Both the position numbers and the translations under genes were made by a program. A stretch of DNA of 63,222 nt, filler included, from Chrysochromulina tobinii (Eukaryota): assembly GCA_001275005.1 (NCBI GenBank). It is 6 parts of 6 records of this genome, joined end to end, with 100 filler letters (N's around TTAATTAATTAA, not from the genome) between each part and the next. Parts side by side here need not be neighbours in the genome. Positions count along the whole stretch, not along the records: positions 1 to 12,625 come from JWZX01000569.1; positions 12,726 to 21,792 come from JWZX01000571.1; positions 21,893 to 40,892 come from JWZX01000572.1; positions 40,993 to 50,557 come from JWZX01000573.1; positions 50,658 to 57,599 come from JWZX01000574.1; 1 more part is not named here. One strand, given 5' to 3'. Below are positions 1 through 63,222 of the stretch, piece by piece; position 1 is the stretch's first letter; the number at the start of each line of letters is the position of its first letter. The notes beneath the pieces are model-generated. The model searched no databases. It saw nothing but the letters and a program-made list of their open reading frames with translations, and was not told where the DNA came from.

Positions 1-924
1 GGCTGTGATGGCGGCGGGGGCGGCGGGTATGGATGAGATGCCGAGGCTGTCCAGAAGCTCCTTCCGTTTGGCATCAAACTCGGCCTTGGAGATGAGCTCT
101 TCCTCAAAGAGCTCCTTGAGCTGCAGCAGGCGCTCTCGTGGAGTCGGGATGGTGCTCAACACGGCGCTCGGCACCGAGGGGGGCGGCGCCGTCGCGGGCA
201 TGGGCGCCGTCGCGGGCATGGGGGCCGGCGGCGCGGCGCTCGTCGCGATAGCCGAGGCCGAGGCCAGCCCAATGGCACTCCACGACCCGTTTGGCGACAG
301 TGTGCCCGACGGTGTGCCCATCGGCACATATGGGGGGGCGACCATTGGGGGGGCGACCATTGGGGGGGCGAGCTCATACCGCGAGGCAGGGGCCGCGAGG
401 GGCGCCGTGATGGGCGCCTCTGGGGGCCTCGAGGGCGAGGGGAAGACGGGCGTCGCGAACTGGGTCGTCCAGTCGAGGGCGCTGGGCGTGCTGCCATGCT
501 CAAACGAGATGAGGTCGGAGCTCTGCCGCGACGCTGGCGGTGGCGTCGCCACCTCGGCGTCGTTGCTCAGGGAGAACAGTGGCGCTGATCCTGTGGCGGC
601 CTGAGGGGTGCGAGCGACGGTGGAGGCGAAGGAGGGGGGCGCGCTCATAGCCGGTATTGACGAAGCGCTGAGCAGCGCCGTGGCGGGCGGGGCCACGGGC
701 GGTGGCATGGCGGCACCAGCGCCAGCACGAGCAGCACCCATGCCATTCTCGATGCCAATCTCCGCTCCAATGTGAGGCCAATCCGAGCTGCTCCCGGGGC
801 GAGCGCCGTGGTGAGCGCTCTCGGGGCGAGCGCCGTGGTGAGCGCTCTCGGGGCGAGCGGTCTGTCCGGGGCGCGGCTGCAGTAGACTGGGGCGGCTGGC
901 ACCCAAGTTGGAGGCGGTGGCGGC

Positions 925-959
<35 letters not shown>

Positions 960-2228
960 GCCCTCCGTCGTGAGCGCCGTAGGGAGCGTGGGCGCCGTAG
1001 TGAGCTCCGCAGCACGCCGCATCTCCGGCAGCGAGATACCCTCGAGATAGAGGAGCCGTTGGCGTCACGGCGGGGTAGGCTGGAGGCGCCGCGGCGGGTG
1101 GCGGCATGTACCCCCCGCCCCGCACCGTCTGCGCGGTTGCCACCATCGACGGCGGCGGGGCTGCCAATGGTGACATCGCCGACGCCGCGCGCGGCGGGGG
1201 CGGCGGCTGTTGAGAGGGTGCGCCGTGTTGAGCGGGTGCGCCGTGTTGAGCGGGTGCGCCGGCGGCGCTCGCTGCCGTGGACTCTTCCAGGGACTCTCGC
1301 ATGGCCCAAGCGAGCTGCTCTTCTTCACTCATGACAGCAGGAGGCGACCGGCCGATGGCGCCGTGGTGAGCGGTCGCGGGCGGTTCGGGCGCCGTGGTGA
1401 GCGAGGGCGAGTCCGCTCGGCGGAGGGCGGAGCGGAGCGGAACGCGTGCCGTTGGCGCAGGGTAGGCCGGCGGCGGCGGCGCCGTGGTGAGCACTTGCAT
1501 GCTCGCTGGCCGCGCCGGATCGGGCGGAGGCGGAGGCGGAGTCAGTTCCCGATACGTGGTGGCAGAGCTGAGCACTTGTAAGCAGCGGTCCGCGATGTCC
1601 GCGATGTCGTTGGTCGAGAGGCCAGCCGTATTTGGGTCCTCACCCAGCATCGCCGCCGCCTGCTTCACCACCTCCGCAGGGGTGCCTCGCAGCCCGAGCT
1701 CGTACCGCAGGTACGCCACCTTCGCTTCCAGATCTTCCACAGGCTTCGAAGGCGTCTCGGGTCTCGTCAATGCTTCCACAGGCTTCGAAAGCGTCTCGGG
1801 TCTCGTCTCGACTCGGGGGGGTGGTGCGCGCACGCCTCCTTGGCTCATCGAGAGCGACTCTCGGAGCGCGAGCTGCAGCATGGCTTCCTCGTCGACGTCG
1901 GCCTCGGACGGCATACGTGGTGGCGCCGCCGAGTACTGCGGTGGCGGCGCCGAGTACGGCGGTGGCGGCGGCGCGGAAGGGGGGTTAGCAGCAGAAGTTC
2001 GCACGAGTGACGAAACCGAATAGGCTGGCGCAGGCGCGGCTGCTGCGCGAGGTGCCTGGAACGAAGGATACGCCGGCGCATTGGACGGTGGGGCGCTCGG
2101 CGGCACCGTCGGAGGAGCGCTGCTGCGGCGCCCGAACGACGGTAGGAGTGACGTCCTCGTTGGCGCTGCACGTGGTGCCACAGCGGGAGCTGCGGTGTAA
2201 GCCGGCGGTGACGGCGCGGCGCCACCCC

Positions 2229-2267
<39 letters not shown>

Positions 2268-2469
2268 CACCACCCGTGCTCTCTCTCATCGCCCACGCGA
2301 GCTGCTCCTCCTCAGACATTCCTGACGAAGGCAGGGCCGATGAGGCTTGCTGGCTCTGGCGCGCGGCGCCATTGCCGCCGGCTCCCATCGATTCACGCAT
2401 GGCCCACGCAAGCTGCTGCTCCTCCGACATGGTCGCGGGCGGACTCTGCTGCTGCGTTCGCACACTCAT
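1..2469 (-). CDS. Low-complexity protein with four ubiquitin-interacting motifs (UIM) and a SHOCT-like domain; 3' end runs off the window
   Basis: Not in the ORF track, which implies no stop within the window. Manual translation of the minus frame from ATG 2469 gives MSEEQQLAWAMRESM (~2385-2430), MSEEEQLAWAMREST (~2275-2319), DEEAMLQLALRESL (~1855-1895), MSEEEQLAWAMRESLEE (~1282-1332) and ERLLQLKELFEEELISKAEFDAKRKELL (~52-135). Upstream in-frame TAG at ~2593. Confidence 0.75.
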
Positions 2470-2787
2470 CACGGCCCTCTTCCGAGAAAAAGGCAAGCTT
2501 TCTAAGATGCACGATGCGCGACTCGGCTGCAGGTCCTGGAAGTTATTTGCGGGGCTGCCGGAATTCCAAGAAGAAAGGTCAGTCAATCGATTCTAATACA
2601 TGTAGAATTCACTTTGCCGCTTGACCCCAGTTTACGCACCCTGACGTTTTCTTGGAACGTGTTCACGTTCACACGGGTTTCCTGTCAATGTATCGCTCCG
2701 AACGCCGTCTCTCGGGCGGGGCTCTCGCACCGCTTCACGCTTTGCTTCACGTTCACCGTTGCTGCCCGTAAGGCGCGCACGTAGCTC

Positions 2788-3615
2788 ATGGCGGCGAGTA
2801 TGAGAAAGTGGGAGGCCCAGGTCAAATTGCAAACGCTCCACCAGACGGTCGTCGAGCTCGCAGACGGCGCGCCGCTCGGCCTCAAGTTTGATGACAAGCT
2901 GTTTGTCACCTCTGTTGATGAGAACATGGCCTTGCGCGTCGCCGTCGGGTGGCGGCTCCTCGCACTGAATGGGCGCGATCTCAGGGCCGCGAGCAAGGAG
3001 ACTGCCGAGAAGGAGCTCGCCGAGCGCGCGGGGACCGAACAGTCCCTTCTCTTTCAGATGCCAGTGCCTGCGGAGATCAAGCCCAACGCGGATGGCTACG
3101 TCGTCGTCAAAGCACCGCCCGGTGCCCTTGGAATCTTGTTGAGCGAGCCGCAAGGGACGCGCGGCCCGATCCTGGGCGAGGTCATGCTCGCCTCACCCAT
3201 CGCGGGCAGAGTGCGAGTGGGCATGATCCTGTGCGCCATCGACGGCATCGACCTCTCAACGCTGGACCACGACCAGGCGGCGGCGCTGCTGCGCGAGCGC
3301 GCGAAGCAGCCCGAGCGCGAGCTCACGCTGGCCTTTCCGGAGCCTGAGAGAGATGGCCACCTCTTCTGCATCGCTCTCCTGATCGCCCTCGTCATCGTCT
3401 GCCTTGTCGCGGCTGGCCTCTACTACTATTGGCACATGGGCAACGAGAGGAAGCGACTGGCTGATGAGGCGCTGCGCAAGGCGGTGAACGCGCTGGCGGG
3501 CAGCAGGCCTTGGCTCTCGCATGACTTTATACGTGCGGTCGTCATTCCAGCGCTCCGCACGGGCACGCCGCTCGCACGCCCTGCGGACCATGGGGCGAGC
3601 TGTGGCAAAAAATGA
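2788..3615 (+). CDS. PDZ-like domain protein with a C-terminal transmembrane helix
   Basis: APPGALGILL...SPIAGRVRVGMILCAIDGIDL...DHDQAAALLR is PDZ-like, with a weaker N-terminal copy (APLGLKF...VGWRLLALNG). Hydrophobic segment LFCIALLIALVIVCLVAAGLYYYW. Confidence 0.65.
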   Translation: MAASMRKWEAQVKLQTLHQTVVELADGAPLGLKFDDKLFVTSVDENMALRVAVGWRLLALNGRDLRAASKETAEKELAERAGTEQSLLFQMPVPAEIKPNADGYVVVKAPPGALGILLSEPQGTRGPILGEVMLASPIAGRVRVGMILCAIDGIDLSTLDHDQAAALLRERAKQPERELTLAFPEPERDGHLFCIALLIALVIVCLVAAGLYYYWHMGNERKRLADEALRKAVNALAGSRPWLSHDFIRAVVIPALRTGTPLARPADHGASCGKK

Positions 3616-4055
3616 GGGAGCAGTTGTGGCTCAAGAGTCAGAGCAGATCATCCGGAACCATCCGAGCGGGAGCCCAGGCGCAGCCAACCGCCACGCCCAC
3701 GACCAATGTGCGCACAGTGCACACGCACCTTCACACTGTCCGCATGTCCCGGGGTACAATGGTAGGCGGTAGCGGCGGTATACGGTACCTACGCCCGGAA
3801 CTGGTGGCGGACCTGAGTGGCCGTCAAGTGGCCGAACGTCGAACCCGTTCACAGTGTAAACGACAGCCTCTGACACTATCTGACACACGCTTGGCATCCA
3901 TCAGAAGCAAGTTTGGCTCTTCGCTCTACGGTGGCTTAAGGCGTAAACCGGGCGGCTCCGGCACATAGTCATAGATATCCACGAGGGCTCTACATATCTC
4001 CACCGACTCACATCGGCTCGACTGCCAGGCTCGACGATCGCGCCTTATTTTGCGT

Positions 4056-5264
4056 TCATTGAAGTCGTTCATACCAGCCCGAGGTGCGCGCGGGCGCGGC
4101 CGTGGGTGGTGGAGCCATGCGCACCTCCGAAGCGAGTCCGCCCCACAATCGAGCAAGCCGATGGCCCCACGCCCCACGCCCAAACCGCTCCACCTGTAAG
4201 AAGCCAACGACAAGGTAGCGAGAGCCCGCCGTGATAGCCTCACCTGAGTGCTCCACGGCGCCGCCGTGCACAAGAGCATGGCCCTTGGGGGTGTGAATGA
4301 TCCGATGGCCCTTGGGGGTGTGACTGATCGGGGGATGAATGTGGATCCGATGGCCCTTGGGGGGCGGGGGGATGATCGACCCCTCTTGAAGCCGCTTGAA
4401 GCCGGTGCCGCCTCCCGAAAAGTCGATCGACGGAGTGCTCAGCGCCAAATTGAAGGAGACATGATGGCCATCCCGGTGCATGTCGAGGCTCGGCTGCCGT
4501 TCTGGCAGATAGCGAACGATGAAGCCGTCGCGGAGCGTGATGTTACACGCCGTCGGTGAGCCGCAAAAGTGGCTCGAGATGAAGGGATACAGTTCTGCCT
4601 CAAGGTGCGCCGCGAGTATGGCGGCGGCGTGAGGCACCTGGCTCAGTGGCACATCCTCGGTGGCATAGTGCCGGTGGCGCCCGGTGTCCCATCCTCGACC
4701 GTGGGAGGTCACTCGCTCTGCTGCGCTCACGATCGCATCACATTCGTTGCTTGTAAGCAGTGGGACGACGTGGATGGTGGCCGTGCGGTTCGCAGGCAGG
4801 AACGACGCGGCCAGAAGCCCGACGAACAGGACGCCAAGGTAGATGGCCATGAAGCTCTTCATGGCCTCCTTGGCAGGCGTGGCCGCCGCGCCCGTGGACC
4901 ATCGCCATCGAATGCAGGCGCCCAAGATTGCTGCGGCGCCCATTGCGGCGGCGGCCACCCCGCGTGATGCCTCGTCCTCCACCGCATATCGCTTGGAAGC
5001 AAAGAAGAGCTCTCGTGCCAGCTCGATGCCTTCGCCACCCACCTTGTCGGAAATCGAAGACAGCTTGAGAATGAAGATGACGCCGATGGAGATGACCCCC
5101 ACATGTTGAAATAACGCCGGCTGAGCCGGCTTTCGCGGCGGTGTGCTGCGATCACGTGCGGCGGCTTCTGCAGCTGCGCGGTCCTTGCTGGCCAGCGCCA
5201 TCTTGCGGCCCGCAAGTGCAAGTGACCAGGAAAGGTGGGTCAAGATGTCCTGCAAAACCATCAT
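4056..5264 (-). CDS. 2OG-Fe(II) oxygenase (prolyl/lysyl hydroxylase-like) with N-terminal membrane segments; start uncertain
   Basis: FIVRY...LDMHRD (HxD), SFNLAL, DFSGGGTGF, EHSGEAITAGSRYLVVGF (distal His and Arg). Confidence 0.8.
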   Translation of the reverse strand: MMVLQDILTHLSWSLALAGRKMALASKDRAAAEAAARDRSTPPRKPAQPALFQHVGVISIGVIFILKLSSISDKVGGEGIELARELFFASKRYAVEDEASRGVAAAAMGAAAILGACIRWRWSTGAAATPAKEAMKSFMAIYLGVLFVGLLAASFLPANRTATIHVVPLLTSNECDAIVSAAERVTSHGRGWDTGRHRHYATEDVPLSQVPHAAAILAAHLEAELYPFISSHFCGSPTACNITLRDGFIVRYLPERQPSLDMHRDGHHVSFNLALSTPSIDFSGGGTGFKRLQEGSIIPPPPKGHRIHIHPPISHTPKGHRIIHTPKGHALVHGGAVEHSGEAITAGSRYLVVGFLQVERFGRGAWGHRLARLWGGLASEVRMAPPPTAAPARTSGWYERLQ

Positions 5265-5662
5265 CTTGGAGGAATTCGGCCCTGAGATCGGCCATTTTTC
5301 GCGAAGTGAAAGTCATGTCAAGTCAAGTCTGTTCAAGTCTGTCAAGTCATCCCTTCCACCACAGCTGGCTTCCGGTGCACTCGTTCGATTTAGGCTGCAT
5401 CTTCCCGGCTTTCCGTGTGATTGTCAACCGTTGTCTGAAGTCTGTTTTTAATGTGTTTGGACAGTGTTTGGACTTCAGATTGCGGAGTGCAGCGCAGCGT
5501 CAAAGTTCGGTTTCGGAAGAGACCGATCGAAATCGCGAAGCACCTCGCGGGACGGCGTTTTTGAACTCGTCGATGCGCCCAATAAGGCGCGCCGTCGTTA
5601 GGGTGACTCAAGCCCCGCAAGGCTCGGCGCAGCAGGCTTGCACTCGCAGTCGCGGAGCAGTC

Positions 5663-6838
5663 ATGGACATGGGCGCGGAGGCTGGCAACTACAAGGGCGT
5701 GATGCTTTGCAACCGGCCCATGGACCAGCCATCGAAGCCGGGACCCGCTCTCTCGGCACCGGAGAAGCCGCCCTTCCGGCCATCGGGTGTGGGTGGCGAG
5801 CCGGCTGGCCTCAACCCGGCGAAGGAGAATCTGATCTCGAACATGAATGCCGTCAAGGACGAGGCGATGCGGCGGCGTATCGAGGACGGCCCCGCGCAGG
5901 GCCCGGTCAGCTTCCTGAGCAAGCACCGCAAGTGGCTCGCGGAGATGGCGCGCAAGAAGGCTAACCTCAACGAAGAGCTCAAGAGGTCGGCCCAGGGGGC
6001 AGAGCAGAAGCGGTCGCGCTTCGTGGCGTACACGCGCGAGATGCGCCAGGCCGTGCGCGAGCGCGCGATGGAGCTGCAGGAGCAGGGCCTCGAGTACGCC
6101 GCGTCGTCAGCAGCGCTGCCACAAAAGCAGCAGCAGCATCAGCAGCATTACGAGGAGGAGGAGGAGCCGGAGCCGGCGCCGCCGCCCAAGCCGAAGCCGA
6201 AGGCTGCTGCGGCGCCGGCGAAGCCTAAGTGGGCCATGACCGAGGACGAGGCCGACATTATGGATGACGCCGAGGCCGCCGAGCTCGTCGACTTCGCGGC
6301 AAGCCTCGACTACGACTCGTATATTGACGACCTCGAGGTGCGCCAGGCTCTCAATGTGATCCGTGAGCGCATCGATGGGCAGAAGGCGCTTGAGGCGGCG
6401 GCCGCGGCGGCCGAGGAGGCGGCCAGCACGAGCGGCGACTGGCGCTCGTCATTCCTAAAGGAGTGGAACGGTGCCGACGACGACGGCGCTGGCAGCGTTC
6501 GCTCGTCACGACGCGCGCCTGTCCCGGCGGCGGAAGCGACTGGCGACGAAGGGAAGCCCGAGTGGGACGCGTCGACGCGCGCGGGCGAGGAGGGTGCGCC
6601 GCGCGCCAACGCGAGCGCGCGCGCCGCCGCCGAGCAACTTCGGCGTGAGAACCCAAATTTGGCACAGAAGCACTCGGTTTCGTCACTCGCGCGCGTCGTC
6701 GAGCGCGCCGAGATGGGCATAGAGCACCTGCCACCGCTGCGCGTGGTGACGGTGATCGAGAACCCGAGGGTCGCATCGAAGGGTGGCCACGTCGACCCGT
6801 CCAACCTGCCCTACCTCCACCGCAACCCCGCCGTCTGA
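5663..6838 (+). CDS. Uncharacterised coiled-coil protein
   Basis: Long ORF with GC3-rich codons from ATG 5663 (MDMGAEAGNYKGVMLCNRP). Ordered-looking blocks KPKWAMTE, LDYDSYIDDLEVRQAL and C-terminal PSNLPYLHRNPAV. No function recognised. Confidence 0.7.
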   Translation: MDMGAEAGNYKGVMLCNRPMDQPSKPGPALSAPEKPPFRPSGVGGEPAGLNPAKENLISNMNAVKDEAMRRRIEDGPAQGPVSFLSKHRKWLAEMARKKANLNEELKRSAQGAEQKRSRFVAYTREMRQAVRERAMELQEQGLEYAASSAALPQKQQQHQQHYEEEEEPEPAPPPKPKPKAAAAPAKPKWAMTEDEADIMDDAEAAELVDFAASLDYDSYIDDLEVRQALNVIRERIDGQKALEAAAAAAEEAASTSGDWRSSFLKEWNGADDDGAGSVRSSRRAPVPAAEATGDEGKPEWDASTRAGEEGAPRANASARAAAEQLRRENPNLAQKHSVSSLARVVERAEMGIEHLPPLRVVTVIENPRVASKGGHVDPSNLPYLHRNPAV

Positions 6839-7663
6839 GTATCCGAGGGAGGCGGCGGCGGAGGTGGCGGCCCGGCCGCGGCAGCCGTGTGCGTGGGTGA
6901 GATGTGCTAAGGGCAGCTGGCGGGCTTGCGGGGTGAGCGCTGCGGTGAGCGATCAAGCTTGGCGTGAGGCCGCACAGTCGTCATTGGGAATCGGGCGTGC
7001 ATGCATGGCCGCATGCAGGTTAAGATGCGAGGGGCGGGCAGTCACTCAGTTTGTGTGCCGTGCGCGGCTGTCGATGTGGCTCAGATGCCAGATGCGCCGC
7101 CGCGCGGTGGGCGAGGAAAATTCACTTCACAACTTGTCGAGTCATACATTTTTGAGTTATTCGACCGAAATTCGACCGGGTCCGGGTAAGGTCCGGGAGC
7201 AGGCCGGGTCCCGCGCGGGCCCGGTCGCCCCCCGTCGGGCGGCCCGGACCGGCGGAGTGGGCCAGCGTCCCGCCGCCGTTAACGGCGGAACGGGTCCTGC
7301 GCGCTGCGCCCCTCGGTCGCTCGGTCGGGTCGCGCCGCTCGCCGCCGGACGGCCGGAGCGCGTCGAGGCTAGAGGGCTCGAGGCTGCAGCGGGCTCGCGC
7401 GTCGCGCGCTCGGAGGACGCGCCGGCGGGGGGACGCCGCGGTCCGGTACCGGGCCCGTTCGGGCTGCCGGCCGGACACTCGACAGCCGACCGCTCTCGAC
7501 TCTCCTGGAGCGGCCCCCCGACCCGTACGCCCCCCCCTAAGCTATACACGCTACTGGCTACAGCCATACATGCATTCACCATACACTCTGAAGCCGACCG
7601 TACACGCGGCGTCCAACTGTAGCTAAGATGATAGATGCACAGTAGTGCAGACCGCATGGTCCT

Positions 7664-9345
7664 CTAGCCCGGTGGAGCGCCCTTCTTACCACCGGGCGCG
7701 TCCTTACATAGCCGATCGTACACGGCGTAGCTGATGCTCGTCGCTGGGAGTACCTTGAGCAGATTGGGGAGCAGCCCCTGATAGAGCGCGCTAAACCCTC
7801 CCGCACGGACCGCCTGCCGGACGACGTCGAGCGGGCCGGCGTACTCGGTCGTACCGGGCATTCCGGAGGCCTGCAAGCGGGTGCGCACCAGGTTGATCGG
7901 ATAGGTGCACAGCATGGCCATTGTCGAGGAGATCATTCCGCACGCGAGCACCGCGCTCACGCCCGGCTCCTCCCCCCGCGCCGAGTAGACTCGGGACGCG
8001 ACGTCCTTTAAAGCCGAGTTCACAGCGAGGTCGATCCCGGCGTAGGGCACGATGCCGATGACGGAGGTGCCAAGCCCCTTGTAGAGAGCGCCCACGCCCT
8101 CACGCTGCACGACCGAGCGCAGGCAGTCGAGAAGACCCGCGTACACGCCCGGCGCCGCGATCGCCAGCCGTGTCTTGCAGATCTCAAGGGGGTACACGGC
8201 CACCTGGCCGATCGCAAGCAGTGGCAAGCAGTGGCAATCAGTGGCAATCAGTGGCAATCAGTGGCACTCAGTGGCACTCAGTGGCAAGTGGGTACACGGC
8301 CACCTGGCCGATCGCCATCAGTGGTCATCAGTGGTCATCAGTGGTCATCAGTGCTCATCAGTGCTCATCAGTGCTCATCAGTGCTCATCAGTGCTCATCA
8401 GTGCTCATCAGTGCTCATCAGTGCTCATCAGTACACGGCCACCTGTCCGATCGCCCCGGCCCCTCCGCCCGCGACGAAGCGCTCCGCGCCGGTGGGGTTG
8501 CCGCGGTCGCGCGCGATGTAGCCCTTGAGGAGGTCGAAGCTGATGAACTTGATGGACGTTTCGGGAGCGATCTTGAGCACGTTGGCCGTGTTGCCGCGGA
8601 AGAAGGCGCTCATGCCGCCCTCAGCATAGATGCTACGAAGCCCGGCGAGCATGCCTCTCGATGGCTGGCCTGGCGGCGACGCTTGCATGAGCGTTTTCAG
8701 TCGATCGAGTGGCGCCGTCGCGGTGCGGCTGATGCCGCCGGCAACGGAGCCCGAGTACGCCTTGAACGCGAGGGTCGCCAGCAGAGTCTTGCGCTCGCTG
8801 CTGCTCACCACCTCGGCCGCGGGCGAGTACTCTGACTGGGAGCCTTCAACGTAGCCCATGCTCAGTGCCTCGAAGGTCGCCTGCGGATTGACCGCAGGCA
8901 GCAGCAGCAGAAAGAGGCAAAAGTTCTCGAAGGGGATGACGCCATCGCTCTCCTCCTGCGCCTGATTAAGGAGCGAACGCAGCTGCGACGACGAGATCGA
9001 AAAGCCGAGGTGATGAGCAGCTGAGCGCAGCTCGGCCGCAGTGAGCCGGCCGTCGCCATTTTCATCGACGGTTTGGTAAACGCTTCGGCACTCCTCAACA
9101 CGTTCGATGGCAAATTTGCGGTACTCCTCCTCACCAATGACCCCGTCACCGTCGACGTCGACGCGACGAAAAAATCGTTCGATGTCGTCTTTCGAGCAAG
9201 GCAAGCCTCGCCCCCTCAAGCCTTCAGCGACCTCCTCCTTGGAGAGCGTGCCGCTGCGGCTTGAGTCCAAACGAAAGAACTCGTGCTCAAGCTTTGTGCT
9301 AAGTGTGGGTTCGCCGCGGGTCCTGGGTGCTGGCAGCGGCGACAT
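7664..9345 (-). CDS. Calcium-binding mitochondrial carrier (SCaMC / ATP-Mg/Pi carrier type); exons 9345-8443 and 8203-7664
   Basis: N-terminal EF-hands (DVDGDGVIGEEE, DENGDGRLTAAE) and three carrier signatures PLDRLK, PLEICKTR, PINLVRTR. Removing a phase-0 GT-AG intron (8442-8204) joins the two ORFs in frame (~480 aa). Confidence 0.92.
8204..8442 (-). repeat. Intron filled with 10-bp tandem repeats (TGATGAGCAC, TGATTGCCAC) and copies of the exon junction
   Basis: Direct reading; GT at 8442-8441 and AG at 8205-8204. Confidence 0.9.
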
Positions 9346-9741
9346 TGTGGCGTTCCTGGGGAACGAGAGATGGAACGAGCACTTCCTGTGAACAGCTGTA
9401 TACTTGAGACTTGCCTTTGAGTCCGTTCTGAGTCCTGCCGTCCGTAAGATTATTCAATCTGGTTACGAAACTTAATTGCCTAATTCGGAAACGGCGTGTG
9501 CTCGCCATTGGTTCGCCAGTGGTGGACTGAAAGTGTGCGCTGACGCTCGAGGGGGTGCAAGCGCCACTGCCTGCGGCGCCACTGCCTGTGCCACTGCCTG
9601 CGGCGTGCACGCGCCTTCGCCTTCGCACGAGCGCAGCGGCAACGCCCAAGACCCCTTTGGAACTTGATGCGTCCGTGCTTCAGTTGAGTGGCTCTCTGTC
9701 GCCACTCTGTCGCAGACACGCCATCTACTCTACCCGACACC

Positions 9742-10302
9742 ATGCTCGCCTTATTCATGATCGGCTCGATGGCGCAGGCCGACTGGTCTTACATGTGTCT
9801 CGGAGCGACGCACGGCTGCATCCTAGCGCAGCATGTCGGCGGTCTCGGTGATGATGGTTTCTACGCGAATCTGACGGACTGCGAGTACCGCTGCCCACAG
9901 ATTGGCAAAGACCTGTCGTGGGAGTGCGCCGACTCGGGGAATTGCTTGGTGGCCTCTCAGCCGCCCGACGGCGTCAACTACTTCTCGACGTTCACCAACT
10001 GCGCCAACGCGCCGGGCGGCAAGTGCTTCGCTCCGGGCAGCATGACGCTTTCGTATGAGTGCCAAGGGGCTCACTTCGGCTGTGTGCCCAAGCAGGAGAA
10101 GCCCGATGAGATTACGAAGTTCGCGAGCATTGACGACTGTGAGATGAAGTGCCATGTCGTCCCATCCGGCATGGCCTTTGGCTGCGCGGGCTCGCGTCCC
10201 ACGAGCTGCGTGCTCTTGGCACAGGCTCCGAACCCACAGGCTCACCTCTTCCCTGGCGTTGAGGGTTGCAACGACTGGTGCAACGGAGCCCCCGGCGCAT
10301 AA
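9742..10302 (+). CDS. Small secreted cysteine-rich protein with four ~45-aa 4-Cys repeats
   Basis: Signal-like MLALFMIGSMAQA, then four units of the form C-x5-7-C...(F/Y)...C-x3-7-C. Confidence 0.7.
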   Translation: MLALFMIGSMAQADWSYMCLGATHGCILAQHVGGLGDDGFYANLTDCEYRCPQIGKDLSWECADSGNCLVASQPPDGVNYFSTFTNCANAPGGKCFAPGSMTLSYECQGAHFGCVPKQEKPDEITKFASIDDCEMKCHVVPSGMAFGCAGSRPTSCVLLAQAPNPQAHLFPGVEGCNDWCNGAPGA

Positions 10303-10604
10303 AGACTTGATCAAGACCAAACTTCGACACCATGGGCGGCTCTGCTCCAATGGGAAGACCGAGAGTCCACGGCCCGCTCAACCCGTCGACTCAACCCGCG
10401 AGCGAGGCGGCCGCCCGCCGCCGACAGCCCCAGCCCGCGACGAACGTCGGGCGCGAGCGTGACTAGATTACGGGTTAGCGTCTCGACTTTGTGACGGTAC
10501 ATGTAGTGTTGATCATGATTCGTGTTCAATCCTTCATCTTCCTCTTCGAATGCCGTTTCGGCGCGTTGTGTCAAGCGCCGACGTCGACAGAGAGGACCCT
10601 TCCA

Positions 10605-11252
10605 ATGCGTGACGATGAGTTCCTGGCGCTTCAGGCGGCCAAGAAGGCGGCCAAGCTGGCCAAGAAGAAGGCAAACGCGTCCGTGAGCGGGGATGCCGCG
10701 CCAGCTGCAGCGGCTGAGCCCGCCGCATCATCCGAGCCTGCTACGGACACGCCTGAGAAGAAGCGCAAGAAGCCGGAAGCCGCAGCCAGCTCGTCCTGGG
10801 ATGGCGCTGCAGACGAGTCGCTCTACCCGCCGAAGCAAGACGAGCAGCGCTGGTGCACCGACTGCGGCGGCGAGTTCACCTTCACCGTCGGCGAGCAGAA
10901 CTGGTGGGCTGAGAAGGGCTACACCGGCGGCAGGACGCGATGTGCCGAGTGCACCGCGGCAAAGAAGCAGCGCTGCGGCGACAAGTATGTGGGACGCGGC
11001 GCAGCGGCCGCCGAGCGCGCCGCGAAGACGCAATGTTACACCTGCGGCAAGTTTGGTCACAAGACCAGCGAGTGCCCCGACTCGAGCTGCTACAACTGCG
11101 GTAAGCAGGGCCACCGCTCAAAGGATTGCAACGAGCCGCGGCTCAACCAGGCTGGCGGCGGCGTATGCATGAAATTTCAGACTGGAGCATGCACGCGTGG
11201 CGATGCCTGCCGCTTCGCGCATGTCCTCGACCCGTCCGCCGTGCGAGCCTGA
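10605..11252 (+). CDS. Multi-zinc-finger nucleic-acid-binding protein (zinc ribbon, two CCHC knuckles, CCCH finger)
   Basis: CTDCGGEFTFTVGEQ...RCAEC; CYTCGKFGHKTSEC; CYNCGKQGHRSKDC; CMKFQTGACTRGDACRFAH. Confidence 0.85.
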   Translation: MRDDEFLALQAAKKAAKLAKKKANASVSGDAAPAAAAEPAASSEPATDTPEKKRKKPEAAASSSWDGAADESLYPPKQDEQRWCTDCGGEFTFTVGEQNWWAEKGYTGGRTRCAECTAAKKQRCGDKYVGRGAAAAERAAKTQCYTCGKFGHKTSECPDSSCYNCGKQGHRSKDCNEPRLNQAGGGVCMKFQTGACTRGDACRFAHVLDPSAVRA

Positions 11253-12174
11253 GAAGCCAGAGGTGTGCGCCACTCTCGCGGCGGCCCTGCACGACCCGAA
11301 TGTATGCACGACCCGAATGCCAGCCCTGCCCTCGGCTGTCCTTGGCTGCCCTGGCCATAGTCGCGCTGGCTGGCTGGCTGCGGGCCGCCCGGGGGCCGTC
11401 GAAGATGACAGCATACCCAAGATTGTGATAGGTCGTTAACTCAGCACCCCGTGCAGACGCCACTTCGGTGGCCCCCGCTGACTGAGACCTCTCTCCTTCG
11501 GGCCGGCCCGCTCCAATAACTGACTCAACTGACTCAACTGACTCAACTGACTCAACGGCTCCAGCGAGCCGCCGCGGCCGCACGGCTGCCTCGGCGCGCA
11601 CGCACGCACGCCGCCGTCCCATGCGCTCCCGCACGTGCTTCTATACAGTTGGTCTGCGCAATGGACGTCCTGTCCTCTCTTTGCGTGGGCCCGTTCCCTG
11701 AAGCCACACGCACGTCGTCCCCTCGCTAACCAAGCAAGCTCGAATGCACCCTGCCTGCTCGGTCAGTAGGGCACTCACAGCCTGCCGATCGCCTCCACCT
11801 TGCAGGTGTCAGAAGCAGCCTGGGAGAGACCTTAAAGACGTCAGACGAGCCTTTGTTTGGTTGCGAGTAGAGACAAGCGCATGGTAGCATGGGCTCTCAA
11901 GGGGCGCAACCGTCTCAGACCTCGACTCAGACCGCGGCTAACGCGGTCGAGGCGCCGGCCCTACGACGAATCATAGTCAGAAACATACAGATAAATACAG
12001 ATCTGCAAACCTAAAACGTGTGTCGTCTGTCTTCACAGCCATTGCGCATTGGTTTCGAACCCAGATTAACTTTTCACACCAACCTCAGACTGTTCACAGG
12101 AAGGGCCTCATAGACCTTCCTTTTCGACCTGGCCTCCCCTGTGCGGCTCTTCCAGTCCGCTCGTCAACGCACGC

Positions 12175-12625
12175 ATGAGTAAACCACCTCCAACATCTGC
12201 TGCGAAGAAGCAGTCGACGCTCGCCGCGCGAACACCATCGCCGTCGCCGCAGGCAGCAGCGGACGCCTCCGGATCATTACCGGAGGCGCCCTCCTCGGGC
12301 TCTTCCAGTATGAGTAAACCACCTCACTCATCCGCTGCGAAGAAGCAGTCGACGCCTGCCGCGCGTGCACCATCGCCGTCGCCGCAGGCAGCAGCGGACG
12401 CCTCCGGATCATTACCGGAGGCGCCTTCCTCGGGCTCTTCCAGTATGAGTAAACCACCTCACTCATCCGCTGCGAAGAAGCAGTCGACGCTCGCCGCGCG
12501 AACACCATCGCCGTCGCCGCAGGCAGCAGCGGACGCCTCCGGATCATTACCGGAGGCGCCCTCCTCGGGCTCTTCCAGTATGAGTAAACCACCTCACTCA
12601 TCCGCTGCGAAGAAGCAGTCGACGC
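12175..12625 (+). repeat. 135-bp tandem repeat (~3.3 copies, cut by the contig end), open as a 45-aa S/P/A-rich repeat
   Basis: Unit starts ATGAGTAAACCACC at 12175, 12310, 12445 and 12580; copies are near-identical. Confidence 0.9.
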
Positions 12626-12725
12626 NNNNNNNNNNNNNNNNNNNNNNNNNNNNNNNNNNNNNNNNNNNNTTAATTAATTAANNNNNNNNNNNNNNNNNNN
12701 NNNNNNNNNNNNNNNNNNNNNNNNN
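12626..12725. other. Artificial contig linker (N44-TTAATTAATTAA-N44)
   Basis: The same 100-nt spacer, with stops in all six frames, also occurs at 21793-21892, 40893-40992, 50558-50657 and 57600-57699. Confidence 0.97.
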
Positions 12726-14428
12726 CGCCGCCCCCTCCGTCTTCGCCGCCGCCCTCGCCCTCGCCGCCGCCGCCCTCGCCCTCGCCGCCGCCGCCCTCGC
12801 CGTCGCCTCCGCCACCCCCGAGCCCTCCGCCACCGCGGTATCCGCCGCGGGTTCCCGCAACCTTGCCGCAACGGCCACCGCCGCCCCCGTCTTCGCCGCC
12901 GCCCTCGCCCTCGCCGCCGCCGCCCTCGCCTTCGCCACCTTCTGGAACCAACGGAACCACTGCGCCTTCGCTGCCGCCGCCGTCTTCGCCGCCGCCCTCG
13001 CCTTCGCAACTTTCAGGAACCAACGGAACTTCAGGCACCAACGGAACTTCAGGCACAAACGTGACTCAAGGCTCTTCGGGACCTTCAGGCACCAACGGAA
13101 CTTCAGGCACCAACGTGACTCAAGGCTCTTCGGGAACTTCAGGCACCAACGGAACTTCAGGCACCAACGGAACTTCAGGCACCAACAGAACTTCATTAAC
13201 TCCACCAAGTGCTCCAAGCATCCAAGTCGGCCGCCGTCGTCTTCAGCAAACGTGGCAAGGGCCTACCACAGCAACAACACTGGATCCACTCGATGGTTCC
13301 AATTGCGCTGGGGCTGGGAACTCAACCAATCGGGTCACTCTCACCCTTTATTTCAACACTCCATTGCAAGTCGGACTCTTGCTTCCCTACATCGAAGAAG
13401 TTGTGCTGGCGCTCCCAGATTTCGACCCGAGCAGCCCGATGCGCGCTTGCAGCAACTTATCTTGGCAAGTGCCCGATGTCTCCCTCATCGGCAGCACCTC
13501 GAACTTCAACCTTAGCGGCGGAGAAGGCGGCTCCGAGGCCATCACAATTACTGTGGCCGTCAGCGTGATCGTCCTCTTGGGCTTCTGCTGCTGCTGGTTC
13601 TGGTGCACCTTCAGGGCGGGAAAGCCCTGCTGCTGCTGGTCCTGTGGCTGCTGCTGGTGCTCGTGCACCTTCAGGGCGGGGTTGCCCTCTAATGACCGCC
13701 CCAAGAAGAATACGGCCTTTGTCTTTGCGAAGCCGCATGCTAACACGCCGGCCGTGCTGGAGGTGATCCGGACCAAGTTCGCAGAGCAGGGCATCAAGGT
13801 GCTCAAGGAGGGCGTCGTGACGGGCGAGGAGATGAAGAGCAAGGGCGTACACGACCAGCACTACTATGTCGTCGAGTTCGACCCGGCGACACTCTCGTGG
13901 GCCGACTTCCGCGGCAAGGTTCTTGGGCCGACCAATCCGGCCGACGCGCCGCCAGACTCGCTGCGCGGCATCGTCGCCGCCAACTGGCAGAAGCTCGGGC
14001 TTCAGGCCCCGTGCGATGACAGCGACAACGCGGTGCACGCGTCTGCGTCGCCTTTCGAAAGCCTCGCTGAGCGTACCAATTGGCTCGCTTGCTGCGTGTC
14101 CGACGACCCGTTTGGCAGCGCCCTGCTCGCCAAGGGGGTCCCCGAAGCGACGATCAAGAAGTGGTTCAACGACCCGCATGTGAAGTATGATGACGAGACG
14201 GCAAAGGAGAAGGGCAAGGCCAAGGGCTCGATCTTCGACGCGTTGAAGGATCTGGACCACAAACAGTGCCTCGACAGGTGTGTGGCCATCAACAAGGCAA
14301 GTGCAATGACTGCAAAAGGGGATCAGGTTGAAGATAAGGTTGAAGAGGCAACCCCGTCGCCGCCCCAAGAGATAGAGTTGACGAACCCACATACGGGTGC
14401 CGAGGCCAAGACGATCGTGTACTTGTAA
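12726..14428 (+). CDS. 5'-truncated membrane protein: Pro/Ser-rich and GTNGTS-repeat ectodomain, TM helix, Cys-rich juxtamembrane, nucleoside-diphosphate-kinase-like domain
   Basis: SPPPPS and SGTNGT repeats, RRRLQ motif, TM ITVAVSVIVLLGFCCCWFW, then NTAFVFAKPHA, FRGKVLGPTNPADAPPDSLRG and DNAVHASAS (NDK-type catalytic His). Confidence 0.75.
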
Positions 14429-14954
14429 TAGCTATGCAAAGATACTATCCATTGCATGCCCGTCTTAGGGCGCGGTAACGGTCGGATGCAACTCAGTCGA
14501 CTCAAGGGGGCAACCGGCGAGTCGGGACGGTCTCGCGGATCCCTAAACGCCTAGTAGAGGTTGCATGATGATGTTTCTTTCCGAATGTGGTGGTACCGTT
14601 TCACAGGAGAGCAACGAGCATGGTCTACAAACGGGAGAGGCTCGGCTGTGGCTGTGAGGGCCCTGTGACAAGCATGATTGTGGTCTACAGACGGGAGAGG
14701 CTCGCGGGCTGTGGTCCTGTGAAACGACGTGTCTCCCGTGAGGTGCGCCAGAGGCAGTGCAGTATAGCGTATAGAATGAATAACCGCGGTACGACGTCCG
14801 CAGCGCTCGAGTTCCGGAACGGGCTCCACAGATTGGATTAAGATGGATTGGGTACGAATCTTGAACCGGACCCCACTGCCCACCTCGATGCCCACCTTGC
14901 GTTGCGCGCCCCGCCCATGGCCCCGCCGCAAGCCGAGCGCGCAAGGGCCGCCCG

Positions 14955-16004
14955 TCATCGGAAGCCGCGGTGCAGGCACTCATCCTGGTCCCGATGCACC
15001 GGCACATAGTTCTTGATCAGCTTGCCGGCGTGCGCCCCCCCAAAGCGCTCCATGGCCGCAATCGCTTCCTCGACGAGCGCCTCCACGTTGAGACGGCGCC
15101 ACTGAGCCATCTCGATTTCGTCAGAAAGGGAAGGCTGGCCTTTGAGGAGGAATGCGTTCATCGTTGGGAGGAGCAGCTTGTAGTGTGGGCGCAGCGCGAG
15201 GCCGACGCGCTCGTCCGCATGCAGCAGCAGCAGCAGCAGCCGCAGCGCCATGCACACCACTGTGCGCTCGCGCAGGTCGAGCGCCGCCTTGAGGGCCGGC
15301 ACAATCGAGGGCACGAGGGATGGGAGCAACCCCGCCTTTGCCGCCACTCCTACGAGCTCGATCGCGCCGCGGAGGGCGACGTACGCTCCGCCAGCGCTCT
15401 CCGCATCGCGCAGCCCCTCGATGAGCACGGGCAGCCACCGGCGCGCATCCACCTTGTCGCGCACCACCTCGGCTCCAGTCAGAGGGTCGTGCCAGCGCAG
15501 CTCTCCGTTGACATCGGCTCCGAGGCGCACCGGCAGCGATCCGTCTTGCCAGCACGCGCGGAAGTCGGCGGGAGGGTCATTGCGCGGCAGGAGCGCGCCC
15601 GCCAGCGGCGGCGATATGCGCTCGGTCGTGGGCGTTCGCGTCGAGTACGCTGGCTGGCCGCTGCCTGCGACACATCGGCGAGGGTGCTCGTCAAAGCCCT
15701 TGAGCTGGAAGGCAGCGGCGCCGCGGTTGTAGGTTGTTTCGGGCGGTGCCGGCGGGGCGAGCGACAGATTCTCATCTTTGATCGCGAACGCGGCTCCACC
15801 CATGCCCTCCATGATCACGCGTCGCCTGCCATTATGGCGGTGCCCAGCCAGGCCATGCTTGCCATTGAGGCACGCCAGCCGACCACCGAGGCCACTGACG
15901 CGTACGCGCTGCTCGGATGAGTCCGGCGAGGCGTACATGCGCTTGCGGTGCTGCTCTATCACGGCGTCTCGTGCGCACAGGCGGCCATACTGGTCCAGGT
16001 CCAT
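14955..16004 (-). CDS. PACRG-family (parkin co-regulated / axonemal) protein with an N-terminal extension
   Basis: DFRACWQDGSLPVRL, LPVLIEGLRD, IVPALKAALD, VGLALRPHYKLLLP and ERFGGAHAGKLIKNYVP match PACRG blocks. ATG 16004 was chosen because the upstream part of the ORF is antisense to pelota. Confidence 0.8.
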   Translation of the reverse strand: MDLDQYGRLCARDAVIEQHRKRMYASPDSSEQRVRVSGLGGRLACLNGKHGLAGHRHNGRRRVIMEGMGGAAFAIKDENLSLAPPAPPETTYNRGAAAFQLKGFDEHPRRCVAGSGQPAYSTRTPTTERISPPLAGALLPRNDPPADFRACWQDGSLPVRLGADVNGELRWHDPLTGAEVVRDKVDARRWLPVLIEGLRDAESAGGAYVALRGAIELVGVAAKAGLLPSLVPSIVPALKAALDLRERTVVCMALRLLLLLLHADERVGLALRPHYKLLLPTMNAFLLKGQPSLSDEIEMAQWRRLNVEALVEEAIAAMERFGGAHAGKLIKNYVPVHRDQDECLHRGFR

Positions 16005-16199
16005 TTCGCGACGTTGGGGACTACAGCCGGCCAGATCCCGGCGGTGTGAAATCACCCCGCATTTTGTAGCACAAGTTTTAAGTTCACACACACATGTGCA
16101 TAATAAAGAAGTGGGCTCAGGCACGGCGGCGCCGCGCGCCGCGCGCCGCGCGGGTTTTCTTGTGAACGATTCCACGTGTTTACATTCACGGAGGCAGCC

Positions 16200-18421
16200 A
16201 TGAAGTGGGTCAGCAAAGCGCCCTTGCCGACGGTTGGCGAGCCGGGCGAGGTGCGGCTGGTGCCCGAGACGGCCGAGGACCTGTGGCACACGTACAATAT
16301 GCTCGCCATCGGCGATGCCCTCTCCGCGAACACGATCCGCAAGGTGGCCAAGGAGTCGTCCACCGGCTCGGTCGAGAGCCACCGCGTGCACGTGACGCTC
16401 GCCGTGAAGCTGAAGAGCATCGACTTCGACCCCGAGGGTGGCGAGCTGCGCCTCGGAGGTAGCGTGCTCAGCGAGGTGGAGGGCGTACGCCTCGGCTCGC
16501 ACCACACGCTCTCGCTCGAGTGCCATCGGCCCTTCTCGCTGCACAAGGAAGAGTGGGACATGGTCGCCATCGACCGGCTGCGCGAGGCGACCTCGGGCGA
16601 GTGGAGCGGCGCCGACCTTGCGGCCATCCTCATCAAGGAGGGTGCCACGGGCGGCCTCGCCAACGTGTGCCTCATCTCAAACGGCATGTCGATCGTGCGC
16701 GCGAAGCTCGAGACTCCTCCTTTGCCGAAGCAGGGCGACCCGCGCGTGGTGCTCGGAGCGAAAAAGGCGCGCGAGCACTGGTTCAAGCAGGTGCTCGACG
16801 CGGTGGTGCGCCACGTCGACTTCGGCACTGTCAAGTGCCTCGTGCTCGCAGGGCCAGGCTTCACCAAAGACGCCTTTTACGAGTATGCTGATTGTCGCTG
16901 ATTGCCATGAGGGCCGCGGGTGACGAGTGCGCGCGCGTGCCTCTTTCAGGTACGCGATGGTTGAAGCTCAGCGGCGCGAGATGCGCGAGCTGCTCGCCTC
17001 CCAGACCAAATGGGTCCTCGTGCATGCAACCTCGGCTTACAAGTACACGCAGCCACACTCACGCCCACGGATGGCCCCGGATGGTCGCCTCTGATGACCT
17101 CTGATGACCCTCTGATTGCACTCACGCCCACGGATGGCCCCGGATGGTCGCCTCTGATGACACTCTGATGACACTCTGATTGCACTCACGCCCACGGATG
17201 GCCCCGGATGGTCGCCTCTGATGACACTCTGATGACACTCTGATGACACTCTAATGGCCCCGGATGGTCGCCTCTGATGACACTCTGATGACACTCTGAT
17301 GACACTCTAATGGCCCCGGATGGTCGCCTCTAATGGCCCTCTGATGGCCCTCTGATGGCCCTCTAATGGCCCTCTGATGACACTCTGATGGCCCTCTAAT
17401 GGCCCTCTGATGACACTCTGATGGCCCTCTAATGGCCCTCTGATGACACTCTGATGGCCCTCTAATGGCCCTCTGATGACACTCTGATGACACTCTGATG
17501 GCCCTCTGATGACCATTTGATTGCAGATGATTAGCACTGATGGTCCCTGATGGCCCATAATGGTCCCTGATGGCCACTGATGGTCACTGATGGCCACTGA
17601 TGGTCACTTGATGACCACTGATGACCACTGATGACCACTGATGGCCACTGATGGCCACTGATGGCCACTGATTGCTGCGGATGGCGCCTGATGACGATCG
17701 AGCGCCTCCCGCATCCACTGATGACCTCTGATGACCACTGATGACCACTGATGGCGATCGAGCGCCTCCCGCATCAGGCACGCGCTCAAAGAGATCTTCG
17801 CCGACCCGAGCGTCGCTACACGCGTGAGTGACACGCGGGCGATGGCGGAGGTGCTCGTGCTCCGACAGTTCTTCGAGATCTGATGAGCTCTGATTGCCTC
17901 TGATGACCTCTGATTGCATCCCTCATCAGGTGCTCGTGCTCCGACAGTTCTTCGAGGCGATGGCCGACAAGCCTGACCGCGTCACGTATGGCCTGCGCCA
18001 CGTGCGCTACGCCACCGAGCAGGTCGATGGCCCTCCCCCCCCCTCCCCCACCCTCCCCCACCCTCCCCCACCCTCCCCTGTCAACCGCTCAAAGACTCAC
18101 TGCGCCACGTGCGCTACGCCGCCCGCCGAGCAGGGCGCCATCGACCGTCTGCTGCTCGCCGACACCCTCTTCCGCGCGCAGCACGTACAGCGGCGTGCAC
18201 AGTACGTGGCCCTCGTCGAGGCCGCGAAGGCGGCTGGCGCGGCAGTCCACATCTTCTCCGATCTGCATGCATCTGGCGAGCAGCTCGCCGGGCTCGGGGG
18301 CGTCGCGGCGCTCCTTCGGTACCCAATGCCGCAGCTCGACGAGCTCATGCAGGAAGAGAATGAGGGTGACGTTGGGGAGGGGGAGGATGGGAGCACTGGC
18401 GGGGGGCACACGACGACATGA
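16200..18421 (+). CDS. PELO: Pelota/Dom34 ribosome-rescue factor; exons 16200-16882, 16950-17042, 17778-17850, 17930-18022, 18134-18421
   Basis: GEVRLVPETAEDLWHTYN, TIRKV, LAGPGFTK, VHATSAYKHALKE, DRVTYG, LLLADTLFR and HASGEQLAGLGGVAALLRYP. Four GT-AG introns restore a continuous frame. Confidence 0.93.
17043..17777 (+). repeat. 735-nt pelota intron made of hierarchical 10/11-bp tandem repeats (CTGATGACAC/CTGATGGCCC/CTGATGACCA types) within larger repeated units
   Basis: Direct reading; GT at 17043, CAG ending at 17777. Confidence 0.88.
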
Positions 18422-18533
18422 GGGATGAAGTTAGCAAATCAAGTCATACGCATTTTCACAGGGCCTTCCTTGTCAGCATTCGGCATCGTAGGGACGTCTG
18501 TGGAGATCTCTGTGGACTCGGCGAGCGGCTCGC

Positions 18534-19724
18534 ATGTGGGGCAAGAACAGCGCCAACGTCACGGACTCGTCGGCGGTCTCGGTGCACGGCACCAACCCAC
18601 AGAACCTCGTTGAGAAGATCCTGCGCGCCAAGATCTACAACCACGCCTACTGGAAGGAGCACTGCTTCGGCCTCACGGCCGAATCACTGGTCGACAAAGC
18701 GATGGAGGTCGAGGCGATCGGTGGCACGTATGGTGGCATCCGCGAGCCCACATCCTTCATCCAGCTCACCCTCAAGATGCTTCAGATCCAGCCTGAGAAG
18801 GAGATCGTCGTCGAGTTCATCAAAAACGAGGACTACAAGTACGTGCGGGCCCTCGGCGCGTACTACATGCGCCTCACGGGCAAGGCCGTCGAGGTGTACC
18901 AGTACCTCGAGCCGCTGTACAACGACTACCGCAAGCTGCGCCGTCGGCAGGTGGACGGCTCCTACACACTCACGCGCATGGACGAGTTCATAGACGAGCT
19001 GCTGCGCGCGGACTATGTGCTCGACATCGCGTTGCCGCACCTCCCGAAGCGGCTCGCGCTCGAGGCCTCGGGCCAGCTGCGCGGCCCGCGCCGCTCCGCC
19101 CTCGAGGAGGAGCTGGACGAAGAGGAGCGCGCACAGGCCGAGGAGAAGGAAAGGCAGCGGCTGCACGAGCTGCATGAGCTGCAAAGGCCGCCGCCACCGC
19201 CTTTGCGCGACGGGGCGAGCAGCAGCAGCACCACCACTCGCCCGCCGCCGCCGCCGCCGCCGCCGCCTCGCCAAGTTGACGCAGGGCGCGACCGCGAGCG
19301 TGAGCGTGCCCGTGAGGGCGAGCGTGACGAAGGGCGGAACGACGATGAGCGAGATTGGCGAGGTGAGCGAGATCGGCGAGGTGAGCGAGATCGGCGAGGT
19401 GAGCGAGATTGGCGAGATGAGCGAGATTGGCGAGATGAGCGAGATCGGCGTGAGCAGGATCGCGAGCGGCGGGATGGTCAAACTCGCGGGCGCGACGAGC
19501 GAGGGCGCCCAGCTGATGATGACGTGCGCCATCACGACCGGCGCGAGCGCCGTGACGAGCGCGATGCGACGCGACCACCGAGGGACGTTGGCGGACCGCG
19601 CGGTTCGTCACCACGGCGCTCACCACGGCGCCGTGGGCGCTCGTGCACACCCTCTGGCTCGCGCAGCAGCTCCTCGAGCTACTCGAGCTACTCTCGCTCG
19701 CCGTCGCCGCCACCACGCAGATGA
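18534..19724 (+). CDS. PRPF38A: Pre-mRNA splicing factor PRP38 with an RD/RS-rich tail
   Basis: VHGTNPQNLVEKILRAKIY..YWKEHCFGLTAESLVDKA, LTLKMLQIQPEKEIV, KYVRALGAYYMRL, LEPLYNDYRKLR. Confidence 0.93.
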   Translation: MWGKNSANVTDSSAVSVHGTNPQNLVEKILRAKIYNHAYWKEHCFGLTAESLVDKAMEVEAIGGTYGGIREPTSFIQLTLKMLQIQPEKEIVVEFIKNEDYKYVRALGAYYMRLTGKAVEVYQYLEPLYNDYRKLRRRQVDGSYTLTRMDEFIDELLRADYVLDIALPHLPKRLALEASGQLRGPRRSALEEELDEEERAQAEEKERQRLHELHELQRPPPPPLRDGASSSSTTTRPPPPPPPPPRQVDAGRDRERERAREGERDEGRNDDERDWRGERDRRGERDRRGERDWRDERDWRDERDRREQDRERRDGQTRGRDERGRPADDDVRHHDRRERRDERDATRPPRDVGGPRGSSPRRSPRRRGRSCTPSGSRSSSSSYSSYSRSPSPPPRR

Positions 19725-20149
19725 GAGACGACCTCGTGACTGTTCTACCGTTTCTGTCGAAGTCTCGAAGAGTCGACAGTCATGAAGAGTGTCATGTCAT
19801 CGAGGATCGAGCTCGCGCTTTGGGGCACGCGCCGTTACACGCAGCCGCGCCGGGGTACAAGTTGAGTCGCGCCGCACGCGCGCCCGCGGCGCATTAAGGG
19901 GGCAGCGGCCGTCGCGCGCACCTTTTGGGTGTCGTCGGGAACGCCCTTAAAGTAACGAGAAACACCTCGCACAAGTCCTCTAACCCTTCGAACCGGTTTT
20001 AAGATTTAACCGGTTCGGACGGAACTCAATACTCAAAGTCAACTTGACGGCTACTCTTTAAAATCTATTTTCCACTGGAATTGATCTTTGATGAGACGCC
20101 CCTTTTGAAAATGATCGGCCGGTGGGTGCCCCCCGCCCCCCTCTACCCA

Positions 20150-21544
20150 CTACCGCCCCCCGGCCCGGGAGATAATTGAAATTGTAGTATTCTGATTCTG
20201 TGCCGGGACGCGCCAAAGCCCCATCCGCTTCAGGGCCTCGACGCGCCGCTCGCCTTGCAGACCTACGGCGTGAAAGAGGCACAGCCCGTCGGTGCTCGAT
20301 CTCGTCGCACCTCCGGGGAATGCCGTGGCCTGAGCTGGCTCGAACCCGTGGCCAGCCTTGCGAATCTTGGGTGACGTGTCAAGTGCCGCCTCCGGTGGGG
20401 CCCCATGGCCTCGTGCACCAGCTGCATCGTGCAGGTCGCGGGCGCTGGCAATGGCTGGTCCTAGGAGACCGCTCGTGACAGTGATGGCCTTCGTGCCACC
20501 CGCCCAGCGGGAGTAGTTGAGGAAGCGCAGCAGGAGCACACTCTCGAGCGACGAGGCCGTCGGGCGGAGGGCCTCGTCGGCTGCCATGATCCTGTCGTCG
20601 TGGAGCGCGTTCCCGATCAAGGACTGCCAGTCTTCCTGTGCTCTGGATGCACCGAGGTCCTGCTGGAGCTGGTGACCTAGGTGCTGTGCGCGCTGCTGAC
20701 TCATGAAGTGACGCCACGAGCGGGAGCCCCGCGCCCCACGAGCGATGCGCGGGTGGAGGTTGTGATACGGTGCCGGTGAGAGGCTGAGGCTCATCTCAAA
20801 GGGGAAGCGGCGCCACTGCGGGTCGGCCGCCAGGATGACCATCACCATCAGCTCCTGCTCATAGCAATGGTGTCGGTACGGGAATGCGCGTGACGCCCAC
20901 GCTTGTGGACCGGTAGGGGAGCCTCGGATGGCCGTGCCGGAGCTGACGGGACCCTGCAGGGCTGACAACGCCCCGGGGTACCGACGCCCTTGGCGCATCG
21001 AGAGCGCCGCTGACAGGAGCCACGCCGCGCTTGGGCGCACGAGCATGGCGCCTGTATTCAACCCGAGGCCGAGGGTCTTGAACGGCCAGTTCGTGGGGCA
21101 TCCGGGGTGGCCTCCTACTTGCAGCACGATGTCGTCTGGTATGCGAAGCCACTCGTCAAAGCACTCGGCGCGCAAAATGAGGGCGTCGAGATCCAGAAGG
21201 ATGACAGGAGCATGTGTGGAGAGCAGCGTGTCCAGCGCAGCCTTGAGCTTGTACGTAAGCATGGCCTCACGCTCGAGCTCCTTGATCTGATCTGCAGGTA
21301 GCGCCGGCATCAAGGAGACTGGCAACCGGCCGTCGGCGGCGGTGCAGCAGCGCGCTCGCAAGCAGAGGACCTGCTGCGAATGTACCGACGCAACAAATGT
21401 GCGACACGCGGTGAGTACGTTCTCGTCGAGGCAGTGCACCTGAAGCGGGAACGCGACTTGGAGCCTGGCATGATTGATGATGAAGTTGTTCAAAAGGTCT
21501 GTTACCTTGCCTCCAGCGACGGTCACCACCGTGGCGCGGCGCAT
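20150..21544 (-). CDS. Nucleotide-diphospho-sugar transferase (GT-A fold glycosyltransferase, GT77-like); start uncertain
   Basis: YKL..., VILLDLDA (DxD), LNTGAMLVRPS, EQ motif and C-terminal LFHAV. Confidence 0.65.
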   Translation of the reverse strand: MRRATVVTVAGGKVTDLLNNFIINHARLQVAFPLQVHCLDENVLTACRTFVASVHSQQVLCLRARCCTAADGRLPVSLMPALPADQIKELEREAMLTYKLKAALDTLLSTHAPVILLDLDALILRAECFDEWLRIPDDIVLQVGGHPGCPTNWPFKTLGLGLNTGAMLVRPSAAWLLSAALSMRQGRRYPGALSALQGPVSSGTAIRGSPTGPQAWASRAFPYRHHCYEQELMVMVILAADPQWRRFPFEMSLSLSPAPYHNLHPRIARGARGSRSWRHFMSQQRAQHLGHQLQQDLGASRAQEDWQSLIGNALHDDRIMAADEALRPTASSLESVLLLRFLNYSRWAGGTKAITVTSGLLGPAIASARDLHDAAGARGHGAPPEAALDTSPKIRKAGHGFEPAQATAFPGGATRSSTDGLCLFHAVGLQGERRVEALKRMGLWRVPAQNQNTTISIISRAGGR

Positions 21545-22454
21545 CGTAGATCGATTCAAGCCGCGCGCACAAATAAGGCCGCTCTCACGACACGCTCTGT
21601 TGTCTCGCTCTCAGTCCACTCCCGCATCCTGAGCGTGCTGAGAACCTCACGCCTCGCGGCCTGATCACGTGAAGCGAGCCGACGCGGCCAATCGCCGTTT
21701 TCTATCACCTTGTGGACTCGCAAAGCTGGATTTCCCGAGTTCTAGAACCCTCCTTTTTTTCTCTAAGGGGCGGAACGCATTTGAGCGCGTCGNNNNNNNN
21801 NNNNNNNNNNNNNNNNNNNNNNNNNNNNNNNNNNNNTTAATTAATTAANNNNNNNNNNNNNNNNNNNNNNNNNNNNNNNNNNNNNNNNNNNNGGTGGGGG
21901 GAAGGGGGGGCTGGCCGGTGGGACGGCTACGCCTGGGGATGGACGGCGTGAGTCGGTTCCACCCGAGGAGGGGCAAATAATGATCGACCTGCGAGTCTGC
22001 GAAAAGCTGAATACGCAATGCCGGACGAGATCGGGAACGCCGGATGGCATTTCGCTTTTCGTTTTCCGCATTGGTTTTCCGGCGACGAATTTAGTCTTTG
22101 GCATAAGGGCATTGCTCCGCTCGCGCCTCGCGGTTCCGGGATCGTCCGATAAGGGATTACTCAGAGGTAATCAGTGCCAATCAGAGGTCATCAGAGCCAA
22201 CGTCCTTGGAGCGCGCTGGCTTCTATAAATTATAATTTGCATCAAACGGAGAATTTGTGGGCTAAGGTACCCCGGTAACGGAACCCTCTCTCCCGCGCAC
22301 ATGAATCCCTGCGCTAAATAAGTGCATGCCGATGACGAATGCCCAGCGCATGCTTCAGATCACGACATGCCCCCGGCGGACACTGCCAGTGATCACTGCA
22401 CGGGAATTCGCACCAGATGACACGCGGGAACAGCCTCTCCTCTCCACCGCCACC

Positions 22455-23108
22455 CTAGTTGGGGAAGTAGGCGAGGAAGCTCGTGAGATCAACCTCGAGC
22501 TTCCCGAACCACTTGCCCACATTGGCCACCTTTTTAGGGGTGCGCGTCGCAGTCTCGCCCTTCTTGAAGCGTGACGCGTTCTCGAGCTCCGTCAGGTCGT
22601 ACAGGATCGAGCGCGAGATGCGGTCCATGGTGCCCTGCGTTGTGTCGTCGAAGACGGTGCTCGCGACATTGAGATCCTCGCGCAACTTGCCGAAATCGAA
22701 ATCCTTGCGGATCGATGGGATCAGCTGCATGTCAGTGTTCGACTCGAATTGGCCCTTGAGCGAGGCCGCGGCGGTCTTGTAGCCTGCAAGGTTCTTGAGG
22801 CTTTTCTGCACGCCCTCGGTCTTCAGCAGCTCGTCGTCGATGTCAGCGTCCTTGGGCTCCGTTGTCACGATGCCCAGGTTCGTCACGTACCCCGCCGTCA
22901 CGGGCTGGCTGCCCACCCCAACTACCGCTCCAGCAACGCCCGCCAGGACAGCCCGGCGATTGAAGACGGCATCCTTTACTGAGGCATCGCAGCGCGGCGC
23001 CGCAGCAGCGCGCGTGGAGGCAGCAGCGGAGCGGGCGGCCGCCGGCGTGGGCGCGAAGCCGGTCGCCGACGCGAGATAGGCAAGAACGGTCACGGTCCTC
23101 AACGCCAT
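22455..23108 (-). CDS. Plastid thylakoid-lumen-targeted protein of unknown function
   Basis: Signal peptide plus ATG-FAP cleavage motif typical of complex red-lineage plastids, an Ala/Arg/Ser transit peptide, and a twin-arginine NRRAVLAG signal with a hydrophobic stretch. Confidence 0.75.
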   Translation of the reverse strand: MALRTVTVLAYLASATGFAPTPAAARSAAASTRAAAAPRCDASVKDAVFNRRAVLAGVAGAVVGVGSQPVTAGYVTNLGIVTTEPKDADIDDELLKTEGVQKSLKNLAGYKTAAASLKGQFESNTDMQLIPSIRKDFDFGKLREDLNVASTVFDDTTQGTMDRISRSILYDLTELENASRFKKGETATRTPKKVANVGKWFGKLEVDLTSFLAYFPN

Positions 23109-23537
23109 TGAATCGAATCTCCGACTTTCTGGCGATGCGGAGATGCGGTGAGAACTCGGTTACATAATCGCGAAACACGTCCTCACGAAAACTTAATCTG
23201 CGTTTCTTTTCGAAGACAAGTCAAGTCAAGACAAAGCGAGTCAAACCAAAGCAAAGCATATCAAAAAGTAAATGCGAAGTGCCGGAAGTGTTGACGTGTG
23301 AGGCGGTGAGGCCTACTTCACATCCCATTTCGGCCTATGATTGATTTCGGCGATTTCGGCATTTCGCCATGACCCAATGCATGCTGACCCATGTGTAACG
23401 AGCGTAACATACGACTCATGGGTACGACGCAAGACGCATCCCAGACGCATACCAGAACTAACTGCCCTATACATAGGAAGCCCTCCCAACGGCCGCCCAC
23501 CGGTGCGACCCGCCCCGGCATCAGGATCAGGATCAGC

Positions 23538-24365
23538 CTACTCTAGCGCTTCCATCCCCGGCATCAGTCGCGTCGGCGCCACGCACAGCTTGCAGTGGCG
23601 CACGGGAGTTGTAGACGCCGGGAGGTTTGGGTCGGGCCGCCAGCACTCGGAGGGCGAGCAACGGTCGCACACGCATCGGCCGCACTTATGGCAGTTGGGC
23701 TCCTTCGGACGCCAATGGAAGAGATGGAAGAGGTCCTTGCACAGCTCACAATTGGGTGCGTCGCGCTTCAACTTCAATCGCCTTGGGTACTCGAGCGCCG
23801 TCGGCTTTGGCGGCCGGATGGCGGTGTCGAGGTCCTCAGGCAAGACGGTGCTGTCGCCCGCCGTGGCTTCAATCGCTGCAGCGGCCTCCGCCTCTCGATC
23901 GAGGGTGGCTGTGAGGCGGCGGCGGTACAGGTCGGCGGCCGGAGTGAAATAGCGCGTTGTCAGCGGCAGGGCGAGCCACACGCGTCGCGGCACGTGGACC
24001 GTCTCGTCCTCGAGAAATGCACAAAAGGCCGCATTACCACCATGCACCAAGGACTGCTTCTCGCGGCTGGTGAGTGTGTCGAGAGTCATGGAGCGGACAA
24101 ACGAGACGTGTACCCCGAGGCTGCGGTGTACTCCCGCACATTCGAGGCAGAGCGTGATGCCGTAGGTCACAGAAACCCACGGCGATGGGCCGACCTCGGA
24201 GTTGCAATCAAAGCACACGCTCTCAATCAATTGCGGGGGAGCAGCGATCGCAACGGCTCCGTGCTCTGGTGCTGCTTCGTAAGGCTCGGCGGCCGCTTTG
24301 TGCGCTGGGGCTGTCGTCTCTGGTAGACGACGTCGAGGCCTTGGTGGCGGCGCCGGCGCTGCCAT
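23538..24365 (-). CDS. ArfGAP domain plus FYVE-like zinc finger protein
   Basis: CFDC...PWVSVTYGITLCLECAGVHRSLGVHVSFVRS...GGN (ArfGAP); CELC...CHKCGRCVCDRCS...VRHCKLC (FYVE-like). Confidence 0.88.
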   Translation of the reverse strand: MAAPAPPPRPRRRLPETTAPAHKAAAEPYEAAPEHGAVAIAAPPQLIESVCFDCNSEVGPSPWVSVTYGITLCLECAGVHRSLGVHVSFVRSMTLDTLTSREKQSLVHGGNAAFCAFLEDETVHVPRRVWLALPLTTRYFTPAADLYRRRLTATLDREAEAAAAIEATAGDSTVLPEDLDTAIRPPKPTALEYPRRLKLKRDAPNCELCKDLFHLFHWRPKEPNCHKCGRCVCDRCSPSECWRPDPNLPASTTPVRHCKLCVAPTRLMPGMEALE

Positions 24366-24543
24366 GCTTACTTCACTCTTTTCAGCACTTGAAAAGGACC
24401 CAGACTGGCGAGCGAGTGAGTTTCCGTGTTTGGAAAACAAACTTGGCAGGGGCCGTCAGTTAGTCAGTCAGTTTCGTCGCGCGCGCGCCAAACTTGCATG
24501 CGTCAATCAGTCCGATTCACAACCGCGAGCACAGGCCGACTCG

Positions 24544-25916
24544 CTACAAGCGCGACCGCACGCTCTGCGTAGAAACCAGCTGCGCCGTCGCAATCTCGTT
24601 CGGCGGCGGAGGTGAGGCGGACCGATTCACGACTCCGACGCCAATCCTCTCAACCCGCAGCCCTCGGGCAGCCACGTCGGCCGGGAGGTACTTGGCGGCA
24701 TTCTCGTCAAAGATGCGCCACAGCTCGGCCACGAAGCGCTCGAAGACGGCCTCGATCTCCGCCTCCGTCGGGTCCGCGTTGGGTGGACCAACGGCCACCT
24801 CACGCCCGATGACGAGCATGGTGTGCGTAGGCAGTGGTGGCCCGAAGGGGAGGCCCCACTTGCCGGTAAAGAGCGGCAGTCCGACACGCAGCTTGCGCAG
24901 CACCCACAGCTGCAGTGTACGCGCGAACCCGAACATCGTGAAGAGCTGATTCTCTCCGAAGCAGTAGGCGGGAACGAGGCTGCACAGGTGTGAATCGGAT
25001 GCACAGGTGTGAATCGGATGCACAGGTGTGAATCGGATCGCCGGGGCAGCCGGTTGGAAGGAGAAGATGAAGGCGAGCCACGCTCGGCAGAGGCGGGCTC
25101 ATGCAGAATTCGAGGCGGGCACATGCAGAATTACGGCTTTCCAGCAGCCATGGCGCAGCGTATGAATCCGAGTCGCTTCTGCACGAAGACCTGCTCCTGC
25201 GTATGGTCAGTGTGCACCTGCTCGTAGATGCCGCCCGGGCACAGGGCCACCGAGCAGCCCTCGGCAAAGCAGCGGCGCATTGTCGGCTCGCTCGCCTCGC
25301 GCCCACCCAGCAGCAGCAGCAGCTCACGCACGACCGGGACGGAGTACAGCACCGAGGCGCCCGCAAGGCGCAGCCGGAACGTGGATAGCGCCGGGTCGGT
25401 GCGGAAGGCGGGCACGCACAGCGCGAGCATGGAGAGTGGGTAGGCGCCGTGAGGGAAAATTGTGAACAAGGCAGCATCGCTGGTGACCAGACGCTCCGAG
25501 ACCGTCGGGTAGGTGTTCTCCGGCAGGCCGTCGAAGCGCATGCAAGAGCGCACGCCGAAAGCACCCAGAACAACCCGAGCGGTAGCACCGAGCACGCGCG
25601 CGACAGTCGTCGAGCCCCACTGGTGGGCCCTGCTCTTGTCGCGCATGGTGAGCACAAACCATGCCGCATAGAGGACGAGTAATCGGCGGAGCACGTAGCG
25701 GCGTAAGCGGTACTCATCTTGAGGCTCCTCGCGTGCCGCAATGCCTCTGCTAAACTGGCGCAAGAGCAGCGGCATAGATGATGATGGTGATGATGCACGC
25801 GAGTGGGAGCAAACCGGCAACCGCGGATCGGTGGGGGAGAGTATGCGCGCGCGCCGCCGCGTGCTCACTGGAAGACGCGGGTCGGCGGCAAGGCCAAGCT
25901 CTCCTCCATGTTTCAT
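24544..25916 (-). CDS. DGAT2: Diacylglycerol acyltransferase type 2 (DGAT2/MOGAT family); exons 25916 (or 25775)-25135 and 24979-24544
   Basis: FPHG, LCPGGIYE and KRLGFIRCAMAAGKP|LVPAYCFGENQLF after removing GT-AG intron 25134-24980. Confidence 0.88.
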
Positions 25917-26279
25917 CCCTGGACGGAGGTTGCAGGGTGAAGATTCGTCAATACTCGCTCAATTTCGTCCAAGTCGGCGGGTTAGAGGTTGGGGCTTTTC
26001 TTCGAGCTCTACTTTCGCACGGCGAGTAGGCGCGCAGGAATCATCTGATGTAAAAAATTGTACTGCGCTACTGGTAACTATGCTGAATGCTCCGGTGCGT
26101 GCTGCGTCCCTCAAATCAACACAATAAGGCTCATAATCGATAATGCACACATGCCAAGCACTCAAGCAATCCCGCGTAGCTTTATCGCACAGATCGAACT
26201 GCCCATCCATGTCCATGCCTCGAATTCTTGCCAAGCTCAACGTGCTGCAGGCCCACCCCGCAGCGGCCTCAGGGTTCAT

Positions 26280-29200
26280 TTACCTCCTAACGCCTGGCGA
26301 AGGTTTCTTCTTCGCATCGGTCTCTGCCGCCATCTTGGGCTTCTTCCTAAGGGACCTGCGAAGACTCTGATTGAGTTCGCGGTAGTCCAGCTGGCCCGTC
26401 CCGTCGGGATCGAGATCCGAAAAGATCTTCAAGATGTCCGCCTGCGAGCACTTGAAGTTCATCCTTTGCATCGCCATTGCGAACTCCTCGCGGTCGATGA
26501 AGCCGGATTTGTCCTTGTCCCACTCCTGGAATAAGTCGAGGACGCGTCCCTTGGACTCCTTCAGCGCCTCGCGCAGAGCGTATTGGACATACTCGGACAG
26601 GTCCACAGTGCCACTATCATCGAGGTCGAGGCGGTAGAAGAGATCCTTAAGCTCCTTCTCCGTCGGCTCCGGCAGGCCATCCTTGGCGCATCGCTCGATG
26701 CGCATTGAACGGAACTCGTCAAAATCAAGTTCCGTGTTGCCGTCACTGTCCGCTTTCATAAAGTCGTCCACGCGGATCTTCATGTTGCTCTGGAAGTCGC
26801 CCCTGCCCGCGCCCTCAAGGTCCGTCGGATCCACCTCAGGCGTCGCCGCCCGCGTTGCAATGCTACCTAAGGGGCTCGTCTTGGACAGCAGCTTGGCGGC
26901 CGCGCCGGCAGCCTTCAACTTGCCCATGCCCATGCCGTTGCCCTTCGACGGTACCTGTACCTTGGGGGGAGGCTTGGGCCCATCGAGGCTTGGGCCCGAC
27001 GCCGCCCCCGCATTCATAATACTAGCTGCACGGCGCAAGAACTTGTCAAATTCTTGAAACTCGATGTAGCCAGATTTATCCGGATCGAAGTAGTCAAACG
27101 TATTGTCCACTACTTGTGGCGGAAAGTCGGGACCCATGATGGCGAACGCGTCCCGGAAGTCCTTCTTAGAGATTTTACCGTCGTCGTCGCCGCCCATGTC
27201 ACGGAAGAGGTCGAGCACGCGTGTATTGTTTTTCTTGAGGCCCTCGCGCAGCTGGTCAACCACCGATTTGTTCGGGTCGTACATGAGCTGGACTGAACGC
27301 AGGCTCGACTTTTCCCCGGTCACAGGTCCCCTCGAGCTCTCCGGTGACTTCATGCGATAGGATGACGCTTGCGAGGCGGCAGCTTGGGCCTTCGACAACC
27401 TGGACCGCAACGCCTCGAGCTGCGTCTCGAGCTCCGTGCGGATCGCCGCCGCCTCGAGCTCCAGCTGACGCCGCTGGTCCGCCAACAGCTTCGCGAGCCG
27501 CCGCTCCGCCTCGTCGGCTTGCTCCCTCATCTGCTTCTTCATCTGCTCCTCGGCAGCCTTCGCCAATTTCTCAGTTTCGAGAGCCTCATCCGCTCGGACC
27601 TTCATCGTCGCCGACGCGTCCTTTTCGAAAGCGATCTGCCGAAGCGCCTCCTTGAGCTGCCGCAGGTGCTCGAGCGATGCCGCGCGCGCGTCCTCGAGCG
27701 CCTTCTTGAGCTCCTCCTGCTTTTGCACGCTCTCGACCTCAACCTTGTACAGCTTGCCCTCGACCGACTCGCGATTGCGCCTCTCGATCTCGAAGCGCTC
27801 TTTGTGCGTCATCTTGAACTTCATCACGTGGTCCAGCTCCCATTCATGCTTCCAGTCCATAAACGAGTGCACCAGCTTTGGCTTCGACAGCCGGAGCGCA
27901 GCATTTGCCAGCAGCCGCTTCTGCCGCGCCCGCAACAAGTATGCGTCCGCCCAAGCCGTCCAGCCGCGAGCCATGTCCTTCCTGCCTAGGCGTCGGGCGG
28001 CCACTTGGGTAAGGTGCTCGACGCGAGCCTCCTTCTCCGCGACTGCGCGGGCCGCTTGGGCGCGTGCAAGGTCCGATTCGCCTGTCGCCGTGCTCTCGCG
28101 CAACCGAGCCAGCTCGACCCTGAAGTGGGACAGCTCTGCCTCAAGGGCCCGATTGCGGGCAGCCAGCTCGGCAGCCTGCTGCTCGGCCGTGCCCAGGACG
28201 CGCGACGTCTTGTTCAGTGTCGACGTCTTCCAGTCGACGCGCCAGTGCATGTACGCGCTCACCACCTTGGGCTTCGCGAGGCGAACGGCGGCGGCAAGCA
28301 GCAACCGCTGCTGGCGCTTCTTGGTGGACCACATGTCGATCCAAGCGCTCATGCCGCGCGAGAGATCCTTCTGCATGATCCGGCGCGCCGCCATGCGCTG
28401 CAGGTGAGCGATGCGCTTCTCCTTCTCCTCCTCGAGCTGGCGTTTGAGCTCGAGCTCACTCTTAGCGGTGCCGCCATCGAACAAGCTTAGCTTGGCGAGC
28501 AGCTCATCGCGCTCTGCGAGCGCCGTCTTGAGCTTCTTCTCCATGTCAAGCTTCAGCTTCTTTGCCTCCGCCTCCGCCAGCTCCGCCTTCGCCTTGGCGT
28601 GCTTCGCGTGATGCTTATGCGTGTTGTGGGAGAGCTGGACCGCCTCCATCTCCCAGTCCTTACGCCAGTGCGTGTACATGAACACGAGCCGAGGCTTGGT
28701 GAGGCGCGACGCTGCAGCGGCCAAGAGGCGCTTGTTGCGCGCCTCCGCGTAATACTTCTCAGACCACGTCGTCCAGCCACGCGAGATCTCCTTCTTTCCA
28801 AGCCGCTTCACTGCCATCTGCGTAATATGCTCGATGCGCTTCTGCTTCTCGGCAGCTTCCTTCTCTGCCAACTGGCGACGCATCTCGTCTTCCTTGGCAT
28901 TGCCGTTGAGTGCGGCCTCGCGCGCCTTGAGCAGCTCCGCCGCGGTCTTCTCTAACTCCGCCTTGTACTTCTCCGCCTTAGTCTTCTCGGCCTTGTACTT
29001 CTCGACGAGAGTCATCTTAGACTGCGCGAGCATCTCAGCTTCCCAGTCGTGCTTCCACTGCAAGTAGCCCGCAGACAGCTTGGGCTTGGCCAGCCTGGAC
29101 GCGGCCGCACGTAGCAGCCGCTTTCGGCGCAGGTCCTCCAAGTACACCTCTGACCACGTCTGCCAGCCCATCGAGAGCTCCTTCTTGCCCAGGCGGCGCA

Positions 29201-32200
29201 CGGCCATCTGCGTGAGGTGCTCGACTCGCTTTTCCCTCTCCTTGGCTGCTTCTTCCAAGGCGAGCTGACGGTACTCCTCCTCGGCGCCTCCCGCACGGGC
29301 AGCCGCCGCCCTGGCAGCCTCGAGCTCTTGCTTCATCGCCTTCAGCTCAGCATCGACGGCACTGCCTGAGGCCATCTGTGCCACCGCGGCCTTCGCGCTC
29401 GTGCGCTTCTTGGCCTGCTCGACGGCCCAATCTTGCGACCAGTGCCCGTACGATGCAGCAAGCTTGGGCTTCGCCAAGCGGGATGAGGCGGCACGCAATA
29501 GCCGCTCGTTGCGCCTCTTGGACTCCCACATGTCGATCCAAGCGCTCATGCCACGCGAGAGATCCTTCTGCATGATCCGGCGCGCCGCCATGCGCTGCAG
29601 GTGAGCGATGCGCTTCTCCTTCTCCTCCTCGAGCTGGCGAGCCATCTCGAGCTCACGAGCAGCCAGGCCACCATCGAGCTCAGAGAGCCGCGCGATAAGC
29701 TCATCGCGCTCCCGCTGGGCCGTAGCGAGCTTACGATTCATTTCCTCGCGAGCCCTGCGTGCCTCAGCCTCTGCAGCCTCGGCGCGGCTGATCTGAATGG
29801 CCAGTTGTTCACCCTGAGACATGTGCTTGAGTGCAGCCATCTCGGTTTCCCAGTCGCTCTTCCAGAGCGCGTAGCCAGCAGACAGCGCGGGCTTCGTCAG
29901 ACGAGAGCTGGCCGCCTTCAGCAGCCGCTTCTGGCGCTGCGCCTCATAGCACATCTCCGACCAAGCCCCAAAGCCACGTGATATCTCCTTCTTGCCCATC
30001 CGACGGGCGGCCATCTGCGTGAGATGCTCGACGCGCTTCTCCTTCTCCAATGCGGCCTTCTCCTCCATCTGGCGGCGCAGCTCGTCTTCTTTGGCGGTGC
30101 CGTTGAGCGCCGCTTGGCGGGCACGCTCGAACTCAATCCGTAGGCGCGAAAGCTCGGCATTCGCAGCATTGAGCTGCGCCTCCTTTTGATCGAAGCGCTC
30201 TTTGAGAGTCATCTTCTTCTGCATCTTCATCTCGTGCTCCCAGTCGAGCTTCCACTGAGTATAGCCCCCGGATAGCCGGGGCTTCGCAAGCTTTACAGCT
30301 GCGGCGGTGAGCAGCCGCTTGCAACGCGCCCCCTCAAAGTAAGCCTCGGCCCACGACTCCCACGCCATCGCGATACCCTTCTTACCGAGGCGACGAACAG
30401 CCATCTGCGTCAGGTGCTCGACACGCTTCTCACGTTCGTTGATGGCCTGCTCCTCGCGCTGCCGCTGCCGCTCAACCTCGAGGGCATCGCCATTTGCGAC
30501 AGCCTCGCGCAGTTTGGAAAGCTCTGCGCGCACCTTGGACAGCTCCGCCTCGCTTTCCAAGTAGTTTTTGCGCTGCGCCTCAGCTTTGGCAGCTTCCTCG
30601 GCAAGCCGCTCAGCTTGCGTCATGCTCTGGAGACGGCCCATCTCCTCAAACCAGTCCGCGCGCCAGTGTGCGTAGCCCGCAGCGAGCTTGGGCTTCGTCA
30701 GACGAATGCTGGCCGCAAGCAGTAACCTTTTGCGACGCTGCATCTCCATGCACAGATCGGCCCAAGTCTCGAAGCCGCGCGCAATCTCCTTCTTGCCAAA
30801 CCGCCGTGCTGCCATCTGGCTCAGATGCTCCACGCGCTGCTGCTTTGCGGCCTCGGCCTTCTCCTCCATCTGGCGCCGAATCTCGTCCTCCCTAGCGGTG
30901 CCATTGAGCGCGGCATCGCGAGCACGCTTCAACTCAACGCGCGCCTGCGCCAGGTCAGCCTCGGTGTTTGCGAGCTTGGTAGCCATGGAGTCCAGCTGCT
31001 CCTTGTAGGTCATCGTCGCCACTGCCTTTATCTCCGCCTCCCAATCCTGACGCCACTGAGCGTAGCCTGCAGACAGCTTCGGCTTGGCCAGCTTGGCACC
31101 TGCGACGAGCAGGAGGCGCTTGTTCCGCTGCTCCCTTTCGTACTGGTCCACCCACGTCGAGAAGCCCATCGCGATCTCCTTCTTGCCCATGCGGCGTGCC
31201 GCCATCTGGCTGAGATGCTCGACGCGCTTCTCCTTCTCACGCTCAGCCGCCTCCTCGGCCTGGCGACGGCGCTCGTTCTCGAGGGCAGTACCGTTGAGGG
31301 CAGCCTCACGCGCCCTGGCAAGCTCTGCCTCCACCTTGGCCAGCTTTGCATTGACGGCGGCAAGGTTTGACTGCTCGAGATCGAGGCGTTGCTTCAGGGT
31401 CATGGTTGCAGACACCTGCTTCTCGTCCTCCCAGTCATGCTTCCACTGTGTGTAGGCGGAAGACAGATGCGGCTTGGCAAGCTTCGAGCCCGCTGCGGCG
31501 AGCAGCCGCTTCTGGCGCAGCCTCTCGTAGTAAGCCTCGGCCCAGGACTCCCACGCCATCGCGATGCCCTTCTTACCGAGGCGACGAACAGCCATCTGCG
31601 TCAGGTGCTCGACGCGCTTCTCCTTCTCATAAGCCGCCTGCTCCTCGACCTGGCGACGGCGCTCATCCTCAAGTGCCGTGCCGTTAAGAGCCGCCTCCCG
31701 AGCACGAGCCAGTTCCTTGCGCAGCTTGACAAGCTCTTGCTCCTGCTCGGCAATCTTCTTGCGGTTCTCTGCCGCCACCTCGGCCTGGTGCTTCATCATT
31801 TCCTCCTGTGCGTCGAAGGTCTTGGAGACCACCTGATCTTCCCAGTCCTTCTTCCACAGCGAGTAGCTCCCTGAAAGCTTTGGCTTGGCCAGCTTCGAGC
31901 CGGCCGCGGCGAGCAGCCGCTTGCGACGAACCAGCTCGAAGTACATGTCTGCCCACGCCTCGAAGCCACGCGAGATCTCCTTCTTGCCCATGCGGCGAAC
32001 GGCCATCTGGGTCAGATGCTGCACACGCTGCTCCTTCTCCATGGCCTGGCGCTCCTCCATCTGGCGGCGCATCTCATCCTCTTTGGCGGTGCCACTGAGC
32101 GCCGCCTGGCGGGCCTTACCCAGCTCAATGCGCAGCTTGGCGGCTTCAGCCAGGGCATCCTCGAGCTTCTTCTTCTCAGCCTCAAGTTTCTCCTGCATCG

Positions 32201-35200
32201 TCATCTTCGAGTTGGCGCGCATCTCCATTTGCCAATCGGCGCGCCAGTGGGCGTAGCCTGCGGCGAGCTTGGGCTTGGAAAGCCTAGCGCCCGCAGCAAT
32301 GAGCAGCCGCTTCTGGCGCTGCCGCTCATAGTGCATCTCGGCCCACGCCTCGAAGCCCATTGAGATCTCCTTCTTGCCCATGCGGCGTGCTGCCATCTGG
32401 CTGAGGTGCTCGATGCGCTTCTCCCTCTCCGCAGCGAGCTCCTGCTCAGCCCGCTGGCGCAAGAGCTCCTCCCGACCATTGCCACTCTCCATCGCCTCGC
32501 GCAGGGCCTCGAGAGCCTCGGTGGCCTTACGAAGGTTGACTTCGGCCAAATCGGCGCGCGCCTTTTCGCTTGCGAGTCGCTGCTTGTCCGTGAGGCGGGC
32601 GTCGGCTCTAATTTGGGACTGCCAGTCCATGCGCCAGTGCGTGTAGCCTGCGACCAGCTTCGGCTTCATGATTTTTGCGCCCGCAGCGAGCAGAAGGCGC
32701 TTGCGCCGCTGCGCCTCATAGTACATCTCCGACCACGTCGAGAAGCCCATCGCGATCTCCTTCTTGCCCAGCCGACGAGCCGCCATCTGGCTGAGGTGTT
32801 CGACGCGCTTCTCCTTCTCGCGCTCAGCGGCCTCCTCTGCCTGGCGACGGCGCTCGTTGTCGAGGGCAGTGCCGTTGAGGGCAGACTCGCGAGCGCGGGC
32901 AACCTCATCACGAAGCTTCGCAAGCTCCTCGTCCTTTTCATGGATGCGCTTCTCTTGAGCATCGAATCGCTCTTGAAGGGTCATGCTCGCGGCCGTCTTC
33001 ATCTCATCCTCCCAGTCGTGCTTCCACTGAGCGTAGCCTGCAGCCAGCTTGGGCTTGGAAAGCCTAGCGCCCGCAGCTGTGAGCAGCCGCTTCTGGCGCT
33101 GCCGCTCATAGTACATCTCGGCCCACGCCTCGAAACCCATCGAGATCTCCTTCTTGCCCATGCGGCGTGCCGCCATCTGGCTGAGGTGCTCGACGCGCTT
33201 CTCCTTCTCGTAAGCGGCTTGCTCCTCGGCCTGGCGACGGCGCTCGTTCTCGAGGGCAGTTCCGTTGAGGGCGGCTTCGCGAGCTTTGCTGAGCTCGACC
33301 TGCAGCTTGGAGATCGTCGCCTCTGCGTTGGCGAGCTTTGCCTGCTCGGCTTCAAGGCGCTCCTTGTGCGACATCTTGGAGACCAGGGTCATCTCCATCT
33401 GCCAGTCGCGTTTCCAGTGCGCGTAGCCGGAAGAAAGAGCAGGTTTGGCAAGCTTCGAGCCCGCAGCGGCGAGCAGCCGCTTCTGGCGCTGTGCCTCATA
33501 GCACATCTCCGACCAAGCCTCAAATCCACGTGAGATCTCCTTCTTGCCCATCCGACGGGCGGCCATCTGCGTGAGATGCTCGACGCGCTTCTCCTTGTCG
33601 AAAGCAGCTTGCTCCTGACGCTGACGTGCAAGCTCCTCCTCGCGAGCCGTGCCGTTTATGGCAGCTTCACGAGCCCGAGCGAGCTCCGCGCGGAGCTTTG
33701 CAATCTCGACGTCATTCGCAGCATTCTTCTTGAGCTCAACCGCGAGCTGCTCCGAGACCGTCATCTGGGCCGAAGCGATCATCTCATCGTCCCAGTCGCG
33801 CTTCCACTGAGCGTAGCCTGCAGCCAGCTTGGGCTTGGAAAGCCTGGCGCCAGCAGCTGTGAGCAGCCGCTTCTGGCGCTGCCGCTCATAGTACATCTCG
33901 GCCCACGCCCCGAAGCCCATCGCGATCTCCTTCTTGCCCATGCGGCGTGCCGCCATCTGGCTGAGGTGCTCGACGCGCTTCTCCTTCTCATACGCCGCCT
34001 GCTCTGCACGCTGGCGTGCAAGCTCCTCCTCGCGAGCCGTACCATCAAGGGCAGCTTGGCGAACTTTCTCGAGCTCATATCGTAGTTTTGACACCTCTGC
34101 CTCGAGCGCTCGTCGTTCCTCAGCAAAGATTTCTTTCTGGCTCTTGGTCTTGTTGCGCTGCGTCTCAAACTCCCAGTCGTGCTTCCAGTGCGTGTAGCCT
34201 GCGGCCATCTTGGGCTTGGCAATCTTGGCGCCGGCAGCTGCGAGCACCCGCTTCTGGCGCTGCGCCTCATAGTACATCTCCGACCACGTCTGGAAGCCCA
34301 TCGCGATCTCCCTCTTGCCCAGCCGACGAGCCGCCATCTGGCTGAGGTGTTCGACGCGCTTCTCCTTCTCGCGCTCGGCCTCCTCTGCACGCTGACGTGC
34401 AAGCTCCTCTTCGCGAGCCGTGCCGTTGAGGGCAGCCTCACGAGCTCGAGCGAGTTCATCCCGAACTTTGGTCAGCTCGGCAAGAGTGACATCATGCTTG
34501 GCCCTTTCCGCTGCGATTTTCTCGCTCGCCGTCATCGACGCCTCCTGCTTTTGCTCGTCCTGCCACGCGGCGCGCCAGAGAGCGTAGCTGGCACTCAGAG
34601 CAGGTTTGGCAAGCTTTGAGCCCGCTGCGGCGAGCAACCGCTTCTGGCGCTGCCGCTCATAGTACATCTCGGCCCACGCCCCGAAGCCCATCGAGATCTC
34701 CTTCTTGCCCATGCGGCGTGCCGCCATCTGGCTGAGGTGCTCGATGCGCTTCTCCCTCTCCTTAGCCGCTTCCTCCTCGAGCTGCCGCTGGCGCTCTTTC
34801 TCGCTCATTCCCTGCATAAGGGAAGACTTGCGTGCAAGGCTCAGCTCCTCCTTGACGCGCTCCAGCTCAACCTGCAGCTGCTCTCGCCTCTGCACCTCGT
34901 CGGCCAGCCGCTCCTTGGTGCTTTTCTTCGCGAGGATCTGCTGCTCCACCTTCCACTCCGTCCGCCACTGCACGTAGCTCGCCACTAGCTTGGGACGAGC
35001 GAGCTTCATCCCAGCCTGCGCAAGCACGCGTAGCTGCCGCCGCTTCTCGAGGTACTGCTCCTGCCAGGCTGACCAGCCGCGCATGATGTCCTGGTTGCCA
35101 ATGCGGCGAAGGGCTCGCTGCTGCAGGTAGGCAACGCGCTGCTCTTTCTCTTCCTCTTGCTTCTCCTTCATGCGCCGCTGCAGCTCGGCCTCTTGCGCAT

Positions 35201-37034
35201 TGCCAGTGAGCGCTTCGTCACGCAGCTTGGCGAGCTCAGCTCGCACGTCGTGCAGCTCCGCCTCAGCCTTTTGCCGCTTCTCAGTCTCGGCAGCTAGCCT
35301 CTCTTTCAGCGGCATGGTGGCCATGACACGCCTTTCCTCCTCCCAGTCGCGCTTCCAGTTCGCGTAGCACGCTGAAAGATGCGGCTTGGTCAGCTTGGCG
35401 CTGGCAGCCTGAAGCAGCCGCTTGCGTCGTCGGTGCTCGATGAACATGGGTTGCCACGTATCCCAGCCGCGAGACAGCTCCCTCTTGGCGAGGCGACGGA
35501 TGGCCATCTGGCACTGGTGCTCCACGCGCTTCTCCTTCTCGGCGGCGCCCTTCTCGGCTTCGGAGGCGTTCATTTGGAACTTCTCTGCCTCGGACGCTTC
35601 CAGGATGCGCCGCGTCTCGGAGAGATCCGCCTTGGTCTTCTCGAGCTCTGCCTGCATGCCCTTGCACAGCATCTCATACTCCGCCAGGCGCTGCTCGACG
35701 GTCATATTCGCCTTCTTCGCCTGCTCAGACTTCCAGCTGCTCTGCCAGTGCTGGTAGCCTGCGACGAGCCGTGGGCGCGGCAGTCGAGCGCCCGCTGCCT
35801 TGAGCATGCGCAAGCGGCGCTGCTTCTCCTGATGCGCCTCGAGCCACGCGGACAAGCCACGCGCAAGGCCCTTCTGCAGCAGTCGGCGCACGCCGACGGC
35901 CTGCAAGTGGGCGACGCGCTTCTCTCGCTCCTCCTCGAGCAAGCGCTCGGCCTCGGAACGCATGGAGTCGACGCCGCGGCTCACATCCGCCAGTCGCATG
36001 TCCTCTGCCAGTTCACGCTCGCGCACGCGCTCCTCCTTCTCGTGCTTGAGCTCGATCTCGAGCGCGCGGACGCGCTCGACGAAGCTACGGCGCTCCTCCT
36101 TGAAGGCCTCCGCCTGCGCATTCTTCTGCGCGAGCAGCTGCTCGTTGCTCTGCGTAGCCGCAGCGAGCTTGGCGTTGACCACCTCGAGCTCAGCCTCGAG
36201 CCGCACAATCTTGTCGAGAGCTGCTTGGAGCGCATCCTCCTTGGCGTTGATCTCGGCCTGCATCTGCGACTGCATCACGTCCTGCTCATTCTCCAAGCGC
36301 GAGAGCTCTGCCTCGAGCGCTAGACGCTGCTCGTGCATCGCCTTGGCGAGGTGGAGCTCTTCGGCGACCTTTTCTTGCTCGATATGAAGCGCCTCGTCAC
36401 GTGCGCGCTTCATCGCCATGAGAGCGCGCTCCTCTCCGATGCGTGCAATCTGGCGCTGCTCACGCTCCTGTACGAGTCGGTTCTGCGCAGCCCGCAGGAC
36501 GGACGCCGTGAGGCCGAGCTCGAACTGTAGCTGCTGGTTGGCCTGGCGTGCGGCCGGGCTGCGAGGCGTGACTTGCGGTGCCGGAAGCGAATATTCGCCC
36601 GGCGACCGCAGCGCAAAGATTTCGGAGCGCAGCCGCCCATCGCCGCCAGCCTTCTCCGGCGCCGAGCCGGGGCGCATGACCGTGGGGCCCTTGAGATGCG
36701 GCCGTACGTCTGGTGAAAAGAGCGGCGTGGCCGTCGACGACACGCGCGTCCGGGCCGACGATGGGCGCGTCGGCTGGGGATACACGACCAGCTGCGTGCC
36801 GTCTGCGGCCCCGGCTGACCTCAACTGCTTTGGTTGCTGGAGCTTGTTTTGCACCACCTTTTGCTGCGGCACCAAGTACGTCGTCGCAGCTGCTACACCA
36901 GCTGGATCTGTCCTCGAGTCGGGTTGATTGCGAGGCGATTGCCCCGGCGTGAGCTCATCGTTGATCTCCTCCCACGCACCAACCGCGATTGAGTTGGCGG
37001 GCACGTATCGGGATCGGGGCGGTAGCACCATCAT
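26280..37034 (-). CDS. Giant intronless coiled-coil protein (~3580 aa) with ~21 repeats of ~130 aa carrying Sfi1-like motifs, and six C-terminal EF-hands
   Basis: Single uninterrupted ORF (track 26280-37418; ATG 37034 is the more plausible start). Repeat EKRVEHLSQMAARRMGKKEISMGFEAW...KPKLAAGYAQWK with a ~390-nt period. EF loops include DPDKSGYIEFQE, DSDGNTELDFDE, DLDDSGTVDLSE, DKDKSGFIDREE and DPDGTGQLDYRE. Confidence 0.88.
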   Translation of the reverse strand: MMVLPPRSRYVPANSIAVGAWEEINDELTPGQSPRNQPDSRTDPAGVAAATTYLVPQQKVVQNKLQQPKQLRSAGAADGTQLVVYPQPTRPSSARTRVSSTATPLFSPDVRPHLKGPTVMRPGSAPEKAGGDGRLRSEIFALRSPGEYSLPAPQVTPRSPAARQANQQLQFELGLTASVLRAAQNRLVQEREQRQIARIGEERALMAMKRARDEALHIEQEKVAEELHLAKAMHEQRLALEAELSRLENEQDVMQSQMQAEINAKEDALQAALDKIVRLEAELEVVNAKLAAATQSNEQLLAQKNAQAEAFKEERRSFVERVRALEIELKHEKEERVRERELAEDMRLADVSRGVDSMRSEAERLLEEEREKRVAHLQAVGVRRLLQKGLARGLSAWLEAHQEKQRRLRMLKAAGARLPRPRLVAGYQHWQSSWKSEQAKKANMTVEQRLAEYEMLCKGMQAELEKTKADLSETRRILEASEAEKFQMNASEAEKGAAEKEKRVEHQCQMAIRRLAKRELSRGWDTWQPMFIEHRRRKRLLQAASAKLTKPHLSACYANWKRDWEEERRVMATMPLKERLAAETEKRQKAEAELHDVRAELAKLRDEALTGNAQEAELQRRMKEKQEEEKEQRVAYLQQRALRRIGNQDIMRGWSAWQEQYLEKRRQLRVLAQAGMKLARPKLVASYVQWRTEWKVEQQILAKKSTKERLADEVQRREQLQVELERVKEELSLARKSSLMQGMSEKERQRQLEEEAAKEREKRIEHLSQMAARRMGKKEISMGFGAWAEMYYERQRQKRLLAAAGSKLAKPALSASYALWRAAWQDEQKQEASMTASEKIAAERAKHDVTLAELTKVRDELARAREAALNGTAREEELARQRAEEAEREKEKRVEHLSQMAARRLGKREIAMGFQTWSEMYYEAQRQKRVLAAAGAKIAKPKMAAGYTHWKHDWEFETQRNKTKSQKEIFAEERRALEAEVSKLRYELEKVRQAALDGTAREEELARQRAEQAAYEKEKRVEHLSQMAARRMGKKEIAMGFGAWAEMYYERQRQKRLLTAAGARLSKPKLAAGYAQWKRDWDDEMIASAQMTVSEQLAVELKKNAANDVEIAKLRAELARAREAAINGTAREEELARQRQEQAAFDKEKRVEHLTQMAARRMGKKEISRGFEAWSEMCYEAQRQKRLLAAAGSKLAKPALSSGYAHWKRDWQMEMTLVSKMSHKERLEAEQAKLANAEATISKLQVELSKAREAALNGTALENERRRQAEEQAAYEKEKRVEHLSQMAARRMGKKEISMGFEAWAEMYYERQRQKRLLTAAGARLSKPKLAAGYAQWKHDWEDEMKTAASMTLQERFDAQEKRIHEKDEELAKLRDEVARARESALNGTALDNERRRQAEEAAEREKEKRVEHLSQMAARRLGKKEIAMGFSTWSEMYYEAQRRKRLLLAAGAKIMKPKLVAGYTHWRMDWQSQIRADARLTDKQRLASEKARADLAEVNLRKATEALEALREAMESGNGREELLRQRAEQELAAEREKRIEHLSQMAARRMGKKEISMGFEAWAEMHYERQRQKRLLIAAGARLSKPKLAAGYAHWRADWQMEMRANSKMTMQEKLEAEKKKLEDALAEAAKLRIELGKARQAALSGTAKEDEMRRQMEERQAMEKEQRVQHLTQMAVRRMGKKEISRGFEAWADMYFELVRRKRLLAAAGSKLAKPKLSGSYSLWKKDWEDQVVSKTFDAQEEMMKHQAEVAAENRKKIAEQEQELVKLRKELARAREAALNGTALEDERRRQVEEQAAYEKEKRVEHLTQMAVRRLGKKGIAMAWESWAEAYYERLRQKRLLAAAGSKLAKPHLSSAYTQWKHDWEDEKQVSATMTLKQRLDLEQSNLAAVNAKLAKVEAELARAREAALNGTALENERRRQAEEAAEREKEKRVEHLSQMAARRMGKKEIAMGFSTWVDQYEREQRNKRLLLVAGAKLAKPKLSAGYAQWRQDWEAEIKAVATMTYKEQLDSMATKLANTEADLAQARVELKRARDAALNGTAREDEIRRQMEEKAEAAKQQRVEHLSQMAARRFGKKEIARGFETWADLCMEMQRRKRLLLAASIRLTKPKLAAGYAHWRADWFEEMGRLQSMTQAERLAEEAAKAEAQRKNYLESEAELSKVRAELSKLREAVANGDALEVERQRQREEQAINEREKRVEHLTQMAVRRLGKKGIAMAWESWAEAYFEGARCKRLLTAAAVKLAKPRLSGGYTQWKLDWEHEMKMQKKMTLKERFDQKEAQLNAANAELSRLRIEFERARQAALNGTAKEDELRRQMEEKAALEKEKRVEHLTQMAARRMGKKEISRGFGAWSEMCYEAQRQKRLLKAASSRLTKPALSAGYALWKSDWETEMAALKHMSQGEQLAIQISRAEAAEAEARRAREEMNRKLATAQRERDELIARLSELDGGLAARELEMARQLEEEKEKRIAHLQRMAARRIMQKDLSRGMSAWIDMWESKRRNERLLRAASSRLAKPKLAASYGHWSQDWAVEQAKKRTSAKAAVAQMASGSAVDAELKAMKQELEAARAAAARAGGAEEEYRQLALEEAAKEREKRVEHLTQMAVRRLGKKELSMGWQTWSEVYLEDLRRKRLLRAAASRLAKPKLSAGYLQWKHDWEAEMLAQSKMTLVEKYKAEKTKAEKYKAELEKTAAELLKAREAALNGNAKEDEMRRQLAEKEAAEKQKRIEHITQMAVKRLGKKEISRGWTTWSEKYYAEARNKRLLAAAASRLTKPRLVFMYTHWRKDWEMEAVQLSHNTHKHHAKHAKAKAELAEAEAKKLKLDMEKKLKTALAERDELLAKLSLFDGGTAKSELELKRQLEEEKEKRIAHLQRMAARRIMQKDLSRGMSAWIDMWSTKKRQQRLLLAAAVRLAKPKVVSAYMHWRVDWKTSTLNKTSRVLGTAEQQAAELAARNRALEAELSHFRVELARLRESTATGESDLARAQAARAVAEKEARVEHLTQVAARRLGRKDMARGWTAWADAYLLRARQKRLLANAALRLSKPKLVHSFMDWKHEWELDHVMKFKMTHKERFEIERRNRESVEGKLYKVEVESVQKQEELKKALEDARAASLEHLRQLKEALRQIAFEKDASATMKVRADEALETEKLAKAAEEQMKKQMREQADEAERRLAKLLADQRRQLELEAAAIRTELETQLEALRSRLSKAQAAASQASSYRMKSPESSRGPVTGEKSSLRSVQLMYDPNKSVVDQLREGLKKNNTRVLDLFRDMGGDDDGKISKKDFRDAFAIMGPDFPPQVVDNTFDYFDPDKSGYIEFQEFDKFLRRAASIMNAGAASGPSLDGPKPPPKVQVPSKGNGMGMGKLKAAGAAAKLLSKTSPLGSIATRAATPEVDPTDLEGAGRGDFQSNMKIRVDDFMKADSDGNTELDFDEFRSMRIERCAKDGLPEPTEKELKDLFYRLDLDDSGTVDLSEYVQYALREALKESKGRVLDLFQEWDKDKSGFIDREEFAMAMQRMNFKCSQADILKIFSDLDPDGTGQLDYRELNQSLRRSLRKKPKMAAETDAKKKPSPGVRR

Positions 37035-37520
37035 TGGCGAATCCGGTCTGCGAAAAGGTGAGCAACGATCCTCAGGTGAGCCAGGGTGAACGGCTCGTGC
37101 AAGCGAGCGGCGGTGGCGCGTGTGTGCGCGCGGGTGTGCGTGCGCGGGTGCTGGCGATTGACGAGTGGCGCACATGCTGCTATCGGAGAGCGTCGGTGAC
37201 GGCCGATCGCCCGCTCCCGTGATAGTCTTGGGCAGCATGCTCCCGGTGTGACGAAAAGCGCCGAGATGGACAGACCCTGGTGCGGCGCTCGCGGTCGGCC
37301 GTGCAGCCCTGCGTCTCGTCCACGGCCGGCTGTCTGTTCTTCGGAAAGTCTGTTTTCTTGCCCTCGCTCGCGCAATCGCGTTGCGGGCATACATATCCTC
37401 GACCCCTTCGTTCAACATACGTCAGTGGCCTCTCGAAATTAACGGGACCACCTGAGCCCATTGTATTGTTTAATGTTGGCAGGTATTCACAGACACACTT
37501 CACTTCACGCGGTTTGGGAA

Positions 37521-39023
37521 ATGCTGACGTGGACGAACGATGCCGACGCCCCCGTTTGGCTGCTCTCGACCGCGCTTGCTGCTGCCGTTCTGTCCGTCTA
37601 CTGGCAGACGCTCTGCCCGACCGTGCCGGGTGGTGATTCTGGTGAGCTCATCCAGGTGGCCATCGAGATGGGCGTTGCTCACCCGCCGGGCTACCCAACC
37701 TGGACGATGATGGCGTACGCCTTCTCTCGGCTCCCATGGGGTGAGCCCGCGTGGCGAGTCAACCTGTCATCAGCCGTGTGCGGTGCGCTCAGCAGTGCGC
37801 TACTCTCCGCTGCCATCGGCTCGTGGGTCGGCTGCGCGTGGACTGGCATCGCGGCAGGCGGTGCCTTTGCCTTCTCGCCGCTCGTCTGGATGTACGCCGT
37901 GCAGGGCGAGGTCTTCGCGCTCAACAACCTGATGAACGCGCTGCTGCTCTTCCTGCTCGTCCGATACGATGCGCAGCCGACCCTCGGCCGCGCGTGCGCC
38001 GGCGCCTTCGCCATCGGCCTCGCACTCACCAACCAGCACACGATTATCTTCTTCTGCGCGCCCTATGCGGTTTGGGCGCTGCTCGTTGGCGGGCGAGCGC
38101 TCCTAACGCCGCGCGCGCTCGCGTGCCTAGTACTGAGCGGCCTGCTGGGCCTCTCGCCTTACGCGTACCTCGTGCTCGTGGGCGGCGAGCAGGCCGCGTG
38201 GGGCTCGTGGGGCGACACGACCTCGGTCCAGGGCTTCTTCATTCACCTGCTGCGTAGGGAGTATGGCACCTTCCGGCTCGCGAACACGGCCGCGATCACG
38301 GACGACGAGTTCGGGCTGCGCGTGCGCCGGTACTTTAGCTCGCTCACCGATGAGCTGCCGCCGCTCGGACCAGCCCTCGCCATCCTCGGCGCCGTGAGCG
38401 GTGTCTCGTCAGCCTTCGCTGGGATGCTTGGCCACGTCGGTGGCAGTGGCGGCAGCGCAGGCGCAGGCGCAGGCGTTGGTGGCAGCGGCGGCGGTGGTGG
38501 GCGTGGTGGCCGCGGCGCTAAGCTCGAGAGATGGCTACGCGCTGCTCCGAGCACGGCGACCAGCGGGGCGGCGACCAGCGGGGCAGCTGCTAGCGGCGGC
38601 GACGATGGCCGCTGCCCCTCCGCGACGCCTTCCGCTTTCAAGGCGCCATCCCGGGCACCTTCCATGTTAGGAGGTACGAGATCCGAGGAGGATGGCGCTG
38701 TTCTGAGCACGGTCGGCACGAGTCCGAATGTGGCATCAGAGGCGGAGGCGGCGGAGGCGGCGGAGGCGGCGGCGGTGGAGGCGGACGAGGCGGCCGCGGC
38801 GGAGGCGGCCGAGGCAGCAGCGGAGGCGGCCGAGGCAGCCGCGGCGGTGGCGGCGGCTGCGGCGGTGCTCGCGGAGGCGCGAGTGGCGGCAGTTAGAACT
38901 GCCAAGGCAGCCAAACGCAAAGATGCCCGGGAAGGTGCTCGGGAAGGCGCTCGGGACGGCGCCCGTGAAGGCGCCCGGGACGGCGCTCGGGACGGTGGCA
39001 CCGGCGCCGCTGTTGGCAGTGGT

Positions 39024-39054
<31 letters not shown>

Positions 39055-40892
39055 TCGTCGTCGGCGGCGGCGGCGAGCTCAGCGGCGGCGGCGGTGGCCA
39101 TGGCCTTGGGCTGCTCCTTGTGCTGTCATACGCTCTCTACGTGGGCGTCTTCAATTACATGTCCAATCTACCCGCCTCGTCCGAATTCTACCTCCAGGTG
39201 CAGCAGCGCTTCTGGCCGCAGGCCAACATGCTCTGCTGCGTCTGGTTTGCCCTCGGGCTGCGGCAGGTGAGTCTCGTCAATTGCCTCTGATTGCGTCTGA
39301 TTGCGTCTGATTGCGTCTGGTTTGCCCTCGGGCTGCGGCAGGTGAGTCTCGTCAATTGCCTCTGATTGCCTCTGATTGCCTCTGATTGCGTCTGATTGCG
39401 TCTGGTTTGCCCTCGGGCTGCGGCAGGTGAGTCTCGTCAATTGCCTCTGATTGCCTCTGATTGCCTCTGATTGCCTCTGATTGCCTCTGATTGCGTCTGG
39501 TTTGCCCTCGGGCTGCGGCAGGTGAGTCTCGTCAATTGCCTCTGATTGCCTCTGATTACCTCTGATTGCCTCTGATTGCCTCTGATTGCCTCTGATTGCC
39601 TCTGGTTGCGTCTGGTTTGCCCTCGGGCTGCGGCAGGTGGTGAGCGCGCTGCGCCGAGCACCGAGCGTACTGCCACCGTGGGCCCCGATGCTGCCCCGGT
39701 GGGCGTCGCCACTCCCGATGCCGTTGGCGACGGCGGCACTACTCTTCGTGCATGCATCTCACCACTACGACGCCTCCGACATGTCCCGAACCGTCATCTT
39801 CCGAGATTACGGCCTCGAGATGCTCCGAGGCATCCCCGACAAGCCGCGCGTCCTGCTCCTCACCCTGGGTGATGAGGTGCTCAACGCGGCGCGCTACGTG
39901 CACCGGCAGCTCGGCGTGCGCCCTCTGCATGCAAGTGCTCACCACGGCGCCCTCGCGTCTCCCCATAGGTGCTCAACGCGGCGCGCTACGTGCACCGGCA
40001 GCTCGGCGTGCGGCCCCAGCTGACGATCCTCGATCAGAACTACGTGCAGTTCGACTGGTTCGTGCGGCGCATCCGCGGCAAGGGTGAGTACGCGCAGCTC
40101 GAGCTGCCCGGCGTCTCCTACGGCACTGCCAAGGGCGCCTTCTTAATCAGGCAACTCATCGACGCCAATTACGACGGCTGGTCGATCTTCGTCGCGGGTG
40201 GCATGCACACCGCCGACTCGTCCTGGCAGCCCATCGAGGGCTACCCGCAGCTTGGCGGCTACCGTCTCTGGCCGCTCGGCATGGTCATGCAGATCTTGCG
40301 GGTCGAGAGCCGGATCAATCTGGACAAGTGAGGGCTGCTGATTGCGACTGAGTGCGACTGAGTGCGACTGAGTGCGACTGAGTGCACCCTACATCAGGTG
40401 GGCGTCCAAGTCGGAGAAGTTGCTGCCGCGGCTCGAGTGGCCGAAACCACCACCCGTGGGCTCGTGGGAGGAGGTCCTCGCGAAGAACCACTACCTGGCC
40501 GCGTACACCAACCGGCCGTACTACCCACTTCAGTACGCTTACGAGGCGCTGCCGGAGCGCGGTGGCTCGGCGGCGGAAGCGCGCGATCGTTTCTTGTTGG
40601 CCGCTCGGTTGCATGAGGCGTCGCACGACCTGACGCTCAACGGCTCGCGTGCGCTGCCCGACTACTTTTTCCGAAATTGGGGTGAGGGGATCGCGCCCTC
40701 CGATTGCCTCTGATTACCGTTGATGACCTCTGATTGTCCTCCTCATCGGCGTGCTGCAGGCGTCGCGTACTCGCAGCTGCTCGCGACGGAGCGATCGGAC
40801 GAGGGCGTCGCCGCGCTCAAGCAGCGCGCGATGAATGCGTTCCTCAAGTACCTTGCCTTCAGCACACTGACAGAGGAGGATCGGTTCACTGT
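37521..40892 (+). CDS. TMEM260: TMEM260-like (DUF2723) protein O-mannosyltransferase, 3'-truncated; exons 37521-39266, 39637-39876, 39969-40327, 40398-40681, 40760->40892
   Basis: PTVPGGDSGELI...GVAHPPGYPTW, AWRVNLSSA, EVFALNN, LTNQHT, HLLRREYGTFRL and RFWPQ. Four GT-AG introns keep the frame. Confidence 0.85.
39267..39636 (+). repeat. Intron of four tandem GTGAGT...(TTGCCTCTGA)n...exon-end-copy-CAG units
   Basis: Units 39267-39341, 39342-39426, 39427-39521 and 39522-39636. Confidence 0.9.
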
Positions 40893-40992
40893 NNNNNNNN
40901 NNNNNNNNNNNNNNNNNNNNNNNNNNNNNNNNNNNNTTAATTAATTAANNNNNNNNNNNNNNNNNNNNNNNNNNNNNNNNNNNNNNNNNNNN

Positions 40993-42029
40993 TCACGAGC
41001 AACCTCGTCGAGGTGACCGAGCTCGACCTGTCGGACAGCCGCGCCGCCGGTCGCCTCATCGCCGACGCGGCCGACGCGTCACGCTGGCTGCCCAACCTGG
41101 CAAAGGTGACCGGGCTGGGCGGCTTCGAGGTGGACGTGGCCGCGCTGAGGCGCGTGGAGTCTTCGGGTGAAGACTCGTACCCGATGGAGGGGGTGCGCGC
41201 GTGCATCCGCGGCGAGGGCGAGGCGCCGATGGAGGTGCTGCTCGCCGCGTGCGTGCTGCGCCACGGCGAGGCGTGCGTGCCGGCGAAGGCGTTCTGCGGC
41301 GACACGTCGATGACGTCGATCGAGCTGCCTGCCGGCCTCACGAGCCTCGGTGAGGACGCCTTCTCTGGCTGCTCCTCGTTGACGTCGATCGAGCTGCCCG
41401 CCGGCCTCACGAGCCTCGCTGGGGGCGCCTTCTTTGGCTGCTCCTCGATGACGTCGATCACGCTGCCCGCCGGCCTCACGAGCATCGGTGAGTACGCCTT
41501 CTGGGGCTGCTCCTCGATGACATCGATTGTGCTGCCTGCCGGCCTCACAAGCATCGGTGAGGGGGCCTTCTCGGGCTGCTCCTCGATGACGTCGATCGAG
41601 CTGCCCGCCGGCCTCACAAGCATCGGTGATCACGCCTTCTATGGCTGCTCCTCGTTGACATCGATCGAGCTGCCCGCCGGCCTCACAAGCATCGGTGAGG
41701 AGGCCTTCTATGAGTGCTCCTCGTTGACGTCGATCACGCTGCCCGCTGGACTCACGAGCATTGGTGAGCGCGCCTTCTATGAGTGCTCCTCGATGACGTC
41801 GATCACGCTGCCCGCCGGCCTCACAAGCATTAGTGAGCACGCCTTCTATGAGTGCTCCTTGTTGACGTCGATCGCGCTGCCCGCCAGCCTCACGAGCATC
41901 GGTGAGGGCGCCTTCCGTGGCTGCTCCTCGATGACGTCGATTGAGCTGCCCGCCGGCTTTGATGAAAGCATTCTCAGGTTCGCCCGAGTACCTTCCAGCG
42001 CCATCCTTCGCTTTGGATACTTTCCTTAG
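40993..42029 (+). CDS. 5'-truncated BspA/TpLRR-type leucine-rich repeat protein
   Basis: About 9-10 tandem 23-aa (69-bp) repeats CSSLTSIELPAGLTSIGExAFxG. Confidence 0.9.
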
Positions 42030-42629
42030 ATTCCGCATGTGGTTCTACAATGAGCCATTGGCAAGGATCGCAGCCGCTTTGGGAAGGCGGTACAGGCCCT
42101 TGCAGAAGCGCTCAGCAAAGCATGAGAATGCAGGGGTGCTCAGCACAACATGAAGGAGGAATGGACCAAGCGGGGTGAGATGCCCTCCATCTGCGTATGT
42201 TTCCCAGGGGCCCAGCGGTGTTATCGGAAGAGACCCTGGCTTGGCCAGGAGGGGGCGTTATGTGATGCAAGTTCCTGGGGATAAATGTGGGATGGTCTAG
42301 GATGGCCTTCCCTGTGTTTCTCATGTTTATGTGCGGTAGGTACAAAGAGCGTTTCTGTGGGGAAAGCTGTGGGGACGCACGACTGGGCTTGGGCGATGCG
42401 TTTGCTACCTTCCCCTGACGTGACGCGCGTGTCCGTGGGGGTTTGATACATCGCATGATAGCCCGCCGGCGGTGTGGTCGTTCTTGTAGTCGTATCTCTT
42501 CTTGATCGACATAAGACAGCGCGCTGTGGTGTCGTTCAAAGATTCAGACACACATTCAAACGTTTCACGCGCGCGGGGCGCGAGAGTTCGAGGGCTCGCC
42601 CAACACGGCGCCCCTTCAAGATCAAGATC

Positions 42630-45600
42630 CTACTTAGGAATAGTAAACGAAGCATTGGGCGATTCGTTGGGCGATTCGTTGGGCGATTCGGACGACGAGT
42701 GCACCGCGGCCGCCGCCGCCGCCGCGGCGGTGCGCGCCGTCCAGGGCAGTGCATCGGCATCCACGAGACCGGCCGCGCTGAGCACCGAGCCCATGCCGTC
42801 ACCTGTGGGGGGGAGGGGGAGGGCGCCGTGGTGAGCGCATGCATGCAGCCACGTGAGCACCGAGCGCATGCCGTCACCGCGGCCGCCACCGCCATCGCCT
42901 GCCGCGCGGGGCGCACCGTCCTTGCTGCCCACCACGGCGCCCCGGGAGAAGGAGCTCTTCGCATTCATGCTGCCGCGAAAGGAGCCCTCGCGATCGCCCC
43001 CGGTGGCCGACCACGAGGCGGCAGCGGAGGTCAGGTCGAGGGTCAGGCTGGGGTACGCCCGCGGAGTCGCCGAGGCGGTGGGGGCGCCGTGCTGAGCACT
43101 TGCATGCACGGGGCTGGGGGACGCCCGCGGAGTCGCCGAGGCGGTGGCATGTCGCTCGTCTGTTTCCCCCCCCCAAGCATGCCCACCGTGCACCTTGTGA
43201 TCAGAGGAGAGGCGCTCACCATGGCGCTCGGCCGTGTCCCCCCCCCACGCTTGCCCCCCGTGCACCTTGTGGCCGGCTGTGTGGGCAGCCGAGCGCGCCC
43301 ACGACGGCGCTCCTCCCCGGCCGGACGCGCCCACGACGGCGCCCTCCGCCGCCCACGACGGCGCCGCCTCCTCTCCCTCCTCCTCCTCGTCGTCCTCGCT
43401 CGACGAGAAGCGGGGGTACGACCAGAGCGCCTCGCGCCGGCCCGGCGGCACCGGGGCCATGTAGGAAGAGGAGAGGTGGCGTCGGGTGGAGAGGTGCGAC
43501 AGAGAGTCGTCGCCGCCGTCGGAGAGGTCGGAGGGCGCCCGGGACGGCGCGCCGCTCGGCGCGCCGTAGTCCGCAAAGGTGACGGACTGCGCGTCGTGCT
43601 CGGGTTCGTCACTCTCGGAAAAGTCCTCGGGGGTAATCAGCAGGGTTTCGTCCATCGAGCGCGCGTCGTGCTGGGCGTCCGTCGAGCGCGCCGCGAGCGA
43701 GCGCGCGAGCGAGCGCCACGTGTCCGCGTCGTGTCGGGCGTCGGGCGGCGCGCCCGCGGCGCCTCCCCCCGCGCCGCGCCGTGTTGGGCGCGTCGTGTTG
43801 GGCGCGGTCGCCTCGGTCTCCTCGAGAGGCGACGCGCCGTCGCGGGCGCCCAGTCCGGGCCACCGCTGATCGATCTCATCGGCGTAAGTGAGCCACGCGG
43901 AGCGCTCCGAGAGCAAGTTGCCACTGCCCCACCCGGCGGCCGCGATCGTCGAGCCCGCCCGGCTCTGGCAGCGCCCCTCGCCGCCCAACACGGCGCCGCC
44001 ATCGGGCAGCGGCCCGCTCAAGTGGGCGAGTGTGAGCGCCGTCCCGGGCGCCGTCCCGGGCGCCGTGGCAAAGAAGCGCCCGCCGTGAAAGCTAGGTTCG
44101 TCAGACGCCCTCCTTGTGAACGGCGAGCCGAGCCCTTCCATATTAGGGTCGGGCGTCCTCCTGGTGAACGAGTCGACAGGATGACCCTCCAGAATGTTCG
44201 GCAAGCTGGTCTGCGGGGGCGGCGTGCCGGTAGAGGCGCCGTGCTGGGCGGTCGGGGACGTGTGCGCCAAGGCGCTGGGGGCGCGGGGGGCGCGGGCGAG
44301 GGCGGTGAGGTCGTCGACGCTGTCGTTTCGGCCCGAGATCGGTCGGAAGGCGGCGGTGCCCAAATTAGGAAAGGCGGTCACCAAATTCGGTCGGGTGCGG
44401 AGCGCTGTGGTGAGCGTGGAGGCGGCGCTCCAATCGTGCTGAGAGCCCGCCGAAGAGAGCCTCGGGAGATTGCCTCCGTCATCACGCTGCCTCGGGAGAT
44501 TGCCTCCGTCATCACGCTGCGGTGGCGTCCCATTCCGCTGGGGGGTGACCAGGTAAGCATCCATCGGGATCGGCGAGGTTGGTCGAGATTCCGTGCCGGG
44601 TCGTGACTCGTGCCGTTTCCAGGCATGCTCGCCGGCCTCGCCGAGATCGACCTCGAGATCGGAATCGGCCTCGGAGCCGGGCGAGGAGCGAGGGTGCGTC
44701 GTGAAGACCGAGCGGGTGTCATGGAGCTCGTCATCAGACTCATCAAGATCCATCCAACCCTCGGTATCCTTGAGGCGCCTCCCCGCCGCCGCTAGGGGCA
44801 CAACCCCCCCCCGCACCGCCCCCCAAACCCCCCCCCGCACCGCCGCCATGCCCACGAACGGCGCGACGCACGCCCGACACGACGCGCCGCCGCCGCCACC
44901 ACTTCCGCCGCCGCCGCCCTCGCCACAGCGGCGGGACGAGAGCGGGCCGGTCCGTGACGAGTGCTCACCACGGCGCTGCGGGTCCCACCAGCTAGCGGAG
45001 GCGGAGGAGGCGGGCTCTCGGGCCGCGACGGAGCAAAAGGTGGCGGTGGCGACGCACGCGCCGGCGCCCGCGACGGCGCCGTCCCCCTCGCTGGCCGCCG
45101 CCGCCGCCACTGCCGTCCACGTACCCTGGGCGCCGTGGTGAGCACCTACATGGTCGATCGCATCCGGATCCGCAGTGGTGAAGCTGAAACCACAGCCTTC
45201 CTTCTTTGGGTTGCGCGCCGTTACGGGCACTCGCCCATCCACATCGGGGGAGCGCGCCGAGTTGAGCGCGCCGAGTTGAGCGCCCCCTTCGCTCCCGCGC
45301 CGCTGTAGCGACGGAGCCTCCGCCCGATCCCTCGCGCCCACCACGGCGCCGCCCGCGTCGTGATGAGCGCCCGCCACGGCGCCGCCCGCGTCGTTGCTCA
45401 GGTTGAACTTGCCCAGGGGCGAGGGCTGCTTCGATCCGTTCCCGCTGCCTCCCGCACGCGCGCTCCTGGGCGCCGCGTGCGATCCGCGGTGGGGCAGCGT
45501 GAGCGGATCGACGGTCGGCGAGGCTCGACCGGCGCCCAGTACGGCGCCCAGTACGGCGCCGCCGACGCGGGGGGTCGTGGGGGCGCGCGCCATACTGGGC

Positions 45601-47849
45601 GCCGAGTGGGCGGGCGCCGTGGTGGGCGCCGAGGACAGGGGCCACGTGGCCGAGGTGTCGTATGGCGCGGCGCCGTACTGGGCGGGGGAGGGGCCTCGCG
45701 ACAGGGGCTTCCCCGCGGCCTCGTCGACCCGTTCCGAGGTCGCCCGGTGCCGGTCGGTGCCTTCGCCCAGCACGGCGCCGTCGCCCAGCACGGCGCCGTC
45801 GGAGATGGAGGCGCCCCCGACGGCGCGTTGCGACTTTTCGGCGGCGGCGCGCATGCATTCGGCGGCCATCACAAACGGGGAGGAGGACCTGCCTAACATG
45901 GGTGGGCTCGCGCCCAGCGACGCCAAGCATTGCGGCCGGTAACGCACGGACGCCTCCGTCGAGGGCGTGAGCTCGTGAGCCAGATGCGTCCGAGATTGCG
46001 CGAGCTCGGCCAGCGAGATTGGACCTCCGCCCGCCGCCGCCGCCGGCAGGGCCGCCATGCCATTCACCGCGGGCGAGCCATTCACAGCGGGCGAGCCATT
46101 CACAGCCGAGCGTAGCCGCAGGTCGGGGGTAGGCGGGAGCGGAGTTGGTGGGTAGTCGTCCTCGTACTCGTCGTCGCTGCTGCTGCCGCCGCTGCCGCCG
46201 CCACTGCCGCGGCCGCCGCGGCCGCCGCCGCCACCACGCCAGCTCACACCGCCATGGACAGAGCCGCTCCAAATCTGTCCTCCATGCACTCCATGCACGC
46301 CCAAAGGGTCGACATGGCCCCGGCGACCGCCTTCGCCTAACATGGAAGGGTCTACATGGCGGCGGCGGCCGCCTTCGCCGCCGCCGCTGCCCTCTTGCCC
46401 GCGCCAGCCGAAGGGCGTCATGTTGGGCGTCATCGGGACCGACGGTTGACGAACCGCAATAAAGGGGTACGGCAGGTTGTGGAAGGCGGTCGCGCGCGCC
46501 GAGGGCAGCGGCCCCGACCCTTTCACACCATCCTCGTTCACACCGTCCTCGTCGAAGGCCGTGTCGAGCGCCTCCATGACCAGCCCGCGGGATTCGCCCT
46601 CGGGGATGCCGCTGTACGCGACGGGCGTGAGGAGCCTCTCTGGATCCTGCTCGTTCCGCTCATGCCGCAGAGCCTCGAGGTGTGAAGGCGACGAGAGGTG
46701 TGAAGGCGACGAGAGAGTCCGCAGCCGCGTCTCGAGCCGTTGGGCGACGTTACTGCTACTGAGGGAGCGATCACTCTCGCCGCCTTCACACCTCGCCGCC
46801 TTCACACTGAGGGAGCGATCGCTCTCGCCGCCGCCGCCGCCGCCGTAGCCGCCGCTGCCGCCGCCACCGCCACCGCCGCCACCGCCGTCGCCGCATCGGG
46901 AGCTGTGCGCGCGCGGCGTGCCGCGCAGCGAAGAGTCGCTGTGGGGATCGCTGTGGGGAGGAGCATGGCGGCGGCTGTTGGCGGATTGCAACGGATGGCG
47001 TCCCTCATTGGCCTCGCCGCGTGGCGAGTCCTCTACGGAGGGATGATGGCGGCGGTGAGGGGCACCGGGCGCAGCCAATTGCGCGGGCGTGATCGCCGCA
47101 CGAGGCGTGTGCAGCGCCATGCCGGACGTGTGCAGTGGCATCTGCGGCATGTCACCGCCCGGCGAGGCAGGGATCGGGCCCGATCTCGGCTGAGGGAGCT
47201 GGCCCGCACCTCGCCGCGATCTCGCGCTGCCCATCGCGTCCTTGCCAGATCTCGCACCTCGCCACGATCTCGCGCTGCCCATCGCGTCCTTGTCATATCT
47301 CGCGCCGGGCTGCCGGCCTCGACGAGTGGGCACACGCGCGGACGGCGAGGACGCGCCTTCGGCGTCGGCGGCTCCCTGGGGCACTTTCCAGGGCAAAAAG
47401 GGCTCGACCTCGTCGGCGAAGGTCGACGGCGGGTCGCCGTTGAGCTCCTCGCACAGCCGCAGCAGCGTGCGCGTGAGCTCTTTGAGCGACTTGTGGTCGA
47501 GCGCCTCAAGCTTCGGGGCGATGCACGGGCGCGGCGGCGGCTTGGGCGGCTGCCACTCAAGCTCCGGCTCCTGGGGAGGCTCGACCTCCTTGGACTTGGC
47601 GCGTCGGCTCCGGCTCGACACAGGCCGAGGCCATGCGCCGCGCATGGACGGCGGGCTCTCCGCCGCCGCCGGCGTGTGCAGCGGTGAAGCCGGGCGAAGT
47701 GCGAGAGCCTCCCGGCTCGCAGGCGTGCTCATTGCAGCCCTTCCTGGTCGTTGTGACGGGGAGGGATCCATCACTACGGTCGCCACGGCCATTCGGCTGG
47801 CCGCGCCCCATTCCCACGGCCACGACATAAAGAGAGAGTGGGAAAGCAA
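42630..47849 (-). CDS. Long low-complexity/disordered protein of unknown function; probable in-frame intron 42877-42803
   Basis: 1739-codon ORF with no recognisable domain. A sense-oriented intron-like segment on this strand (GT...core...CCCCACAG) supports transcription. Start uncertain. Confidence 0.5.
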   Translation of the reverse strand: MLSHSLFMSWPWEWGAASRMAVATVVMDPSPSQRPGRAAMSTPASREALALRPASPLHTPAAAESPPSMRGAWPRPVSSRSRRAKSKEVEPPQEPELEWQPPKPPPRPCIAPKLEALDHKSLKELTRTLLRLCEELNGDPPSTFADEVEPFLPWKVPQGAADAEGASSPSARVPTRRGRQPGARYDKDAMGSARSWRGARSGKDAMGSARSRRGAGQLPQPRSGPIPASPGGDMPQMPLHTSGMALHTPRAAITPAQLAAPGAPHRRHHPSVEDSPRGEANEGRHPLQSANSRRHAPPHSDPHSDSSLRGTPRAHSSRCGDGGGGGGGGGGSGGYGGGGGGESDRSLSVKAARCEGGESDRSLSSSNVAQRLETRLRTLSSPSHLSSPSHLEALRHERNEQDPERLLTPVAYSGIPEGESRGLVMEALDTAFDEDGVNEDGVKGSGPLPSARATAFHNLPYPFIAVRQPSVPMTPNMTPFGWRGQEGSGGGEGGRRRHVDPSMLGEGGRRGHVDPLGVHGVHGGQIWSGSVHGGVSWRGGGGGRGGRGSGGGSGGSSSDDEYEDDYPPTPLPPTPDLRLRSAVNGSPAVNGSPAVNGMAALPAAAAGGGPISLAELAQSRTHLAHELTPSTEASVRYRPQCLASLGASPPMLGRSSSPFVMAAECMRAAAEKSQRAVGGASISDGAVLGDGAVLGEGTDRHRATSERVDEAAGKPLSRGPSPAQYGAAPYDTSATWPLSSAPTTAPAHSAPSMARAPTTPRVGGAVLGAVLGAGRASPTVDPLTLPHRGSHAAPRSARAGGSGNGSKQPSPLGKFNLSNDAGGAVAGAHHDAGGAVVGARDRAEAPSLQRRGSEGGAQLGALNSARSPDVDGRVPVTARNPKKEGCGFSFTTADPDAIDHVGAHHGAQGTWTAVAAAAASEGDGAVAGAGACVATATFCSVAAREPASSASASWWDPQRRGEHSSRTGPLSSRRCGEGGGGGSGGGGGASCRACVAPFVGMAAVRGGVWGAVRGGVVPLAAAGRRLKDTEGWMDLDESDDELHDTRSVFTTHPRSSPGSEADSDLEVDLGEAGEHAWKRHESRPGTESRPTSPIPMDAYLVTPQRNGTPPQRDDGGNLPRQRDDGGNLPRLSSAGSQHDWSAASTLTTALRTRPNLVTAFPNLGTAAFRPISGRNDSVDDLTALARAPRAPSALAHTSPTAQHGASTGTPPPQTSLPNILEGHPVDSFTRRTPDPNMEGLGSPFTRRASDEPSFHGGRFFATAPGTAPGTALTLAHLSGPLPDGGAVLGGEGRCQSRAGSTIAAAGWGSGNLLSERSAWLTYADEIDQRWPGLGARDGASPLEETEATAPNTTRPTRRGAGGGAAGAPPDARHDADTWRSLARSLAARSTDAQHDARSMDETLLITPEDFSESDEPEHDAQSVTFADYGAPSGAPSRAPSDLSDGGDDSLSHLSTRRHLSSSYMAPVPPGRREALWSYPRFSSSEDDEEEEGEEAAPSWAAEGAVVGASGRGGAPSWARSAAHTAGHKVHGGQAWGGDTAERHGERLSSDHKVHGGHAWGGETDERHATASATPRASPSPVHASAQHGAPTASATPRAYPSLTLDLTSAAASWSATGGDREGSFRGSMNAKSSFSRGAVVGSKDGAPRAAGDGGGGRGDGMRSVLTWLHACAHHGALPLPPTGDGMGSVLSAAGLVDADALPWTARTAAAAAAAAVHSSSESPNESPNESPNASFTIPK

Positions 47850-48092
47850 ATCTTCGTTTCGCGTACAAGTTTGTTACGCGGACGAATTCGTCGCTGTCCA
47901 GAAGCCCTGTCAAAGCACGCGTTCACCTAGTTGATGCAATACACGCTCATGCATGCACCAAAGAGTGCCACGCAGTTTCATAGGGCCAGTGTTCCAAAAG
48001 GAGGCAAGTTCAAAGTGCCCGAGGGTCTAAACACACAAGCCGCCCGCCGCTCGATCAACCCCGTGACCCCCATCCCCCCGACCTCGCCCGGC

Positions 48093-49836
48093 ATGGGTCA
48101 ATCCGAGTCCATGCTTGCGATGTGCGGCTCGAGCCGCAGCAAACCCATTACTAAGGACGGCGTCCAGGACGTCGACCTCATCGCAGAAGCCCTCAAGTTC
48201 ATGCGCGGGAAGCACTCGTTTCCAGAAGCCTTTGCGAAGAAGAAGATCATCATGATCCTCTTCGGGCCGCCTGGCGCGGGCAAGGGCTCGCATGGCCCCA
48301 AGATCGTCAAGACCCTCGGCATCCCGCAGCTCTCGACGGGCGACATGCTCCGTGCGGCCGTGGCGGCCGGCACCGAGCTGGGCAAGCAGGCCGACGATAT
48401 GATGAGCAGCGGCGGCTTGGTCTCCGACGAGCTGGTGGTGAACCTCATCAAGGAGCGCATCAAGGAGGCCGACTGCGCCAAGGGCTTCATCCTCGACGGC
48501 TTCCCGCGCACGATGGAGCAGACCAAGATGCTCGACGCGATGCTCGCGTCGAGCGGCGAGAAGGTTGACTACGTGGTGGCGCTCGAGGTGCCCGACGCGG
48601 TGCTCACGGAGCGCATCTGCGGCCGGTGGGTGCACAAGGAGTCGGGGCGCTCGTACCACATCAAGTTCGCGCCGCCCAAGAGCCTCGGCGAGCAGGCGCC
48701 GTCGGTAACGACGATGCTGGACGATGAGACGGGCCAGCCCCTGATGCAGCGCAAGGACGACACCGAGGAGGCGCTCAAGTCGCGCCTCGAAGCCTACCAC
48801 TCCCAGACGGTGCCCATCCTCGCGCACTACGGGCCTGCGGGCATCGTCAAGAAGGTGGATGCCACCGACATGGAAATGACCTCTGAATGGCTCTGAGAAG
48901 GCTCTCAGTTAGCACTGATCGGCCCTGAAGACCTCTTGATTGCATGCCTAGTTGTCAGGTGGATGCGCCCACCGGCCATCCCCGGCCCGGAGGTGCTCAC
49001 CACGACGCCCCATCACTTCCCCACAGGTGGATGCCAACCGGCCGCACCTGGAGGTGTGGAGCTCGATCGAGATCGTCCTCAATCTCGCAGGCAATCTCGC
49101 AGGCGAGAACAAGACGGAGGTCAAGACGGAGGTCCAGAGCGCCTCGGATGCGGTCGTGGCTGCGGCAGCGGCGACCGCCCCCGCCTTAGCCGCCGCCCGC
49201 GACGGCGCCGAAGTGGCGCCCGAGACGGCGTCCGCGGCGGCACCAGAGCCCCTCGACCCTCAAGCAGAGACAGTGGCCTTGCCCGCCCCGAACTCGCAGG
49301 CCGTTACGCCGGCCGTCGTCAAGCCGGCGCCTGGCGGTTGGTTCGGTGGCATCTTTGGTAGCGGCGCAGCCTCCGCCGCCACAGCCACCGCCGCAGCCGC
49401 CGCAACCGGCGCCGCCGCCGCAGAATCCCCCGCTGCACCGCCGACACTCTCAGCAGCGCCAGAGCCCATGCCGGAGCCCCATGACGTGGAGAAGAAGCAG
49501 CGCGCTCACGCCGCAGCGCGTGTGCAGTCCTTCGCGCGCGGCAGGGCTACCCGCTCAAGCCCGATGGCGCTCAACAGGGCGCTCAGGGACAAGCAGCAGG
49601 CGGCCGACGATAAGCAGCAGGCGACCGACGACAAGCCGTCCCAAATTAGGCAATCTGACCCCCCGGAGCCCTCCCCCAATCTCGCGCCCCCCTCACCGCT
49701 GCCCACAGCCCCCCCACCCCCACCCTGTGGTGACGTGTCGTACGACACCGACGAGTTTGCAGAGACCGAAGCGGGAGCGGTGCCCACGACTCCGATTCCG
49801 ACGGCTGCGAAGACCGGCCTGGACGAGCCCGACTGA
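48093..49836 (+). CDS. ADK: Adenylate kinase with a possible N-acylation site and a C-terminal IQ-like motif; exons 48093-48854 and 49027-49836
   Basis: [34 protein letters not shown] and RKDD. Intron 48855-49026 joins [19 protein letters not shown] in frame. Confidence 0.9.
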
Positions 49837-50657
49837 AACTGCGCCGACTGAAACTGTGCCGACTGAAACTGGTGCCGACTGAAACTGGTGCCGATCACAT
49901 GTCGAGATGGCGTTGGGGGACTGAAATGACGTGCAAGTAGATGTACGGTAGGTGGAGCGTGGAGCTCCCAGGGGAGAGCTCCAGCTTGTGCCATGAGGGG
50001 TGGGGGGGCGATGAGGGGTGGGGGGGGATGAGCGTCGAGATGAGCGTGGAGGTCGCCTCGCCGGCAAGTAGACCTCCCTCGAGAGGCGCCGTCGTGGGCG
50101 TACGCCGGAGCCGGCAGGTCCCGCAACTCTAGTGTTCGTAACGTAATTCCCATTATGGCGAGCGCATTATCGAAAGTTTAAGTTCGAAAGACGAAACCAT
50201 GCGCGACGGGGCACGGGCGCGCTTCCGTTCCTGGAGCCCGGCCGTTTGGGATTCATATTGGGCAGGAGGGGCGGGGGAATGGCCATAAAGGGCTGTATCA
50301 CGGTATCATATAATCACAAGAACTGTGTCACTATGGTTGTCAAACTTTGCCAAAATAACCATACCCACCCTTACCCAATCCCAAACCCGCTGATTGCGAG
50401 TATCAGACTGCCTGTTGGCATGAACGAAACCACTGACGAAACGCGTCAGAGAGGCGTTAGAAAAGTTTGTTTTGTCTCACCGGACCGTACCTAACGAGGC
50501 GGGCGACCATCGGGCGGCTAGCGAACCCCCCCTTGGCAGAGGGCGGTTCGTTTGCAANNNNNNNNNNNNNNNNNNNNNNNNNNNNNNNNNNNNNNNNNNN
50601 NTTAATTAATTAANNNNNNNNNNNNNNNNNNNNNNNNNNNNNNNNNNNNNNNNNNNN

Positions 50658-51072
50658 TCCTCCTCCTCCTCCTCCTCCTCCTCCTCCGAGTCATTCTCCT
50701 CCGGCCCCACCTCTGGCAGCTCGACCACGGGCGGCGGCGGCGGCGGCGGCGGCGGCCGCGGCTTCTCTGACGAACCCGACGAAGCCGACGAAGCCGAGCG
50801 ATCGTGGCTCGCGAGCACGTGGCTGCTCGGTGCGAAGTCGCGCCGCATCTTGAGGCGCATCCGCCCATGGCCCACGCTCGGGACGGCGCCTGTGGGGAAC
50901 TGCGGCCCTTCCCAGGGGTCGAGCCTCCATGCGGTGGCGATGCCCTTGGCCCAAGCAGGCACCATGGCTGCCCTCGCCTTCTTCGCCTTCTTCGCCTCCT
51001 TCGCCGGCCTAGCCGCATCGCTGCTCCTACCCGCAGCTTCAGCAACAGCCACATCGTCGTCGACATCGTCGT

Positions 51073-51105
<33 letters not shown>

Positions 51106-54100
51106 GGGCGGCAGCGGCGTCGTCGTGGGCGTCGTCATCATGCGCGTCGTCATCTTGCGCGTCGTCGTGGGCGTCGAGCAGCCGAAGGCCTTCCCACAGC
51201 GACGTGGCCTCGCTGAAGATCAACCCAATCCCAACGTCGCTGTGGGAAAGCCGAAGGCCAATCCCAACGTCACTGTGGCTCTCGGTGCGGCCACTCCCCA
51301 CAGCGGCGTGCGTCCTGTTCACACTGCGCGCATCGGAGGCGCCGGCGTTCACACTGCGCGCATCGGTGGTGCCGGCGTTCGCGTCGGCGGCGGCCGCCAT
51401 CGCGGCGGCAGTGGTGACGGCGGCATCGAGCGCAATTAACGGCCCGAGCCCAAGGCAGCGCTCGTGTTCGAGGGCACGGAGCAGTTCGCGCCATCCGCGC
51501 GCCGCGCACCTGTGGGGAGAGGTGGAGCGCTGTGGTGAGCACTTGCATGCAGAGGGCACGGAGCAGTAGGCGCCGTCCGCGCACTCATGCTGAATTAGGG
51601 AGGCAATCAGATGGCAATCAGTGGCACTCAGTGGCACTCAGTGGCACTCAGAGGCACCTCTCGCACTCATGCTGCCGCGCCGTCAGCGAGCTCGCAAGCG
51701 AGCTCGCCGCTGCCCCATCGAACGTAACGCCCGCGTCGAGGCGCGTCGTGGCGGGCGCGACGAGGCGCGGCGGCGGGGAGAGCGCCGTGGTGGGCAGCGG
51801 CGACGCCCGAGCGAGGAGCTGCGCCTCGAGCTCGATCTCGAGGACGAGATCGAGTTTCGTCTCGATGAGGGTCCGCAGCGCGCCCGCCCATTTGCGCGCC
51901 GCGGTGCTGGCCGCATCGCGCACCTCGGCGTGCGCACGCTGCACCGCCTCCGCCTGCATCAGCATGTGCAGCTGCATGGGAGTGTCGCACAGGAGCAACG
52001 TCGGTACCGGTACGCTCGTGCCGCCGCCCTCGGTACCGGTACGCTCACGAGGGCGCTCAGGCGTCGTGCTGGGCGTTGTGCTTGGCGGCGGGCTGCGTGC
52101 AGGCGTCGTGCCTGGCAGGAGGTCGGGCGGTGTTGGGATGCGCGAGGTGCTCGGTGGCGACTGTAAGGGCATGGAGGGTGGCGACTGTACTCGATCAGGT
52201 GTTCTAGGGGGTGGCACGGACGCCGGGGGCAAGCTCGACGCCGTGTCGGCAACGGTCGATGGCGCCGCCACCTCAACGGCCGCCGCATCAGTGCCCAGGT
52301 CGCGCCCAACACGGCGCTGTGGAGTGGACGGCGGCGTTGCGAGCGCGGCGCCCACGGCAGCGCGCACCAGCGCGGCAGCTCGAGGGCCAGCAGCGTCCAA
52401 CTCGCTGTGAATGAGCCGCTGTGAATGAGCCGCTCCAATGGCGTCCCACTCGCTGCTTGGAGCCAGCCCGGAGGCCGGCCAGGCGCTCGGTACGGCGCTC
52501 GGTACGGCGCTCGGTACGGCGCTCGGCATGACGCTCGAGGCGGCGCTCGGGCCGGCGCTCGGTACGGCGCTGGGGACACGGAAGCCGAGGGCATCAAACC
52601 CGGCTGACGGCGTCACACGCGCGGGCGCGCCGAGATGGGCACCCGGCAGCATGGGAGGTGGCACGGGCGGCAGGCTGCCTGCGGAACTAGACAGCGAAGC
52701 GGGCGAGTTGTGAGCGCCGGGCCCTCCACGCGCCGTGTTGGGCACATTGCGCGCCGTGTTGGGCCTATCGCGCGCCGTGTCGGGCCCATCGCGCGCCGTA
52801 TCGGGCCCCAGGTTGAGCAGCTCGGCCCAGAGGTCGCCCGACGGCCCCCGGGTGTGAATGAGCCTGTGAATCAGGGGCGTGGCGGTGGCGGGGCGCTGGT
52901 CCGCGAGGGCGTAGAGGACGGCGAGCACGAGGGACGCGGAGGCATGGGGAAGCGCGAGCGGCGCGCAGAGCTTGAGGAGGAGCTGGGCGGGCAGCGCGAG
53001 CGGCGCTGTGTCGAGCGCGCGCGCGCCGTCCCTCCAGCCGGCTCGAATGGCGGCGATCAGCCACTGGAGAACCATACGCAGCGTGGCCGGCTCGGAGGTG
53101 AGCACTGCAAGGGGCACCCTTTGGCTGGCCGACGAGCGTGTGATACCGGGCGTCCCCCCCCCACCGGGCATTCCCCCCATACCGGGCGTCCCCCCCCCAC
53201 CGGGCATTCCCCCCATACCGGGCGTCCCCCCCCCACCGAGCATTCCCCCGGCCTCGACATGCAAAGGGGTCGAGAGAGCTTGACAGAGGGACACGAGAGC
53301 CCCCACAGTGTGCGACGCCGCGCAAACCGTAACGCCCGCATCCCCCACAGCCAGGCCGCTTGCACCTGGTATGGGGGGAACGCCCGCATCCCCCACAGCC
53401 AGTCCGCCCACGTCGTCCAGGCCGAGGGCTCCGCCAGCGAGCCACACAGAGTGTGAACGGAGCCACACAGAGTGTGAACGGAGGAGGAGCTGGTCGAGGC
53501 AGTTCAACAAGGGTGCCAGGTTCATCCAGAAGCACGAGGACGCGCCGCTGTCGGGCGCCGTACCGGGCGCCGAGGGGCCCACGCCCTGCAAATGGTCCGC
53601 CGACGAGCTGCGTGAAGGAGAGCCGCCCTTGACCGGAGTGCCCCAAGGAGTGCCTGAACAGGTGGCGCAATTAGGGATGCAATCAGTGGCAATCAGAGGC
53701 AATTAGGGAGGCAATCAGTGGCACTCACCTGAACAGGAGGCGCTTGGCGCATGCAATTAGGGAGGCAATCAGTGGCACTCACCTGAACAGGAGGCGCTTG
53801 GCGCATGCAATTAAGGAGGCAATCAGTGGCACTCACCTGAACAGGAGGCGCTGGGTGAAGCTTCGTGGCTCCACGAGGTGCGCGCGCCGTACTGGGCGCC
53901 CGACGCGGCGCCCGGGCGCGGCAGCTCGCCCGAGTGTCCTCGCGCGCCGTACTGAGCGCTCGACGCGGCGCTCATCGATGGGCGCGGCAGCTCGCCCGAA
54001 TGTCCTCGGGAGTCAGGCGCGGCAAAGGGCGGCAGCTCGCCCGCCTTGAGCTGCGCCTCGATGGAGGCGAGGAGGCGGCAGCCGAGAAGGAGGAGCACGT

Positions 54101-57100
54101 GCGATGTGAGCGCCGGCGTGTTCGCGCGCTCATTAAAGAGGTGATGGAGGAGCGGCAGCAGTTGCCAGCCGTTGGGACGCTCGAGCGAATGACGAAGCAG
54201 CTGAGCGAGGAGACGAAGGCTGAGGCGCGCCGCATGCTCCTGCTCTGCGCCCGCGACGGCGCCCGCATGCTCCTGCTCTGCGCCCGCGACGGCGCCCGCG
54301 TGCTCCTGCTCTGCGCCCGCGACGGCGCGTGCGCTTGGGGGCACGCAGCGCAGCAGTAGACTCACATGGACTCTTCCAAAGTTCACCAGAGGCGTCACCG
54401 AGGCCGCCACCTCGGCGCCCGGTACGGCGCCTGTCACCTCGGCGCCCGGTACGGCGCCCGGTGGTTTCGGAGCGGTAGTGGGAGGGCTGGTGAGCGTCGA
54501 GCCGATACGGCGCGCGACCTCGAAGAGATGAACGACACACAAGCTGTCCTTGAGAAGGAGAGCGGCGCTCAGCGTCCCGTGGTGTGCCCACAACGGCGCG
54601 TGGCGTGCCTGCCCGCCGTGTGTGCTGCTGCTGCTCACGCCGGCGCTGCTCACGTAGGCGATGCCGCCGCTGCTGCTGCTGCCCACGACGGCGCGCCCGT
54701 GTCCATGCGACGTGGGCGCCGTGGTGGGCGCCGATGCGAAGTAGCCGGCGCTCGCCCACATCGCGGCGGAGCTGCGCGGGGCCTCGGTGGAGCTGCCCAC
54801 GACGGCGCGCCCGTGTCCATGCGACGCCTCGGTGGAGCTGCTAGTGCTGCCGCTGCCACTGGCGGCTCCGTAGGCGCCCGCGACGGCGCCGCTTGCCACA
54901 GATGACGGTAGAGGCGGTAGGGGTGGTAGGGATGACGGAGGCAAGGGCGGGGGCGCCGTCTCGGGCGGCAGCGCGGGCGTTGTCGCGGGCGGCAGCGCTG
55001 TCTTTCGCGGCTCGTCCACGTACTTGAGAAGGGCGTGGAGGATGTGGCACTGCACGAGGGGTGGGGCGGCGGGGAGCGCACCGAGCAGCACCGAGGGGAT
55101 GGCCGCCCGAATGAGCTCGAGACGGCGCTCGAGCTCGGGACGGCGCTCGAGCTCGGGAGGGCGCTCGAGCTCGGGACGGCGCCCGTCTGGATCGCTCGTC
55201 GAGGCGGCGAGCTCGGGACGGCGCTCGGTGGCGAGCAGCAGCAGGGCCGTCGCCACACCGAGCGGCTCACTGAGCGGCGCCGTGTTGGGCGCCTGCACGC
55301 GCGTCCAGCTGGGGATGCGGGCCACGAGCCACTCCTCCGCCTCCAGCTCCTCCGCCGCCAAGCTCACCTCGAGCGGTGCCACACGAAAGTAGGCGACGAG
55401 CGCGCCGAGCGCTGCCTCGAGCACATCGGTCGTCAGCGGCGGCGGCGGCGGCACGTCGCGCGCCGTACCGAGCACCTCGGGCGCCGTGTCGAGCACCTCG
55501 GGCTGCAGCTGGGCCAGTAGCAAATGAACGCCGCCTCGTAGAGCAAGCGCGGCCAGCACACGCTGCGCCGTCGGCGGCGCCAACGGCTCTTCTCTCGAGG
55601 CGCGCTCGGGACGGCGCTGGGCCGCCCCCTCTCTCGTGGCGCGCTCGGGACGGCGCTGTGACGGCTCCTCTCTCGAGGCACGCTCGGGACGCCCCTTGGT
55701 GGCGCTCGGGACGGCGCTCCCCCTCCCTCTGGCCGCCGAGACTTCATCCGATCCCGAGAGGGGCGCCGTCCCGGGCAGGGGCGCCGTCCTGGGCAGGGGC
55801 GCCGTCCTGGGCAGGGGCGCCGTCCCGGGCAGGGGCGCCGAGGCAGACGGGCGGCTCGGCGTCGACATGTGACGCGCGAAGGCACCGCCGCCCCCACCCA
55901 ATCTCCCGCCCGCCAGATCACCCCCCTCACCGTCCCCGCGGAAAGTGCCCAACTCGGCGCCACCAGCGCCACCACCACCAGCGCGCGCCGCGTCGTCGTG
56001 GGCGCTCGTCAGCCAAGCTTCGAGCAGCCCAAGGAGCGGCACGCGCAGCAGCGTCGTCGTGGGCACGCGTGTGTCCGTGAGCCACGTCAGCACGAGATGA
56101 ACGTCCGCGTCCGAGGGCGGTAGAGCGCCAGCGAGCTCGGCGAAAGCGAGGAAGACGTTCTTCAACCCAGCGCCAGCGTCCACGCCGCCGCTGCCGCTGC
56201 CGCTGCCGCCGCCGCTGCCGCCGCCGCCGCCGGTGCCGGTGCCGGTGCCGGTACCGGCCTCAGTACTGCTGAGCGCCGTGCTGAGCGCGAGGCTGCGTAG
56301 CCCGTTGAGGAGGAATCGGACGGTGACGTGGGCGCGGAGGGTCGCGCTCGGGACGGCGCTCGGCACGGCGGCCTTGGTGCCCACGACGGCGCCCACGAGG
56401 GGGAGCGGCGAGGTGGGCGCAGATCGCGCCGCGCTCGGTGCGAATCTCGGCGACAATCTCGGTGACAATCCGAGCCGCTCCCCGAGCAATCTCAAGTGGG
56501 CGAGCTGCGCCTCCGGGCACGCGCGCGCCCAGATGCGCAGGTCGCACAGGATGCCGACCTCGAGCTGCTCGGTCAGGTTGGCCTCGGCGAGGGGTGGTCT
56601 CGCCTCTCGCCCTTGATAGCCCACGCTCAGGTCGAGCACCTCGGACCACGCCGCCGGGGCGCCGTGCTGGGCACCGCCCGCGCCACTGGCCGCGCCGTGG
56701 TGGGCGCCGCCCGAAGCAGCGCCGCCGCCCAACACGACGCCGGCGGATCGCTCGCGCACGAGCGCGAGGAGCTCGCGCGTCGCGGTCGCCTCGTCGAGCA
56801 ACGCCGCGAGGTGCTCGACCGCGACGGCGCTCAGCTGGCGGGCCGGCACGCGGAGGAGCAGCCAGCTGAGGAGCGCGGCGCCGTCCTGGGCGGGGCGGGC
56901 GTGCGAGCGCGTTGTAGTGAGCACTTGCAGGCAAGGCAGGTCATCAGTGGCAATCAACGGCAATCAACGAACCTGGTGGAGCTTCGAGCTCGGCCGCAGG
57001 TCATCAGTGGCAATCAGTGGCAATCAACGAACCTGGTGGAGCATGCATGCATGTGCAACGGGGCGATGCCATAATAGGGCGCGAAGCATGCGCAACAGCT

Positions 57101-57599
57101 CGACGAGGGCGCCGTCTCGAGCGAGGGCGCCGTCTCGAGCGAGGGCGCCGTCTCGAGCGAGCGCCGAGTCGGTATCCTTCTCCAGCCCGCTGCTGCCGCT
57201 GCTGCTGCCTGCTGCTGCTGATTTGCCGCCGCCGCCGCCGCCGGCAGTGGCCGCCTGCTGCTGCTGCTGCTGCTTGAGCATCCACTCATCCAGTTGGAGA
57301 CGTCCCATGAGCAGGAGGGGTACACGGAGGCCGCCGATGGCATTGATGGCGTCGCGCGCGTCGCGTCGCCTCTCGAGGAGCACGGGTGCGATTGCATGCA
57401 CGGGTGCGATTGCATGCACGGGTGCGATTGCATGCACGGGTGCGATTGCATGCACGGGTGGGAGCACAGCGGAAAGCGCCTCAGGAGGCACCGCCGCTGA
57501 CGAAACTGCCAGAGCTGGGTGTGAAGGAGGCGCTGGGTGTGAAGGAGGCACCGCCGCTGACGAAACTGCCACAGCTGGGTGTGGATCCTTCACACCCAG
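50658..57599 (-). CDS. Internal fragment of a BEACH-family (neurobeachin/LRBA-like) protein; exons >57599-57033, 56885-53837, 53653-51667, 51509-<50658
   Basis: RDAINAIGGLRVPLLL, ILCDLRIWARA and WRLDPWEGP...RMRLKMRR are motifs typical of the region upstream of PH-BEACH. Three GT-AG introns join four ORFs in frame. The BEACH domain itself is not in the contig. Confidence 0.68.
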
Positions 57600-57699
57600 N
57601 NNNNNNNNNNNNNNNNNNNNNNNNNNNNNNNNNNNNNNNNNNNTTAATTAATTAANNNNNNNNNNNNNNNNNNNNNNNNNNNNNNNNNNNNNNNNNNNN

Positions 57700-58939
57700 G
57701 CGCGAGACGAGCTTTCACCTCGGCCCTGTCGATGATTTCGAGCGGCGGTTGGTGGAAGTCGGCCACCACACAGCACGGCCCGTGATCAAGAGTGCAGTCC
57801 CAGACGCGGCCGCGCGCCCACTCTTGGAATTCTGATTGGCCTATGGCGATAGGGCCCGGGCGGTCCCGTACAACGGAGCCAGGGGGCACGCCGCGGGCTA
57901 GCTCGCTGCGGATATGGGCAAGATCCCGGAGTTGATGGTCGAGCCAGCCCCGGAGACGCGCAGCGCCCGCCGGGGTGAGCAGCTCGAGGGCGTCCTTAGG
58001 GCAGGGCGGCGCCACGAGAGGGGCGCTCGGCTGCTCGGGCGGGAGTGGGTACCAGGCGGTGACGAGGGGGCGCAGGACCGGGCTGAGCAACACGTCGTCC
58101 AGTCGGGCGTCCGTAAAATCGGGCAGGGCCTCGAGCAGGTACGCAGGGATCTCGCCAATCGCCAGGGGCGTGATGCGATCAATCCAGCCCTCTAGTAGCG
58201 GGTCGTCACCCTCGAGCTCCAGGGCGCGACGTAGAGCCGCATCCGCAAGGGTAGCGGAATGCAAGGCGCGAGCTGCTGCGCCCGCACGAGGGTGGTCGGG
58301 ATCGGGGCGCTGCTGAAGGCTCCGGAGTTTGGTGACGCCGAACGAGAATTCCACTGCCGCTGAGGATGAGATGTCCAGGGGTTTCGCGTGCGGAGACTGA
58401 AACATGCGGCAGGAAAGAGCGGCACGCGCGGCAGGGTCGCCCAACGGCACGTCCGCCAGTGCGGCGAGTGCGCACCAAACGAAGCTCGCTCCGGCTGAGA
58501 AAGCTCGGGCCCGAGCGGCCGGCGAGCGCACAATGGCCGTGAGAGGCGGGGCAAAGTCGACCGGGACCGCAAAGAGCATAGCGCCCGAGGCATATTGCCC
58601 GATCATGAACGGCAAGTAGAGGGTCGAGGAGACGATGCGGCCACAGAGCTCACTGATCATGCGCATGGCTTGGGGCCTCGAAGTGTCGGGGGCCGGAAGG
58701 ATCAGCCCTGCGCTGATGAAGCCGTTAGCGTGCGCTAAAATGAGCGGCTCGGCGAGTGCACAGATGAAAATGAGGATGGCGATCCCTGCTGCGTACTCTT
58801 TGACGTCGACCGTTTGGTCGTCGGGCAGTGCGAGAACTGCCGCAGAACAATCCTGAGTCCCTGTTTGGGTTGGGTGGGTGGGATATGTCATGTGGTCAGC
58901 TGGGCTGACGGTCATGTGGTCAGCTGGGCTGACGGTCAT
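57700..58939 (-). CDS. Second ORF of the putative element, 3'-truncated, function unassigned
   Basis: More than 410 codons open up to the linker; ends in WARGRVWDC...IDRAEVKARLA. Confidence 0.55.
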
Positions 58940-59009
58940 GTGGGTCAGCTGGGCTGACGGTCATGTGGGCCAGCTGGGCTGACGGTCATGTGGGCCAGCT
59001 GGGCTGACG
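58887..59009. repeat. Five tandem 24/25-bp repeats GTCATGTGG(G)YCAGCTGGGCTGACG
   Basis: Unit lengths 24, 24, 25, 25, 25; internal inverted repeat GTCAGC-TGG-GCTGAC. Confidence 0.9.
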
Positions 59010-59071
59010 CGTTTGGGCGACACAGCGTGGGTCCATTCTGGCCGCTGCGCGCGTGCATCAGCTGCAGGTTC

Positions 59072-62000
59072 TCATATGGCTGCTGGGCAGCATGTGTGCT
59101 CAGCGCAGTGGGCGACTCTAGTCCTTTTCAGGTTCGAGTGCGGCCGCCTATGGCGGTGGCTCAGGGCGCCGTAACAAGCAATATGGTAGTGCTGATCGTG
59201 GTACTCGACGGCTGTCAGAGTGCAAGGCTGGAAGCGCTCGAGACTATCGGGTGCTAGGTCGCCAGAGCCATCGTCCCCTCCGCAGTCGCCGTAGGGGGCG
59301 TGAAGGGGCTCAACCAGTGGCGGGCGCCGGCGGTCACCTGGGCCGCGGACTTCTTGATAGTTTCGCCATTCTGGACTAGTCGGTTGCGCGTCTGGGTTGA
59401 GGTAATCAGCGGGCACTGGGTGTCCGCTGCCGTACCAGTTGGCGGCAAAGCAGGTGATGAGAGCGACGTAATCAGGCGCCTTGGCGCTATCCACGCTGGC
59501 CAAGTTGACTAGGGCTTGGCAGGTCTTCACGTGGGGCGTCCAAGAGCTACGTGCGCGGTCGCGTGCGTCGGGGTTTGGGTACTCGAGATGGCTTAAGCGT
59601 TGCGCTTGACGGCACTCGGGATGCGTAGTCGGCGGCAACTGTGCATTTCGAACTGCGAGGCGTATGAATTTGTCGTGTTGCCCTGGATCCCCGTATTGGC
59701 TTGTGCGAAATTCGCAGAGCGAGGCGAATTCGGTAACGTCGATATAGTCGTACACGAGTGTGTCTGGCTGCTCCACGACGACAACATCGGCGTTTGGGCA
59801 CGCGAGGCACCAGAGCACCATGGCCGCCGCCCAGAAGGCACGGCAGTCATCGATTTTGAACGGCAGGCACTGTTCGTCGCCCCGCAAGTGTTGAAAACAG
59901 TTGGGGAAGAAATAAGCACGCTCCCAGTGGCGAAGGCCGACGATGTCTCGCACGTCACCGCGGTAGTGAGGGAAGCAGTGAAGCGCAGGCCGGAGATCGC
60001 AAGAGATAGTGCTAAACCCTGCGGTCTGGAGGGCGCCAGCTAGCGCACCGGAGAATTCGCACGCGACTAGAACGGTGGGTGCGTCAGCACCACGAAGAAG
60101 GAGGCGGACCTCATCAAGGTTGAGCGACGGCGAAGGATGCGACGTAGGCTGTTGAGCAACTGCAGAGGCGGCTAGGTCGGAGGTCACCACCGCAACCAGG
60201 TGGCGCCCTATCCACATGCCAACCTCGAGGAGGGCGACAGGGGCGGAGTCGCAGGGTAAGATGACGCCGAGGTCTCCGACGGTGCTGAGGTCATCAACAG
60301 TGTGAATGTAGATGGCGACGCGGTAGCAGTCGGCGGCGACTTGTAGAAAGGCCAAGTCCGTCCAGGATGCGGGTTTGGCAATGTTGTGGCACCAGGCCTC
60401 GACGGTGTGCATCAGAGCGCCGGGAGAGTGGCCGAGGTCGTCCGCAAGACATCGAAGGATGAGGCCTTCGAGCGTGTAGAAGCGATCTTGGTTGTCACGG
60501 AACCGCGTGCATCGAGACCGATGGGCAGGTGCGAGGGCATGTTGGACCACAGCCTGGCGAAGCTGAGGGCCGTCGACCGTAGCACTACCCACCAAACCGA
60601 GCAGGTAGCCGAGAGTGTTGGGGCCGCATTGGCCCTGACCGCCACAGTCGACTATGAATTTGTTGTTCATGCTCAGAGTGCCTGCGAGAGTTTTGAGCGG
60701 AGACTGCAGCTCGCGCAGGTTGGTGGCCATAAGAGGATTTCTCGTTGCAGTAGGTAGCGTCCTCAGGAGCAGCGATAGGTTCGCGTCGATAGCTAAGTCG
60801 TCGTTGATGTCCCCAAAGCTGAGGCTGAAGTTCCGAGGCGCCGGAGGGTTGAGCCTGGGTTGCAGGCCGCCGACAGGGGGCTCTCCCTGGGGCGGCTGCT
60901 CAAAATGCGGCTCGCCATCGAGGTTGGCGGGAGGTTCGAACCGAATCATCCGCTTAGCCTCGCCATCCACAGGCACCCGCTGAGCCAAGACCTGCGCGCG
61001 CAGGGCGGGGCTGGACTGCTTAGGGTCAGGCTGGTCATGGTCGGCTAGACGGCGCTTGAGGGATTCGAGCTCTGCGAGGACGGTTGCCATCTCGGGGTCA
61101 CCCTGCGCTCGCCCGCCTTGGCGGCCGCGGCCGCGACCACCTTCGCCGCGGCCTCGCCCGCCTTTGCCCCGGCCGGCGCCGCGACCTTGGCCGCGGCCTT
61201 GGCCCTTGCCCTCTGGTATTTTAATGAGGCCGGCGGTTTGCTCAGGCGTAGCGGCCCTTGCAAACAACCTCACCATGGCCTCGCGATCGATAGCGTCGAG
61301 AAGAGCGTGGTGTGCAGAGTCGGGATTCTCGTGACCGGCCTGATTAGACGCGCCACAGCGGGCCATGCGGTTCTTGTCGGCACAACCGGCGAGAATGAAC
61401 GGCCAGCAGGGTGCCCCTACGCCTCGAGCCGGCACGCCCAGGTGCTTAGCCAGGCCAGGTACATTCCAGCAGAGGCCACTGATGACCAGCTCGTGCTTGT
61501 GCCACTTCCACGACTTAGACAGCGAGCCCGGCGGCAAGCCGGCGTCGGCACCGGCAGGTGGAGCGGGATCGCCGACGAAATCGAGGAAGTCAGCTCCAAA
61601 GGAGAGTGAACCAGCAGCGTCACCCACCTTTGGCTTCTTCGAGAGGGCCTTTAGGTAGTCTGTGAAGAACTGGTCATCGAGGCGTAGAGTCTCCCAGTTG
61701 GCTATCGCGGGCTTGCCATCGTGTGTCTTGAAGGCGCCGGCCATGTCGCCTCGGGCATTGCGCTTGCGCGAGATCTCCGTGCTCAGCGAGGTTAGATCTT
61801 GAATCACGGAACCGTCCGGCGGAAAGATGAACGCTTGCATAGTGCGCGATGAAGGGTCAGGATCCCGCACCAGGGAGGTGAGGCGTTGGCGCATAGCGGT
61901 AAGGGCGTTCTCAAAGATCCTGACGCAGGCCGCGATATGGAGGTACTGGTCGAGAAGGAGGGGGAGGCCGGCTGCGAGCTTCAACTTCGTGATGTAGAAG

Positions 62001-63222
62001 TCTACGAACGCGGGCCACGAGTAGCCCTGAAGGGCTGGGTTAGGAGCGACGGGCGCCACTTGAGGCACACCGATGGACACCAGCAGGACGTTGACGAAGT
62101 CCCTGATCCGCTCAAGGTTACTTTGCTGCACGAAGTAGTTGGGCTTGGAGATAGCCTCGACCGCCGAACCGACGTTGACGCAGAGCGCCCAGCTGCCGGC
62201 CCCGTGCGGCTGCATGAAGAAATCCATCTGGTCCAACTCGAAGCGGATGAATTGGGCAAGGAGAGAGTCCGAGTCCTCACGGCTGGTAGGCTTAGCGAAG
62301 ACGTATCTTTTCATGTGCGCGGGGACGACGGCCGCCGGCCCGGAGGTATCTAGCCGCAGCACATGGTTGAAGTAGTTGAAAAGCTGAGGGCGAAGGCCGT
62401 TGATCGCGACGCATGTGGCATTCCGGGTGCTTGCAAGGTCCGAAGTCTTCGGGTACGGGTGCAGAAGAATGCGGGTCGCCAGCACGCAATCGCCGACAGC
62501 TAAGATCAGGGAGATGCCGTCTCGCTGGCCCACCTCGGACGTGAGGTCAAGGCGCCCGAGAGCAAGCTCCAGGTTCTTGAAGGACTGATGCGCAAGCGCC
62601 AGCCCGTCGGCGTCGGCGCCACCACCAGGGGCACCCCGACCGACGATAGTGTTGGCAGCACTCTGACCCGCCTGAGCCATCACAGCGTTCTCAGCTAACA
62701 GGGCCGCGGTCACGTCGCTGAGAGACACGTTGGGCTGAGATAGCACGTGATTGAGAGTGGGAAGACGGCTTGAGAGCTGAGTTTCGAGGCGTCCCAGAAT
62801 GTCCGAAAGGCGAGAGTCGTGAAGCTCGCTCGAGAGCATTGCCCTCTGGAGGATTCGCAACGCGCCGACGATCTGGCCCTCATCAGTGCCCAAATCGAGG
62901 ACTGCGCGAGCAAGGGTAGGGAACCAAGGGTGGATATGATGGACACGCTCCTCCTCGACTGCGGACTTCTCGTCCTCGGACTGCCGGTAGCGGAGACCCG
63001 CTATGAGCTCGGATCCCACCGCCTCGTAATCGGCCGTATGCGCACGGTAGACGGACGGGAGAATGGAACTGACGAGAAGTTGGCGTAGCTGCGCTGCGAG
63101 GACTGCATCCTGGGCCGTACTATCTCCACGGAGTTGAGACGCCATGATGAGCGTCGGCGAAGCATCAGCAAGGCGAAGGTGGTTCCGACCGATAGGACCG
63201 AGAGCGCCGGCGAGTAGTGAGA
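59072..63222 (-). CDS. Polyprotein: gag-like region (tentative), OTU-like domain (~60190-60660), C5-cytosine methyltransferase-like domain (~59500-60075); 5' open to the window edge
   Basis: IVDCGGQGQCG...SWTD...YRVAIYIH...RHLVAV (OTU-like); VLVACEFSG...SCDLRP..HYRGDVRD...FFPNC...VVVEQP...QYGD..K (MTase-like). The frame has no stop from ATG 63145 to 63220. Confidence 0.7.
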   Translation of the reverse strand, partial: SLLAGALGPIGRNHLRLADASPTLIMASQLRGDSTAQDAVLAAQLRQLLVSSILPSVYRAHTADYEAVGSELIAGLRYRQSEDEKSAVEEERVHHIHPWFPTLARAVLDLGTDEGQIVGALRILQRAMLSSELHDSRLSDILGRLETQLSSRLPTLNHVLSQPNVSLSDVTAALLAENAVMAQAGQSAANTIVGRGAPGGGADADGLALAHQSFKNLELALGRLDLTSEVGQRDGISLILAVGDCVLATRILLHPYPKTSDLASTRNATCVAINGLRPQLFNYFNHVLRLDTSGPAAVVPAHMKRYVFAKPTSREDSDSLLAQFIRFELDQMDFFMQPHGAGSWALCVNVGSAVEAISKPNYFVQQSNLERIRDFVNVLLVSIGVPQVAPVAPNPALQGYSWPAFVDFYITKLKLAAGLPLLLDQYLHIAACVRIFENALTAMRQRLTSLVRDPDPSSRTMQAFIFPPDGSVIQDLTSLSTEISRKRNARGDMAGAFKTHDGKPAIANWETLRLDDQFFTDYLKALSKKPKVGDAAGSLSFGADFLDFVGDPAPPAGADAGLPPGSLSKSWKWHKHELVISGLCWNVPGLAKHLGVPARGVGAPCWPFILAGCADKNRMARCGASNQAGHENPDSAHHALLDAIDREAMVRLFARAATPEQTAGLIKIPEGKGQGRGQGRGAGRGKGGRGRGEGGRGRGRQGGRAQGDPEMATVLAELESLKRRLADHDQPDPKQSSPALRAQVLAQRVPVDGEAKRMIRFEPPANLDGEPHFEQPPQGEPPVGGLQPRLNPPAPRNFSLSFGDINDDLAIDANLSLLLRTLPTATRNPLMATNLRELQSPLKTLAGTLSMNNKFIVDCGGQGQCGPNTLGYLLGLVGSATVDGPQLRQAVVQHALAPAHRSRCTRFRDNQDRFYTLEGLILRCLADDLGHSPGALMHTVEAWCHNIAKPASWTDLAFLQVAADCYRVAIYIHTVDDLSTVGDLGVILPCDSAPVALLEVGMWIGRHLVAVVTSDLAASAVAQQPTSHPSPSLNLDEVRLLLRGADAPTVLVACEFSGALAGALQTAGFSTISCDLRPALHCFPHYRGDVRDIVGLRHWERAYFFPNCFQHLRGDEQCLPFKIDDCRAFWAAAMVLWCLACPNADVVVVEQPDTLVYDYIDVTEFASLCEFRTSQYGDPGQHDKFIRLAVRNAQLPPTTHPECRQAQRLSHLEYPNPDARDRARSSWTPHVKTCQALVNLASVDSAKAPDYVALITCFAANWYGSGHPVPADYLNPDAQPTSPEWRNYQEVRGPGDRRRPPLVEPLHAPYGDCGGDDGSGDLAPDSLERFQPCTLTAVEYHDQHYHIACYGALSHRHRRPHSNLKRTRVAHCAEHTCCPAAI

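What the first reader, a model, noticed from the sequence alone, without database searches (positions are those of the whole stretch)
8204..57032. Candidate intron-generating system: introns built from exon duplication plus repeat filler
Seen: in six genes on six predicted transcripts, most reconstructed introns carry copies of the adjacent exon. Copies at the intron start: 17851-17877 = 17930-17956 (27 nt); 39877-39920 = 39969-40012 (44 nt); 42877 onward (~24 nt, 1 mismatch); 48855 (GTGGATGCC). Copies at the intron end: ~18101-18133, 39636 and 53654. Copies at both ends: 8204-8442. The duplicated segment supplies a splice site and the rest is a 10-mer array and/or a shared core motif. Known: duplicating an exonic AGGT can create an intron, Introner elements co-opt target-site duplications, and strand-biased 10-11 bp intronic repeats have been reported in Emiliania. 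Inference: the long, variable (9-44 nt), near-perfect duplications with no terminal inverted repeats suggest ongoing intron gain by staggered-break repair with templated repeat addition, rather than a classical DNA-transposon Introner.
Basis: partly seen in the sequence, partly recalled or inferred. Interest (0 to 1): 0.88.

Follow-up and report, generated by a model that had tools for sequence, protein, structure and literature searches.

The report
New introns from duplicated exon ends
In the haptophyte alga Chrysochromulina, many introns begin or end with an 8-46-base copy of the neighbouring exon around a shared repeat filler, and protein records indicate that close relatives differ in which sites are filled, which likely means new introns are still being made by an insertion process that duplicates its landing site.

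Summary
In this Chrysochromulina window, 9 of 16 called introns (6 of 11 anchored by RNA or homologues) carry exact exon copies of 8-46 nt, against 3 of 240 mismatched pairs. One RNA contig has the exact length expected if three PELO introns are spliced precisely. Gain is recent. Among 27 close carrier records, 12 stop in the intron and 15 read through, four on 6.7-28.8 kb contigs. Relatives also hold a 30-nt-duplication intron in TMEM260 where the window is empty. These alleles are read from proteins, not DNA. Fillers are two shared, sense-strand families, so they are probably copied from existing introns rather than added de novo. The enzyme is unknown; microhomology-guided repair is my best guess (0.5), retrotransposition next. 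It works like an Introner but fails the fixed-TSD and both-ends tests, and a published survey lists C. tobinii with zero families. Against: local duplications also occur outside introns, one filler has 8-nt inverted ends, and only PELO has RNA support. The scan found this before on another piece of the same genome (e1-2577349). New variant; interest 0.75.

The parts
8204..8442 (-). Carrier (SLC25, EF-hand) intron, 239 nt. Donor and acceptor both come from a 24-nt duplicated exon stretch; two CTGA-unit arrays and one internal junction copy. Present in some relatives, absent in others.
16883..16949 (+). PELO intron 1, 67 nt, only 3 nt duplicated; shared by all 7 non-model cluster members fetched
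17043..17777 (+). PELO intron 2, 735 nt, 10-11-mer arrays with own donor and acceptor; copy number differs between assemblies
17851..17929 (+). PELO intron 3, 79 nt: 27-nt copy of the next exon supplies the donor; array filler supplies the acceptor
18023..18133 (+). PELO intron 4, 111 nt: decayed copy (about 30 nt) of the previous exon supplies the acceptor
24980..25134 (-). DGAT2 intron, 155 nt, no exon copy and neither filler family; an internal negative case, present in 14 of 14 non-model members
39267..39636 (+). TMEM260 intron 1, 370 nt: four units of donor + array + 30-nt copy of the previous exon (75, 85, 95, 115 nt); the last copy supplies the acceptor
39877..39968 (+). TMEM260 intron 2, 92 nt: 44-nt copy of the next exon plus motif-B filler; absent in P0313 and P0392, present in P0399
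40084..40113 (+). Empty site in the window: exon stretch that relatives carry twice around a motif-B filler (inferred from proteins read in two frames)
40328..40397 (+). TMEM260 intron 3, 70 nt, array with own donor and acceptor, 3 nt duplicated
40682..40759 (+). TMEM260 intron 4, 78 nt, array with own donor and acceptor
42803..42877 (-). Candidate intron, 75 nt, in frame and stop-free inside a 1732-codon ORF: 24-nt copy of the next exon plus motif B; splicing untested
43055..43148 (-). In-frame insert: 36-nt duplication (one mismatch) around motif B; no GT/GC..AG pair removes the 66-nt unit exactly, one pair removes 75 nt
43194..43265 (-). Candidate intron, 72 nt, in frame, older degenerate duplication; splicing untested
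48855..49026 (+). ADK intron, 172 nt: array-like half and motif-B half in tandem, each starting with a copy of the next exon; absent in P0356 and P0362
51510..51657 (-). Candidate compound intron: array, internal exon copies, motif B; splicing untested
53654..53836 (-). Candidate intron: three units of donor + array + copy of the previous exon; splicing untested
56886..57032 (-). Candidate intron with one internal copy of its own 5' junction, array and degenerate motif B; splicing untested

Best explanation
These introns carry 8-46-nt copies of their own exon around a filler shared with other introns, and they were likely gained recently when a piece of an existing intron was copied into an exon at a staggered break, probably by microhomology-guided template-switching repair. 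Shown: the copies, the two filler families, their sense-strand orientation, exact-length splicing in PELO, and presence/absence among relatives (from proteins). Inferred: (1) a broken exon end at an AG|G site pairs with a real splice junction elsewhere; (2) it copies the 3' half (branch motif and acceptor) or the 5' half (donor and array) of that intron; (3) it rejoins its home template out of register, which duplicates exon sequence; (4) the duplicate supplies the missing splice site; (5) selection keeps only inserts that splice out cleanly or stay in frame; (6) repeated switching gives the nested junction copies. The CTGAT units and motif B likely act as branch points. I put about 0.85 on recent gain with duplication at or near birth, and about 0.5 on the whole statement including the repair route.
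For: Copies far above controls. Carrier: 12 of 12 window-type records stop four residues into the intron, 15 of 15 sister-type records read through, on contigs up to 28,840, 17,563, 16,453 and 6,742 bp; 39 of 41 outgroup records read through and 2 lack the site, contigs up to 35,090 bp. All 12 intron alleles begin with the exon copy, so it dates from near the intron's birth. Reciprocal case: P0394, P0392 and P0313 show exon copy + motif B at 40084, empty in the window, and P0392 and P0313 lack the window's 39877 intron. ADK: 2 of 15 members read through at 94-95% identity. PELO: 27 of 28 aligned relatives read through all four sites, 7 on ENA/Logan contigs over 5 kb. AG|G at 10 of 16 sites. 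Fillers share 37, 35 and 26-nt strings on the sense strand, at most 10 antisense; 52 two-unit array matches in introns, all sense. A CT[GAC]A[TC] motif lies 27-42 nt from the acceptor in 12 of 16 introns. Many other loci share the filler: summed DNA depth 50,820 against about 45, and contigs leave the acceptor into unrelated sequence (the tool warns this is no copy number).
Against: Microhomology at nine independent array joins is 0-3 nt and zero at three: weak. Exact local duplications of 20 nt or more also occur at 17 loci outside introns, so part of the pattern may be a general tendency to duplicate. A two-step path (slippage across an existing junction, then deletion between AG|GT copies) gives the same end state for the 3'-copy introns. 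One filler has 8-nt inverted ends. Five of 11 anchored introns have no copy. Alleles in relatives were read from predicted proteins only. An NCBI gene model splices TMEM260 intron 2 at an inner GT and keeps 13 duplicated residues. Motif-B-like 14-mers also lie in ORFs (21 of 26 matches).
Confidence: 0.5

Rival explanations
1. Retro-Introner: intron RNAs are reverse-transcribed into nicked exon DNA by a non-LTR retrotransposon enzyme (target-primed reverse transcription), which would give long variable target duplications, truncated fillers and concatenated copies.
For: Variable duplication length and strict sense orientation; inserts with a 5' copy end in a conserved acceptor; non-LTR Introners are reported, about 5% of classified cases, one family in Pavlovales. 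Variable TSDs as a mark of this route are recalled knowledge, not from a call.
Against: No reverse transcriptase or LINE found in the window; no genome to search; inserts with a 3' copy end inside the array, not at a fixed RNA end; selection alone explains the orientation.
Confidence: 0.22
2. Two-step history: ordinary short-TSD, MITE-like Introners made the introns, and a general local duplication and deletion process later overwrote their ends with exon copies.
For: Marine Chrysochromulina genomes have Introners, one with a 4-bp TSD; four array introns here have their own sites and 1-3 nt duplicated; 8-nt inverted ends in one filler; duplications at 17 loci outside introns; unit length grows 75, 85, 95, 115 in TMEM260 intron 1, as slippage would give.
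Against: The polymorphic carrier intron has neither its own donor nor its own acceptor, and all 12 filled records start with the copy; the filled allele at 40084 already has the 30-nt copy; older, shared introns show short or decayed copies, the reverse of what later overwriting predicts.
Confidence: 0.15
3. A HUH-endonuclease element (Replitron or Helitron type) mobilises the fillers, as in Chlamydomonas, where insertions at RG targets leave variable-length duplications and fuzzy ends.
For: Replitron-1 inserts in one orientation after RG with variable TSDs, and a Replitron protein was recovered from one locus of C. tobinii; 10 of 16 upstream exons here end in AG.
Against: No shared short terminal direct repeat in the fillers; the paper calls these signatures non-canonical and absent from other families; AG is also what splicing selects.
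Confidence: 0.06
4. One reading: a telomerase-like enzyme adds repeats de novo from a fixed short template at a staggered break.
For: Arrays of 10-11-nt units on one strand.
Against: 21 distinct units among 72; long exact strings and non-periodic ends shared between introns; motif B is not an array.
Confidence: 0.04
5. Assembly or gene-calling artefact.
For: Short-read contigs only; array copy number differs between assemblies; a 46-nt repeat could collapse in an assembly, which weakens P0313 and P0392 as empty alleles; short read-through contigs may be mRNA.
Against: The same copies stand in two other assemblies and one DNA run for PELO; carrier read-through is tied to flanking residues and to contigs of 16-29 kb; ENA-only records include truncated ORFs, so those calls do not skip introns.
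Confidence: 0.03

Closest known systems
Introner-like elements of Polarella glacialis and Symbiodinium (bioRxiv 10.1101/2020.10.14.339549; abstract and sections 4-5 read)
   Same: One or both splice sites recruited from the target duplication; single-orientation classes; families of related introns
   Different: Each class has a fixed TSD of 3-8 nt, and Symbiodinium elements have inverted repeats; here 8-46 nt, variable within one filler family, with nested junction copies
Chrysochromulina sp. and Emiliania Introners (bioRxiv 10.1101/2022.06.06.494994, passages; supplement rows of PMC9860276 and PMC12130899)
   Same: Haptophyte; no TIR; carry one splice site and co-opt the other; one Emiliania family is noted with 10-bp terminal direct repeats
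   Different: Reported TSDs are 2-5 nt; C. tobinii is listed with 0 families; the survey needs similarity near both intron ends, which a locus-specific exon copy removes
Intron gain by tandem genomic duplication of AGGT (review PMC3443670, passages)
   Same: Duplicated exon sequence supplies splice sites; precise or imprecise gain
   Different: There the intron is all duplicated exon; here a non-exonic filler shared across loci lies between the copies, and usually only one site comes from the copy
[quoted passage not shown]
   Same: Direct repeats flank gained introns; polymorphic gains; staggered break proposed
   Different: Fillers there are of no shared family (one mitochondrial); here two recurring families and longer repeats. 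The review warns that short repeats flank old introns equally often in Drosophila (25% against 26% at 5 bp or more)
Replitron-1 of Chlamydomonas (PMC10288648, passages)
   Same: Variable-length TSD, RG target, one orientation, no TIR
   Different: 0.9-3.6 kb elements with a fixed 6-bp terminal direct repeat, not reported to make introns

Membership tests
Introner (DNA-transposon/MITE type) | Related introns at unrelated loci | tested here: met
   Shared strings of 37, 35, 26 nt; motif B 6 matches against 0.01 expected
Introner (DNA-transposon/MITE type) | Similarity reaching both intron ends | tested here: not met
   One or both ends are locus-specific exon copies in 9 of 16
Introner (DNA-transposon/MITE type) | Fixed short TSD per family | tested here: not met
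   Motif-B inserts: 46, 25, 36 and about 30 nt; array inserts: 29, 24, 33, 16 nt
Introner (DNA-transposon/MITE type) | Terminal inverted repeats | tested here: inconclusive
   At background in 16 of 16 intron ends and 7 of 8 fillers; 8 nt in the PELO intron 3 filler
Introner (DNA-transposon/MITE type) | Splice site recruited from the duplicated target | tested here: met
Introner (DNA-transposon/MITE type) | Empty and filled sites among close relatives | tested here: met
   Carrier, ADK, TMEM260, from predicted proteins
Introner (DNA-transposon/MITE type) | Cognate transposase | not testable with these tools
   No genome held
Tandem genomic duplication intron | Intron made wholly of duplicated exon | tested here: not met
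   Non-exonic filler of about 20-215 nt in the copy-bearing introns
Tandem genomic duplication intron | Both splice sites from a duplicated AG|GT | tested here: inconclusive
   Met in the carrier and the 43194-43265 candidate only
Non-LTR retroelement (SINE-like) insert | Variable-length target duplication (recalled feature) | tested here: met
Non-LTR retroelement (SINE-like) insert | Fixed 3' end shared with an autonomous LINE | not testable with these tools
   No genome; no RT family among the window ORFs scanned
Break-repair templated insertion | Microhomology at the joins | tested here: inconclusive
   0-3 nt at nine joins, zero at three
Replitron/Helitron | Shared short terminal direct repeat and Rep partner | tested here: inconclusive
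   No shared terminal repeat seen in intron ends; partner not searchable

The most novel reading that the evidence does not exclude
A transposase-free, self-feeding intron factory: host repair (or a borrowed reverse transcriptase) copies half of an existing intron, a branch-point array with one splice site, into exons, and a long variable duplication supplies the other site. Introns would thus seed new introns genome-wide in natural Chrysochromulina populations today, unseen by Introner surveys because each new intron has a unique end.
Probability: 0.35. Interest if true: 0.9.

Novelty: new variant of a known kind. Interest (0 to 1): 0.75.

Why it matters
Where new introns come from is a long-standing open question, and most recent gains outside Introner species have no traceable source. 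Here filled and empty alleles segregate among close relatives in at least three genes, the footprint (long variable duplication plus shared filler) is readable at each site, and the nearest named species is scored as Introner-free in the largest survey I could read. It would join the duplication, break-repair and Introner models in one culturable alga, where the mechanism can be tested. It would also mean that similarity-based surveys undercount intron gain, and that gene models in this group can wrongly keep the duplicate in the protein.

Tried and rejected
No whole genome was held, so the genome-wide test was not possible. The one metagenome scan went to PELO and gave two assemblies of the same stretch, one 97% strain that does not reach the introns, and two distant hits. 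Motif scans of viral contigs: 0 hits for three array patterns; 1 and 4 hits for motif B, of which one contig end shows the same architecture (34-nt repeat, 10-mer array, motif B, CAG) and three are coding matches without a repeat. The prokaryote scan gave 2 hits, one read and uninformative. RNA evidence for TMEM260, ADK, the carrier and the two unnamed genes is missing; only one stretch was laid. In that call intron 1 of PELO is retained in one RNA contig, while two others stop at its donor. Among 98 cluster members of seven intronless window ORFs, none had a tail that I recognised as filler; about ten had short unexplained tails, so extra polymorphic introns are not everywhere. P0164 and P0165 stop just after a CAG|G site (38232) that is open in the window: a possible further insertion, filler unknown. 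P0022 shifts frame at PELO site 3, unexplained. The triplication in ORF 4056-5264 has no exact splice pair by eye and is shared by all 13 members aligned: rejected as an intron. Four amino-acid differences lie just upstream of the carrier intron, at least one derived in the window: one case, no weight given. The transposon-like piece at 57700-63222 gave no Pfam or PDB match. Literature: ten full-text searches listed no paper on this pattern in haptophytes; I saw only listings for most of them. Hovde 2015 (PMC4580454, passages) mentions introns once, without repeats. Read 2013 was not held. Two papers opened by wrong id were irrelevant. PMC7789003 passages: Amoebophrya introners have 3-5 nt direct and 8-20 nt inverted repeats. 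Supplement files 13-14 of PMC12130899 were not searched, the PMC9860276 file is cut and I saw 32 of 214 places, and bioRxiv supplements are closed; they may bear on novelty.
Full report
Organism and data. The window is eukaryotic, about 64% GC, in six pieces joined by N linkers. PELO hits haptophytes; 90% clusters of window proteins hold Chrysochromulina parva records, and a C. tobinii model matches TMEM260 at 99%. I name it only as Chrysochromulina. No genome was held, so all statistics rest on 16 introns in this window and on proteins predicted from other samples.

The observation. All cited copies are there. I called 16 GT..AG introns. Eleven are anchored: PELO 4, TMEM260 4, ADK, carrier and DGAT2 by open frames and by homologues or gene models. 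Five, in two genes without homologues, are candidates only. Exact duplications of 8 nt or more occur in 9 of 16 and in 6 of 11 anchored, against 3 of 240 mismatched pairs (maximum 8) and 45 of 108,271 random GT..AG pairs. Lengths run from 9 to 46 nt. The copy sits at the 5' end (donor from the copy: PELO 3, TMEM260 2, ADK, 42877), at the 3' end (acceptor from the copy: PELO 4, TMEM260 1, 53654) or at both (carrier, 43265). Four introns hold one to three further copies of their own junction.

Splicing. Three RNA runs and one DNA run were laid on 12730-21790. RNA contig 10 of X15 is 1138 nt; letters 291-1138 lie on 16195-17042, and two more pieces lie on exons 4 and 5. The first 290 letters equal 124 + 93 + 73, the exact lengths of exons 5 (part), 4 and 3, so introns 2-4 are removed at the outer sites; the in-frame inner GT at +6 of intron 3 would give 296. 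The exon 3 piece itself was not listed and the joint table showed only repeat matches, so this is arithmetic, not a listed joint. The same contig retains intron 1; X14 and X16 pieces stop at its donor. DNA contigs run through introns 3 and 4. A C. parva model uses the same first three junctions. No other gene has RNA support here. For TMEM260 intron 2 a rival exists: an NCBI model uses the inner GT at +39 and keeps 13 residues; 17 of 18 aligned homologues have one copy, so the outer site restores the ancestral protein.

Age. Bacterial-style gene calls on eukaryotic contigs stop in introns, so read-through on a long contig marks an empty site; ENA-only records include truncated ORFs, showing that those calls do not skip introns. 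Carrier: of 27 records at 95% or more (15 listed of a 49-member cluster, plus 12 search hits), 12 with the window's residues at 276-286 stop four residues into the intron and 15 with the sister residues read through (Fisher 6e-8, though records are not independent). Four read-through records lie on contigs of 28,840, 17,563, 16,453 and 6,742 bp. N-terminal markers recombine between the groups, which suggests alleles or very close species. Outgroups at 47-72% read through in 39 of 41 records, on contigs up to 35,090 bp, so gain is more parsimonious than loss. TMEM260 is reciprocal: P0313 and P0392 read through the window's 39877 site and then run from the exon into a translation of motif B; P0394 begins with ten residues that match window 40084-40113 in a shifted frame, continues with motif B in the matching frame, and re-enters the same exon stretch. 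Relatives thus hold an intron with a roughly 30-nt duplication at a site empty in the window. P0399 holds the 39877 intron with a changed copy. Collapse of the 46-nt repeat could mimic absence in P0313 and P0392; it cannot create the filled allele. ADK: 12 of 15 listed members carry the intron, 2 read through at 94-95% on 5.2 and 4.3 kb contigs, 1 is unclear; the two may be paralogues. PELO introns are older: intron 1 is in all 7 non-model members fetched, introns 3 and 4 in a diverged relative, and 27 of 28 aligned relatives at 41-62% (of 41 hits) read through all four sites, 7 on contigs over 5 kb. The copy-free DGAT2 intron is in 14 of 14 non-model members.

Filler. Family A is arrays of 10-11-nt units starting CTGA, 21 unit types among 72; 52 two-unit matches in introns are all sense, none antisense, in four genes on both genomic strands. 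Family B is a motif of about 35-50 nt ending in a C-rich tract and YAG; its 24-nt core matches 6 times against 0.01 expected. Introns of different genes share exact strings of 37, 35 and 26 nt, at most 10 on the opposite strand. A branch-like CT[GAC]A[TC] lies 27-42 nt before the acceptor in 12 of 16 introns; calling it the branch point rests on the general YTRAY consensus (recalled) and is untested. Summed DNA depth over the arrays is about a thousand times the unique level, and contigs leave the PELO intron 3 acceptor into unrelated sequence, a hint that the families are genome-wide.

Mechanism. The anatomy is that of an insertion with a long, variable target duplication. The 5'-copy and 3'-copy types are mirror images, which one process explains: a strand end at an AG|G site copies one half of a donor intron and returns out of register. 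Selection then keeps inserts that splice exactly or stay in frame; the 43055-43148 insert, which no GT/GC..AG pair removes exactly, may be such an in-frame survivor. This route is inferred. Microhomology is weak (0-3 nt, zero at three of nine joins). Reverse transcription of intron RNA predicts nearly the same. Later duplication across existing junctions surely contributes to the nested copies, and duplications of 20 nt or more occur at 17 loci in the 58.9 kb outside intron zones. One filler has 8-nt inverted ends, a possible trace of MITE ancestry.

Comparison. Recruiting a splice site from a TSD is the Introner principle, reported in Chrysochromulina with a 4-bp TSD and in dinoflagellates with fixed 3-8 nt TSDs. 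Duplication of AGGT and break repair with flanking repeats are reviewed in PMC3443670. Variable TSDs at RG are known for Replitron-1. The 2025 survey lists C. tobinii with 0 Introner families and haptophyte TSDs of 2-5 nt. So this works like an Introner but fails two defining tests; I do not file it as one. Ten searches found no description of the pattern, within a library that lacks most subscription papers.

Verdict. Real, recent and probably ongoing intron gain with an unusual footprint; mechanism open. New variant of a known kind; interest 0.75.

Noticed in passing
window 12626, 21793, 40893, 50558, 57600: Five identical linkers (44 N, a 12-nt AT spacer, 44 N) split the window into six pieces; adjacency across them is not shown to be real.
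   Followed up: partly
window 57700-63222 (-): Transposon-like piece with a 1357-codon ORF and a second ORF; no Pfam or PDB match, weak DNA-methylase-like lead at 0.78 in the Atlas; 25-mer tandem at 58887-59009.
   Followed up: partly
window 42630-47828 (-): 1732-codon open frame without Pfam match that reads through three duplication-type inserts.
   Followed up: partly
window 26280-37418 (-): 3712-codon intronless ORF with 390-nt internal repeats and C-terminal EF hands.
   Followed up: no
window 4243-4400 (-): In-frame triplication of a short peptide motif in ORF 4056-5264, kept in all 13 relatives aligned.
   Followed up: partly
window 22161-22200 (-): Array of the intron-type units outside any called gene, downstream of ORF 22455-23108 and in its sense; possibly a 3' UTR intron.
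   Followed up: no
window 784-1502, 19618, 44963, 45143: Motif-B core 14-mers inside low-complexity ORFs, 17 sense and 4 antisense; possible in-frame relics or unannotated introns.
   Followed up: partly
window 12175-12625: 135-nt tandem repeat, 3.3 copies, at a piece end.
   Followed up: no
window 39877-39915: An NCBI gene model keeps 13 duplicated residues here, which none of 17 other homologues has; likely a mis-annotation caused by the duplication.
   Followed up: yes
L006 1370-1560: End of a viral contig bears the same architecture with a different 10-mer unit; likely a chimeric eukaryotic tail.
   Followed up: partly
window 48093-49836 (+): The spliced ADK has a long low-complexity tail (523 aa), whereas the two intronless relatives stop at 267 aa, so they may be paralogues.
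   Followed up: partly

What the first reader, a model, noticed from the sequence alone, without database searches (positions are those of the whole stretch)
39267..39636. Four stacked mini-introns of 75, 85, 95 and 115 nt with zero-length exons
Seen: each unit is GTGAGTCTCGTCAA + (TTGC(C/G)TCTGA)n + a 30-nt copy of the upstream exon end (TGCGTCTGGTTTGCCCTCGGGCTGCGGCAG). This gives CAG|GTGAGT junctions at 39341, 39426 and 39521. Units grow by whole 10-mers, and the repeat grades into the exon copy (TTGCCTCTGA > TTGCGTCTGA > TTGCGTCTGG). Inference: microhomology-driven template switching between repeat and exon. Each unit is a complete intron, so this is a compact candidate for recursive splicing.
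Basis: partly seen in the sequence, partly recalled or inferred. Interest (0 to 1): 0.78.

Follow-up and report, generated by a model that had tools for sequence, protein, structure and literature searches.

The report
Young algal intron copied in tandem
In a membrane-enzyme gene of the freshwater alga Chrysochromulina, an intron site that is empty in near-identical wild relatives holds three or four complete-looking short introns end to end, likely made by an insertion that duplicated 33 bases of the gene and was then recopied in place; whether the cell cuts them out one by one is untested.

Summary
The anatomy is exactly as described. The host is a TMEM260-like gene of Chrysochromulina tobinii. 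The unit count is unsettled. A second assembly with identical flanks has three units; contig depth fits 3-4 units in one run and about 1 in another. The site is empty in 2 of 2 near-identical metagenome ORFs that cover it, so the intron is very young. Donor and 10-mer are not local products. At least six other loci share the donor block, one also stacked, and the window holds two more clear stacks and two introns with 29- and 46-nt junction repeats. Best reading: insertion of family filler with a 33-nt target duplication, then in-place multiplication. Any retained unit gives a stop, and all routes end in one mRNA. Recursive splicing is plausible but untested. The only RNA contig across the site comes from an allele that may lack the array. 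The scan already noted stacked mini-introns in fungi and a repeat-flanked intron in this genome. New variant of a known kind.

The parts
37524..39266 (+). Exon 1 of a TMEM260-like (DUF2723) protein O-mannosyltransferase gene, 581 codons, ends ...GLRQ with CAG (phase 0)
   Evidence: ORF; Pfam PF11028 E 4e-29; haptophyte homologues
39237..39269 (+). First copy of the 33-nt junction repeat (30-nt exon end plus GTG); its start resembles the 10-mer run (9/12)
39267..39341 (+). Unit 1, 75 nt: GTGAGT donor block, 3 decamers with branch-like CTGAT 31 nt from the end, exon-end copy ending CAG
   Evidence: identical in L001
39342..39426 (+). Unit 2, 85 nt, 4 decamers
   Evidence: identical in L001
39427..39521 (+). 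Unit 3, 95 nt, 5 decamers; not present as a separate unit in L001
39522..39636 (+). Unit 4, 115 nt, 7 decamers, last branch-like motif 41 nt from the end; its CAG is the only acceptor that restores the frame
39637..39876 (+). Exon 2 (VVSALRR...TLGDE); begins GTG, which completes the 33-nt repeat
   Evidence: 80/80 identical to P0166
39877..39968 (+). Next intron, 92 nt, with a 46-nt junction repeat (2 + 44 nt; starts with a copy of the downstream exon). Spliced in RNA of X15 (no listed differences from the window); present in 8 and absent in 9 of 17 close metagenome ORFs
40328..40397 (+). 70-nt decamer intron without a long junction repeat, skipped in RNA contigs
40682..40759 (+). 78-nt decamer intron without a long junction repeat, branch-like motif 26 nt from the AG, skipped in RNA contigs

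Best explanation
The 370 nt are three or four complete-looking short introns standing end to end at a site that is empty in near-identical relatives; they likely arose from one recent insertion that duplicated 33 bases of the exon and was then recopied in place, and they are probably all spliced out with no function of their own. Step 1 (inferred): a staggered break or template switch at the CAG|GTG site was filled with the 5' part of an abundant intron family (GTGAGT donor plus branch-point-like 10-mers). The nascent strand rejoined the gene where the exon happens to resemble the 10-mer, so the last 30 exon bases were copied and their CAG became the acceptor. Step 2 (inferred): the 33-nt direct repeat allowed unequal exchange, slippage or repeated rounds of the same switch, giving a stack; 10-nt slippage changed unit lengths and made hybrid decamers. 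Step 3 (inferred): any donor can pair with any downstream acceptor, and each partial cut regenerates CAG|GTGAGT. Only complete removal gives protein. I put piecewise removal of at least some transcripts at about 55%, one 370-nt lariat only at about 35%, and poor splicing (a weak allele) at about 10%.
For: Anatomy. Empty sites: P0172 (258/259 residues identical to the window exons) and P0180 (126/129) are unspliced metagenome ORFs that read through other introns yet run straight from exon 1 to exon 2; these are 2 of 2 that cover the site among 17 examined. P0172 keeps the neighbouring 46-nt-repeat intron, which argues against its assembler deleting such repeats. Nine of 9 more distant unspliced-looking ORFs that reach the position also read through (P0006-10, P0015-18). 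Family origin: at least six other loci with different upstream sequence carry the same 31-40 nt donor block. One X7 contig returns to that donor after 38 other bases (a second stack, period 70). One X1 contig shows 13 bases of its own upstream exon again after the filler (tables 5c, 7, 8). Same design in the window: 8442-8204 (-) has two units (139 + 100) in a mitochondrial carrier gene; 53836-53654 (-) has three units (54 + 54 + 75); 17851-17929 has a 29-nt repeat; 39877-39968 has a 46-nt repeat. Microhomology. Stack of 3 or more: two assemblies and X7 depth. All 9 partial products stop at codon 8 of the retained unit. Unit sizes lie in the range of the gene's RNA-supported introns (70, 78, 92 nt), one of which has a branch-like motif 26 nt from the AG, against 31 nt in the units.
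Against: X1 depth fits about one donor, not four, although X1 also shows the family motif at only 40x baseline against 109x in X7, so its depths may be compressed. The two assemblies disagree on unit number, may not be independent, and no long reads were seen. No RNA from an array-bearing allele was seen across the site. The polyA contig in X18 joins exon 1 to exon 2, but it carries the Gly-to-Ala change at 39830-39831 found in the empty-site alleles, so it may never have held the array. The strain-identical X15 contig stops at 39626. The gene model P0166 joins the exons but mis-models the next intron and may not be independent of the window. Empty alleles could be precise losses through the repeat. 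The molecular cause (break repair, template switch or a mobile element) was not tested. In Drosophila the exon junction complex suppresses regenerated splice sites (PMC8184009, abstract), which would disfavour step-by-step removal if it holds in haptophytes.
Confidence: 0.68

Rival explanations
1. The stack is largely an assembly product: one intron flanked by a 33-nt repeat, with variable 10-mer counts among cells, was looped several times by short-read assemblers.
For: The two assemblies differ (3 versus 4 units) and neither last unit is a subset of the other. X1 donor depth is about 1x.
Against: Units 1-2 are identical and in the same order in both assemblies. X7 depth ratios fit 3-4 units. 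Stacks recur at other loci, including one whose two units have different decamers, and within a single X7 contig.
Confidence: 0.14
2. The intron is older. Replication template switching from its 10-mer run back into the exon replaced its 3' end and iterated; empty alleles are precise deletions through the repeat.
For: Microhomology at the switch point. An intron at the next position (GDE|V) is also seen in several distant haptophytes, so long repeats might form in old introns.
Against: Nine of 9 distant unspliced-looking ORFs and 2 of 2 conspecific ones lack any intron here. No remnant of an original 3' end exists in the array.
Confidence: 0.08
3. A non-autonomous retro-type or other mobile intron (Introner) inserts with long, variable target duplications, and repeated template jumps in one event lay down the head-to-tail copies.
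For: There is a dispersed family with a shared 5' end, tandem-repeat tails, variable 26-46 nt duplications and no inverted repeats. Chrysochromulina Introners without TIRs that co-opt the 3' site are published (PMC9860276, figure legend passage).
Against: The published duplications are 4 bp (3-9 in general). Several unrelated fillers show the same long repeats, which points to a host repair process more than one element. No autonomous partner was sought.
Confidence: 0.1

Closest known systems
Daphnia pulex neointrons from staggered double-strand-break repair (PMC4202315, passages)
   Same: New, polymorphic introns whose far end repeats the terminal bases of the adjacent exon; repeated rounds lengthen them.
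   Different: Repeats are 4-12 bp there and 33 (26-46 in the window) here. The filler here is a recognisable multi-copy intron family, and whole spliceable units are stacked.
Introners, including Chrysochromulina sp. family (PMC9860276, passages; Symbiodinium ILEs, 10.1101/2020.10.14.339549, passages)
   Same: Sequence-similar introns at unrelated loci; element carries the 5' site and co-opts the 3' site from the target duplication; no TIRs in the Chrysochromulina example.
   Different: Target duplication of 4 bp (3-9) against 33 nt. The word 'tandem' does not occur in the main text of PMC9860276, PMC12130899 or the ILE preprint; supplements were not read.
Recursive splicing at zero-length exons, and dual-specific AGGT sites in tandem repeats (PMC10809524, abstract; other papers seen as search listings only)
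   Same: Juxtaposed CAG|GT sites that regenerate a donor; tandem array of dual-use sites as in UBC.
   Different: Classical sites subdivide very long introns and are conserved (recalled). Here the span is 370 nt, strain-level and a by-product of duplication; all partial products carry a stop, unlike UBC isoforms.
Fungal stwintrons and complex introns (PMC7138796, passages)
   Same: Compact intervening sequence removable in one step or in consecutive steps; origin by small duplication.
   Different: Stwintrons are nested inside a splice element; these units are abutting and uninterrupted.
Dinoflagellate identical repeated intron boundaries (PMC5032977, passages)
   Same: Exon end repeated at the intron's 3' end, present once in mRNA.
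   Different: 2-11 bp, and no stacking described in the passages read.

Membership tests
Recursive splice sites (zero-length exons) | 3' splice site directly followed by a 5' splice site inside an intron | tested here: met
   CAG|GTGAGT at 39341, 39426, 39521
Recursive splice sites (zero-length exons) | Branch point and acceptor region upstream of each internal AG | tested here: inconclusive
   Branch-like CTGAT 31 nt upstream, near the 26 nt of an RNA-supported intron; no clear pyrimidine tract; use not shown
Recursive splice sites (zero-length exons) | Intermediates or short lariats in RNA | not testable with these tools
   Only contigs were available, and they drop rare forms
Recursive splice sites (zero-length exons) | Conserved site within a long intron (recalled feature of classical cases) | tested here: not met
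   370 nt; site empty in conspecific alleles
Introner | Sequence-similar introns at unrelated loci | tested here: met
   At least six other loci share the donor block over 31-40 nt; full-length similarity not seen
Introner | Empty sites in close relatives | tested here: met
   2 of 2 covering ORFs
Introner | Short (3-9 bp) target duplication | tested here: not met
   33 nt here; 29 and 46 nt at other window introns
Introner | Terminal inverted repeats (present in part of the families only) | tested here: not met
   0 inverted pairs >=8 nt
Introner | Autonomous partner or transposase | not tested
   No genome held
Staggered-break neointron (Daphnia type) | Exon end repeated at the opposite intron end | tested here: met
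   30 nt + GTG; longer than the 4-12 bp reported
Staggered-break neointron (Daphnia type) | Presence/absence polymorphism with the intron allele derived | tested here: inconclusive
   Polymorphism seen and distant relatives are empty; no allele tree built
Stwintron | Internal intron interrupts a splice element of an external intron | tested here: not met
   Units abut and none is interrupted

The most novel reading that the evidence does not exclude
Chrysochromulina runs an active, undescribed intron factory: AG|GT targets of 26-46 nt are duplicated around filler copied from branch-point 10-mer intron families, the long repeats then multiply or delete whole introns, and the resulting stacks segregate in populations and are spliced unit by unit. 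That would give natural, tunable recursive-splicing ladders in ordinary housekeeping genes.
Probability: 0.33. Interest if true: 0.78.

Novelty: new variant of a known kind. Interest (0 to 1): 0.52.

Why it matters
Intron gain is rarely caught in the act. One gene here shows two introns with long junction repeats that are present in some near-identical alleles and absent in others, and one of them is multiplied in place. In a culturable alga this makes three things directly testable: how new introns get their sequence and splice sites, whether direct repeats drive both precise loss and stacking, and whether a compact-genome spliceosome removes abutting short introns one at a time. The array itself probably has no function. 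It also warns that such loci mislead assemblers and gene models.

Tried and rejected
No whole genome is held, so no genome-wide census was possible. Four pattern scans for the donor family in viral and prokaryote collections found 0, as expected for a eukaryote. X15 laid nothing on 39100-39296 and X7 lacked the exon-1 contig; neither is evidence. X14 depth is inconclusive. I first took the X18 RNA contig as proof of splicing and dropped that when its allele matched the empty-site ORFs. Coding micro-exons or alternative isoforms are rejected: every partial product stops at codon 8. A hairpin or MITE is rejected: no inverted repeats. A purely local origin of the decamer from the exon is rejected, because the motif is genome-wide. 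The monotonic length series is not significant. Literature: ten full-text searches listed no paper whose title or abstract start describes stacked or long-repeat-flanked haptophyte introns; only the top 12-25 rows of each were seen. The C. tobin genome paper mentions 'intron' once (PMC4580454, passages). The Emiliania genome paper, which I recall reporting 10-11 bp intronic tandem repeats, is not held, so that is recalled only. No supplements were read; those of the Introner papers may list this family.

Full report
Observation. There are four units of 75, 85, 95 and 115 nt, each a 14-nt donor block, 3-7 decamers and a copy of the last 30 bases of the upstream exon. Exon 2 starts GTG, so the junction repeat is 33 nt. 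Three mononucleotide shuffles of the window gave no GT..AG pair with 14 or more shared junction bases.

Host gene. The upstream ORF (37524-39266) is TMEM260-like, with haptophyte proteins among the best named hits. Removing all 370 nt joins GLRQ to VVSAL in frame, collinear with homologues. The stretch across the site is 100% identical to a Chrysochromulina tobinii protein, a gene model that may not be independent of the window. Of the ten single donor-acceptor excisions, nine leave a unit and stop at its eighth codon; only the full removal is open.

Is the stack real? L001 has no mismatch in 4,421 flanking bases but three units. The 75 and 85 nt units are identical to the window's, and a 115-nt unit starts like window unit 3 and ends like unit 4. 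Contig depths were compared with the k-mer multiplicities expected for each model. X7 fits 3-4 units (donor 3.4x baseline; donor/unit-end 1.53 against 1.59, 1.41, 1.02 and 0.88 for 4, 3, 2 and 1 units). X1 gives donor 0.98x and repeat 3.0x, which speaks against four units and fits nothing cleanly; X1 also shows the family motif at 40x baseline against 109x in X7. X14 is inconclusive. The tool states that depth is no copy number. I conclude that a stack is probable and that its count is open.

Age. A search with exon 2 returned 17 close metagenome ORFs besides the gene model. They are unspliced calls, as they run into introns. Two cover the array site and both are empty: P0172 (258 of 259 residues identical) and P0180 (126 of 129). 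Nine of 9 more distant unspliced-looking ORFs that reach the position also read through (ten proteins were fetched and one ended earlier). The next intron, which has a 46-nt junction repeat, is present in 8 and absent in 9 of the 17, and those 9 break at a later site where the window has no intron. Introns in this gene therefore turn over among near-identical alleles.

Source of the filler. At least six other loci with different upstream sequence share 31-40 nt of the donor block. One X7 contig returns to that donor after 38 other bases, a second stack. One X1 contig shows its own upstream exon sequence again after the filler. Within the window the same design recurs. There are two units in a mitochondrial carrier gene (8442-8204, minus strand; both flanks match Mito_carr), three units at 53836-53654 (minus strand; frame open after removal, no Pfam match), and single introns with 29- and 46-nt repeats. 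Two other introns of the gene have the decamers but no long repeat. The start of the exon copy ties for the best match to the decamer run in exon 1 (5 of 1,731 positions reach 9 of 12).

RNA. Contigs of X15 and X18 skip the three downstream introns; X15 shows no listed difference from the window, so that allele is expressed and spliced there. One X18 polyA contig runs from exon 1 into exon 2. But it carries the Gly-to-Ala change of the empty-site alleles, so it does not show that the array is excised. Excision in an array-bearing strain is inferred, not shown.

Mechanism. Shown: anatomy, empty sites, shared filler, recurrence, microhomology, and a single productive product. Inferred: insertion with target duplication by staggered-break repair or template switching, then multiplication through the 33-nt repeat and 10-nt slippage. 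For splicing, unit sizes match normal introns of the gene, every unit has branch-like motifs, and the first AG after them is the unit's own end, which favours piecewise removal. Suppression of regenerated sites by the exon junction complex (PMC8184009, abstract) would work against it.

Comparison. The closest cases are Daphnia neointrons (4-12 bp repeats; PMC4202315, passages), Introners including a Chrysochromulina family that co-opts its 3' site from a 4-bp duplication (PMC9860276, passages), dual-specific sites in tandem repeats (PMC10809524, abstract), stwintrons (PMC7138796, passages) and dinoflagellate boundary repeats (PMC5032977, passages). PMC3296678 (passages) lists tandem duplication and break repair as known gain routes. 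It works like a neointron or Introner with an unusually long duplication and could work like a recursive ladder, but it fails or lacks tests for membership of each. Earlier notes of this scan report stacked mini-introns in fungi and a 15-nt-repeat intron elsewhere in this genome; these are leads, not support.

Verdict. A real but labile feature and a new variant of a known kind; interest 0.52. The value lies in the lineage-wide intron-making process that it exemplifies more than in this array.

Noticed in passing
window 8442-8204 (-): Two stacked intron-like units (139 + 100 nt) in a mitochondrial carrier gene. The middle junction is a 26-nt copy of the intronless site, both splice sites come from exon copies, and the two units use different decamers.
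   Followed up: partly
window 53836-53654 (-): Three stacked units (54, 54, 75 nt) ending in copies of the exon end; frame open after removal.
   Followed up: partly
window 57032-56887 (-): Probable two-unit stack (60 + 87 nt) with repeated junctions; boundaries not verified.
   Followed up: partly
window 17851-17929 (+) and about 17030-17776 (+): 79-nt intron starting with a 27-nt copy of the downstream exon in an eRF1/pelota-like gene (weak Pfam hit), and an upstream intron-like stretch of about 700 nt of nested 10-11-mer repeats with repeated ends.
   Followed up: partly
window 39877-39968 (+): 46-nt junction repeat; present in 8 and absent in 9 of 17 close ORFs. Its filler motif has about 1,000-fold depth in X1. 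Several distant haptophyte ORFs also break at this position, suggesting parallel gain or an old site.
   Followed up: partly
window about 38231 and about 40112 (+): Near-identical ORFs stop or diverge right after ...TTSVQ (P0121, P0123) or ...ELPG (nine ORFs), where the window has no intron: likely further polymorphic introns in the same gene.
   Followed up: no
window 51657-51510 (-): Two adjacent intron-like segments, each followed by or containing degenerate copies of neighbouring sequence.
   Followed up: no
window 26280-37421 (-): Stop-free frame of 3,713 codons with 390-nt coiled-coil-like repeats and C-terminal EF-hand-like motifs by eye, head to head with the TMEM260-like gene.
   Followed up: no
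window 38420-39100 (+): About 225-residue Gly/Ala-rich low-complexity insert in the TMEM260-like protein; relatives have variable inserts at the same place.
   Followed up: no
window 12626-12725, 21793-21892, 40893-40992, 50558-50657, 57600-57699: N runs around a 12-base all-frame stop spacer: the window is joined from separate contigs, and the gene is cut at 40892 (it continues in L001).
   Followed up: yes
window 41307-41957 (+): 69-nt coding tandem repeat (9.4 copies), leucine-rich-repeat-like by eye.
   Followed up: no
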